Shown in pieces: positions 1-36,602 of a stretch of 36,602 bases of DNA; the first letter of the stretch is position 1, and each line of letters opens with the position of its first letter. Below the pieces are notes generated by a model, which had not been told where the DNA came from, ran no database searches, and saw nothing but the letters and a program-made list of their open reading frames with translations. The position numbers and the translations under genes are program-made. This DNA comes from Verrucomicrobiota bacterium (lineage in GTDB: Bacteria > Verrucomicrobiota > Verrucomicrobiia > Methylacidiphilales > CAMAQI01), in the NCBI GenBank assembly GCA_040388725.1, contig JAZKBH010000137.1, forward strand, positions 46,258 through 82,859. Reading direction: 5' to 3'.

Positions 1-1
1 A

Positions 2-1972
2 GTAGTCAGTTACAACGCCACCACACCCAATTCGGGATACCAAGTGTTCCAAGGGACATTCACTCCCACCACAGACCCTTTACGGATTCGATTTTATCCG
101 ACGACTTCCACCACCAATAGTGAATTCTATGTTCGCCGAATCAGTTTCAAGCCCGTCAATGGAATTGATGATCGCCCCGCTCTTGATTTGGGGCCTTTTT
201 ACGATTACGCCTCCATAAAAGAAAATAACGGCTCTCCTAATCCAACCCCTACCAATCTCGCCAATGATGTTAATATGACGGGAACGGTTCGAACGATCGC
301 CTTTGCGGCCATGATTACATTGGAGCCCCGATTCATCAATCTCGCCATCCAGTACGGTGATGCGATTGCCTCCATTTCTCCCAGTGCCGGAGATGATACT
401 GCCCAGCGAGCGCGATTAATGAGTTTAGCTTATATCTATGATTGGCTGAACGATCAGCTTTCTTCGAATGAAAAAACAAAGCTTCAACTCGCGATGGTCG
501 CCCAATTCAACTATCTAGAATCTCAATATCATTTCTTTTCTGCTCCCGTCTATACGGGAGGCCATAGTCGCTATGCCAATGTTGTCGCCTTGGGCTCTCT
601 GCTTGCGATGAACGGAGAATATCCTTCGGGATTCAATGGACAGGCTTGGCTCAATCAGATTCACGATAATTGGACCAATGGCTACAATCCGTTCCAATCC
701 TGGGTCGCAAGCAAAGGAGGCTACCATATGGGCTGGGACTACAGCTCCGGCTACACGGATATCGAGCCCTATTTATTCTGGAAATCGGCAACAGGCGAGT
801 CGTGGTGTGAAAGCTGGAGACGTGAACTCGCCTCGTTTTATTACTACGGAATTCGAGGAGATGATACCTTCTCCCCGTCAGGAGATTCCTGGGCCATGTA
901 CATGGATTACGATAAGCTTCCCATCTGCCTAGGAAGTGCAGCGCTTGGGGACTGGTACGCGGTGAACTTCATGAACCGATACAATCTTGCCATGGATGGT
1001 TACAATTATTTTTGGCGAATTTTGCTTATGAATGAGAACGCCTACAATTGCGTCCCTCCACGACCTCTGGAATCGCTTCCAAAAGCCAAATGCTTTGGGC
1101 CTTCCGGATTTGTTGTCGCAAAAGATCAATGGGATCTTCCGAACAGTACTCACTTAACATTTAAATCGACCTCTTTTTATTCTCTCAATCATCATCACAA
1201 AGATCAAAACTCCATTGTGCTTCACTACAAAGGTCCTCTTCTTTTGGATTCGGGAGATTATGATTCCTATGCCAGCAATCACTGGTGGAATTATTACACC
1301 CGAACAGTCGCTCACAACACGATGATTGTTTATGATCCGAGCGAGCAATTTATTGGTGCGACCGTTCCCCGATCCAATGATGGCGGCCAAAAGTTTGTGG
1401 AGGATAATGCCCTTCCCGTCGGAAATGAGCCGTACACCCTCGCTCAAGCTCAAAATCCCAAATATGCTTTCGATGGAATAACCGCGTTCACTTCCACAGC
1501 CACCTCTTGCTCCATGAAAGGGGATGCATCTAAAGCGTACAATTCCTCCAAAGTGCTTAATTATACTCGAGAAATTGCCATGACCTATGTCTCTCCTCTC
1601 AATAACAATAAGCCGCTCATTAACATCAAAGACCACGTCGTTCTTGCCGCGAACAAACAAACTTTAATTCCGAAAATTCTCTTCCATTGTAAAAACCCTC
1701 CGATTATTAACACCACCGCCAAAACCGTGCAGATCGAAAATGATAACGGAGGAGGAGTTGAAATTGATGTGGTTAGCCCTACAAATGTCACTTTCAATGT
1801 CGTGGGAGGAACAGGAAATGAGTTTAGCGTGAATGGAGTCAATTTTGCTCCGGACGTCACTGCCGCAAATCCTCTGAAACCGACGGAAACCGGCGTCTGG
1901 CGCATCGAAATTTCTCGAAGTACACCCGGAAATTCCGACTTCGAATTTAATCTCAAAGTTTATGATCGATAA
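2..1972 (+). CDS. heparinase II/III-like (polysaccharide lyase-type) protein, 5' end cut by the window edge
   Basis: The frame is open from nt 2, with no stop upstream of the GTG at 44. The C-terminal half carries the heparinase II/III-type block NHHHKDQNSIVLHYKGPLLLDSGDYD...AHNTMIVYD, echoed in the 8941-10977 ORF. Confidence 0.75.
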   Translation, partial: VVSYNATTPNSGYQVFQGTFTPTTDPLRIRFYPTTSTTNSEFYVRRISFKPVNGIDDRPALDLGPFYDYASIKENNGSPNPTPTNLANDVNMTGTVRTIAFAAMITLEPRFINLAIQYGDAIASISPSAGDDTAQRARLMSLAYIYDWLNDQLSSNEKTKLQLAMVAQFNYLESQYHFFSAPVYTGGHSRYANVVALGSLLAMNGEYPSGFNGQAWLNQIHDNWTNGYNPFQSWVASKGGYHMGWDYSSGYTDIEPYLFWKSATGESWCESWRRELASFYYYGIRGDDTFSPSGDSWAMYMDYDKLPICLGSAALGDWYAVNFMNRYNLAMDGYNYFWRILLMNENAYNCVPPRPLESLPKAKCFGPSGFVVAKDQWDLPNSTHLTFKSTSFYSLNHHHKDQNSIVLHYKGPLLLDSGDYDSYASNHWWNYYTRTVAHNTMIVYDPSEQFIGATVPRSNDGGQKFVEDNALPVGNEPYTLAQAQNPKYAFDGITAFTSTATSCSMKGDASKAYNSSKVLNYTREIAMTYVSPLNNNKPLINIKDHVVLAANKQTLIPKILFHCKNPPIINTTAKTVQIENDNGGGVEIDVVSPTNVTFNVVGGTGNEFSVNGVNFAPDVTAANPLKPTETGVWRIEISRSTPGNSDFEFNLKVYDR

Positions 1973-3208
1973 TCAATCCGAAGAGTTTTTTAAGAGATTA
2001 TTAAAGAAATCTTCCATCGCAAAAATGCCTGCACCGACGGCCTGTTGATTTTCGCCTATCACGGAGACTTGAATTTTTTTAGAGGGAATTCGTTGAAGCC
2101 ATGCCGCAGATGCCATCTCTAAACGACGTAATAAGTCCTTGGAAAAACGCTCATCCCACGGCTCCCAGATAATCGCATCAAAAGAAAATAAGGTGCTGAT
2201 ATTTCGAAGGGCCGCACTGAAATCTTCCAGTCCTCGATGAATTTTTTCGACAATTTCCCGATCTCCCTTGACGTAGCGATCCCATAACATCTCTAAATCT
2301 TTCTTGCGAGCCTGAACGGATCGAGAGGGATCACTCCAAGTTCTTCCCACGAGTCTTTCTGAAATCACATCCGGCGTTGCGGTTGTCGCCAAGCATCCCT
2401 TTTCACCGCAATAACAATAACTCCCCTCTCGATTGACTTGAAAATGGGAAAGCGATCGACTCCATTGAACAGGGCCTTCATAAAGACTTCCCTCTAAAAT
2501 CATTCCCACTCCTAATCGGCGAGTGACATACAACAAACTCGGATTCACAGGTAACTCGGGATTCATCCATCGCTCCGCCAAAACGGAAACGTGGGCATCA
2601 TTAATCACTTTGACCGGACAATCCGATAACTTTCGAAGCTCTTCTAAAAAAAATCGCGCTTGTTCGAGATTTAAAAAATCATTCGTGGAATAAATATTGG
2701 TATGGTCCGAAAAAATATCCCCTGAAACCGAAACGCCTATTTCCACTAATTTCCCGTTGGAAATTGACTCGATCATCTTTTGAATCGATTTAAGTAATTT
2801 CCGAATTCCTTTTTCCGGAGTTCCTTTTACATCTCGAAAATCATTGGGGAATCGTTGATGAGCCACTTCTTCAAATGAAGGGTTAAGGAGAACTAAATCG
2901 ACTTCAAAGCCAATCGAAATTCCTAAACTATAAAATCCTTCTCTCCCCACCTTTAACATCTGCTGAGGTCTTCCCCGGCCCGGTGTGGCGACCCACTCAT
3001 CGGTTCGAAGTACGCCTATTTTTAAAAGAGACCGAATCATCTCGGTCATCGAGGAGGGACTCAACCCCAATTCTTCGGCGAGTTGGGCACGCGAAAGTTG
3101 ACGGTGTTTCCGAACACATCTCACCGCATCCCGCATGCTACGATTCCAGTAAATACGCCCTTTTTTAATGCGGGAGGAGGAGATGGCTAAATTATCTTTT
3201 CTTTTCAC
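1973..3208 (-). CDS. ROK-family transcriptional regulator
   Basis: N-terminal winged-HTH (LSRAQLAEELGLSPSSMTEMIRSLLKIGVL) followed by a ROK sugar-kinase-like body with the zinc motif CYCGEKGC. GTG start. Its stop abuts the stop of the convergent upstream gene. Confidence 0.85.
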   Translation of the reverse strand: MKRKDNLAISSSRIKKGRIYWNRSMRDAVRCVRKHRQLSRAQLAEELGLSPSSMTEMIRSLLKIGVLRTDEWVATPGRGRPQQMLKVGREGFYSLGISIGFEVDLVLLNPSFEEVAHQRFPNDFRDVKGTPEKGIRKLLKSIQKMIESISNGKLVEIGVSVSGDIFSDHTNIYSTNDFLNLEQARFFLEELRKLSDCPVKVINDAHVSVLAERWMNPELPVNPSLLYVTRRLGVGMILEGSLYEGPVQWSRSLSHFQVNREGSYCYCGEKGCLATTATPDVISERLVGRTWSDPSRSVQARKKDLEMLWDRYVKGDREIVEKIHRGLEDFSAALRNISTLFSFDAIIWEPWDERFSKDLLRRLEMASAAWLQRIPSKKIQVSVIGENQQAVGAGIFAMEDFFNNLLKNSSD

Positions 3209-3318
3209 AGGATTTTCTTCGGTTGGATTCTCGGAGTCTCATTGAACTCCCCTGTGAAATCAAGTCTTATTACAATTACTGTACTATGTTTGCTCTTTTC
3301 TCTTTTTCACTGAAAGTT

Positions 3319-4152
3319 TTATCCCTTCACCGCTCCTGCGCTGAGCCCTTTCACAAAAAGTTTCATCGTAAAAAGAAAAATAAGAATAAGGGGAAACGAA
3401 GCAATCAGAAAAGCCCCCATGATTTTCCCCCAATCCTTCACATATTCTCCATCGAGATAGATCAGTCCAACCCCGATGGTAAAAAGATGATGATCTCTCA
3501 AAACAATAAGAGGCATCAGAAAATCATTCCACTGTCCTAAGAAAGCCAGAATAAAGAGCGTTCCTATAATCGACCCGCTCATCGGAATCACCACATGACG
3601 AATTTGAGCGAAATGCCCCGCACCATCCATCTCTGCGGCTTCAAAAAGATCTTTCGGGATCTCTTCGATAAAATTCCGAAGAATAAAAATATTAAAGACT
3701 TGTCCCCCTGCAATTCCGATAAGAATAAGGGCCCATAACGTATTTAATAATTTGAGCGATTTAAGAAGTTGGAAAAGAGGGACAATATTGGCCACGCTCG
3801 GGAGAAGCATCAAAAGCATGAGTACTCCCCAAAATAAACGACTCAAAGGCATGCGATATCGTGCAAAAAAATATCCCCCCATGATCGCCAATGCCAACGT
3901 ACAAAGAGTTCCCGTCACTGCCACGAGAACGGTATTCGCAATATAGGGAGCGATGAGCTTGAATCCAAAGATCCAATTTTCAAAATGGAGTTCTCTCCAA
4001 GAATTCGGAAACCACGGATTCTGCAAAAATTCTTCGTTCGTCTTCAAACTAATCTGCACCATCATATAGAGAGGAAAAAGCTCAATGCATAAAAGTCCCC
4101 CAATGGCGAAATGCTTGAGAAAATCACTTTTTTGCTTCCCCGAAGAATTCAT
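3319..4152 (-). CDS. carbohydrate ABC transporter permease (MalG/UgpE-like)
   Basis: Multi-pass membrane protein with the EAA loop EAAEMDGAGHFAQIRHVVIP. Its start overlaps the stop of the upstream permease by 4 nt. Confidence 0.9.
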   Translation of the reverse strand: MNSSGKQKSDFLKHFAIGGLLCIELFPLYMMVQISLKTNEEFLQNPWFPNSWRELHFENWIFGFKLIAPYIANTVLVAVTGTLCTLALAIMGGYFFARYRMPLSRLFWGVLMLLMLLPSVANIVPLFQLLKSLKLLNTLWALILIGIAGGQVFNIFILRNFIEEIPKDLFEAAEMDGAGHFAQIRHVVIPMSGSIIGTLFILAFLGQWNDFLMPLIVLRDHHLFTIGVGLIYLDGEYVKDWGKIMGAFLIASFPLILIFLFTMKLFVKGLSAGAVKG

Positions 4153-5099
4153 TTTTCTACTCTCACATATTTATTTTGAATAAAAGTCAGGATCAAAATA
4201 AATCCAAAAAGGATAATCCCGATTGCACAGGCATAACCAAATTCTCCTGCCACAAAAGCCCGGTTATACATCCAAAGTCCGGGAACCATCCCTTTTCCTC
4301 CTGCTCCTCCATTTTCTCCTAGTAATAAAAACTGCAGATAGAAATCTCTCAAGGTTCCGATCACCATCAAAACCAAAGAAATTCGGACCTGTGTCATTAA
4401 CAAGGGAAATTCGATATAAAGAAATTTTTGAAAACTATTCACCCCATCCAATTCCGCCGCCTCATACACTTCGGCGCCAATGCTTTGGAGCCCTGAAAGA
4501 AAAATAAGAACTCCGATCGCACCGATCCAAGGAAATCCCCAAAGAATCAAGGAAGGAATGATCAAGGTGGGGGTGCTGAGCCAAGCGGTCGGGACACCGG
4601 TTTGAAAAACTCCCCCCCATCCGCAAAAATGATCGAGATGGATGAGGACTGTTTGAAGGCCCGTCCTATTTAGAAAATGGTTGAGAACTCCGAGATTCGG
4701 ATCGAAAAAAAACTTCCAAATAAACAAAGTCACCATGCTCGGAATAATCATCGGTAAAACCAAGAGCACTCGATAGACATATTGCCATTTCTCGCACGTT
4801 AACCGATGCACCATCACAGCGGTAAAAATCGACGGGATCATTTTGACCATATTGGCGAGAATGAGAATAAAAACGGTCCCAAAGGAGTGCAGGAGCGTCG
4901 GATCATTCCATGCGCGGCGAAAATTATCCAATCCTACAAATTGCTTAAAGTCTCCTCCCTGCCAGTCAAAGAAACTATGATAAATCGCATTGATGGCCGG
5001 ATAGTAACAAAACAATCCCACCAGGAGGATGGATGGAAGAATGAATAAATAAAGTCGCCATTCCAGGAGCGCTTTTTTCCGAGATAATGAGTAGGACAT
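4149..5099 (-). CDS. carbohydrate ABC transporter permease (MalF/UgpA-like)
   Basis: Membrane protein with the EAA loop EAAELDGVNSFQKFLYIEFP. I prefer the ATG at 5099 (MSYSLSRKKALLEW...) because the longer track ORF would overlap the upstream binding-protein gene. Confidence 0.88.
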   Translation of the reverse strand: MSYSLSRKKALLEWRLYLFILPSILLVGLFCYYPAINAIYHSFFDWQGGDFKQFVGLDNFRRAWNDPTLLHSFGTVFILILANMVKMIPSIFTAVMVHRLTCEKWQYVYRVLLVLPMIIPSMVTLFIWKFFFDPNLGVLNHFLNRTGLQTVLIHLDHFCGWGGVFQTGVPTAWLSTPTLIIPSLILWGFPWIGAIGVLIFLSGLQSIGAEVYEAAELDGVNSFQKFLYIEFPLLMTQVRISLVLMVIGTLRDFYLQFLLLGENGGAGGKGMVPGLWMYNRAFVAGEFGYACAIGIILFGFILILTFIQNKYVRVEK

Positions 5100-5104
5100 G
5101 ATCG

Positions 5105-6706
5105 TTAAGGTTTCGTGTTGTATCCCGCTTGACGAAGATCGTATTGTCCACGCATCCAATGGCTCTCCGCCATCACCATATTTTCATTCATCTCCGCTAT
5201 TTTATTTTCTAAATGAGAATCGTGTGGATCCTGTTTTTGAAGTTCAAGAAGCGCTCCAAATGCGGTCTCCATTCGAAATGTATTACGAAGAAGTCCACGG
5301 ATATTATTCCGACTATCCTCCGCAAGGGCCTCTGCGTATTTCGGCTTTAAGGCAGAGATAAAGCGGTCGACTCCTCCGGTTACCTGATAAAGCTGATTCA
5401 GCTCGTTCTCGACCACTCGTTTCACATTGGGGGACCACTGCAACGCAAAACCTTCTGGATAACCATTTAATTGAGGCTCAAACGCTTTTAATTCTTCCGG
5501 AATTTTGACTCCAGCAATCGCAGGAAGCCATCCACTTCGATTCACAAAGATTTGATTTCCAATGCGCGAACATAAAAACCGCTCAAAATCGAGCGCAACG
5601 TCAAAGGACTTTGAACTTCGAGGAATTCCAAACCCTCCAAAAGCTTTGGTGCTTGCCTCAGAAACAGGTCCTAAAACATATTTTCCAAATCGGGGTGAAG
5701 CCGGCGATGGACTCGGTAAAGCACATACCCCCACGGTAAATCGACCCTGTGTTTCTGTACGAACACTGGAGCGATCCCAACTTCCGCTCGCAATCATCAC
5801 CGCCCGTTGCTGCACAAAATAAAAAGTGGCATCTTCACGTTGGAGCTGCATAAAACCGGGCTGCATATGGAGTCCGATTTCATGCATCATTTCGAGCCCG
5901 GATCGAATTTCCGGATCATTCAAACTCCATTCGTTTTCCCAATAGCGAGGCGTCAAAATTTCTACATCGGGACGCAAAAGATATCCCATCGAAGGTCGAT
6001 CGACCATGCGTTGGGTTTGAGTGGAAAAAAATCGCCCGACCATAATCGCTGAATTGTATTTAGATCCTGCGATCGGAATCACGACCTCACCGCTCTTTTG
6101 AGCATAATCCTGAATCTGGTGGCAAAGTTGAAGGAAGGCATCGTAATCCGTAGGAAGATCATCCCGGCCTGAAATTTTTTTCAATAGCTCTTTATTGTAA
6201 AAAAGCCGAATGACATGCATGGCAAAGGGGGCTGAATAATACTCCAGAAGATTAGGATTATACGCTCCCTCCATTCCATCTAAATAAGTCTCTCTCCACG
6301 GAAGTTTTTCCAGATCCGTCCCCTGATTATAGGGATTCGATTGATTCACATAAGGAGTTATCGGTACAAAATAACGCGCAAGCCGCTCATCGGTGACTCC
6401 TCCGAGTAAAACCAAGTCGGGAGCGGTCTCTCCCACAAGCTGGGTAATAATCCAGTTGGTATAAATTTTTTCGGGAACCGGTTCCTGAATCACCCGAACG
6501 TTGGGATGCAATCGCATATATTCTTGCGCTACCGCATCAAATCCTTCTCGAATTCCTGATTCCAATTGCCAATGAGAAAAACGGATCGTCGTCAATTTCG
6601 GATCCGATTCCTCTGAAATTCGTTGAAACATCCTGGAAAGGGAAAGGATAAAACAGAGTCCGATGAGGCTAAATCCTATGCCTGCAAAAATTTGATCTTT
6701 TTTCAT
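5105..6706 (-). CDS. extracellular solute-binding protein (family 1, sugar type) with N-terminal membrane anchor and long C-terminal tail
   Basis: Hydrophobic N-terminus (IFAGIGFSLIGLCFILSL) and an SBP_bac_1-like body, sitting in an operon with the two CUT1 permeases. About 100 aa longer than typical binding proteins. Confidence 0.8.
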   Translation of the reverse strand: MKKDQIFAGIGFSLIGLCFILSLSRMFQRISEESDPKLTTIRFSHWQLESGIREGFDAVAQEYMRLHPNVRVIQEPVPEKIYTNWIITQLVGETAPDLVLLGGVTDERLARYFVPITPYVNQSNPYNQGTDLEKLPWRETYLDGMEGAYNPNLLEYYSAPFAMHVIRLFYNKELLKKISGRDDLPTDYDAFLQLCHQIQDYAQKSGEVVIPIAGSKYNSAIMVGRFFSTQTQRMVDRPSMGYLLRPDVEILTPRYWENEWSLNDPEIRSGLEMMHEIGLHMQPGFMQLQREDATFYFVQQRAVMIASGSWDRSSVRTETQGRFTVGVCALPSPSPASPRFGKYVLGPVSEASTKAFGGFGIPRSSKSFDVALDFERFLCSRIGNQIFVNRSGWLPAIAGVKIPEELKAFEPQLNGYPEGFALQWSPNVKRVVENELNQLYQVTGGVDRFISALKPKYAEALAEDSRNNIRGLLRNTFRMETAFGALLELQKQDPHDSHLENKIAEMNENMVMAESHWMRGQYDLRQAGYNTKP

Positions 6707-7515
6707 TTGGATGCCACGCTCCCCATTTCACGTAAAATCATCTGTACTTGATAGTGTCGTGCATCTCGCTGAAATTCTTTTAAAAATTTTGAAAAATAGA
6801 GGATTGAAACGTCTCGTTTTCCTAACTCCCGCGCAATCATCCCCATTCTCACGTAAGTATCCGCGCGATTCATGAAACTATGGATCCCTGCTTGTTCAGC
6901 AGCGATGAGATGATTTAAAATGACTTCTTTGTTACCTCCAAATCGAATCATGTAATCTGAAATTAATTCATGATAACAAACCGCTGTGGAAGGATTCCGA
7001 ATAAACCCCTTCAATTCTTCCACCTCTTCTAAGCGATGGAAAATTTCGCCTTTTTCTAAATTCCCATACAAGCGAAGAAGCACGACTTGAATCAATGCGC
7101 GTTGAGAAATGGGATTCAAAGGAAAGTCATGAAGTAATTCTTTATAAATTTTTTCTGCCCTTACCAAGTCGGGCCTCTCCTGATGAATTTGCATAATGCG
7201 TCCCCTATAATATTTTGCCGCAATTCCCCTCTCATCATCCCCTTTCACTTCCTCGACTCGACGAAAAAGCTCTGCCGATCGTTGGATATTTTCTTCCGTT
7301 TTCGGTTGCACATTCAAGAGCAGAAGCGCTTCAATATAATTTTCCTCCCGCTCCGGGAATCGTCCTTGTTGACGGACGGTCTTTAAATCCTCGTGTGCTT
7401 CGTTAAAAAGAAATAAAGACGCATCATTCCAAATTTTCTCTTCTGTTAGAGAGGTCGCATAAGACCCTTGAAACAAACCCATCAGGACGAGTAGAAATAA
7501 GAAAAGATTTTTCAT
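6703..7515 (-). CDS. secreted helical-repeat (TPR-like) protein of unknown function, first gene of the ABC operon
   Basis: Signal peptide MKNLFLFLLVLMGLFQGSYA followed by helix-rich repeats. ATGA overlap with the binding-protein gene. Confidence 0.55.
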   Translation of the reverse strand: MKNLFLFLLVLMGLFQGSYATSLTEEKIWNDASLFLFNEAHEDLKTVRQQGRFPEREENYIEALLLLNVQPKTEENIQRSAELFRRVEEVKGDDERGIAAKYYRGRIMQIHQERPDLVRAEKIYKELLHDFPLNPISQRALIQVVLLRLYGNLEKGEIFHRLEEVEELKGFIRNPSTAVCYHELISDYMIRFGGNKEVILNHLIAAEQAGIHSFMNRADTYVRMGMIARELGKRDVSILYFSKFLKEFQRDARHYQVQMILREMGSVASK

Positions 7516-7596
7516 GAAAAAGAGCCTATTGGAATCGAGATCGTCGGTTTAAAATATCCCAAGCAAGGTAATCAATGCCGATCCGAGAGTCAAATT

Positions 7597-7612
7597 AATT
7601 AATACATTAATT
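7597..7612. promoter_or_regulatory. 16-bp near-palindrome AATTAATACATTAATT in the divergent promoter region of the glycan locus (candidate operator)
   Basis: Exact reverse complement of the 16-mer at 13671-13686. Nested within GTCAAAT-N-ATTTGAC (7589-7627). A TTGACT (7622-7627)-16 nt-TATTTT promoter-like pair follows on the + strand. Confidence 0.3.
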
Positions 7613-7764
7613 GTAATATATTTGACTTTACGAGGATTTTTGATATTTTAATTCCAGAGCCTGTAAGCCCTCTGCTTCTTTTCTATGAACTTCTCTCTCT
7701 CATTTATTTTAATTTTAATCTTCGTATCCCGTTCGATATTTTTTTCTTTCCGACCTTCTTTCCT

Positions 7765-8916
7765 ATGAGCTATTCATCCCGAATTATTCAAAGATGGGAT
7801 TGGTCGATTAAACCGACCAAACACTATCGGGTCCTTGTTCAAGCACTCCCGCCTTTTCATTCTACTCCCCATACTGTTGCGATCGCCCAGTGGTTTGAAA
7901 AACTTCCTCCCGCCAATTCTCCTCGATTCCCCGAATCCCTGAAATCCCTCTATCTGCGCCCAATCTCTACGGGATGGTCCCTTAATTTGATTGCTCCCCG
8001 AAAAGCCCGATTTCTTCAAATCTCTCTTTACCACTGGACTCAATTAACGCCTCCCCCTGCAAATCAATACGAGGCCCAGATCGATGAAATTCCTCTTCTT
8101 TCCCCTAAAAAAGTGACTCTCGCTGTCGCCTATCAAAACCATCCTCTTAAAACAACTTGGGCAAAAAATGTCGCATTAACGTGTAAAACGATCGAAAATG
8201 CCGGGCAAAAAAAAGTAGATCTCCTGTGTTTAAGTGAAAATTTTCTGAGTCGTGGGGTTCAAGGTTCTCTCGAAACACTGGCGTGCGAAGTGGATTCTCC
8301 ACGGCTGACACCCGTTCTTAAAGCCATTCAAAAAGCAAAACTCTACGCGGTCTTCGGATTCAAAGAAAAAGAGCAAGACCATTACTACACCACGGCAGTC
8401 CTGGTTTCGCCTCAAGGAAAAATCATCGGAAAATATCGAAAGCGCTATCTCACCTTTTCTGAGCTCTCCGATGGAGCCTGCCCCGGCGATGATTTCCCGG
8501 TTTTTGAAACTGAAATCGGAAAAATCGGGATGCTGATTTGTTGGGATTCCTGGTTTCCTGAAACAGCTCGGGCCCTCGCGCGAAAAGAGGTCGATATCAT
8601 CTGCATGCCAATTGCTGGAAATGGAAATCCCCATCATTGGGAACATGCGTGGCGGGCAAGAGCCATCGATAATCAACTTTTTTGGATGGCAAGCGTCACA
8701 GGGAATTGCGGGGGTGTGGCACCAAGTCGAATCATTGCTCCCGACGGTGCTCTCTTGGCCCAAACAAAAAAAGCAAATGACATTGCCTTTGCCACCGTCA
8801 TACTTCGCCATCCTCAGGAAACCTATTGGCTCTCCATTGCGGACTGTTACGCCGAAACACGTAATATTCTCAATTACTCCCATCGTCCCGAAGAAATTTT
8901 ATCTCCTCTTTCTTAA
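7765..8916 (+). CDS. carbon-nitrogen hydrolase (nitrilase superfamily) with ~120-aa N-terminal extension
   Basis: Glu-Lys-Cys triad contexts are visible: LLCLSENF, YRKRYL, MLICWDSWFPE. The first ~120 aa lie outside the C-N hydrolase fold. Confidence 0.8.
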   Translation: MSYSSRIIQRWDWSIKPTKHYRVLVQALPPFHSTPHTVAIAQWFEKLPPANSPRFPESLKSLYLRPISTGWSLNLIAPRKARFLQISLYHWTQLTPPPANQYEAQIDEIPLLSPKKVTLAVAYQNHPLKTTWAKNVALTCKTIENAGQKKVDLLCLSENFLSRGVQGSLETLACEVDSPRLTPVLKAIQKAKLYAVFGFKEKEQDHYYTTAVLVSPQGKIIGKYRKRYLTFSELSDGACPGDDFPVFETEIGKIGMLICWDSWFPETARALARKEVDIICMPIAGNGNPHHWEHAWRARAIDNQLFWMASVTGNCGGVAPSRIIAPDGALLAQTKKANDIAFATVILRHPQETYWLSIADCYAETRNILNYSHRPEEILSPLS

Positions 8917-8940
8917 AATCAACCTGCTCTTCAAAACTTT

Positions 8941-10977
8941 ATGAATCAAAAATCCGGACCTCAACTTCTTCCCCGTTCTCTCTGGAGTGAAAAATCTCTC
9001 CATACCGGAGCAAGACGCGTGCTGGCAAACCAAGAGCCTGCCTTCCATTCGATTCGTGAACGTTTTCAAAAAGTACGTCTCAAAGCCGAACAAACGAATT
9101 ACCCTCATCCTATCTTGGAACCTTCATTTACACTCGAACATGAACTCTTCGAAGCGTTTCGAAAGATCGATACGTCCAAATACTGGGAAGAAACGTTAGC
9201 GGATCGAAATGGCGAACAAAATCCGATGCCCCTTCCGGCTTATATTTATCAAGAACGGGACTGGCCTAAATTTATCGGAACGGTGAATATTATCCGAGAT
9301 CAAATCACAACGGCACTCGAATGCACTTTGGTCGGAGTCGCCGATGAGGATTCCGCCCTCCTCGACAAAGGCCTTCGTATTTGGCGAGATATGGTCGCAT
9401 GGACTGAAGGAGGATTTTGCGATGATTGGCATGGCGATATGGTTTCAATCCTTTTGAGTCTCCGTTTGGTTCGGATTGCGCTTTGGCAAGAAAGTCGACT
9501 GACGCCGGAGGATTGGAAAAATTTAGAGAAGATGCTCGTTTGGCGAATGCGCGGAACCTGGGAATTGTTGAAATTTTATAAAATTGATCAGTACCCCCTC
9601 GATTCCCATGTCAGTCATGGTGCCTGTAATTTTGCCTGTACCGTCTTCGCGGTCGAAGATCGATTTCCTTCGCTGAAAGTCTACGCCGATTGGGCCCGTG
9701 AAAAACTGGAGCCTCTCTTCCCGGTTTGGGGAAAAAACGATGGAGGATGGTCTCCCGGTGTGAATTATTGGAAATGGTCGGTTCGCTGTTGGCTCTTTTG
9801 GGCAGATCTCTATCCGTTAAATCATCCACTTCGACAACTCCCGTGGATCCAAAATACCGGTTGGTTTAAACTCTACGCTCATCCCCCTTACTCTCGGCAA
9901 GGGGCCTTTGGAGACCATTCGGATACTCCACCCGATAAATTAGATGGATCGATTATGCGTTACCTGGGCGCTTTAACAGGTCGGGGAGAATTTACCTGGT
10001 ATGCCGAAGCCTTGGCACTCAATCAACATGGCATCCGTGACCCTGGTCCTCTTTTTGATGAAGTGGAGGCACTTGCTTTCGATTTTGTCTCTCTTTCGGT
10101 TCCGACAAAAGCGATCCCCCCTCTCGGCACTTCTACCTCATGCCATTTTGAAGACACGGGCATCATTGCCTCCCATACTCATTTAGGGAATGCGGAGAAA
10201 GATCTGATGTTACTTTTCCGTTCGAGTCGTTGGGGTTCTTTCAACCACGCGCATGCGGATCAAAATTCTTTTATCATCGAATCCGGAGGAGAACCGATTC
10301 TGATCGATGCGGGGTATTATCCCACATTTCATCATCCCCATATGAAAAAATTCACGATTCAAACGGCCGCTCATAATGCGATTTTGATTGATGGAGTGGG
10401 TCAAACCACACGGAATCTTCATTCACGCGGAAAGATTACTCATTTTGAAACCTCTTCGGCATCCGACGTTTTTACAGGAGATGCGACCGAGGCCTATGCA
10501 GGCCGAGGCAAAAAAGTTCTCCGGCATATGTGGTTTCAAAAAGAAGCCCCGATTCCCTTTGTCGTTCTGATGGACGTCATTGAAACCACGCATCCTCATA
10601 CGATGGACTGGTTGCTCCATTCTTACGAAGAGATGGAAATTGATCCTGAGAAAAAAACAATTCTCGCCACAGGATGGCGAAAATTCGGGGGAAAATCGCG
10701 TGCGCTCACTCATATTCTAACCCCTGAAGAACTTTATTGGCATCAAACCGATCAGTTTCCCGCTCCGGCAGATGAACGGGAATCCGATAAAGCGAAGCAG
10801 TGGCATCTCACCGTCACTCCTAAAGGATATTTTTCAAAATCTCTCTTCATCGCCACGATTCAAATCGGAAACGCCTCGTCCCCTTGGATAACCCCTCATT
10901 ATTCTTCTCAGGAAAAAACCATCACGGTGGGAGACTTGCAATTACAATGCGATCCCCAACGGGGATTCTGGAAATAA
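8941..10977 (+). CDS. heparinase II/III-like / alginate-lyase-like protein
   Basis: C-terminal block FNHAHADQNSFIIESGGEPILIDAGYY...AHNAILIDGVGQ is typical of the heparinase II/III family. The N-terminal half is an alpha-helical toroid-like region. Confidence 0.8.
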   Translation: MNQKSGPQLLPRSLWSEKSLHTGARRVLANQEPAFHSIRERFQKVRLKAEQTNYPHPILEPSFTLEHELFEAFRKIDTSKYWEETLADRNGEQNPMPLPAYIYQERDWPKFIGTVNIIRDQITTALECTLVGVADEDSALLDKGLRIWRDMVAWTEGGFCDDWHGDMVSILLSLRLVRIALWQESRLTPEDWKNLEKMLVWRMRGTWELLKFYKIDQYPLDSHVSHGACNFACTVFAVEDRFPSLKVYADWAREKLEPLFPVWGKNDGGWSPGVNYWKWSVRCWLFWADLYPLNHPLRQLPWIQNTGWFKLYAHPPYSRQGAFGDHSDTPPDKLDGSIMRYLGALTGRGEFTWYAEALALNQHGIRDPGPLFDEVEALAFDFVSLSVPTKAIPPLGTSTSCHFEDTGIIASHTHLGNAEKDLMLLFRSSRWGSFNHAHADQNSFIIESGGEPILIDAGYYPTFHHPHMKKFTIQTAAHNAILIDGVGQTTRNLHSRGKITHFETSSASDVFTGDATEAYAGRGKKVLRHMWFQKEAPIPFVVLMDVIETTHPHTMDWLLHSYEEMEIDPEKKTILATGWRKFGGKSRALTHILTPEELYWHQTDQFPAPADERESDKAKQWHLTVTPKGYFSKSLFIATIQIGNASSPWITPHYSSQEKTITVGDLQLQCDPQRGFWK

Positions 10978-11008
10978 ACTCTCGTAAAAACGACCCCTTT
11001 TAAAATTT

Positions 11009-13258
11009 GTGAACAATCCTCATTGGTATCATCAAACTTATCGGAAACTTCATCTCGATTGGCATCAACCTCCGTGGATTAAAAAACCGGGGGAATTTTT
11101 GACCGCAAAAACCGCACGAGAACAGGCGCGGATGTTTAAAAAGACAGGGATTCAAGCCGTTGAATTTTTTCTCTATGATCACCATGGCCAGGCTTTTTTC
11201 CCGAGTCGCCGAGGAACACGTCATCCGAATTTTAAAAGCGATTATCCCCGATTCATGATCGATGCTCTCCAAGAGCAAAAAATTAAATCGATCGGTTATA
11301 TGAATGTTCTCACCAGCATTCACTTAAGCAAACAACATCCGGATTGGTTTATTCGTAAACCGGATGGTTCTCAACCTGGAGCCGCATGGCTCACCTATCC
11401 GCATTCCTGGATTTGCCTCGCCTCTCCTTATGCGGATGAATATTTTCTTCCCCTCGTCGAAGAAGTGCTCACGCGTTATCCTTTGGACGGACTTTGGTTG
11501 GATGCGCTCTCCTGGCTCTCGGATACGATTTGTCATTGCCCTCATTGCTGTAAACGATTCCAAGCATTGGAAGGCGTACTTCCCCCCCGAGAAGAACCGA
11601 AAGATTTAGGTCAATGTACTCCTTCCGAAAAATCGATATGGATCGCTTGGAAGATTTATCGATTAGGACTGATCACCGAATTTCACCGAAAAATACACGC
11701 GTTAGCACAACGTCTTCGTCCCGGAATAATCGTGATGGATAATTGTGCAGGCCAAGCCATCCGACCCGCAGTAGAAGTCAAAAATGACCGATTTGTAAAA
11801 TGGGTTTCCGCTTCTCAATTAGAAATGGATGCCTTGTCCTGTGATCCCGTCCCCTTAGGGGGAAACCATGAAATGATTTTAAGTTTTCAAGGGAGATATC
11901 AAATTACGACGGGAAAAGCGTTTGATTTTATGAACGAACGTTTTCACTGTTGGGGAGAGTGGCAGACACGTTCGTTAACGGATTGGAAATTAGAATTCGC
12001 AACGATTCTTGCAAATGGAGGAAAATGTTTTTTTGCAGATAATCCTTATCCCGATGGAACGTTAGAACCCCGCGTCTACGAACTTCTCAAAGAAGGTTAT
12101 CAATTTGTCAAAGAGAGAGAGCCGATTTGCCGTGAAGCGAAGCCCATTTATGAGATCGGCATTTTAGCATCATCGCCTAGTCAATTTTTTGGATTACCTC
12201 AATTACACGACAGTCCCCGCTTATTGCCCACACCCACTTTAAGCGGCCGGCTCTCCGGCGCTCATTTGGCCGCCATCGAATTAGGATGGCAAGCCCATCT
12301 CTTTGACGAAGTCACACTCTGTCAAAATCTCGATACCCTGAAATGTGTGATTATTCCTGATCAAGAACTCATCGATTCAAAAACGGTCGAGGCATTAAAA
12401 CTGTTTGTCCAAAAGGGGGGCTATTTGTGGCTATTGGGAGGAAGTGGTCTCTACGACGAACACTTCCAAAAAAGAGCGGTTTGGCCATTTTCTCAAATAG
12501 CAGGTCTCCAATGCGATGGCGAATGGCCTGCCCCTGTAAATTATTTTCGACCGTCTGCTTCTCTTTCGAAAATGGCCCGAGATCTGGAGATATTACCGGT
12601 CGAGTGCTGGGGGCGAGCGATAAAATTTCGCGCGCCAAAGGCTAAAACCGTCGTCGGTCTTTCCGAGCCTATTTCCGATGTCTGGAAAGACGGAAAACGT
12701 CTTCGCGAAAACTTCCAACATCATACGGTCACGGGAGCATGTCCTCCTTCTTCCAAAATTTCAGGGGGCGGAATCTTTTTAAATTCCTATGGAAAAGGAA
12801 AAGTGCTGACCACCTCCATCGATCTCTTCACCCGATACTTTTTGGAAGGCCACCGATTACTGCGCGGATTAATTGAAGCCTGTTTGGAAACACTCTATCC
12901 TCAAGAAAGCCGATTGGTTTTCTCAAAAGATAAACCCTTACAGTTGGAAACTCATCTTCTCTCCCAAAACGGAAAATGGATTTTCCACGCCGTGAATTAT
13001 TTTTCTCAGAAGCGTAAAGGCGCGATGGTCACCAATGACGATGCCATTGAATCACGTCCTTTTACGGTCCATTTAAAGGTTCCTTTTTCCGTTCAAAAAG
13101 CAACCTTAGAACCGAGCGGAAAAGTCATCCCTTTCCGAAAAACAAAAAAAGGCGTGAGCGTTGAAGTTCCTTCCTTTGCTTTGCACTCTGCCGTGGTTCT
13201 TCACGAGAAAAAACGTTCTGCCGCTTTCGACGCTCATCATCGAATCAAAAAAACTTAA
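11009..13258 (+). CDS. putative glycoside hydrolase (GHL6-like TIM barrel plus GH42-type trimerisation-like domain)
   Basis: N-terminal region (LHLDWHQPPW...AVEFFLYDHHGQAFFPS...HPDWFIRKPDGS) resembles the 'hypothetical glycosyl hydrolase 6' family. Cys cluster CHCPHCCKRF. GTG start. Confidence 0.55.
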   Translation: MNNPHWYHQTYRKLHLDWHQPPWIKKPGEFLTAKTAREQARMFKKTGIQAVEFFLYDHHGQAFFPSRRGTRHPNFKSDYPRFMIDALQEQKIKSIGYMNVLTSIHLSKQHPDWFIRKPDGSQPGAAWLTYPHSWICLASPYADEYFLPLVEEVLTRYPLDGLWLDALSWLSDTICHCPHCCKRFQALEGVLPPREEPKDLGQCTPSEKSIWIAWKIYRLGLITEFHRKIHALAQRLRPGIIVMDNCAGQAIRPAVEVKNDRFVKWVSASQLEMDALSCDPVPLGGNHEMILSFQGRYQITTGKAFDFMNERFHCWGEWQTRSLTDWKLEFATILANGGKCFFADNPYPDGTLEPRVYELLKEGYQFVKEREPICREAKPIYEIGILASSPSQFFGLPQLHDSPRLLPTPTLSGRLSGAHLAAIELGWQAHLFDEVTLCQNLDTLKCVIIPDQELIDSKTVEALKLFVQKGGYLWLLGGSGLYDEHFQKRAVWPFSQIAGLQCDGEWPAPVNYFRPSASLSKMARDLEILPVECWGRAIKFRAPKAKTVVGLSEPISDVWKDGKRLRENFQHHTVTGACPPSSKISGGGIFLNSYGKGKVLTTSIDLFTRYFLEGHRLLRGLIEACLETLYPQESRLVFSKDKPLQLETHLLSQNGKWIFHAVNYFSQKRKGAMVTNDDAIESRPFTVHLKVPFSVQKATLEPSGKVIPFRKTKKGVSVEVPSFALHSAVVLHEKKRSAAFDAHHRIKKT

Positions 13259-13620
13259 TTCACCACCGCCATCACCGTCATTTCCACCGAACAGGAATGA
13301 TGATGGGCCAATCTCGTTTCAATCACCGCTCGGGCAGGGGCGCATCCTAAAGGAATCCACTCTTTCCATGCATAATTCATTTCAGGAAATGTTTGAATAT
13401 CGGAAAGAGAGACATCGACCTTCAGAATTTTACTTTTATCACTTTTAACGTGTTTCAAAAGGAGATCGATTCGCCGTAAAATTTTTTTGGTTTGCTCATA
13501 CACAGAATCGGATTCCGACCCTTCCGCCACTTGCCCGGAGAGATAAACAATTCCCTGATGGACTGCGACTTCAGCAGTCTCTTTTGGATTTCGAAGTTCT
13601 CTTAATTCCAGTGCTATCAT
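13255..13620 (-). CDS. RidA/YjgF/TdcF-family (endoribonuclease L-PSP-like) protein
   Basis: VHQGIVYLSGQVA...YEQTKKILRRIDLLL...APARAVIE fits the RidA-family pattern. I prefer the ATG at 13620 over the TTG at 13629. Its stop overlaps the stop of the convergent hydrolase gene. Confidence 0.75.
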   Translation of the reverse strand: MIALELRELRNPKETAEVAVHQGIVYLSGQVAEGSESDSVYEQTKKILRRIDLLLKHVKSDKSKILKVDVSLSDIQTFPEMNYAWKEWIPLGCAPARAVIETRLAHHHSCSVEMTVMAVVN

Positions 13621-13670
13621 TCGATTCAATTTGTATCAGGTTTATTTTTTGTAAACTCCATATTTAATAA

Positions 13671-13686
13671 AATTAATGTATTAATT
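13671..13686. promoter_or_regulatory. second copy of the 16-bp near-palindrome (AATTAATGTATTAATT), 51-66 nt upstream of the RidA-family gene start
   Basis: Identical to the 16-mer at 7597-7612 read on the other strand. Lies in the intergenic region upstream of 13620. Confidence 0.3.
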
Positions 13687-13798
13687 GTTTTGATGTTCAT
13701 TTTCATCGCTCAAACCAACGAAAACCATACCCCCCCGGCTTGGGCGTTCTGAATGCTAACCTAAAAAAAATTTAATATATTTTCCTATCACAGTTTTC

Positions 13799-14056
13799 CT
13801 ACGCCATCGCATGCGTCAAAATCTCGACATGTGCCAGAATCTGATCCTCTTCTAAATGAAACCCATTTTCCAAGTGCCATTCCAGCGAATGCGCTTCGGG
13901 ATATTCCGCAAAATCAGCCACGTGTCCTTCCAATGCTTCTTTCATATGATGAAGTGTCTCTTCCACAGTCGCTCCAGCACTGACACACCCCACAATATCG
14001 GGAATAGCCGCGCAATAATTTTTCCCCGTATGTTCGATTACAACCAAATAATTCAT
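13799..14056 (-). CDS. hicB: HicB-family antitoxin
   Basis: MNYLVVIEHTGKNYCAAIPDIVGCVSAGATVEETL is the classic HicB N-terminal fold. 4-nt overlap with the upstream hicA. Confidence 0.85.
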   Translation of the reverse strand: MNYLVVIEHTGKNYCAAIPDIVGCVSAGATVEETLHHMKEALEGHVADFAEYPEAHSLEWHLENGFHLEEDQILAHVEILTHAMA

Positions 14057-14253
14057 GAGAGTCCTCCTTGTTTTAGAATGCTCTTCAAAATAAACCCCGA
14101 AAATTCTACTTTCTTTCCGTGGAAGGGTACAGTGACTTTTCCAGGTTTTGTCGGATGTTTAAAATGATAGTGGCTTCCCGTCACTCCCGCTTTTCTCCAT
14201 CCATCATCCTCTAACATTCTCACAATTTCTAAAAAAGTCATCACCCGTTTCAT
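14053..14253 (-). CDS. hicA: HicA-family mRNA-interferase toxin
   Basis: LEDDGW...GSHYHFKHPTKPGKVTVPFHG...ILKSILKQGGL is a HicA signature. The start is probably the ATG at 14253 or 14241; the track ORF start at 14310 runs into a repeat arm. Confidence 0.85.
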   Translation of the reverse strand: MKRVMTFLEIVRMLEDDGWRKAGVTGSHYHFKHPTKPGKVTVPFHGKKVEFSGFILKSILKQGGLS

Positions 14254-14302
14254 TCTCTGCCAGTGGGAGTTAACCACTCCCTCGACAAGAGAGAAAAAGA
14301 GA

Positions 14303-14470
14303 TTAACCACAGAGGCCGCCGAGTTGCGCGGAGGAATACCGGAATTTATTGAACATGGATGGAAAACCGATCTTTTGATCGTTCGTCTCCTTCCCTGGAA
14401 AGCTCGATACCTTGTTGAATATAATGGTCTTTCGTATTCCTCTGCGCAACTCGGCGGCCTTTGCGGTTAA
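14303..14470. repeat. long imperfect palindrome, type 1 (TTAACC.CAGAGG... arms)
   Basis: Arms 14303-14339 and 14434-14470 are complementary at 34 of 37 positions, with a 94-nt spacer. TTAA at both termini. Confidence 0.9.
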
Positions 14471-14517
14471 TCTCTTCGACTTTTTCCTCCTCATCCTCTA
14501 TCCTCCCCAACTCTTCC

Positions 14518-16389
14518 ATGTTTACTTATCCGAAAATTTACGATGTCATTGTCATTGGTGCAGGTCATGCAGGCGTCGAAGCCGCGCTCGCGGCTGCCCG
14601 TATGGGAGCACAGACCTTATTGCTCACAATGAATTGTGACACGATCGGACAAATGTCCTGTAATCCTGCGATCGGTGGACTCGCGAAAGGCCATCTCGTC
14701 CGTGAAATCGACGCTCTCGGGGGAGAGATGGGAGTGAATACGGATGCGACGGGAATTCAATTCCGCATGCTCAATGCTTCCAAAGGCCCCAGTGTTCGTG
14801 GCCCACGCGCTCAATGTGATAAAAAAGCTTACCAATTTCGCATTAAATATACTTGTGAGCGTCAGCCCAATCTCGATGTCAAACAAGGCCAAATCGCCGA
14901 TCTATTAACGGAAAATGATGTCATTCAAGGAGTTACAACGAATTTAGGCGTGCACTATCGAGCAAAATCGGTCGTCGTTACGACTGGAACCTTTCTTCGC
15001 GGTCTTTTGCATGTGGGCCTTCAAAATCAGGCCGGCGGCCGTATGGGTGATAGTGCCAGTGGTTTTTCCGATTGTTTAAAACGACTTGGCTTCGAGGTCG
15101 AACGTCTCAAAACAGGAACTCCACCCCGCCTTTTAAAACAAAGCATCAACTTTGAAGGCCTGGCCCTTCAACCCGGTGACTTCCCTCCTCCTGCTTTTTC
15201 TTACATGGTCCATACCCTTAAAAAGGGTCCTGACGAGCTTTTCACCTTAAATCACTATCAAGACGGAAAGTTCCACGTGGAACAAATCCCTTGTTGGGTG
15301 ACCTATACCTCTTCCAAAACGCACGATATTATCCGAGCGAACCTGGATAAGTCTCCGATGTACTGCGGGATAATCGAAGGAGTCGGTCCTCGTTATTGCC
15401 CCTCGATCGAAGATAAGGTCGTTAAGTTTGCCGACAAAGACCGCCATCAACTTTTCCTCGAACCTGAAGGCCGGCATACCGACGAGATCTATCTCCAAGG
15501 CTGTTCAACTTCCCTTCCTTTTGAAGTTCAGTATGAATTCATTCGCTCGATCGAAGGCCTCGAAAATGCCGAGATCATGCGGCCTGGATATGCCGTCGAA
15601 TATGACTTCTGTCATCCGACCCAACTTTTCCCCACCCTTCAAACGAAAAAGATCCAAGGTCTTTACTTTGCAGGTCAAATTAACGGAACCTCCGGATACG
15701 AAGAAGCCGCCGCTCAAGGTCTCATGGCCGGAATCAATGCCGCTCTTCAAGTCCAAGGAAAACCGGAATTGGTCCTCGGGCGTCATGAAGCCTATATCGG
15801 CGTTTTAATCGATGATCTTGTGACAAAGGGAACTCAAGAGCCCTATCGAATGTTTACGTCGCGCGCCGAATATCGCCTCCTTCTTCGCCAGGACAATGCC
15901 GATCAGCGTTTAACCGAAAAAGGACATGCCATCGGACTGGCAACCCCGGAACGCTACGCTCATTTTCAACAAAAAATGGCCACGATTGATTCGGTCCGCA
16001 CCCAAATACAATCGACCAAAATCATCCACGACCGCCTTTCCGATCTCCTTCGACGTCCGACTTTTTTCTGGAAAGATCTTCCTCCCGAATTTCAAAGCGT
16101 GGAAGAAGAGGTCGCGATCCAACTCGAGACCGAGTTTAAGTATTCCGGCTACATCGCCCGTGAAATGGCTCAGATTGAGAAAATGAAATCCTCCGAAGAG
16201 AAGGGGATTCCCGATTGGCTTGACTACGACACGATCCCTGGACTCAAAAAAGAAGCCCGCCTCAAATTAAAACAAATCCGACCTCGTACCTTTGGTCAGG
16301 CCGGTCGTATCAGCGGAGTTAATCCCAGCGATCTCAGCCTCGTCATGGTCTGGACACAACGGGGACCGCAAACAGAAAATTCGATTTAA
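14518..16389 (+). CDS. mnmG: tRNA uridine 5-carboxymethylaminomethyl modification enzyme MnmG (GidA)
   Basis: FAD motif YDVIVIGAGHAGVEAALAAARMG, with GidA-type blocks along the full length. The ATG at 14518 is preferred over the TTG at 14461, which lies inside a repeat arm. Confidence 0.95.
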   Translation: MFTYPKIYDVIVIGAGHAGVEAALAAARMGAQTLLLTMNCDTIGQMSCNPAIGGLAKGHLVREIDALGGEMGVNTDATGIQFRMLNASKGPSVRGPRAQCDKKAYQFRIKYTCERQPNLDVKQGQIADLLTENDVIQGVTTNLGVHYRAKSVVVTTGTFLRGLLHVGLQNQAGGRMGDSASGFSDCLKRLGFEVERLKTGTPPRLLKQSINFEGLALQPGDFPPPAFSYMVHTLKKGPDELFTLNHYQDGKFHVEQIPCWVTYTSSKTHDIIRANLDKSPMYCGIIEGVGPRYCPSIEDKVVKFADKDRHQLFLEPEGRHTDEIYLQGCSTSLPFEVQYEFIRSIEGLENAEIMRPGYAVEYDFCHPTQLFPTLQTKKIQGLYFAGQINGTSGYEEAAAQGLMAGINAALQVQGKPELVLGRHEAYIGVLIDDLVTKGTQEPYRMFTSRAEYRLLLRQDNADQRLTEKGHAIGLATPERYAHFQQKMATIDSVRTQIQSTKIIHDRLSDLLRRPTFFWKDLPPEFQSVEEEVAIQLETEFKYSGYIAREMAQIEKMKSSEEKGIPDWLDYDTIPGLKKEARLKLKQIRPRTFGQAGRISGVNPSDLSLVMVWTQRGPQTENSI

Positions 16390-16504
16390 ACCACCAAGTT
16401 AAATTCAAAGGACAGGCAAAGGAAAACATCTTTTGCTAGTGGTTTTAAAACAAATATCTTCGAAGCTTCTTTGTTTTTCCTGGGTGGTTCAATTCACTGC
16501 ATTT
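16387..16504. repeat. imperfect palindromic element, type 5 (AACCACCAAG... / ...CTGGGTGGTTCAATTCAC)
   Basis: The left arm overlaps the mnmG stop codon. aaccaccaag (16389-16398) pairs with cctgggtggtt (16479-16489). The loop carries ggttttaaaacaaa. Related arms occur at 17315-17340, 22088-22119 and 22645-22683. Confidence 0.6.
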
Positions 16505-16611
16505 GATCTGCAGACCAGATTTGACGACTTTCTCTCCGACTTCTATTGAAATGTAATGGTTATACCTTCCCCTTACTTGATTTTCAAAAAAACATATGTA
16601 TGATCATCTGT

Positions 16612-16845
16612 ATGCGCACAACTCTGGTGATCGATGATCCTATTTTTATGAAAGCCAAGAAATTCGCTTTGGAACATGGGGTGACGTTAGGAGCATTAAC
16701 CTCTCAGGCGCTTCAAGAACATATACAAAGACATCTCGAACCTCGACGCACTGAAAAATTTTTAATGCCTCTTTTCGGAGGATCAACGCACGTCGCTCAT
16801 TCTCCTCAAGAAATTGCTCAATTTCGTGACGAAGGGCGTTCGTGA
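16612..16845 (+). CDS. vapB: VapB-type antitoxin (type II)
   Basis: Starts MRTTLVIDDPIFMKAKKFALEHGVTLGAL, as in DUF2191/VapB-like antitoxins. Overlaps the start of the downstream PIN toxin. Confidence 0.75.
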   Translation: MRTTLVIDDPIFMKAKKFALEHGVTLGALTSQALQEHIQRHLEPRRTEKFLMPLFGGSTHVAHSPQEIAQFRDEGRS

Positions 16846-17291
16846 TCATCCCGGATGTTAATCTCTGGATCTATGCCCATCGCCAAGAAGATCCCGCTCA
16901 TTCATTTTATCGAAATTGGATTGAAATAATCCTGAATGGAGATGAACCGGTCGGACTCTCTTCTTTAACTGCAACGGCATTTGTCCGGATTGTCACACAT
17001 CCGAATTTCCCTCCTCTTCCAACACCACTTCGCCAAGCAATCGGAGTCATCGATGATCTCAAAAACTTTTATAACTGCCGTTGGCTTCTCCCAGGGCAAG
17101 ATCATTGGCAAATCACCAAAATGCTTTGCGAAAAAACAACCTCGATCGGAAAACATGTCGCCGATGCGCAGCATGCAGCGATCGCCATAGAATACCATGC
17201 TACATTCGTAACACGTGATCGGGATTTTCTAAAATTCAAGCCTCATGGCCTTCACGTCGAAATTCTGGAGCCGCCATATTCCACCCCCTAA
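16842..17291 (+). CDS. vapC: VapC PIN-domain toxin
   Basis: MIIPDVNLWIYA...ADAQHAAIAIEYHATFVTRDRDF carries PIN acidic-residue contexts. GTG start overlaps the vapB stop. Confidence 0.85.
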   Translation: MIIPDVNLWIYAHRQEDPAHSFYRNWIEIILNGDEPVGLSSLTATAFVRIVTHPNFPPLPTPLRQAIGVIDDLKNFYNCRWLLPGQDHWQITKMLCEKTTSIGKHVADAQHAAIAIEYHATFVTRDRDFLKFKPHGLHVEILEPPYSTP

Positions 17292-17314
17292 AAGCCCTCT
17301 GAAATCCTTCCTTT

Positions 17315-17340
17315 CGTTGGTGGTTCACTTCACTGCATTT
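17315..17340 (+). repeat. solo type-5 right arm; direct repeat of 16479-16504
   Basis: 17319-17340 (ggtggttcacttcactgcattt) matches 16483-16504 at 21 of 22 positions. Confidence 0.85.
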
Positions 17341-17785
17341 ATAGCGGCCGTTCAAATCGATACCGCCGCTCGGATTCTAAAATCGGAATATCATTAATCG
17401 AAGCATCGCGACGGCTCATCAAACCCGTCGAATCGAATTCCCACTGCTCATTTCCATGGGAGCGATACCATTGCTGCTTTTCATCATGCCATTCGTATTC
17501 GAAGCGGACGGAAATCCGGTTATCCGTAAAAGCCCATAATTCCTTCATCAACCGATAGTCCGTCTCGACCGCCCATTTTCGTTTTAAAAATTCCACCACG
17601 GCAACTCGGCCGACTAAAAATTCGGATCGATTTCGCCAATGCGTCTCCTCCGTATAAGCCATCGCCACACGCAGGGGATCACGGGTATTCCACGCCATCT
17701 CCGCCGCTTTAACTTTTTTAAGCGCCGTTTCATGGGTAAAGGGAGGACGAATGGCCGTCGGATTCGGAATAAAAATTTCAGGCAT
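17339..17785 (-). CDS. DUF1348-family (NTF2/SnoaL-like) protein
   Basis: [24 protein letters not shown]...HWRNRSEF...[10 protein letters not shown]...[11 protein letters not shown]...[10 protein letters not shown] matches the DUF1348 pattern along its whole length. Confidence 0.85.
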
Positions 17786-17827
17786 AAAAATCCTTTACAA
17801 AACGATCGTTTGGTTATCAAGGAAAAA

Positions 17828-18041
17828 CAATTTTCACACAGTCCCTGTGTGATAACGCAAAGTCTAATAGGTACCCATTTGGAGAGCCGAGGGGAGGCAA
17901 CTAGGACAGCAGTTACGTAGAGTCACAAAGAGGTCCAAGTCTCCACCCAAAATTCAATGCAGGTTTTGATCGGAAAATTAAACTTCCTTCGGATCTGAAG
18001 GGGAGAAACTTGGGCTGCTTCGCGACTTTGCGTGAAAATTG
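17828..18041. repeat. imperfect palindrome with TTTTCAC termini
   Basis: caattttcac...gcaaagtc (17828-17864, interrupted by a 7-bp-stem hairpin cacacag/ctgtgtg) is complementary to gactttgcgtgaaaattg (18024-18041). Confidence 0.6.
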
Positions 18042-18049
18042 TTTTAGGT

Positions 18050-18601
18050 TTAACTCTTCTTCCACTCCGCAATACGCTTCTTTAATAAACCTTTCCCTTG
18101 AAGCCGCTCCAATAAAAGAAGTCCCTGCACCTCAGCCACCATCGATTTTGCCCGCGCCATTGATTCCCTTTTCGAAATCTTTTTTCTCTCCAATCCCTTG
18201 GCCAACGCCTTTTCCCAATTTGAAAAATACCGCTGACAGGCTTTCAATAAAACCGGATGTGAAAGTCCGACTTCTAAGGTCAGATTCCCCGGAAGACACC
18301 CTCCTTCACGCTCCGTGAAATAAACCAATGTTGCCTCCCAGGCTTGAATCCACGCTTTTTCGATCGATCCATGCGAATCCAATAGAGGGGCAAAAACCTT
18401 TCGTTCAAACCACTCTTCGACCCACTTCACCGCTTCAATGGCCAATTCATCTTTGTTTTTAAAATAATGATAAAGACTCCCCTTCAATAATCCGGTCGCC
18501 TCTCCCAAATCGGCCATCGAGGTCTGATGAAATCCTCGGGTCTTAAAACAATGAACCGCAGCTTGAAGGATCGTATCACGATCGGTTTTTTGAATGGGCA
18601 T
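18050..18601 (-). CDS. TetR/AcrR-family transcriptional regulator
   Basis: N-terminal HTH: ILQAAVHCFKTRGFHQTSMADLGEATGLLKGSLYHYFKNKDEL. Confidence 0.9.
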   Translation of the reverse strand: MPIQKTDRDTILQAAVHCFKTRGFHQTSMADLGEATGLLKGSLYHYFKNKDELAIEAVKWVEEWFERKVFAPLLDSHGSIEKAWIQAWEATLVYFTEREGGCLPGNLTLEVGLSHPVLLKACQRYFSNWEKALAKGLERKKISKRESMARAKSMVAEVQGLLLLERLQGKGLLKKRIAEWKKS

Positions 18602-18660
18602 AACGTGATGTTTAGGAATTCCGAAAAAATAACAAGGGGGAAAACAAAAACCTAAATTTA

Positions 18661-18850
18661 CATGGTGCCGAATCCGTTGGGAACGGATGAGACGATCGAG
18701 TGAATACGAGAGGCTGCAGGAGGCAGCCAGAGTGAGGTGGCACCGAACGAATCATCATGGAATTAGAGAATTACTCCAGATGTCACGGCCAGAGAAAAAT
18801 GAGAAATACACAAATTTACATGGATTTAAAAGGCAGATACAAAGGATAAA
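18661..18850 (+). repeat. TA-associated ~190-nt conserved non-coding element, copy A (candidate structured RNA or small mobile insertion)
   Basis: Aligns by eye with 25213-25405 and the reverse complement of 26901-27095. The ~127-nt core starts catggtgccgaatccgttgggaacggatgagacgatcgagtg. 1-nt indels and an in-frame TGA argue against coding. Confidence 0.85.
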
Positions 18851-18947
18851 ATTAAAAAAGGGGGTTATGGTAAAAACCTATTCTCTCCGATCCCTTTGTG
18901 AAATGATTTCCATCCCTTGTATCGGCCATTTTTATCCATGTAAATTT
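18812..18947. repeat. long imperfect palindrome, type 2 (AAATTTACATGGAT... arms); the left arm is the tail of element copy A
   Basis: The arm from 18812 (40 nt, ending 1 nt beyond my copy A boundary) and the reverse complement of 18907-18947 agree at 33 of 40 positions. 56-nt spacer, T-rich flanks. Lies just past the vapC-2 stop, so it could act as a bidirectional terminator. Confidence 0.8.
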
Positions 18948-18953
18948 TTGCCT

Positions 18954-19394
18954 TTAAATACCCCCAACCAAAAACTCCACGATCTCCTCTCCTTCAGGAA
19001 GTGGAATGCTCTTCAATTTCAGATCAAAAGTTAAAAGCTTCAATTGATGCTCTTGGCAAATCCCGAGCAAATACGCATCGCTCAGTTGTTGATGGCTCAC
19101 CAATATCGAAACAAAAGGCTCAACCACTTCTGGAAATGACCTCTTTTCCAGGATGATTTGGTGCCGGGGATCTTCCATGTTTTTTTGTAGAAGCTCGGTC
19201 GATTGAGCAAGCGAAAGCGGTTGGAAAAAGACTTTCGGATTTGTACTAATTCGGAGAAACCCCGCCTGCGTCAAATGCACCGTTGCCCACGCATGAGCTC
19301 CCTTTTTCAAATACCACGCCTTGAATGTCGAATGAAAAGGATGCTGCGGAATAAATGCCGCCAAAAGAACATTCACATCATAAAGATAAGTCAT
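18954..19394 (-). CDS. vapC: VapC PIN-domain toxin (second copy, divergent from the first)
   Basis: MTYLYDVNVLLAA...LSDAYLLGICQEHQLKLLTFD is PIN-domain organisation. The upstream antitoxin's stop is directly adjacent to this gene's ATG. Confidence 0.8.
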   Translation of the reverse strand: MTYLYDVNVLLAAFIPQHPFHSTFKAWYLKKGAHAWATVHLTQAGFLRISTNPKVFFQPLSLAQSTELLQKNMEDPRHQIILEKRSFPEVVEPFVSILVSHQQLSDAYLLGICQEHQLKLLTFDLKLKSIPLPEGEEIVEFLVGGI

Positions 19395-19619
19395 CTAACC
19401 CTCTTCCTTAAATTCACGAACAGCCTTACTCAACGCAAGAGGATCTGCCAAAGCCAATTCCACCATATGAAACGGATAATCGTCCGATGGAGATTGGGTT
19501 GGATAAAATTTAGGCCGCGCCATCTCGGAAAGAGCCTTCCCTAACGAAATCCCCTTCAATTGCGCCAAATTCTGTGCCGCCTGAAAAACATCTTCATCCA
19601 AATTCACCGTCGTTCTCAT
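19395..19619 (-). CDS. vapB: VapB-type antitoxin
   Basis: MRTTVNLDEDVFQAAQNLAQLKGISLGKALSEM parallels the 16612 antitoxin N-terminus. The ATG at 19619 is preferred over the longer track ORF. Confidence 0.75.
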   Translation of the reverse strand: MRTTVNLDEDVFQAAQNLAQLKGISLGKALSEMARPKFYPTQSPSDDYPFHMVELALADPLALSKAVREFKEEG

Positions 19620-19727
19620 GAAATAAGGATAATATGATGTATTGATGTCGTCAACATCATGATGCATACCTCTCATACATATTAAGTAGTGGAGACGGGG
19701 CTAAACGACAAGGGGATATCAAAAAAT

Positions 19728-19843
19728 ATTTCACATGGATTAAAAATGCCGATCCAAGCGATAAAATCAAAAGTCATTATTTTGCGTTTTAAGAAATAAA
19801 TAGTTTTCTATCCCTTGTATCAGCATTTCCATCCTGTGAAATT
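19728..19843. repeat. imperfect palindrome, type 2
   Basis: atttcacatggattaaaaatgccgatccaagcgataaaa versus the reverse complement of tctatcccttgtatcagcatttccatcctgtgaaat, about 75% complementary. The loop contains ttgcgttttaagaaa. Confidence 0.75.
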
Positions 19844-19857
19844 AATGCCTTTAGGTC

Positions 19858-20565
19858 TTACGCATGCACCTCTAACTCCGCCTCACTTTTCACGACCTTC
19901 AACATCTTTCCATCCACCATCTGCCCGATTCGATCCGCATAATGGTAAATCCGATTATCATGCGTGACCACAATCACACATCGGTCTTGGGATTGAGCAA
20001 CCGCGGCCAACAACTCTGTAATTTTAGCTCCGGTCGATCCATCCAACGCGGAGGTCGGTTCATCACAAATAATGAGCCGCGGATCGTGGACTAATGCCCG
20101 CGCAATCGCCACCCGTTGTTGTTGTCCGCCCGAAAGTAATGCGGGATATTCATTGAACTTCGTCTCCAATCCCACCGTCGAGAGCATCTCTTTCCCACGG
20201 ACGACGGCCTTTGAGTATGACATCCCATTAATAAGAAGGGGGACGATCGCATTATCCAAACAAGTTAAGGTCGGGATGAGATTAAATTGCTGAAAAATGA
20301 ACCCGATGTTTTTCTTCCGAAACTCCGTCACTTTCCCACTACTCATTTCATGCAGGGGATTTCCAAAAACATTGACCTCACCCGTATCCCCTTTGAGAGT
20401 TCCAGCGATGATACTCAACAACGTCGTCTTTCCGCAACCTGAGGGCCCGACGATCATAAAAAATTCTCCGGATTGAATCTCTAAATCAATCCCCTTCAGC
20501 GCCATCGTCTTCGCTTCACCCTTCCCGAAAGACTTCTCCAAACCCCGTACTATCACAGCACTCAT
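19858..20565 (-). CDS. ABC transporter ATP-binding protein (LolD/MacB/FtsE type), no permease partner in the window
   Basis: Walker A GPSGCGKTT, signature LSGGQQQRVAIARAL, Walker B LIICDEPTSALD. ATG at 20565 (MSAVIVRG...). Confidence 0.9.
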   Translation of the reverse strand: MSAVIVRGLEKSFGKGEAKTMALKGIDLEIQSGEFFMIVGPSGCGKTTLLSIIAGTLKGDTGEVNVFGNPLHEMSSGKVTEFRKKNIGFIFQQFNLIPTLTCLDNAIVPLLINGMSYSKAVVRGKEMLSTVGLETKFNEYPALLSGGQQQRVAIARALVHDPRLIICDEPTSALDGSTGAKITELLAAVAQSQDRCVIVVTHDNRIYHYADRIGQMVDGKMLKVVKSEAELEVHA

Positions 20566-20589
20566 TCCAGGCACCCAAAACCAAAGATC

Positions 20590-20696
20590 TTAACCGCAGA
20601 GGCCGCTAAGGAACGCTGAGGAATACCCACTTTATTTTGTTTTTTAAAACCAGCAATGCATTTACCTTTGCGCTTCTCTGCGTCCTCTGCGGTTAA
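20590..20696. repeat. imperfect palindrome, type 1
   Basis: The left arm 20590-20626 is homologous to 14303-14339. The right arm 20670-20696 matches 25456-25482 at 26 of 27 positions. The loop has ttgttttttaaaacca. TTAA at both termini. Confidence 0.85.
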
Positions 20697-20707
20697 CAAG
20701 TATTTAC

Positions 20708-21928
20708 TCATACCTCAACCAGACACCGCTCCTTCAACCAAGCCTCCTGGGCAGCCGCATCTTTCACATTTTGGCGACTGATCTCTTTGATAAAATTTTC
20801 GAAATGTTCATGACCGGTTAAAATTTCAATTTCCACGCGAAGGAAGTAAATGGGCACCAAGGATTGCTCCATGCGGGGAATCCGCACTGCATCTTTCTCG
20901 GTCGTAATAATCGCTTTCGCCCCGCGATTTCGTGAGCGAGTCATCAATGATTGCAATTCATCTTCCGAAAACCGATGGTGATCCTCATACGCACGAGAAT
21001 AGATGATGTCTGCTCCGAGTTTTTTCAATCCCGCTTCAAAACTCTCGGGACGGGCAATCCCTGAAAGCGCACTGATTTTCAACTCTTTCAAAAACTCCAA
21101 AGGCATCTGCTCATCATTCGCTACATTCTGCAAATGCAACGCTTGATGCCGACATTCGATCATCGGCGCATGGATATTCAATTCACGGAGTTGCTTTTTT
21201 AAATCGTCGATCGGCGTCCCATCGCACTTCGTAATCACAATCAAATTGGCGCGCTTTAAATGATCGATCGGCTCCCGTAAAGTTCCTCGCGGCAAAAGAT
21301 GTCCGTTTCCAAAAGGGGTCTCACGGTCGACTAAAACAATATCATATCGCTCTTTCAGCGTCAGATATTGAAAGCCATCATCCAAAATCAAGGTATCCGA
21401 GCCAAACTTCTCAATCGCAAACTTTCCGCATTTCACGCGGTTCTTATCCACGACGACAGAAACCCCATCACAATTATGGGCGAGCATGAACGGTTCATCT
21501 CCAGCAAAACGCGAATCCAGAAAAAGGGTTTTCCCATCTGAAACCAAACGCGGAGGATATTCATGTTGTTCTGTAAAAATTCTCGCTTTCATCCGATCCC
21601 ACAGCGGTCGCTTCTGACTTTTATAACCTCTGCTTAAAATCGAAACTTTTCGTCCTGCTTTTGTGAGTTCCTTCGCAATCTTCTCCACCCAAGGCGTCTT
21701 TCCCGTTCCGCCCACGGTCAGATTTCCTACACTGATCACTTGGCAGCCCAAAGAATAAACCGCGAGTCTCCGATTCTCATACCACCGGAGCCGGATGCGC
21801 ATAATGCGACGATACAAAATTGAGAGCCCATGCAAAAACGTCCGGAGCAACGCGGCGCGTTTGCCGTAGCGTCGATCCATAATCACATCGACCGCAAATT
21901 GTTCCAATCGTTCTAAAGGTTTAGGCAT
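20708..21928 (-). CDS. lpxK: tetraacyldisaccharide 4'-kinase LpxK
   Basis: P-loop [22 protein letters not shown], then LSRGYK and DDGFQ blocks typical of LpxK. Longer C-terminus than the E. coli enzyme. Confidence 0.9.
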
Positions 21929-21973
21929 CTCACCTCACCCTAAACTTCCTAGAAGCCGATTCAAACCAAAAAC

Positions 21974-22087
21974 ATATTCACACGAAGGTCACAGAGTAAG
22001 CCGAGGAAAATCCATCCATTCAAATGCTTTGGTATTGAAAACAAAAACGGTCTTTCTCCGTTTCCTCCGATACCTCCGTGTAAAAAT
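21974..22087. repeat. imperfect palindrome, type 3 (TTCACACGRAGG... / ...CCTCCGTGTAAAAAT)
   Basis: Arms 21974-22010 and 22051-22087 are complementary at 26 of 37 positions. The loop has ttgaaaacaaaaacgg. Confidence 0.7.
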
Positions 22088-22119
22088 CTCCTTGGTTTCC
22101 CTTGGCGGTTCAATTTGTG
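22088..22119 (+). repeat. solo type-5 right arm
   Basis: ctccttggtttcccttggcggttcaatttgtg parallels 16470-16500 and 17303-17335. Confidence 0.55.
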
Positions 22120-22148
22120 TTTTTTGAATTTCAAACTAGGCTATTCTT

Positions 22149-22484
22149 ATGATCCAAAGCCTCACCGCCGCGGCCAGCGCCCTTCAGGTCAATTCGACCC
22201 GTCTTGATGTCCATGCGAACAACATCGCGAACCTCAATACCCCCGGCTTTCAGGCACAAATCGCCGACCAAGAGACGGCACCCGGAGGAGGGGTTCAAAT
22301 CAGTAAAATTTCTTCATCCACTGCACCCGGTTCCCCAACGGATTCTGAAAATCCCTCTGAAACCAATAACGTCGACCTCGTGACAGAAACCATCGGCTCC
22401 ATGATCGCCCTCCGCGCCTTCGAAGCCAACGCGAAGTCGATCCAAACCACCGACGAAATGCTGAAAACGCTCACGAAGATTTAA
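22149..22484 (+). CDS. flgC: short flagellar basal-body rod protein, FlgC-like (111 aa), orphan
   Basis: N-terminal rod motif LDVHANNIANLNTPGF and C-terminal NVDLVTETIGSMIALRAFEANAKSIQTTDEMLKTL align with both ends of FlgC. No other flagellar genes nearby. Confidence 0.55.
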   Translation: MIQSLTAAASALQVNSTRLDVHANNIANLNTPGFQAQIADQETAPGGGVQISKISSSTAPGSPTDSENPSETNNVDLVTETIGSMIALRAFEANAKSIQTTDEMLKTLTKI

Positions 22485-22491
22485 AAATTCA

Positions 22492-22594
22492 GTGTCTCGC
22501 ACAACGGCACGACGACCCCACGAAAATTCAGTATTGGTTAAAAACAAAAAGAAATTGTTCTTCCCGTCGCGTCGTAGTGCCGTTGTGCGAAACA
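22492..22594. repeat. imperfect palindrome, type 4 (GTGTCTCGCACAACGGCAC arms)
   Basis: 22493-22516 and the reverse complement of 22566-22594 agree at 22 of 24 aligned positions. The loop has ggttaaaaacaaaaag. Same arm family as 28040-28173. Confidence 0.85.
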
Positions 22595-22600
22595 AATGCC

Positions 22601-22636
22601 TTTTCTCCGTTTCCTCCGTTTCCTCCGCTTCCTCCG
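22601..22636 (+). repeat. four tandem 9-bp repeats (ttttctccg tttcctccg tttcctccg cttcctccg) forming a solo type-3 right arm
   Basis: Read directly from the sequence. Followed by tgtgaaaaatc as in the other type-3 arms (22051-22087, 27106-27140). Confidence 0.85.
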
Positions 22637-22644
22637 TGTGAAAA

Positions 22645-22683
22645 ATCTTCGTCTTCCTTTGCCTTAACTTGGCGGTAAAACCC
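22645..22683 (-). repeat. type-5 left arm in inverted orientation
   Basis: The reverse complement ttttaccgccaagttaaggcaaaggaagacgaag aligns with 16385-16430 (tttaaaccaccaagttaa...ggcaaaggaaaaca). Confidence 0.6.
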
Positions 22684-22693
22684 TTGTCTTTTT

Positions 22694-23998
22694 TTACTGC
22701 AAAATACTTTTCAACCGATGATCCCACAAATGCTCACGAGCCGTCCGCATCTTCGCCTTCGCCCCATTGGCTAGAGCTTCTTCCGGATTCGCTAAAAGCG
22801 CACGGGTCTTGATTTCTAATTCTTCCAGCGTATCTCCCACCGCAATTTCCGGTTCGGGATAACAACTAATCACATCGGGACTTCGTAAATTCACCGAGAC
22901 TCGACCCGAGGCTGCAATTTCAAAAAGCTTTTCATTTCCCGTCGCATCACGAAGCGGGTTGGCACCATTTAAATGCACGGCGTATTTTTGATAATATTCC
23001 GGTAACTCACCCAGATTGATATTTCTCCCGGCTTTGACCCCATACGGAAGCCATTCCGATTCATTCGAATAAACATCGACCAATCCTTGCTCATAAAGTC
23101 GCATCACCAGAGCGGGACGATCATAGCGCGTCACTAATTTCACCAGCATGCAAAAATCGAGAAGGATATTGTTGTCATTCGCAAACGCAAAGGCCTTCGG
23201 ATAAACTTCCCCTGCCATCTTGAGCAATTGCAAAGAAGGGGAAAAAGGATTCGTCGCCTTCACTTCCATCGCCACCGCTAAGAGTTCACGCGTCTGTGGT
23301 TCGAGACGAAACCACTTTTGGATCGCTTCATCCCCTGCCCGCAATAAATGATCCCGACTCATTCGACGCAATTCAATCAAGTCCGCTCCCGACTTCATTA
23401 ATTCAATCGCATCTTTATGCGGCTCGCCGCGAAAACCGGGATTGCCGATAAAGACCGCCTTATCCTTGATCTCGCACGGAAATTTTTGCTTTAAAAACTC
23501 CGCAGGAGCCGCCAACCGAGACGTCATCTGTCGCTCCACCCCAAAAAGCCGTGCCTCTTGAGCCATGCTCTCTCCATAAAAAATATGGCGCACTTTTTCA
23601 TGACGGATAATCGACTGAAATCCCATCTCGCGACTGGAAAACCAGACATTCGTCGGATAGGTGATCCAGCTCCGGAAATCATCAAACCAGATTGAAGTAA
23701 TATCTTTCACTTGGGGTGAATCAAAAAATGGTTCCGGATAAAATAACCAAAAAAGATCAAGCCCGATCACCGTATCAATTTCCAAATCTTCTAAAAAATT
23801 ACTCCAATGAATCGCGAGTCGCTTCAACGGCTTTTCGAGCGATTTGTCTCCCAACATCGATTTCTGAATTCGAGCCGGAAAGGTATCCCGAACCACCGTT
23901 CGATGTCCTAAGCGTTCACAAGCCGATGCCATGAACTCCGTCGTCTTGGCAAACGGAACCGAGTGATCATTTGAAAGAAAAAGGATTTTCCGTTTCAT
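22694..23998 (-). CDS. CgeB-like / group-1-type glycosyltransferase-family protein
   Basis: C-terminal region (NEKLFEIAASGRVSV...LEELEIKTRALLANPEE...REHLWDHRLKSIL) resembles the CgeB-type GT1 C-terminal domain. Paralogous to the upstream gene. Confidence 0.55.
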   Translation of the reverse strand: MKRKILFLSNDHSVPFAKTTEFMASACERLGHRTVVRDTFPARIQKSMLGDKSLEKPLKRLAIHWSNFLEDLEIDTVIGLDLFWLFYPEPFFDSPQVKDITSIWFDDFRSWITYPTNVWFSSREMGFQSIIRHEKVRHIFYGESMAQEARLFGVERQMTSRLAAPAEFLKQKFPCEIKDKAVFIGNPGFRGEPHKDAIELMKSGADLIELRRMSRDHLLRAGDEAIQKWFRLEPQTRELLAVAMEVKATNPFSPSLQLLKMAGEVYPKAFAFANDNNILLDFCMLVKLVTRYDRPALVMRLYEQGLVDVYSNESEWLPYGVKAGRNINLGELPEYYQKYAVHLNGANPLRDATGNEKLFEIAASGRVSVNLRSPDVISCYPEPEIAVGDTLEELEIKTRALLANPEEALANGAKAKMRTAREHLWDHRLKSILQ

Positions 23999-25104
23999 GC
24001 CTTCTCCTCAAGAATGGCCTTCAACCGATGTTCCCATAGCCCCTCATTCTCCACCATGATTTGATCTTTTCGAGCAAGCATATGCCATTCATCAGAATGA
24101 TTCTGAAAATCTGCACGTACCGTCTCCCAATGCTCATCTCCCGATACAACAACCACCCCTTGCCAAGGCCCCACATAAATTTCAGGCGAGAGAAGAATCG
24201 GCACCGATCCCATTGCCATCGTTTCGGGAATCCGTTCATACGGAGGACCTAATAAAGCAGGACTCATGAGATGCAATTGAGCGCGATATCGAGAGAGGAT
24301 AATATTCTTCTCATACGGATCCAACTCGGGACGCGCCGTGATTCCATAATCTTCCAACCCACAAACGGCTCCATAAATATCAAGGTCTTCGCGTCCCGTA
24401 TAAAGATACCAAAGATTCTGAAACGGGATCACGTCTCGCTCAGGCAATTTTTCAAAAGGAGCCAAAAATTCCTGCTTCGATTTACACGACTGAAGGCGCT
24501 TCAAACATTCCGGATCAAAACCCGGGAGATAAGAAGGATCCAACTCACAGGCAATTTTCCCAATCTGCTTCGGACTCGGATCAAGATCGACAAACTCCCG
24601 AGGCGCGCCGGGAGGCAAAAATGACCAGGTCATTCCCGGAAGGATTTGCAGCGTGTCCTGCATATAAAAATGACGGCACTTCTCATGCATGAGTGGTGCA
24701 TGCCACGGTCCGAGCTGGAGTTGATCCCATTCCCAAAAACGTAAAATATCCTTTAACGGATGAAACCAAAGATGATGAATCCACTTTGGTTTGGCCTCTC
24801 GGAGAAAAATATCAGGAACAAGAAGACTGGAAGCATCGAGAGAAATCACATGATCGATCTCAAACCCATAAAGCATCCGCATGAGTTGATCGACCAACGC
24901 ATAACGGGAAAGCTGTCGCTCTTCCTCATCCTCTTCTTTGAGCGTCTCAAAAGCATCCCAAAGACAGGAGACATCCCGTGCCACCACATGGACCCCGATT
25001 CGATCCCCTGCCTCGTATAAAAAACGAGAAAGCTTGCGATGCCGGGGAAACCGATCATCCCCCAACAAGAGTACATTCTGAATACGGGCCGACACGCTTA
25101 CCAT
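23995..25104 (-). CDS. CgeB-like glycosyltransferase-family paralog
   Basis: Shares blocks with the 22694-23998 product: LLLGDD/LFLSND, EIDHVISLD/EIDTVIGLD, HEKCRHFY/HEKVRHIFY, LWEHRLKAIL/LWDHRLKSIL. ATGA overlap between the two genes. Confidence 0.5.
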   Translation of the reverse strand: MVSVSARIQNVLLLGDDRFPRHRKLSRFLYEAGDRIGVHVVARDVSCLWDAFETLKEEDEEERQLSRYALVDQLMRMLYGFEIDHVISLDASSLLVPDIFLREAKPKWIHHLWFHPLKDILRFWEWDQLQLGPWHAPLMHEKCRHFYMQDTLQILPGMTWSFLPPGAPREFVDLDPSPKQIGKIACELDPSYLPGFDPECLKRLQSCKSKQEFLAPFEKLPERDVIPFQNLWYLYTGREDLDIYGAVCGLEDYGITARPELDPYEKNIILSRYRAQLHLMSPALLGPPYERIPETMAMGSVPILLSPEIYVGPWQGVVVVSGDEHWETVRADFQNHSDEWHMLARKDQIMVENEGLWEHRLKAILEEKA

Positions 25105-25147
25105 CCTAGACTGTTTCTCCCCACGGCTTCAATACAAAGAAACATGA

Positions 25148-25482
25148 TTTACCGCAGAGGCGCAGAGGAGATTCAAGGGAATGTCAGAGGCAGGTGAAAA
25201 GAAATTATTTAACATGGTGCCGAATCCGTTGGGAACGGATGAGACGATCGAGTGAATACGAGAGAGCAGCAGGACGCAGCCAGAGTGAGGTGGGCACCGA
25301 ACGAATCATCCTGGAGTTAGAGAATTACCCCGGATGTCATAGCGGAGAAAAATAAGGCAAAGGCAAAATTTATATGAATATAAAAAGGCAGATACAAGGG
25401 ATAGGACAAAAGGCATTGTTCTTTGTTTTAAGAAGTTAGAAATTGTTTTCCTCAGCGCTTCTCTGCGTCCTCTGCAGTTAAA
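25148..25482. repeat. type-1 palindrome whose loop contains element copy B (nested)
   Basis: The left arm tttaccgcagaggcgcagaggag... (25148-25181) pairs with the right arm ttcctcagcgcttctctgcgtcctctgcagttaaa (25448-25482). The loop motif tttgttttaagaag is retained 3' of the insert. Confidence 0.75.
25213..25405 (+). repeat. TA-associated ~190-nt element, copy B
   Basis: Same core as copy A, with about 8 differences in the first ~127 nt by manual alignment. Lies 90 nt from the mazF stop codon. Confidence 0.85.
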
Positions 25483-25494
25483 TCGCCTTTACTC

Positions 25495-25830
25495 TTATGC
25501 CGATCCATACATTTCCACCACCAACTCTCTTAAAAGCTGCGCCCCATTCGGTTTCAAACGATCGATCTTTTTTACCAATCGACTTTTATTCACCGTCCGA
25601 ATCTGATCCACTGCGATATCTGCTTCACGAACTCCACATCGAATCCTCAAACGGCATCTCCAATCCTCCCGAAGCTGACTGGTGATTGGACAAATGACCA
25701 CCGTCTTCAAACATTGATTCCGCATATCATCACTAATTACCACACACGGTCTCGTCTTTCCGATCTCACTTCCCTCTATAGGATCAAGTCGGACAAGATA
25801 GATCTCATAACGCTTAGGAGCGGAGATCAT
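25495..25830 (-). CDS. mazF: MazF/PemK-family endoribonuclease toxin
   Basis: YEIYLVRLDPIEGSEIGKTRPCVVISDD...ICPITS...VDQIRTVNKSRL is the canonical PemK/MazF pattern. Confidence 0.9.
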   Translation of the reverse strand: MISAPKRYEIYLVRLDPIEGSEIGKTRPCVVISDDMRNQCLKTVVICPITSQLREDWRCRLRIRCGVREADIAVDQIRTVNKSRLVKKIDRLKPNGAQLLRELVVEMYGSA

Positions 25831-26117
25831 TTTGCCCTCGATTTCTTTCCCTCATCCCACGGAAGTTCCTCCAACCCATCCTCATCCGTTACAGACCAAT
25901 CCGATTCCACCGCTTCATCCTTTGCCATCGCTTTATACGTCTCTTTCCACGAAAGTTTCGACGTCATCGGCTTTGCGGGACGAAGAACAAGACGATCTTC
26001 AAGGGCTTCCACCAGAATTCCTCCTTCTAATCCATACTTCTCGATCACCGCCTGCGGGACTCGAATTCCCCTTGAATTTCCGATCGCCGTCAGTTTGCAT
26101 TCCAAAAAAGGCTTCAT
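25827..26117 (-). CDS. mazE: MazE-type antitoxin (SpoVT/AbrB domain)
   Basis: KLTAIGNSRGIRVPQAVIEKYGL is the AbrB-like swapped-hairpin motif. ATGA overlap with mazF. The ATG at 26117 is preferred over the longer track ORF. Confidence 0.85.
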   Translation of the reverse strand: MKPFLECKLTAIGNSRGIRVPQAVIEKYGLEGGILVEALEDRLVLRPAKPMTSKLSWKETYKAMAKDEAVESDWSVTDEDGLEELPWDEGKKSRAK

Positions 26118-26364
26118 GTAATTACAGTAATTCCTTTTTGAAAGCGTGTCAAATCCAGGCAGTCTCTTTGAGATCTTGATCATCTTCCTTCAGTAGTCGT
26201 CATCCTTTAAAACGACAAGAGCCAGAGGGAAAAAGATGCATGAATGAAAATGCATTTTACAGTTCAAATACCTTCCTTCGTTCTCCTTTGTTAGAAATTC
26301 TGTTTTGTATTTCCTACGTGTGCGCACTTTGTCGCGAGTTCTACTATCGACTACCAGGAGAAGG

Positions 26365-26679
26365 ATGGATTATGAAATCAACATCGAACTTCAAGCGTTC
26401 GATGATTTGAAGTTGTTTTTAGAGAATGCAGACTACGAACCCCCAGCAGTGCGACATGTTCAAAAGATTTTCCGACAAACACAGCTCTTAAGTCGATTTC
26501 CAAAAACAGGTTCTAAAATATTCGCCCAATCCAAACAAGTCACCGCTCGAAAAAAATGGGCGCATCCTTTCTGGATCATCTACACCATCGACGAAAAAAA
26601 ATCCTTTATTCAAATTATCGAGTATCGACACCACGCAAAGCACCTCGGGAGGAGTCTTTTTTCTGACCCTTCTGGATAA
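26365..26679 (+). CDS. parE: ParE/RelE-family toxin, no upstream antitoxin gene
   Basis: YEINIELQAFDDLKLFLE...LSRFPKTGSKI...HPFWIIYTIDEKKSFIQIIEYRHHAK fits the ParE pattern. ATG at 26365 is preceded by aggagaagg. Confidence 0.75.
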   Translation: MDYEINIELQAFDDLKLFLENADYEPPAVRHVQKIFRQTQLLSRFPKTGSKIFAQSKQVTARKKWAHPFWIIYTIDEKKSFIQIIEYRHHAKHLGRSLFSDPSG

Positions 26680-26812
26680 GCTCTGTTATTTTCCCTTGAA
26701 ATTGATCCAATGAAAGTCCGCTCGTTTCCGTCACGTTCCCCAAACGCCTCTCCAACTCCAAAACATCCGAAAGGGACGCTCTATCAACAGGTTTAAAACG
26801 TGCATTGGACAT
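26615..26812 (-). CDS. hypothetical 65-aa ORF convergent with parE and overlapping its 3' end (possible unconventional antitoxin or non-coding)
   Basis: Only the open frame MSNARFKPVDRASLSDVLELERRLGNV... supports it. The gagg motif sits too close to the ATG, and I recognise no family. Confidence 0.25.
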   Translation of the reverse strand: MSNARFKPVDRASLSDVLELERRLGNVTETSGLSLDQFQGKITELIQKGQKKDSSRGALRGVDTR

Positions 26813-26900
26813 GCCTCTACATTAGTCAATCACCCGTAAGTCGTCAAAACAGGATTCCCACAAACTAAAATAAGAGACTTATAGTTTGTTAGAAACTAGG

Positions 26901-27095
26901 CTTTATCCCTTGTATCTGCATTTTTTATATCCATGTAAATTTTGCATGGGCTTTATTTTTCTCTGATTGTGACATCTGGAGTAATTCTCTAACTCCATAA
27001 TGATTCGTTCGGCGCCCACCTCACTCTGGCTGCGTCCTGCAGCCTCTCGTATGCACTCGATCGTCTCATCCGTTCCCAACGGATTCGGCACCATG
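26901..27095 (-). repeat. TA-associated ~190-nt element, copy C (inverted relative to A and B)
   Basis: The reverse complement matches copies A and B, with about 6 and 9 differences in the core. Lies downstream of parE. Confidence 0.85.
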
Positions 27096-27105
27096 TTAAA
27101 ATTGT

Positions 27106-27155
27106 ATTCTTCCGCTACCTCCGTTCACTCCGTGTGAAATTGCCTTTCGCCTTTA
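27106..27155 (+). repeat. solo type-3 right arm abutting element copy C
   Basis: attcttccgctacctccgttcactccgtgtgaaattgcctttcgccttta parallels 22051-22100 and 22599-22660. Confidence 0.65.
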
Positions 27156-27180
27156 TCCCACTTTGCTTTATAGTATTTCC

Positions 27181-28035
27181 ATGAACCGTCTCTCTCTCTC
27201 CCTCCTCATCGGGATGGGCCTTCTCTCCTCCGCTGTCGCGGAAGAAAAAACGACGACGAGTTCTGAGGGCAAACCTCAGGACAAAGAGTGGCTTCAAACT
27301 TACATCAAGGAGCAACAGAAACTTCAGGAAAATCAACGCGCCGATGCAGACTCTAAGGTCAATCCCTTCAAAGCGATCGAAAAGCCGAATCCTGAAAAAC
27401 CGAAAGATCCTGAAAAGTTCAACCTCCTCACTAATAAAGAAAAAGAAAGCCCGAAAGCCCCTGCAAAAATCGAATCTCCTCGATCGCTCCCTACCGATAC
27501 CACATTCAAGCCATCGATCTCGGGATTTACTCAGGACTCCTTTTATCAACAGCGCCGGGAAATTCAGAGCCGTTCCGCCGTCGAACAGATGGAATCCGGG
27601 GGAAAGAAAGACGAGGAGAATGATCTTAAAAAGGACGATCTCCTCGAAAAAATGCGCCGGGAACGTCTTCAACAAAACCTGAATTCCCCTTCCAATGATA
27701 AAGCTTTCGGCCGCGATATCACGATGCCGAACGACCTAAATCACCCCAATCTCGACGAAGATCATAAAAATCCTTATCTCAACCAAAATCAATCGATACG
27801 AGAGATGGATCGGGATAAATTCGGATCGGAGACCGCCAACCGTCTTCCGACGATCCAAATGATTAAGCCGATCGAAACGCCTCAGATGCTTGAAAATCCA
27901 TCTCTCAACCGCTCCGTCTTCGAAAATCAGAACAATCGCCAACAAAATACGGGTAGTATCTACAATCAGATGATGCTGACCCCCGGCACCGGTAAAAACC
28001 GCGTCCAAGACCCGAATGACTTTTTAAAACGGTAA
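27181..28035 (+). CDS. secreted low-complexity (K/E/P/N/Q-rich) protein
   Basis: Signal peptide MNRLSLSLLIGMGLLSSAVA followed by a charged, proline-rich, likely disordered sequence. The ATG at 27181 is preferred over the TTG at 27163. Confidence 0.6.
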   Translation: MNRLSLSLLIGMGLLSSAVAEEKTTTSSEGKPQDKEWLQTYIKEQQKLQENQRADADSKVNPFKAIEKPNPEKPKDPEKFNLLTNKEKESPKAPAKIESPRSLPTDTTFKPSISGFTQDSFYQQRREIQSRSAVEQMESGGKKDEENDLKKDDLLEKMRRERLQQNLNSPSNDKAFGRDITMPNDLNHPNLDEDHKNPYLNQNQSIREMDRDKFGSETANRLPTIQMIKPIETPQMLENPSLNRSVFENQNNRQQNTGSIYNQMMLTPGTGKNRVQDPNDFLKR

Positions 28036-28039
28036 AGGC

Positions 28040-28173
28040 AGTGTTTCGCACGAAGACACAACGACGCTAAGAAAGACAGGGACTTTTGTTTTAAAAACCA
28101 ATATTTCAATTTCTTTGATTTATTGCTGGAAACTGGCTTTACATTGAGTTCTTTGTGCCGTTGTGCGAGACAT
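28040..28173. repeat. imperfect palindrome, type 4
   Basis: The right arm gtgccgttgtgcgagaca matches 22578-22595 at 17 of 18 positions. The left arm gtgtttcgcacgaagacacaacgacgc is more diverged. The loop has cttttgttttaaaaacca. Confidence 0.75.
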
Positions 28174-28443
28174 CAGGGGATTTTTCAATAACTTTGTGAA
28201 TAACTTGTGCCCAGGAACGAAGAAGTAAGAATAAATAAGCTCCCGATGAGTTTTTTCTTTCCCTCTGATATAAATTCCCCATCTTTTTCACGACTTGTTT
28301 TCGTGGGCAACTCTTACGAGGTCAGTAAATTAGAACAGATTTGGCGAGTTGTTCACGAGAAGAAGAAGAAGGTTCTACCTTTCTTTTTAAATAAAGAAAT
28401 AAAACCATCTTCTAATAACCGTCTTTGAAATGGAATAAATGTT

Positions 28444-29538
28444 ATGAAATGTGTCATCGGGAAAGAAGCATTGATCGCAGGACTTCAAATGGTCCAAAAC
28501 GTCGTCGCCTCCAGAACAACCCTTCCTATTTTAGGAAATGCCCTCCTGGTTGCTGAGAACGGTAGACTTACCATTTCAACGACCGATCTCGATATGGGGA
28601 TCCGAGCCAGCATCGCCTGCGAAGTCGTTAAGCCTGGCACAACGACTCTTCCCGCCAAACGTTTCTTCAGCATCATTCGTGAACTTCCCGCTGTCGAATT
28701 GACTCTTGAAGTCAACGATGAGAATCAAGCCACGATTCGTGCCGCTTCTTCCTATTTCAAAATTCTCGGTCTTCCTTCCGAAGATTTTCCTGCTTTCCCC
28801 AAAACCGAAGGAGCTCGTCAGTTCAAAATGACGCAAGGAACCTTCCGTGACATGCTTCGCCGCACGGCCTATGCCATTTCCAACGACGAGAGCCGTTACG
28901 TCCTTAACGGGGTCTTTCTGAGCTTCCACGATGCCAAGCTGACCATGGTTGCGACCGATGGACGCCGTTTAGCGCTTGTTGAGCATGAAATGGAATTTGC
29001 CAAAGGAAACGAGACCGATGCGATTCTCCCGACCAAAGCGGTCAATGAACTCCAACGGATCCTCGGTCAAGATGAACCCCTCACCATTTCACTCTCCGAT
29101 AACCAAATTGCTTTTGACCTCGGTGAAACCTTCCTTGTTTCCAAATTAGTTGAAGGAAAATACCCGAATTACAAACAAGTCATTCCTCCTGAAGCCAAAG
29201 ATCGTGTCATCATTGAGCGCGAACTTCTCTTGAACGCGACCCGTCGTGTCTCCTTACTCTCGAATGATAAAACGAACTCGATCCGTCTCAGCTTCAGCCA
29301 AAACAATTTGGACATCATGTCCAATACACCTGAAGTCGGAGAAGCGAAAGAATCATTGCCCGTGAATTACAAAGGCAAAGAATTCTCCATCGCCTTCAAT
29401 CCGACCTATCTTCAAGACCCCCTTCGCCAAATCGATGCCGACGAAATTTTCTTCGACTTCATCGACGAGCTCAGCCCCGGCGTCATCAAGTACAGCAAGC
29501 CTTTCTTGTACGTGATTATGCCGATGCGTACGGCTTAA
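28444..29538 (+). CDS. dnaN: DNA polymerase III beta sliding clamp
   Basis: N-terminus LQMVQNVVASRTTLPILGNALLVAENGRLTISTTDLDMGI and three-domain length (364 aa) are typical of DnaN. Confidence 0.95.
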   Translation: MKCVIGKEALIAGLQMVQNVVASRTTLPILGNALLVAENGRLTISTTDLDMGIRASIACEVVKPGTTTLPAKRFFSIIRELPAVELTLEVNDENQATIRAASSYFKILGLPSEDFPAFPKTEGARQFKMTQGTFRDMLRRTAYAISNDESRYVLNGVFLSFHDAKLTMVATDGRRLALVEHEMEFAKGNETDAILPTKAVNELQRILGQDEPLTISLSDNQIAFDLGETFLVSKLVEGKYPNYKQVIPPEAKDRVIIERELLLNATRRVSLLSNDKTNSIRLSFSQNNLDIMSNTPEVGEAKESLPVNYKGKEFSIAFNPTYLQDPLRQIDADEIFFDFIDELSPGVIKYSKPFLYVIMPMRTA

Positions 29539-29813
29539 GATTTATATACAGTCATCATTGTGACTGGCACCATACGTTGACCGATTTCCTCAACTTATGG
29601 GTAAGTTTAGGAAGTCTCACTTTATGGGTTAAGGCGCTGTAAATTACACGCCAATAAAATCTTGCATTTAAGAAATTTAAATTTTCTCAAAAAAAGTTCA
29701 TAACTTATAAATTGACACTGAGTTTTGAAAAGATGCCATTCTTCATTCACAAGTGCATAAGTGATCGATATAGCATAGGAAGGTGTTTTATTACCAAGGA
29801 GTAAAGATTCTCA

Positions 29814-32636
29814 TTAGGGCTCACCTCTTGGACTTTCAGCAGGACCGCCGCCTGTGGCTTTGTAATTCACATCGCGGGTCATCACCACTTTATCCACGGC
29901 GACTCCATCTTCCCTCATCCAAAGATGGAGGGTATGGATGCCCACGGTTCCTATCGTTACTTTAAATCGTGTCCCATTGTAGTACTCCTGCCAGCCAAGC
30001 GTATGGTTCATCCAGGGAGAGGTAAGTCCGTACGCGGCATTTTGATTGGTTAACAGGGCGTCATCCCATCCCACGTGAATCGTATCTCCATCCGTACGAG
30101 GAGCAGCCATCCGTACCCAAATGTAATAGGTTCCTTTATTTGTAAAATGGATGGGATAATCCAGGCGAGGTCCCTGTGTCGACATGCCTGTATTCACGCC
30201 CAAATCCGGCACCGCACGCATCACGCCTTTTCCGGACGCTTCCGCCATTCCCATGTCGAGGGCGAATTCATTATTTTTCGCAATTTCCATCCCGGGTTTC
30301 ATAGTTGAAAAGTGCTCGGCCTCCATCGTTACAACACCATCCTTTTCTAAAAAAGGCAAAAAGCCTCGAGGACTTTCTGCGAGAATGCCTCCTGGAATAT
30401 AGAAGTCATCACGAGTCAAAATCATTTTATCGACGACGACTCCATCTTCTCGCATCCAAAGATTCAAAAGATGCTCGCCGGGAGTTCCCACGATGATGGT
30501 CACGCGAGAACCATGACTTTGATCTTCCCACCCAAAAATATTTCCAATTCGGGGGGCCTCCATTCCGTCAAGGCCGTTGCGGTTGGTTAGCGCCGTACTG
30601 TCCAATCCGATATGAATGGAATCTGCGCCTTTATTGGGACCAGTGAATCGAACCCAGACATGATAGGTTCCGGTATTTTGAAAATAAATTGGAAAGTCGA
30701 GACGAGGACCGCAAGTTTCCTGTCCGGTATTGACGCCATTATTAGGAGTCGATTGAACGGCCTGCCCATTGGAAGCGCCGGTAAAATTATTCGATACCTC
30801 AAATCGACTTCCGGAGGCGGTCATGCTTCCCGGACGATTGGTCAGAAAGTGTTCGGCTTCTATAACCACCTTACCATTGCTTTCAATAAAAGGTCGGGAG
30901 GTGAATTCCTGCGGCTGAATCGTGTATGTCGCGCGATACGTGGGAGTGACATTTCCGGCCGCATCTTTTGCTCTGGCCCAAAAACGACAGGTTTCCGAGA
31001 GAAGAAGTTCATTCTGTGTTCCTTCAAAAGAAAATGAAGTCGCCCAATTGTTGGTGCTCCATGAACCTTTCCCTGAGTCGACGCCCATTTTTACCAAAAG
31101 AGGACTTGTGGATCGCACACTGGTTCCGGGCGTGATCTTTAATTCCGGAGCCTGAGTGTCGATGACGTAGGTGACAGAATTTGTGGGGCTGCTGATCCCA
31201 TTGCCCGAGGCGTAATATTGCACGGTGGTCGTTTTTGAAATGGGAATAGAAACTCCGCGGCTCGTGAAAGAATTGAAGGCAGAAACAGAATTGGTGCGCC
31301 AAAAACCCGTATCTCTATTTACATCCAGAAAGAGGGTGAAGGTTTTATTCGTCAGACGATTCGAAGGAGCTCCGCTGACATTGACAACAGGAGGAACTTC
31401 AAAATACTTTTTCTCCATGATTCCAAGTGGAGTTACATAGGGTTTGACCAGATTCTCGGCTTGGAGATATTGCTTGTTTCGGATCAGCTCACAGGCCTCC
31501 TCCATATCCGCCAGAATTTCCTCATCGGAGGTTACTTTTCGAATCTTATAAATCCATTGCGGCACATCAAAATTGCCCGTAGGAGATGTGATCCCTTTGT
31601 ACTGCGCCACATACTGGCGGGTAATCTCCAGATACGTATTTCCGAATTCGACCGTCGGTTCAATGCCTGAACCCTCGGCCCAATCATCCCATGTGGGAAC
31701 AAAAATCATGGGATAGCCATTGGAGACCGCTCGCATCCAGCGATAACGATAGGTCTCCCCATTTGCCCGCTCAATATAATGCGGACCATCGTCTCCCCAA
31801 CCGTTGACAGGAAGATCATTGAAACCGGGACTAATCCCTTCCGCATAATAACCGATGGTTCCTTCATCGATCAACTTTTGAGCGCGAGAAACACACGCTT
31901 CATATCCTCCCCGCGCTTGTGCGGCATCATAATAGCGTACGTACGGAGTTCGATTTTTGGAATAATTTTCGCTCATGGAGTCACCGACCCAATCAAATGC
32001 TCCGTCATATGGCCAAGGCATGGTGTGATGAATCCAATGGAGCAGCAGGGGACGATCCTGGCTTGAAAAGGAGTTTTTCCAATCATTCAAAGCCTCGGGG
32101 TTGATCCCACTAAAGAAAGAGGAAATCAAAGGTCGAGTTCCCACATGGAGTTGGATCGGTTGATAAAGATCCAAAAGAAAATCCAAATCGTCCAAAGTAC
32201 AATTTTCCTGCGTCCGAGGAAAACCGCGCAAACCATACCGCTTCATCACCGCATGCCACTGTCGTTGGGTGTTTTCATGCCAGGCATCGGTCGTGTTAGG
32301 ATAAAAAAAACTGATGGCGTTAAAACCGCACATGCTCATTAATTGGCAGGCATATTCCATGTAATCCGGGTCCGAACAATCATAGAGACCGATGGAAGGA
32401 TAATACATGGAGCAAATATCTCGCCGGCCCTCCGCATTTTTTGTACCGGGAGAATGGCCTCCATTTTGCCAAGTCCTCCAGCTTCCTGAGATCCATGGCG
32501 TTCTCGCCACGCTCATAGAAACCGCGACGACCTTTCGATCTGCAAAGGGGGTCGTTTCAGAATTCGCATAAAGAGCAAAAAAAGCAATAACGACGACGAA
32601 GAGAAAAAAAGGGGGTTTATTTTTAAATGAATACAT
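29814..32636 (-). CDS. secreted GH99-like (endo-alpha-mannosidase-fold/DUF5010-like) glycoside hydrolase with Ig-like domains and two tandem C-terminal CBM-like modules
   Basis: Signal peptide after the ATG at 32636 (MYSFKNKPPFFLFVVVIAFFALYA). YYPSIGLYDCSDP and TWDDWAEGSGIEP resemble GH99 blocks. Chitobiase-C-like Ig segments. Two ~180-aa repeats, each beginning ...EAEHF and ending ...LWMREDGV.VDK. Confidence 0.6.
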   Translation of the reverse strand: MYSFKNKPPFFLFVVVIAFFALYANSETTPFADRKVVAVSMSVARTPWISGSWRTWQNGGHSPGTKNAEGRRDICSMYYPSIGLYDCSDPDYMEYACQLMSMCGFNAISFFYPNTTDAWHENTQRQWHAVMKRYGLRGFPRTQENCTLDDLDFLLDLYQPIQLHVGTRPLISSFFSGINPEALNDWKNSFSSQDRPLLLHWIHHTMPWPYDGAFDWVGDSMSENYSKNRTPYVRYYDAAQARGGYEACVSRAQKLIDEGTIGYYAEGISPGFNDLPVNGWGDDGPHYIERANGETYRYRWMRAVSNGYPMIFVPTWDDWAEGSGIEPTVEFGNTYLEITRQYVAQYKGITSPTGNFDVPQWIYKIRKVTSDEEILADMEEACELIRNKQYLQAENLVKPYVTPLGIMEKKYFEVPPVVNVSGAPSNRLTNKTFTLFLDVNRDTGFWRTNSVSAFNSFTSRGVSIPISKTTTVQYYASGNGISSPTNSVTYVIDTQAPELKITPGTSVRSTSPLLVKMGVDSGKGSWSTNNWATSFSFEGTQNELLLSETCRFWARAKDAAGNVTPTYRATYTIQPQEFTSRPFIESNGKVVIEAEHFLTNRPGSMTASGSRFEVSNNFTGASNGQAVQSTPNNGVNTGQETCGPRLDFPIYFQNTGTYHVWVRFTGPNKGADSIHIGLDSTALTNRNGLDGMEAPRIGNIFGWEDQSHGSRVTIIVGTPGEHLLNLWMREDGVVVDKMILTRDDFYIPGGILAESPRGFLPFLEKDGVVTMEAEHFSTMKPGMEIAKNNEFALDMGMAEASGKGVMRAVPDLGVNTGMSTQGPRLDYPIHFTNKGTYYIWVRMAAPRTDGDTIHVGWDDALLTNQNAAYGLTSPWMNHTLGWQEYYNGTRFKVTIGTVGIHTLHLWMREDGVAVDKVVMTRDVNYKATGGGPAESPRGEP

Positions 32637-33103
32637 AAAAACCTTTGTTAAGACTTGAAGGGAATAAACTAAATAAAGGCGAAGGGAGAATGAATCGCAA
32701 TCACTTCCCTCATTCATAATCGCTCAAATTTTATTCTAAAACACTCTTATGATGAGCGACATTCGAATCAATCTGAATCTTATATAGAATTTCAAGGGAG
32801 CAATTCTCCTCATCAGTCGAATAGACCTCAACTTAAGGGGAAATACAGGATTTGCATCGATAATAGGATGGGGGGATAAATAAAATTTAAATAGGAAAAG
32901 CGAGAAAAAAGGTAAAAGAGACTGATTTTTTAATCAGCGATGGGTTGTGCCTTTTTAAGAATTTTATCCTCTGGATCCGGATATCGATGCCAAAGTTTTC
33001 TTTATTTTCTCGATCCTCTCTTTTGCATTTGATGAGCGATTTTGAATAGTGAGTGAGCACTCCCCATCTTGTGTGAAAGGAGAGATATGATAAATTTAAA
33101 ATA

Positions 33104-34252
33104 GTGAAAAAAGTACGAATAGGAATTATTGGATTGGGTTCAATGGGAAGAGCGCATGCGAACGCCATTCAAAAGGGGCTTATTCCAAATTTGGAACTCA
33201 CGGCGATTTGTGACAAAGAAATCGAACAGTGTACCGGACTATTGGAAATCCCCAAATTCAAAAGTCCCGAGGATTTATTTTCATCGAAATTGATCGACGC
33301 CGTTTTAATTGCAACGCCTCATTTTGAACATACTTCCATAGGAATAGATGCTTTAAAAAGAGGATATCACGTTCTCGTGGAAAAACCGATTTCGGTCCAT
33401 AAGGCGGACTGCGAAAAATTGATTGCGGCACATTCCAACAAAAAACAAGTTTTTGCAGCAATGTTTAATCAGCGTACGGATCCGCATTACATCAAGGTTC
33501 GGGAATTGATTCGAAATGGGGAGCTTGGAAAGCTTCGACGCATCAACTGGATTATCACGAATTGGTTTCGAAGTGAGGCTTATTATGCCTCGGGGGGGTG
33601 GAGAGCGACGTGGAAAGGGGAAGGAGGCGGCGTTTTGCTGAATCAATGTCCTCATAATTTGGATTTATTTCAATGGATGTTCGGTATGCCCGACCAAATT
33701 CGGGCTTTTTGTCAGATGGGATTTTATCACAATATTGAGGTCGAAGATAATGTGACCGCGTATATGCAATATCGTAACGGGTGCACGGCGGTTTTTATTA
33801 CATCCACCGGAGAGGCACCGGGAACAAACCGATTGGAAATTGTAGGAGAAAGGGGACGAATCGTGTTGGGGGAAGGGAAGTTGGAATATCTCCGAAATGA
33901 AATTGAAATGTCCGCATTTAGCCGGTCGACGAAAGAACGTTTTACAAAGCCTGAAGTGTGGGACGTCAGTATCCCCATTCAGGGTGGACAGGGAGAACAG
34001 CATGTGGGAATTTTGAAAAATTTTACAAATGCCATTTTAAATGGGGAAAGCCTGTTGGCTCCGGCCAAGGAGGGCATCCATTCGGTCGAACTCGCAAATG
34101 CCATGATTTATTCTTCGTTTATCCAAGATACTGTGACTTTGCCGCTCGATAGCAAAAAATATCAGGCCTTTCTTAAAAAGAAGATTTCAAAATCCACTTT
34201 GAAGAAAAAAATGATAAAAAAGGCGAGTGACGATTTTTCAAAATCTTTTTAA
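33104..34252 (+). CDS. Gfo/Idh/MocA-family oxidoreductase
   Basis: N-terminal Rossmann motif MKKVRIGIIGLGSMGRAHANAI, with EKP in HVLVEKPIS. GTG start. Confidence 0.88.
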   Translation: MKKVRIGIIGLGSMGRAHANAIQKGLIPNLELTAICDKEIEQCTGLLEIPKFKSPEDLFSSKLIDAVLIATPHFEHTSIGIDALKRGYHVLVEKPISVHKADCEKLIAAHSNKKQVFAAMFNQRTDPHYIKVRELIRNGELGKLRRINWIITNWFRSEAYYASGGWRATWKGEGGGVLLNQCPHNLDLFQWMFGMPDQIRAFCQMGFYHNIEVEDNVTAYMQYRNGCTAVFITSTGEAPGTNRLEIVGERGRIVLGEGKLEYLRNEIEMSAFSRSTKERFTKPEVWDVSIPIQGGQGEQHVGILKNFTNAILNGESLLAPAKEGIHSVELANAMIYSSFIQDTVTLPLDSKKYQAFLKKKISKSTLKKKMIKKASDDFSKSF

Positions 34253-34258
34253 TACATT

Positions 34259-35392
34259 ATGACACAAAAAAAAGACGGAATGAATTACGCCCCCCGCGGA
34301 AAATCCAAGCCCGTGTGCAATCGGGGGGATTTTGTGTTTGCCGCTGTCGCGCTGGATCACGGTCATATTTATGGCCAATGCAACGGATTGATCGAAGCAG
34401 GAGCAGAACTTCGATATGTCTATGATCCCGATCCCCAAAAAATGGAACAATTTTGTAAAACTTATCCGCATGTCCAATGTGCGAGTTCCTTGAATGCTAT
34501 TTTGGACGATCCGGAAATTAAATTAGTCGCTGCCGCGGCAATTCCCAATGAGAGAGGCCCTTTGGGAATTAAAGTGATGAATTCGGGAAAAGACTATTTT
34601 ACCGATAAAACCCCCTTTACGGATTTGGATCAATTATCCGAAGCCCGGCAGACCGTTCAAAAAACGGGCTGCAAATATATGGTTTATTATAGTGAAAGGC
34701 TTCACGTTGAATCGGCGGTGCATGCGGGTCAGTTAATTCAAGAGGGGGCTATTGGAAAAGTGGTCCAAGTATTGGGATTGGGACCCCATCGTTTATCGGC
34801 CGCTTCCCGTCCTTCTTGGTTTTTCAAAAAGAGGCAATACGGAGGAATTTTGGCGGATATTGGTAGTCATCAGATTGAACAATATTTGTTTTATTCCGGA
34901 GCAAAGGATGCGGTTGTCACACATGCCGCGACGGGAAATTTTAATAATCCGGATTATCCTGAACTGGAAGATTATGGGGAAGCGACATTGTTAGGAGATA
35001 ATGGAACTCGGAATTTTTATCGGGTCGATTGGCTGACCCCGGACGGACTGGGAAGTTGGGGAGATGGCCGAACCATTATTCTCGGGAGCAAAGGATATAT
35101 CGAGCTTCGAAAATACATTGATATCGCACGATCGGTGGAAGGAGAAAATGTTTATTTAGTAACAGATCAAGAGGAGACTCTTTTGAATGTAAAAGGAAAA
35201 GTGGGATTTCCTTTTTTCGGAGAGCTGATCCTGGATTGTCTGAATCGCACAGAAATCGCGATGACTCAGGAGCATGCCTTTAAAGCGGCGGAACTTTGCT
35301 TAAAATGTCAGGCGTATGCGGATCAGGAGAAGCCTGGTGATAATAGGTTGAGAGGGATGAGAGAAGCTGATACCCTTTTTTGCGGTAAGTAA
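34259..35392 (+). CDS. Gfo/Idh/MocA-like oxidoreductase (divergent N-terminus)
   Basis: Overall family architecture (FAAVALDHGHIYG..., ...KDYFTDKTP, C-terminal alpha/beta domain), adjacent to the first oxidoreductase. Confidence 0.7.
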   Translation: MTQKKDGMNYAPRGKSKPVCNRGDFVFAAVALDHGHIYGQCNGLIEAGAELRYVYDPDPQKMEQFCKTYPHVQCASSLNAILDDPEIKLVAAAAIPNERGPLGIKVMNSGKDYFTDKTPFTDLDQLSEARQTVQKTGCKYMVYYSERLHVESAVHAGQLIQEGAIGKVVQVLGLGPHRLSAASRPSWFFKKRQYGGILADIGSHQIEQYLFYSGAKDAVVTHAATGNFNNPDYPELEDYGEATLLGDNGTRNFYRVDWLTPDGLGSWGDGRTIILGSKGYIELRKYIDIARSVEGENVYLVTDQEETLLNVKGKVGFPFFGELILDCLNRTEIAMTQEHAFKAAELCLKCQAYADQEKPGDNRLRGMREADTLFCGK

Positions 35393-35417
35393 GGGAATTT
35401 ATTTAAAAGGAAGATTC

Positions 35418-35867
35418 GTGCATAAAGGGATATTTCGATCTTTCAGCTTAATGGAAGTGGTTATTGCGCTAGGAGTAACGTCTTTCGCTCTCATCACGCT
35501 TGTGGGATTGCTTCCCATAGGGCTTAAAAATTTTCAAAGTGCAGCCGATACTGAAATTCAGGCCAAAATATTTCAACAAATCCAAGCGATTGCCCTGCAA
35601 AGTGATTTTTCCGTATTGGTGAATTCATCCAAAACGCCTCTTCCTTCCCAGCAATTGTTATTTTTTGACGAACGGGGGAAGATGATGGATTCATCCGCAA
35701 AAAATTATGCTTATTGTGTTTCGAACTCGATCAGCCGGGACTACGTGGTTCCCGGAACCTCTTCGATGAGTGAAAATATGGCGATGGTGAAGAGTTATAT
35801 AACCAGCAGGTCCTCACCACGATTTACAAATATTTATTCAATCGTCATTTCGAACAATGGAAGATGA
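35418..35867 (+). CDS. prepilin-type N-terminal cleavage/methylation-domain protein (resembles Verru_Chthon cassette protein B)
   Basis: RSFSLMEVVIALGVTSFALITLVGLL is a type IV pilin-like leader plus hydrophobic helix. GTG start after aaggaag. The family name is from memory and needs an HMM check. Confidence 0.7.
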   Translation: MHKGIFRSFSLMEVVIALGVTSFALITLVGLLPIGLKNFQSAADTEIQAKIFQQIQAIALQSDFSVLVNSSKTPLPSQQLLFFDERGKMMDSSAKNYAYCVSNSISRDYVVPGTSSMSENMAMVKSYITSRSSPRFTNIYSIVISNNGR

Positions 35868-36602
35868 GAATGGTGAAAAGAAATCAAAATGGTTCCTTTA
35901 AAAGAGCCTGGCGAGGAAGAGCTTTTACGTTAATCGAAGTTCTGGTTGCCACTTCTATTTTAATGTTGCTGATGCTGATGATATTTTCAATTGTCGGAAG
36001 CACTGGAAAATTATGGAAGGAAACAGAAAATAAAGTCGGTACTTTTAAAGAAGTCAGAGCCGCTTTGGAAACCATCAATCGACGTCTGAGTCAGGCGACA
36101 TTAAATGCCTATTATGATGCTTATAGCTACGATGAAAAACAGTTTTGTACTTCTGTCACACCCACCGCTGTCCCCCAGACTTACTTTCGGAGGTCCGATT
36201 TGCATTTTATTAGCGGACGGTCATCGGATCTTTTGCATCAAACTTTTCCAAGTCCAACCCATTGCCTATTTTTTCAGGCTTATTTGGGGTTCACCGAAAA
36301 TCCTTCGGAATTAGGGAGTGGAGAGTTAAACGCCTATTTAAATTCCTGCGGGTATTACATCGAATATGGAAAAGATTCCTCGCTTCCCCTTTTTCTTCAA
36401 AAGTCGACCAAAGCCTCTTTGCAACGGTATCGGTACCGGTTGATGGAGTTTTTGGAACCCACGGAGAAGATGAGTGTTTACGAAACGCCGGCAGATTCCT
36501 CTCCGATGGCACAGAGATGGTTTTCAAATAAAATTTCAAATACCAGCCATCCGTACTCGAGAGTATTAGCGGAAAATGTGATCGCATTTATTGTGTTTCC
36601 CA
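35864..36602 (+). CDS. prepilin-type N-terminal domain protein (resembles Verru_Chthon cassette protein C), 3' end beyond the window; absent from the supplied ORF track
   Basis: My codon-by-codon translation from the ATG at 35864 found no stop through nt 36601 (246 codons). Leader RAFTLIEVLVATSILMLLMLMIFSIV. ATGA overlap with the previous gene. The track ORFs at 35884-36078(-), 36105-36314, 36262-36531 and 36291-36587(-) lie inside it. Confidence 0.75.
   Translation, partial: MRMVKRNQNGSFKRAWRGRAFTLIEVLVATSILMLLMLMIFSIVGSTGKLWKETENKVGTFKEVRAALETINRRLSQATLNAYYDAYSYDEKQFCTSVTPTAVPQTYFRRSDLHFISGRSSDLLHQTFPSPTHCLFFQAYLGFTENPSELGSGELNAYLNSCGYYIEYGKDSSLPLFLQKSTKASLQRYRYRLMEFLEPTEKMSVYETPADSSPMAQRWFSNKISNTSHPYSRVLAENVIAFIVFP

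Follow-up and report, generated by a model that had tools for sequence, protein, structure and literature searches.

Our analyses indicate that the long imperfect palindromes occupying the intergenic spacers of a toxin-antitoxin block in the 36,602-nucleotide stretch of DNA analysed here (the window) are gene-less, MITE-like foldback derivatives of a small selfish element that carries a GxxExxY gene, a reading to which we assign a probability of about two in three. The palindromic arms exist and are significant, and they belong to a class of repeats that spans phyla and is tied to GxxExxY genes. The orthologous site in a close relative holds the gene, and within the window a vapBC-like pair is bracketed by direct arm repeats and chimeric elements exist. 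The element is very widespread and apparently undescribed; a literature search found no paper describing these repeats, and no Rfam family matches the hairpins.

All ten of the palindromes listed in an earlier sequence-only reading of the window are long imperfect hairpins, lying at or within a few bases of where it had placed them, and its solo arms are likewise confirmed. That reading had also held that such elements fill almost every spacer of the block and occur nowhere else in the window, and our results agree on both points. Palindromes or solo arms are present in 12 of the 14 spacers between 13.8 and 28.4 kb, with z values (the best inverted-repeat score against 60 shuffles, per spacer) of up to 19, and the six spacers scored outside the block, including those of the glycan loci (viz. 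3209-3318, 7516-7764, 13630-13798, 29539-29813, 32718-33103, and 35868-36602), all have z <= 1.5, as does the in-block spacer 26119-26372. In an all-against-all BLAST comparison of the window, all but three short repeat pairs lie at 14.3-27.1 kb. Formal repeat detection clusters the arms into families and sorts them into the four types proposed earlier. The TTAA termini ascribed to type-1 elements are present on both sides of E1 and E6, whereas E9 begins TTTACC. With at most 2 mismatches allowed, the shared loop motif TTTGTTTTAAAAAC has 10 occurrences vs. 0.99 expected, about half of them in loops.

The first element, E1 (14297..14476), is a complete type-1 foldback in the hicA/mnmG spacer (14257-14518; z 19.3), whose 43-nt arms, 93% complementary and consisting of TTAACC plus three CRCNRAG words, surround a 94-nt loop; it is orthologous to palindromes upstream of mnmG at two other loci, L003 and L024. 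E2 (16387..16504) is a type-4 foldback of the form AACCACCAAG ... GGTGGTTCAA in a spacer (16390-16613) that scores z 1.7 in a test that clipped its left arm, which starts inside the mnmG stop codon TAA. The E2 arm resembles Akkermansiaceae GxxExxY inverted repeats (GAACCGCCAAGACGCCAAG), and its right arm (16476-16504) recurs, at 90% identity, as a directly repeated solo type-4 right arm (17312..17340, plus strand), the two copies bracketing the vapBC-like pair. E3 (17824..18045; spacer 17786-18049, z 2.5) is a weak outer palindrome with arms of only 17 bp (TTTTCACAC type) enclosing a separate repeat module, Y (17842-17904), which matches L003 12093-12158, inverted, at 85% identity; contrary to the earlier description, E3 is mostly another multi-copy module, and it shows extra read depth in the metagenome. 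E4 (18809..18950; spacer 18602-18953, z 11.2) is a TTTACATGGAT-type foldback, and E5 (19728..19842; spacer 19677-19857, z 4.4) is a TTTCACATGGAT-type foldback with the loop motif GCGTTTTAAGAA, whose left arm and loop are 79% identical to L003 812-886, where the context is different. A complete type-1 foldback, E6 (20590..20696; spacer 20575-20707, z 7.2), separates an ABC ATPase gene from lpxK.

The divergent lpxK/flagellar-rod spacer (21929-22148; z 4.2) holds E7 (21963..22098), a type-2 foldback of the form ATTCACACGAAGG ... CCTCCGTGTAAAAA, and immediately 3' of its right arm a solo type-4 right arm, CTTGGCGGTTCAA (22088..22119, plus strand). The spacer 22485-22693 (z 12.0) contains the type-3 foldback E8 (22493..22594; TGTCTCGCACAACGGCAC...), a solo type-2 right arm (22599..22647, plus strand) of four tandem TTTCCTCCG words ending in GTGTGAAAA, and a solo type-4-like right arm, CCTTAACTTGGCGGTAAAA (22645..22683, plus strand), that resembles CCTTTAACTTGGCGGTTAATCC, a solo arm of L003. 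E9 (25146..25484; spacer 25105-25494, z 2.0) is a composite in which 25-bp type-1 outer arms surround a 287-nt interior that includes a left arm of E4 type (25359-25403) as well as a loop with TTTGTTTTAAGAA. Another solo type-2 right arm, ...CACTCCGTGTGAAAT (27107..27140, plus strand), forms a single direct-repeat family with 22053-22086 and 22602-22644. The last element, E10 (28040..28173; spacer 28036-28443, z 5.6), is a type-3 foldback upstream of dnaN with an exact TTTGTTTTAAAAAC in its loop; over 29 nt, its right arm shares 86% identity with the inverted repeat of L194, a GxxExxY element from a planctomycete. Further copies of the window elements are present in the source metagenome. A separate repeat of about 150 nt, X, had escaped the sequence-only reading; its three copies, 88-90% identical overall, lie in E9 (copy 2, 25208-25358) and in the spacers 18602-18953 and 26813-27182. 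Copy 1 (18657..18808, plus strand), a non-coding structured module inserted directly after TTTACATGG of an E4-type arm, has a depth of 25 in the source metagenome vs. about 7, and copy 3 occurs with an E4-type arm in inverted orientation (26902..27100, minus strand).

The arms share a design in which a T-rich end resembling TT(A/C)AC precedes 2-4 tandem 7-nt words rich in purines (CRCNRAG and variants) at a period of 9-11 nt. A regular expression for such word arms matches 10 times in the window vs. 0.96 in shuffles, and 9 of the 10 matches are in block spacers. The strict matches comprise E1, E6, E7, E9, one E3 arm, and the solo arm at 22101-22119; E2, E4, E5, E8, and E10 have looser variants only and no strict match, and their assignment to the class is suggested solely by the resemblance of their ends and words. 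The block contains 3-word arms at 0.27/kb and the relatives at 0.17/kb; elsewhere in the window there are none, and other verrucomicrobial mnmG loci (1.3 Mb) have 0.008-0.011/kb. A 21-mer from the type-1 end is found in at least 120 stretches from many phyla among the matches listed, with extra words continuing past the pattern and many hairpins. Related MAGs, whose assemblies are fragmented, have few copies of the exact type-1 subfamily, at 1-2 loci each.

Among the matches listed, PF13366 is the only recurrent neighbour family of arm loci (135 neighbouring ORFs). The converse comparison gives the same association: at 80 GxxExxY loci picked by protein alone, independently of arms, arms lie within 250 nt of the gene in 68 and on both sides in 51, their density is 4.16/kb near the gene vs. 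0.31/kb farther off, and the other 12 loci mostly carry inverted repeats with variant words. The full unit is about 0.45 kb long and consists of terminal inverted repeats and one gene for a GxxExxY (PF13366/TIGR04256) PD-(D/E)XK nuclease of about 125 aa, for which the AF2 model (pLDDT 90) has its best PDB matches in Cas4 and lambda exonuclease. The repeat ends and words of gene-bearing elements match window types 1, 2, 3, and 4. The gene is co-oriented with both neighbours in 19 cases and opposed to them in 2, and the distance from the upstream stop codon to the first word has a median of about 12 nt. One gene-bearing element (L323) has the arm type of the present lineage; its repeat ends ...AGAGGAATACAAA-ATG, with GGAATAC right before the ATG, and gene-less arms of this lineage retain GGAATAC.

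In the close relative, L024, the E1-orthologous palindrome contains a GxxExxY gene and a duplicated right arm: the order there is L-loop-R1-GxxExxY-R2-mnmG, vs. L-loop-R-mnmG in the window and L003. This is the sole presence/absence case, and the difference can equally be a deletion between the direct repeats R1 and R2. The loops and right arms of E5, E6, and E9 can be aligned with the end of the L024 gene (last codons, stop codon, and 3' UTR) and with R2; this alignment of loop with gene end (the TTTGTTTTAAAAAC-like motif) is short, about 30-70 nt, and involves a single gene copy. A tblastn search of the window found neither a GxxExxY gene nor a remnant of one.

These observations suggest a model in which the full element would comprise two terminal inverted repeats of 25-45 bp around the single GxxExxY gene, whose ribosome-binding site would also be the final word of the left arm. 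The window copies would have lost the gene and retained, in order, the left arm, a 5' UTR remnant (GGAATACC), a gene-end remnant, and the right arm; the gene-end remnant (last codons, stop codon, and 3' UTR) would be the common TTTGTTTTAAAAAC-like loop motif. Since the deletion junction is common to elements whose arms differ, we infer that a derivative already lacking the gene multiplied in this lineage. Copies may have built up where insertions are tolerated, in the spacers of the fast-turnover toxin-antitoxin block from mnmG to dnaN, after which the arms could act as recombination homology through which small gene units are gained and lost and solo arms and hybrid elements are produced, while template switching inside the hairpin would maintain arm complementarity. 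Movement probably requires the GxxExxY nuclease to act on an arm duplex, hairpin, or cruciform, with host repair or recombination completing the process; integration cannot be explained by a 125-aa nuclease on its own. The elements show no target-site duplication, and the 42 gene-bearing elements have no direct flank repeats. Transcribed copies would form double-stranded RNA stems of 25-43 bp that, by analogy with 23S rRNA intervening sequences, RNase III could cut, and an RNA-level effect of the long stems is possible.

Of the three interpretations offered by the sequence-only reading, a MITE-like origin comes closest: the foldbacks have terminal inverted repeats, fall into families, have more copies in the same metagenome, and include an element (E1) with a gene-bearing orthologue. 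The elements are unrelated to Correia or ERIC; the class spans many phyla. Nor is the related autonomous element a transposon of the IS630, piggyBac, or RAYT type; it carries only the GxxExxY nuclease gene. Like classical MITEs, the elements are small, non-coding, and present in several copies with terminal inverted repeats, but no target-site duplication was found at the 42 gene-bearing elements, and no parent IS with a DDE transposase among the neighbours. That they are ordinary MITEs of a TTAA-targeting DDE transposon (IS630-, IS5-, or piggyBac-like) located elsewhere in the genome would account for the terminal inverted repeats and for the TTAA that bounds E1 and E6 on either side, and the subterminal repeated words recall the multiple transposase-binding sites of some transposons. 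We consider this very unlikely, as types 2 and 3 and most gene-bearing elements lack TTAA, flanks are not directly duplicated, no DDE transposase is encoded in the 135 neighbouring ORFs or in the window, and arms bracket GxxExxY genes at 68 of 80 loci. The proposal that the palindromes are attC-like sites of a cassette array, in an integron or an integrase-less attC cluster delimiting toxin-antitoxin cassettes, is highly improbable. The TTAAC...GTTAA ends of type 1 loosely resemble R'' and R' boxes, with 1-2 mismatches to the consensus (RYYYAAC, GTTRRRY), but types 2 and 3, E4/E5, and many gene-bearing elements, which end in TTCAC, TGTCT, or similar, have no AAC/GTT. Chromosomal integrons typically carry toxin-antitoxin cassettes, environmental integrons have a comparable spread across phyla, and both the bracketing of vapBC by direct arm repeats and the presence or absence of the L024 gene with one arm recall cassette behaviour. 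Against this, the stems have symmetric 1x1 and 2x2 mismatches between words (that of E1 is near-perfect over 43 bp) in place of extrahelical bases and a central spacer left unpaired, the units are oriented both ways and include mnmG, lpxK, and dnaN, the 36.6 kb window contains no integrase or other tyrosine recombinase, and elsewhere the elements are found one at a time among housekeeping genes or as tandem arrays without genes.

It is also unlikely that the hairpins are host-selected RNA elements (bidirectional terminators, mRNA 3'-end stabilisers, or RNase III sites) that evolve in place and are merely exploited or shared by GxxExxY genes. Across phyla the hairpins avoid divergent spacers (37 tandem, 23 convergent, 6 divergent), they often start at or a few bases from the upstream stop codon, and stems of 25-43 bp would suit RNase III, judging from established knowledge and the analogy with intervening sequences (PMC4990558). 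However, the stems carry no strand signal, with 60 G-T vs. 43 A-C mismatches in the sense orientation (p 0.11), and transversions are the majority of mismatches. The terminator function raised earlier finds no support: a consensus scan gives 22 sites vs. 17.8 expected, the large stems have neither a terminator-like site at their ends nor a following U tract, and the spacers that hold E1 and E7 are divergent promoter spacers. A terminator role would make no sense for solo arms, chimeric elements, and arrays of arms in tandem, arms and word structure of this same kind are found in distant phyla alongside one gene family, and the hairpins match no Rfam family.

Beyond the derivation of the window palindromes from a GxxExxY element, we tentatively propose, at somewhat less than even odds for the statement as a whole, that word-arm repeats and the GxxExxY gene constitute an unrecognised class of minimal prokaryotic mobile element (about 0.45 kb, with a 125-aa Cas4/lambda-exonuclease-like PD-(D/E)XK nuclease as its sole protein) that inserts co-directionally with host operons, immediately after stop codons, and occurs in most bacterial phyla and some archaea, and that its gene-less foldbacks outnumber the full form by about 20 to 1 and make up a large share of the unexplained long intergenic hairpins of environmental bacteria, possible false attC or miRNA-like calls among them.

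Several known systems share features with these elements. The 23S rRNA intervening sequences with an S23p (four-helix-bundle) ORF, as in Coxiella burnetii and Leptospira, are likewise selfish units of about 0.43-0.75 kb with terminal inverted repeats forming a stem of about 28 bp and one small enclosed ORF to which no function is assigned; they lie within and are co-directional with a host transcript, are sporadic and horizontally transferred, and have hairpin versions without the ORF (PMC4990558). They differ in being located in 23S rRNA helices, in encoding another protein family, and in their demonstrated excision by RNase III, whereas the elements described here lie between protein-coding genes, in a window without rRNA, have a PD-(D/E)XK nuclease as cargo, and have arms of tandem 7-nt words. 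REP/REPIN-RAYT systems similarly consist of intergenic hairpin repeats tied to one small domesticated or selfish nuclease gene that they flank, with gene-less copies vastly exceeding gene copies; the present elements are distinguished by ends of TTAAC, TTCAC, or TGTCT without a GTAG/CTAC tag, by arms that are word arrays and not a short fixed palindrome, and by an associated protein with a PD-(D/E)XK fold in place of an HUH Y1 transposase. Integron attC sites are also imperfect palindromes beside small variable genes, including toxin-antitoxin pairs, that keep the hairpin while the sequence varies, but the elements here lack every feature that defines such sites, namely the boxes, the extrahelical bases, the co-orientation of cassettes, and the integrase. 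Bacterial MITEs and foldbacks (viz. Correia, ERIC, Nezha, and Chunjie) are alike in being short (100-340 bp), non-coding, intergenic, multi-copy, and mutually nesting, with terminal inverted repeats and an origin by internal deletion of a gene-bearing parent; the present class has no DDE transposase parent or visible target-site duplication and is not lineage-restricted, and it reverses the pattern of typical MITE families in that the arms vary through word turnover while the loop remnant is conserved.

All ten palindromes that the sequence-only reading had described in the spacers of the toxin-antitoxin-rich block (13.8–28.4 kb of the window; numbered here E1–E10) fold as long imperfect hairpins, although that of E3 is weak and E9 is composite. 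Against shuffles of each spacer, the best inverted repeats of the block spacers have z-scores of 19.3, 12.0, 11.2, 7.2, 5.6, 4.4, 4.2, 2.5, 2.0, and 1.7. The proposed confinement of such repeats to 14.3–28.2 kb is borne out by six spacers outside the block (z ≤ 1.5); the in-block spacer 26119–26372 also has z ≤ 1.5. The arm families and solo (unpaired) arms were recovered by self-BLAST and a repeat finder, with nearly all repeat pairs at 14.3–27.1 kb, and the loop motif is in excess (10 occurrences vs. 1 expected). The arms consist of a T-rich end (TTAAC, TTTCAC, TGTCT, or AACC) followed by 2–4 purine-rich 7-nt words spaced 9–11 nt apart (e.g., CGCAGAGG-CCGCTAAGGAA-CGCTGAGGAA), with the stem mismatches concentrated between the words. 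Arms with at least two words, as defined by a regular expression, number 10 in the window vs. 0.96 in shuffles, and 9 of the 10 are in block spacers; several window elements are putatively tied to this word-arm class by resemblance only.

The source of the window is a freshwater verrucomicrobium, and the sequence is contained in a single metagenome run; lpxK- and mnmG-based scans of metagenome contigs for strain-level relatives gave no match above 71% identity. The block carries hicBA, mnmG, a vapBC-like pair, DUF1348, TetR, a PIN/antitoxin pair, an ABC ATPase gene, lpxK, a flagellar-rod gene, two glycosyltransferase genes, mazEF, a parE-like gene, two small ORFs, and dnaN, and it lies between glycan-utilization genes (1–13.6 and 29.8–35.9 kb). 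Neither integrase nor transposase is present in the 36.6-kb window, a scan of which detected no tRNA or tmRNA. The mnmG proteins closest to that of the window (91–92% identity) are from three lake MAGs, two labeled Methylacidiphilum sp. Phi and one Akkermansia muciniphila (loci L002, L003, and L024). The mnmG–lpxK interval of these relatives is also a toxin-antitoxin mosaic, with a gene content different from that of the window. The element types in the orthologous spacers flanking the ABC ATPase gene and lpxK differ between the window and its relatives, which shows turnover of the elements at these sites. The related MAGs, whose assemblies are fragmented, contain few copies of the exact type-1 subfamily.

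Some further features of the window are recorded here. The longest hicA ORF (14053–14310) has a GTG start at 14310 that overlaps the left arm of E1 (14297–14339); because the HicA domain starts at residue 28, the true start is probably further inside the ORF, and E1 would therefore abut it. An AT-rich palindrome of 24 pairs (28364–28413, z 5.6), separate from E10 and not of the word-arm type, is immediately 5' of dnaN. Inverted copies of an AT-rich sequence (TCAAATTAATTAATACATTAATTG...; 7590–7631 and 13651–13693; 81–83% over 35–43 nt), with no relation to the word-arm elements, lie in the spacers bounding the glycan-degradation genes at 7.8–13.6 kb and may be common operator or promoter sites. 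The internal direct repeats of the 967-aa GH115-like gene (29870–29926/30407–30463 and 30064–30173/30601–30710, spacing 537 nt) suggest a tandem domain duplication. Cumulative GC skew turns at ~32–33 kb, adjoining the AT-rich spacer 32718–33103; DnaA boxes (9 matches vs. 7.1 expected across the window) form no cluster, at 32–33 kb or elsewhere, and neither an origin-related nor a parS interpretation was retained.

The word-arm class is widespread. A degenerate 21-mer for the type-1 end matched at least 120 stretches from many phyla (among the matches listed: Ignavibacteriota, Cyanobacteria, Acidobacteriota, Bacteroidota, Planctomycetota, Chloroflexota, Nitrospirota, Proteobacteria, and others), with more words past the pattern and many complete hairpins. 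These matches adjoin housekeeping genes of every sort, and those listed occupy 37 tandem, 23 convergent, and 6 divergent spacers. The sole recurrent neighbor family among the matches listed is GxxExxY (PF13366, PDDEXK_3), a PD-(D/E)XK nuclease family whose gene is found at ~5 of the at least 120 loci picked by arm sequence. Beside a GxxExxY gene in some Bacteroidota loci there are gene-free tandem arrays of same-orientation word arms (L082 1355–1547, L097 2600–3400, and L084 950–1152; periods ~73–280 nt). These arrays show that word arms are able to multiply on their own.

The association was also recovered from the protein side, in 80 GxxExxY loci picked by protein similarity alone. A word arm is located within 250 nt in 68 of these loci and on both sides in 51, and arm density is 4.16/kb beside the gene vs. 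0.31/kb farther off; in most of the 12 loci missed by the regular expression, the gene is still flanked by inverted repeats of the word type, built of variant words. Usually, a purine-rich arm ends 10–20 nt 5' of the ATG and its inverted partner begins 10–20 nt 3' of the stop codon. Gene-bearing elements carry repeats corresponding to all of the window arm types, viz. TTAACCGCAGAGG (type 1), TTTCACAACGAGGCAGCGAG and TTCACCACGGAGG (type 2), CACAAAGAACTCAAAG (type 3, matched with E10), and GAACCGCCAAGACGCCAAG (type 4). Within a single element the words are often all identical, and word type is weakly linked to protein similarity (61.7% identity within types, 55.7% between types). In this sample, which is enriched for genes, 102 pairs of facing arms are <150 nt apart (gene-less hairpins) and 63 have cargo; other cargo between facing arms was rejected, as it consists of ordinary host genes between separate elements. 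The GxxExxY gene has the same orientation as both neighbors in 19 cases and the opposite in 2 (binomial p ~2e-4), and the median distance from the upstream stop codon to the first word is ~12 nt; for several upstream genes the stop codon is the TAA contained in TTAACC, and mnmG with E2 is an example from the window. This arrangement is consistent with an element that exploits the transcription of host operons. The family is very large (no fewer than 7,994 clusters at E ≤ 1e-10) and extends to archaea, and PDDEXK_3 is listed as of unknown function with multiple horizontal transfers (PMC3424549). Its predicted fold is a minimal PD-(D/E)XK core (pLDDT 90); the nearest solved structures, Cas4 and lambda exonuclease, match it weakly (E 3e-3, TM 0.4–0.47), and a search by sequence found no solved structure.

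The GxxExxY gene is absent from the window, and the spacer 5' of mnmG allows the same site to be compared with and without it. In the window (E1) and in L003, mnmG is preceded by a left arm, a loop, and a right arm, and in L024 by a left arm, a loop, a first right arm (R1), a GxxExxY gene (TIGR04256, E 1e-42), and a second right arm (R2). The ~536 nt extra in L024 correspond to the gene plus one duplicated arm, a difference that could be due to deletion between direct arms; neither a transposition event nor a duplicated target was observed. The vapBC pair of the window is bracketed in the same geometry by direct type-4 right arms (16476–16504 and 17312–17340). The best sigma-70-like match of the block (TGGAAA-18-TATAAT, 10/12, 14396–14425, plus strand) lies within the E1 loop, directed to mnmG, and would, if genuine, place the promoter of that gene inside E1. 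In the related MAG of locus L322 (CAMCYL010000110.1, ~4400–5125), an ORF takes the place of the right arm after another, second left arm of type 1 (TTAACCGCAGAGGGCGCAGAGTAACGCAAAGGAATAC). The start of this ORF (MYSTGIDHHKKF...) may resemble the N-terminus of the IS110-family transposases, which are known for targeting palindromic repeats.

The common loop motif of the gene-less elements is best read as the putative stump of a deleted ORF, since the E5, E6, and E9 loops and right arms align to the end of the L024 gene (TTT AGT TTT TAA), its 3' UTR, and R2. In an element from Cyclobacteriaceae, the start codon directly follows the arm (...AGAGGAATACAAA-ATG), whose last word is therefore the ribosome-binding site; the gene-less type-1 arms of the window's lineage retain ...GGAATACC. 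As elements with unlike arms have an identical deletion junction, amplification of a single deletion derivative would appear more likely than the independent decay of many genes.

Two separate repeat modules are also found in the block. The X repeat (~150 nt, non-coding) is present at 18657–18808 (+), 25208–25358 (+), and 26951–27100 (−); its copies are 88–90% identical overall with an almost invariant core, each preceded by TT(T/A)ACATGG of the E4-type arm and followed by a second AAATTTA(C/T)ATG. Indels between copies rule out a coding sequence; the predicted fold is multi-stem (strand z-scores −2.3 and −3.1), Rfam gave no match, an exact 30-mer had 0 matches in species-representative genomes, and read depth in the source metagenome is ~3–4x baseline. 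The Y module, in the E3 interior (17842–17904), is 85% identical, inverted, to L003 12093–12158, in a spacer adjoining the L003 ABC ATPase gene; in the metagenome its read depth is raised and variants of it occur.

Other explanations of the hairpins account less well for these observations. Reading them as attC-like recombination sites, as had been suggested from their termini and long stems, fails on boxes, extrahelical bases, cassette orientation, and integrase; a REP/RAYT reading fails on sequence tag and protein family, and a classical DDE MITE reading on target-site duplication and parent element. For the earlier suggestion of terminator or RNA-stability hairpins, RNA-level effects of such long stems are plausible; consensus scans gave no support, with no enrichment of promoters or terminators, and the excess of G-T over A-C mismatches (60 vs. 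43) is not significant (p 0.11), so that there is no strand-specific G-U signal. Rfam gave only chance matches to miRNA precursors for the window and 18 loci of other phyla at gathering and E-value thresholds, and the plasmid collection had no BLAST match to E1.

If the derivation of these hairpins from GxxExxY elements is true, a functionally uncharacterized family of thousands of proteins gains a biological context, either as cargo or as engine of a very small selfish element bounded by hairpins. It would also provide an origin for a very common long intergenic hairpin of Bacteroidota, Acidobacteriota, Cyanobacteria, Planctomycetota, Verrucomicrobiota, and other phyla, and a suggested route by which word arms favor the acquisition and loss of small genes, those of toxin-antitoxin systems among them. 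Whether the nuclease binds or cuts its own arms, and whether RNase III excises the unit from operon transcripts, would become directly testable. Word arms would represent a simple structural rule for annotating these repeats, which probably give rise to some false predictions of attC sites or hairpin RNAs. Hairpin MITE-like repeats are of a kind already known; our literature searches turned up no account of GxxExxY genes bordered by word-arm inverted repeats or of gene-less derivatives, no paper mentioning GxxExxY that deals with flanking repeats, and only unrelated primers matching the arm sequences in full text. The closest described architecture to the GxxExxY element is the 23S rRNA intervening sequence with an S23p ORF, a 428–444-nt unit with a 28-bp terminal stem that is excised by RNase III (PMC4990558).

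Follow-up and report, generated by a model that had tools for sequence, protein, structure and literature searches.

Toxin–antitoxin modules and repeats of the window

The window analysed here (36,602 nt of a Verrucomicrobiota chromosome, near the origin) carries the core genes lpxK, dnaN and mnmG together with several toxin–antitoxin (TA) modules. No genes for transposase, integrase (including intI) or reverse transcriptase were found in the 36.6-kb window. The gene identities proposed from sequence alone (vapC-2, mazF, parE, hicAB and vapBC-1) were upheld by Pfam, weakly so for parE.

13799-14310: hicAB
16546-17291: vapBC-1
18954-19676, minus strand: vapBC-2 cassette (vapC-2 18954-19394, vapB-2 19395-19676); PIN match (Pfam), VapB_antitoxin match weak and below the Pfam cut-off; bracketed by arm pairs
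25495-26679: mazEF (25495-26183, minus) and parDE (26240-26679, plus), by Pfam; lying between copies B and C, which are inverted; MazE_antitoxin match weak, under the Pfam cut-off
25495-25830, minus strand: mazF, PemK_toxin (Pfam)
26305-26679, plus strand: parE, ParE_toxin match weak (E = 1e-3), below the Pfam cut-off
18645-18855, plus strand: copy A of the element (nhmmer extent)
25194-25411, plus strand: copy B (nhmmer extent)
26892-27113, minus strand: copy C (nhmmer extent)

The sequence-only reading had described a non-coding element of ~190 nt in three copies (strands +, + and −), and MAFFT, a repeat finder and nhmmer (E = 1e-56 to 1e-74) recovered exactly these and no more. As it had reported, they lie ~104 (A), 90 (B) and 222 nt (C) beyond the stops of vapC-2, mazF and parE, with the tail end facing the toxin stop in each case, and hicAB and vapBC-1 lack the element. 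The strongly conserved core, which it gave as ~127 nt with 6-9 differences counted by hand, proved to be 92-93% identical between copies over its first 125 nt (9-10 differences). Pairwise identity is 70-78% over the next 23 nt, 77-84% over the 43-nt tail and random past it, and 40-67% in the head flank, a layered profile of core above tail above head flank; weak homology extends ~30 nt upstream of the core. The claimed lack of a conserved reading frame also held: in copies A and B codon 14 is an in-frame TGA and 1-nt indels occur as well, an intact 63-aa ORF is kept among the window copies only in C, and no ORF is conserved across element copies. An Rfam search of the element gave no match, in agreement with its placement outside described RNA families. 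Contigs from Logan that match the window at 100% and come from the same organism stop inside the core, as one would expect of a repeat; one of them (L008) terminates in the copy B core at 25281.

The 190-nt element is a composite of two non-coding repeats, core and arm, nested one in another, and the earlier interpretation therefore needs revision. Its ‘looser tail’ is indeed the less conserved part, but it is not merely the end of the element: it is a separate AT-rich repeat of 45-60 nt, hereafter the arm, with six copies in the window, three of them core-less (nhmmer). The arm comprises a G-rich start, an A-rich stretch and then ATTTACATGGATATAAAAAGGCAGATACAAGGGATA, and its best-conserved part is GCNGATACAAGGGAT.

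18654-18665, plus strand: left copy of the copy A direct repeat AAATTTACATGG and outer portion of the arm that the core interrupts; perfect 12/12 match to 18812-18823
18666-18811, plus strand: copy A core, starting TGCCGAATCC; cmsearch 113 bits
18809-18852, plus strand: copy A arm, AAATTTACATGGATTTAAAAGGCAGATACAAAGGATA; nhmmer arm profile E = 4e-10
18905-18965, minus strand: core-less arm that pairs with the copy A arm in inverted orientation (inverted repeats I6, 44 nt, 82%, and I11, 30 nt, 73%); nhmmer E = 1.7e-11
19721-19772, plus strand: core-less arm upstream of vapB-2; nhmmer E = 1.7e-10
19800-19851, minus strand: core-less arm, inverted partner of 19721-19772; nhmmer E = 1e-9
25147-25172, plus strand: left arm of the ‘family-2’ palindrome, distinct from the AT-rich arm, TTACCGCAGAGGCGCAGAGGAG; repeats D4 and I9
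25206-25217, plus strand: copy B head, degenerate direct-repeat counterpart, TATTTAACATGG
25218-25360, plus strand: copy B core; cmsearch 110 bits
25361-25408, plus strand: copy B arm; nhmmer E = 1.2e-9
26898-26945, minus strand: copy C arm; nhmmer E = 1.5e-10
26946-27090, minus strand: copy C core, TGCCGAATCC starting at 27090; cmsearch 117 bits
27091-27102, minus strand: copy C head, ATTTTAACATGG; imperfect direct repeat with 26935-26945

All six arms lie beside TA cassettes, in the order + − vapBC-2 + − and + mazEF parDE −. The arm at 18905-18965 overlaps the last codons and stop of vapC-2, and copies B and C stand in inverted orientation around mazEF and parDE (inverted repeats I2 and I3). 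The family-2 palindrome has its partner at 25446-25480, beyond copy B, which therefore sits within the palindrome loop. The tie to TA genes belongs to the short AT-rich arm and not to the core, which occurs elsewhere without TA genes seen nearby. The earlier suggestion of a site that mobilises or recombines TA cassettes thus survives in part, for the arm with its six alternating, TA-bracketing copies, but not for the 127-nt core; a clean target duplication flanking the whole TA island was looked for and not found, and neither was a recombinase or transposase.

The core within and outside the window

The core is ~125-146 nt long and relatively GC-rich, and its conserved block begins at the same base of TGCCGAATCC in all five DNA copies. 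Inspection of its ends for terminal inverted repeats revealed none that were convincing. It contains two hairpins (AUCCGUU-GGG-AACGGAU and GCUGC-AGGAG-GCAGC in copy A), of which the 7-3-7 one is invariant and the other is maintained through compensatory changes, one pair occurring as C-G, G-C and U-A.

Outside the window the core is present in two metagenome contigs (L001 and L002) and in a 44-aa ORF (P0001) annotated in another Verrucomicrobiota MAG. The latter is 74% identical, fits the same hairpin as AUUGC/GCAAU and was the sole match in an exhaustive HMMER protein search of 1.84 billion representatives. Both contigs match the window over ~95 nt, with complete divergence outside, and have the invariant 31-mer GTGCCGAATCCGTTGGGAACGGATGAGACGA in common with it; between lineages, conservation is restricted to the 5′ 95 nt of the core. 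No TA genes were found near the core in L001 and L002, where a 2.4-kb contig and few neighbouring ORFs were scanned. These matches place the core in a small undescribed family, present in several uncultured Verrucomicrobiota. Its conservation above that of its flanks and the hairpin covariation could reflect an RNA or single-stranded-DNA function beyond mobility.

Flanking duplications and a proposed miniature insertion module

In L001 the core (1248-1388) has a perfect 13-nt repeat, CGGCTAGGACTCG, on both sides, matched by none of 300 shuffles. After removal of the core and one repeat, ARAGORN with default settings called a tRNA-Lys(UUU), whereas the intact L001 sequence yielded no tRNA call. 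The Rfam tRNA model hits L001 1389-1454 (36.5 bits, model positions 5-66), ending exactly at the element boundary; the acceptor stem is weak with or without the insert. In copy A the direct repeat AAATTTACATGG, when extended, gives 17/20 matches, reached by 6 of 300 shuffles. The core-less inverted arm at 18905-18965, used here to represent the insertion site without an insert, is collinear with the copy A head flank and tail across the insertion point. Clean flanking duplications occur at these two loci only and are unrelated to each other; those of B and C are degenerate (the copy C head matches 26935-26945 at 11/13 positions with a 2-nt gap, alone not significant), and L002 has none. The heads of B and C have in common a derived extra A (TTTAACATGG) that is absent from their own tails, so head and core were copied together.

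The leading explanation, which we hold with about as much confidence as doubt, is a miniature insertion module, mobilised in trans, that lies within a repeat bounding the cassettes, the composite then being copied as a unit. The core would be an independent insertion leaving 12-13-bp flanking duplications, with a tRNA-Lys-like gene as its target in L001; in this genome it would have entered the arm repeat and ride within it. The arms would bracket vapBC-2 and mazEF-parDE much as terminal repeats enclose the cargo of a miniature element, and duplication of head, core and arm together would have produced copies A, B and C. Acting as DNA, the composite would be a passive element mobilised in trans and not a TA-specific regulator or RNA. 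Mobility in trans and the order of events we infer, and likewise that the TA linkage would stem from the arms, or else from spacers around TA modules where insertions are tolerated.

MITEs and nested miniature repeats (TIME-COMP, mobile insertion cassettes) resemble this arrangement: core (~145 nt) and composite (~200-250 nt) are non-coding, multi-copy and intergenic, direct duplications occur at the flanks, the core is nested in the arm and copy B in the family-2 palindrome loop, and inverted copies B and C enclose mazEF and parDE as passengers. In TIME-COMP1, TIMEs are located at both cargo ends in inverse orientation (PMC4133298). Unlike MITEs, the core is without clear terminal inverted repeats, no partner transposase was found in the window and no clean duplication surrounds the whole TA island; in contrast with DDE-type MITEs, conservation between lineages is confined to the 5′ 95 nt, and the duplications measure 12-13 bp versus the 5-6 bp reported for TIMEs.

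Dissimilar ends, compensatory hairpins, the lack of terminal inverted repeats and intergenic location are also features of IS200/IS605-derived palindrome-associated elements and REP/REPIN, and hairpins maintained by compensatory change are as expected if recognised as single-stranded DNA. IS200/IS605-type elements, however, insert beside a fixed tetra- or pentanucleotide without target duplication, whereas here the left flanks vary (ATGG, CTCG, ATCG), 12-13-nt duplications are present and no Y1/HUH transposase gene was found. Copies A, B and C all fall to the same side of the GC-skew minimum although C is inverted; orientation therefore does not follow replication direction, unlike that of IS200/IS605-type elements.

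The element's reverse strand is co-directional with both flanking genes in all five loci, a common direction that the insertion-module model leaves unexplained.

Alternative readings of the element

It is possible, if rather unlikely, that a site-specific recombinase acts on the arm, alone or together with the core, as on integron attC and Acinetobacter pdif; the TA cassettes would then be recombination modules and the 12-13-nt repeats att cores instead of target duplications. Arms of alternating orientation flank the TA cassettes, with small ‘empty’ intervals between adjacent repeats, like the short XerC/XerD sites of dif modules, and B and C are inverted around mazEF and parDE. In Acinetobacter, pdif sites in inverse orientation mark the boundaries of adjacent dif modules, in which TA genes are very frequent (PMC13141974). 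The L001 insertion is in the 3′ part of a tRNA gene and has a short direct repeat, and such integration is typical of integrases. The head ATTTAACATGG also resembles a reverse-complemented XerD half-site, ATTTAACATAA (9/11). The arm, however, lacks the partially palindromic 11-6-11 architecture of Xer-type sites; the repeats measure 45-60 nt versus 28 nt, and the context is a Verrucomicrobiota chromosome near the origin. Chromosomal integrons (e.g., Vibrio VCRs) have imperfectly palindromic repeats of 120-190 nt 3′ of cassette ORFs, are enriched in TA genes and depend on single-strand hairpins, and a conserved imperfect palindrome with hairpins likewise lies 3′ of TA ORFs here. Against attC stand R″/R′ ends (RYYYAAC/GTTRRRY) not seen on reading the sequence, the failure to find intI or any integrase in the window, and copies that are not co-oriented and have core genes (lpxK, dnaN, mnmG) as neighbours instead of a cassette array. 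Moreover, a single recombinase would be expected to need a single core sequence, and CGGCTAGGACTCG and AAATTTACATGG differ.

A structured RNA acting on adjacent TA operons, either as a toxin 3′-UTR structure (reverse strand) or as a convergent antisense RNA (forward strand), had been proposed earlier and now seems improbable. Each of the three window copies directly follows the 3′ end of a toxin gene, all with the same polarity, and a post-hoc estimate that presumes independent copies puts the chance of this at ~6e-4 (of roughly 35 spacers, 4 lie 3′ of toxins); yet such independence does not hold, since the composite was copied whole. The conserved multi-hairpin fold with one covarying pair and the reverse strand's direction at the five loci agree with an RNA, and G-U wobbles in a small 3-bp stem favour the forward strand. 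Folding z-scores, however, are just −1 to −3 on both strands, sites resembling promoters or terminators stay within what shuffled sequences give and are not kept from copy to copy, Rfam gives no match, vapBC-1 and hicAB go without the element, and in L001 and L002 no TA gene was seen near the core among the few ORFs scanned. Less probable again is a small RNA gene, cis-regulatory leader or portable promoter, unrelated to TA, for the downstream gene on the reverse strand (TetR, a glycosyltransferase-like or a 290-aa protein). The core is conserved above its flanks, its invariant end points to a co-directional gene that starts 60-290 nt away in five of five loci, and in copy C a promoter-like TTCCCA-18-TAAAAT that includes a TG motif lies across the junction of core and head, directed outward. 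But the downstream genes are mutually unrelated, the −10-like hexamer falls in the variable head and is missing from L001, just one of the three window copies passed the promoter scan, and flanking duplications and tRNA disruption are left unexplained. As for a decayed small protein-coding gene (MVPNPLGTDETIE...), to which the intact 63-aa ORF of copy C and the P0001 ORF might point, we give it hardly any credence: P0001 stands alone among the 1.84 billion representatives, there is no Pfam match, four of the five DNA copies contain stops or frameshifts, synonymous variation is absent from the 31 invariant nucleotides, and the differences between copies are compensatory stem changes.

The arm repeat and the toxin–antitoxin cassettes

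The non-coding element of about 190 nt reported by the sequence-only reading is indeed present three times in the window, as retrieved by alignment, repeat finding and nhmmer (E = 1e-56 or better). Each instance is a composite of a head, a core (a hairpin-bearing repeat of about 125-146 nt with first bases TGCCGAATCC) and an AT-rich arm, which that reading had called the tail. The gene context it had proposed is backed by Pfam, with matches of VapB-2, MazE and ParE below the cut-offs and none for parD.

Composite copies, core-less arms and type II toxin–antitoxin (TA) modules in the window
18645-18855 (+), composite copy A
25194-25411 (+), composite copy B
26892-27113 (-), composite copy C
18905-18965 (-), core-less arm
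19721-19772 (+), core-less arm
19800-19851 (-), core-less arm
13799-14310, hicAB
16546-17291, vapBC-1
18954-19676, vapBC-2
25495-26183, mazEF
26240-26679, parDE

Pairwise identity among copies A, B and C
First 125 nt of the core, 92-93%
The 23 nt that follow, 70-78%
43-nt tail, 77-84%
48 nt upstream of the head, 40-67%
Sequence outside these segments, random

As had been claimed, no reading frame is conserved among the copies: codon 14 is TGA in both A and B, which also show 1-nt indels, and a 63-aa ORF is intact in C only. The five TA modules occupy 13 kb (13799-26679) flanked by mnmG/gidA and dnaN, with core genes (lpxK, ABC ATPase, glycosyltransferases) interspersed among them.

A profile built from copies A, B and C also recovered the three core-less copies of the tail, which therefore counts as a repeat of its own, an arm of 45-60 nt present six times in the window. 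Every one of these is found around TA cassettes; the arrangement is + - [vapC-2 vapB-2] + - and + [mazF mazE parD parE] -, and the arms form inverted pairs, one joining the arm of copy A (I6) and another its head flank (I11) with the core-less arm at 18905-18965. No arm is found near vapBC-1 or hicAB, the two modules already noted to be devoid of the element. It is this shorter repeat that delimits the TA cassettes, in a manner resembling cargo-carrying miniature elements of the TIME-COMP type (PMC4133298) and also dif modules (PMC13141974). Mobility of the cassettes is suggested at most, since the B...C and vapBC-2 islands, searched for whole-island target duplications, gave only AT-rich matches of 5-6 nt, at chance level. 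If the arms turn out to be sites of mobilisation or recombination, they would give Verrucomicrobiota a chromosomal equivalent of TA-shuffling dif modules or cargo-carrying miniature elements.

The location of the element past the 3' end of a toxin gene, in fixed polarity, is seen in all three copies; the apparent rule is accounted for by their being non-independent copies of one composite, residing in arms that face the cassettes. The attractive but misleading interpretation of the conserved sequence as a TA-specific regulator is corrected here: the core is a rider nested within the shorter repeat.

The core in other lineages and its insertion points

A metagenome scan detected the core in two contigs, L001 and L002. 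Shared between them and the window are a 31-mer that never varies, GTGCCGAATCCGTTGGGAACGGATGAGACGA, and a recognisable core of about 95 nt (cmsearch, 95-103 bits), outside which they are unrelated. In L001, which is only 2.4 kb long, the neighbours scanned encode a GIY-YIG protein as well as products of unknown function, and in L002 a PEP-CTERM protein and a 1235-aa protein; no TA genes occur among these neighbouring ORFs. A further copy is represented in translated form by P0001 (MES2310366.1, locus tag V4507_16050), a 44-aa ORF of another Verrucomicrobiota MAG; its residues IYMVP would be consistent with the head ATTTACATGG. It was the one match to the ORF of copy C and the only protein recovered by an exhaustive profile search, and a concatenated six-frame pseudo-protein query matched nothing. 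Exact and degenerate pattern scans gave 0 matches in genome contigs of GTDB species representatives, among which the source genome is not included, and a pattern scan of viral contigs likewise gave 0. Plasmids and phages yielded no blastn match, and no paper was found with the hairpin sequence as a search string.

The conserved block starts at the identical base, TGCCGAATCC, in every copy. In copy A the core is enclosed by perfect 12-nt direct repeats (12/12), AAATTTACATGG, at 18654-18665 and 18812-18823, and the uninterrupted inverted arm at 18905-18965 is collinear across this point with head flank (I11) and tail (I6) alike, a combination characteristic of insertion into the arm. In L001 the core is flanked by a perfect 13-nt repeat (13/13), CGGCTAGGACTCG, a length reached by 0/300 shuffles. 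The corresponding repeats are degenerate in B and C and absent in L002.

The core and adjoining features of contig L001
1235-1247, 13-nt repeat
1248-1388, core
1389-1401, 13-nt repeat
1389-1454 (-), tRNA-Lys(UUU)-like gene with mismatched 5' acceptor end, broken by the core close to its 3' end
1449-1745 (-), small GIY-YIG nuclease gene directly adjoining the tRNA-like gene

The 13-nt repeat belongs to the tRNA-Lys-like gene: the match of the Rfam tRNA model spans 1389-1454 (36.5 bits, model positions 5-66), and its end is the exact boundary of the element. With default settings ARAGORN predicts a tRNA-Lys(UUU) once the core and one repeat are removed, and none in the intact contig. The acceptor stem is weak both with and without the insert, so the gene may be a pseudogene. 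What is seen here may be left over from an integration site.

Direct repeats were also looked for around each whole composite. Composite A is flanked by a 9-nt direct repeat, AAAAACCTA (18646-18654/18872-18880, p ~0.02), and composite B by an 11-nt one, AGAAATT(A/G)TTT, with one mismatch (25200-25210/25438-25448, p ~0.016); both place the left boundary 11 nt before TGCC, but the right ends are not homologous. No such repeat was found at copy C. The heads of B and C have in common a derived extra A that is missing from their own tails, which argues for copying as a unit.

We give an even chance to an explanation in which the core is a miniature insertion module, mobilised in trans, that inserted into an arm of another repeat. 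After this step the composite of head, core and arm would have been duplicated as a unit, with the arms delimiting the TA cassettes.

Nesting of small repeats is common in the source genome, as seen from the core within the arm and from copy B within the loop of another palindromic repeat. The latter belongs to a second family, of palindromic pairs built on TTAACCGCAGAGGnCGCAGAGAAGCGC, with three pairs in the window.

Palindromic pairs of the TTAACCGCAGAGGnCGCAGAGAAGCGC family
14297-14339/14434-14476, upstream of hicA
20590-20621/20665-20696, spacer between lpxK and the ABC transporter gene
25147-25172/25446-25480, around copy B, which lies in the loop

Repeats of a third, CGGAGGAAA-like type with 9-nt periodicity are found between the glycosyltransferase genes and lpxK (22053-22086 and 22602-22644) and immediately beyond the copy C head (27107-27140); near them is a 30-nt inverted repeat forming a hairpin (22493-22522/22565-22594). 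Short-read assemblies of such genomes are broken by nested repeats. Among Logan contigs from the same organism (sample SRR26324622), which are 100% identical to the window, two (L008, L009) end inside the core and two (L010, L011) lie wholly within the window; exact look-ups of window proteins, made to extend the genome, retrieved only Logan contigs lying within the window.

Hairpins and fold of the core

A 7-3-7 hairpin, AUCCGUU-GGG-AACGGAU, is invariant. In a further hairpin, GCUGC-AGGAS-GCAGC, one pair occurs as C-G, G-C or U-A, and the sequence of P0001 would permit AUUGC/GCAAU. A closing helix is present in each lineage in a differing register, with flank nucleotides recruited in L001 and L002; the stem between flank and internal segment also differs by lineage (GACUCGU/ACGAGUC in L001, GCAUCG/CGACGC in L002). 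Folding energies are modestly better than those of shuffles on either strand. G-U wobbles slightly favour the forward strand; by contrast, the two flanking genes run in the direction of the reverse strand in 5/5 loci. This comparison of three or four lineages supports a hairpin apparently selected in the single-stranded state, which may be RNA or DNA and either strand.

Part of the element's conserved 5' end recurs in L002 in inverted form within the 3' portion of the same element (3669-3691 versus 3747-3775): CGTCTCATTCGG pairs with CCGAAT...GAGACG into a long helix from which hairpin 1 branches off, and the window copies have no such helix.

A bolder reading takes the multi-hairpin domain of 95 nt as a functional single-stranded RNA or DNA, for example guide- or ribozyme-like, or the recognition domain of a SINE-like element that is reverse-transcribed, which would direct its own insertion into structured DNA (the T-arm of a tRNA, the arms of palindromic repeats) and leave duplications of 12-13 bp. 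The invariant 31-mer across lineages, compensatory stem changes, one conserved end, the A-rich 3' part and the lineage-specific flank stem all fit it; we nevertheless regard it as quite improbable. Because the core is conserved above its flanks and co-directional with flanking genes, readings at the RNA level, or more novel ones, retain a low probability.

Comparison with known elements and the replication context

As a putative trans-mobilised insertion module, the core shares several properties with MITEs: it is small (141-146 nt), lacks a conserved frame, occurs three times in 36.6 kb, where Logan contigs break inside it, and has flanking target-site duplications in L001 and copy A. It has no convincing terminal inverted repeats, TGCCGAATCC... 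agreeing by eye with ...GGCA, ...TGCA or ...TTGCC at only 5-7 of 10-13 positions, and the 36.6-kb window has no gene for a transposase, an integrase or a reverse transcriptase. Elements of the IS200/IS605 type are associated with palindromes, produce no target duplication, have a fixed tetra- or pentanucleotide target 5' of the left end and depend on a Y1 transposase; here duplications are present, left flanks differ between lineages and the window has no Y1 transposase gene. Tn3-derived TIMEs possess 38-bp inverted repeats starting with GGGG and ending with TAAG, and a 5-bp duplication. The palindrome around copy A (18636-18965) is reminiscent of these, with GGGGG (18636-18640) at its start, CCCCC (18961-18965) at its end and flanks AACAA/AACCA (4/5), and has no TAAG-type inner end; the second palindrome has no GGGG right end.

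Integron attC sites are bounded by R'' (RYYYAAC) and R' (GTTRRRY) and belong to co-oriented cassettes near an integron integrase gene; this assignment is not supported, as no GTTRRRY is seen by eye at either end of the palindrome, the window has no integrase gene and the orientation of copy C is opposite to that of A and B. The arms share with pdif/dif modules the alternating orientation of sites bounding gene modules. By eye, their consensus AAATTTACATGGATATAAAAAGGCAGATACAAGGGATA does not conform to the 28-bp Xer-type site of two partially palindromic 11-bp arms and a 6-bp spacer: it resembles an XerD half-site on one side, with no inverted partner arm.

Among RNA-based explanations, an antisense or 3'-UTR RNA regulating TA genes is not supported, promoter and terminator scans of the element being at background level and the neighbouring ORFs scanned in L001 and L002 including no TA gene. 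The statement that the element belongs to no described RNA family holds: Rfam scans of all copies at gathering and permissive thresholds returned no gathering-score match in the whole window and nothing relevant at E <= 10 for the window, L001 and L002 copies. Hammerhead and other ribozyme motifs were dismissed likewise, the core having GGAUGAG, not CUGAUGA, and no Rfam matches. No tRNA was found in the window. A conserved protein was discarded for want of a conserved frame or Pfam support, with P0001 the only product of the exhaustive search. With its covarying hairpin and a 31-mer under very strong conservation, the core represents a family not described before, and finding its mobilising enzyme would be worthwhile.

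The window is close to the replication origin, with mnmG and dnaN present and a cumulative GC-skew minimum at ~31-33 kb. An orientation bias relative to replication was rejected as an explanation, all copies lying on one side of this minimum. The skew changes sign at ~31000-33100, with the minimum between a GH115-like gene (29814-32717, -) and a GFO/IDH/MocA oxidoreductase gene (33104, +); sign change and minimum place the origin probably near 32.7-33.1 kb, and dnaA is absent from the window. The source is an uncultured bacterium of the Verrucomicrobiota. The nearest DnaN proteins are 85-93% identical, and the named ones (61-71%) come from Verrucomicrobiota and Methylacidiphilales MAGs. Five loci of dnaN relatives (L003-L007) have neither synteny with the window nor the element; in L003 the gene order is dnaA, PhzF, dnaN.

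At the core/head junction of copy C (27073-27102, +) there is a promoter-like TTCCCA-18-TAAAAT with an upstream TG, directed towards a 290-aa gene, and the equivalents in A and B are weaker. The GH115-like gene (967 aa) contains a 57-nt direct repeat (29870-29926 and 30407-30463, 82% identical, spacing 537 nt), which is probably an internal domain duplication.
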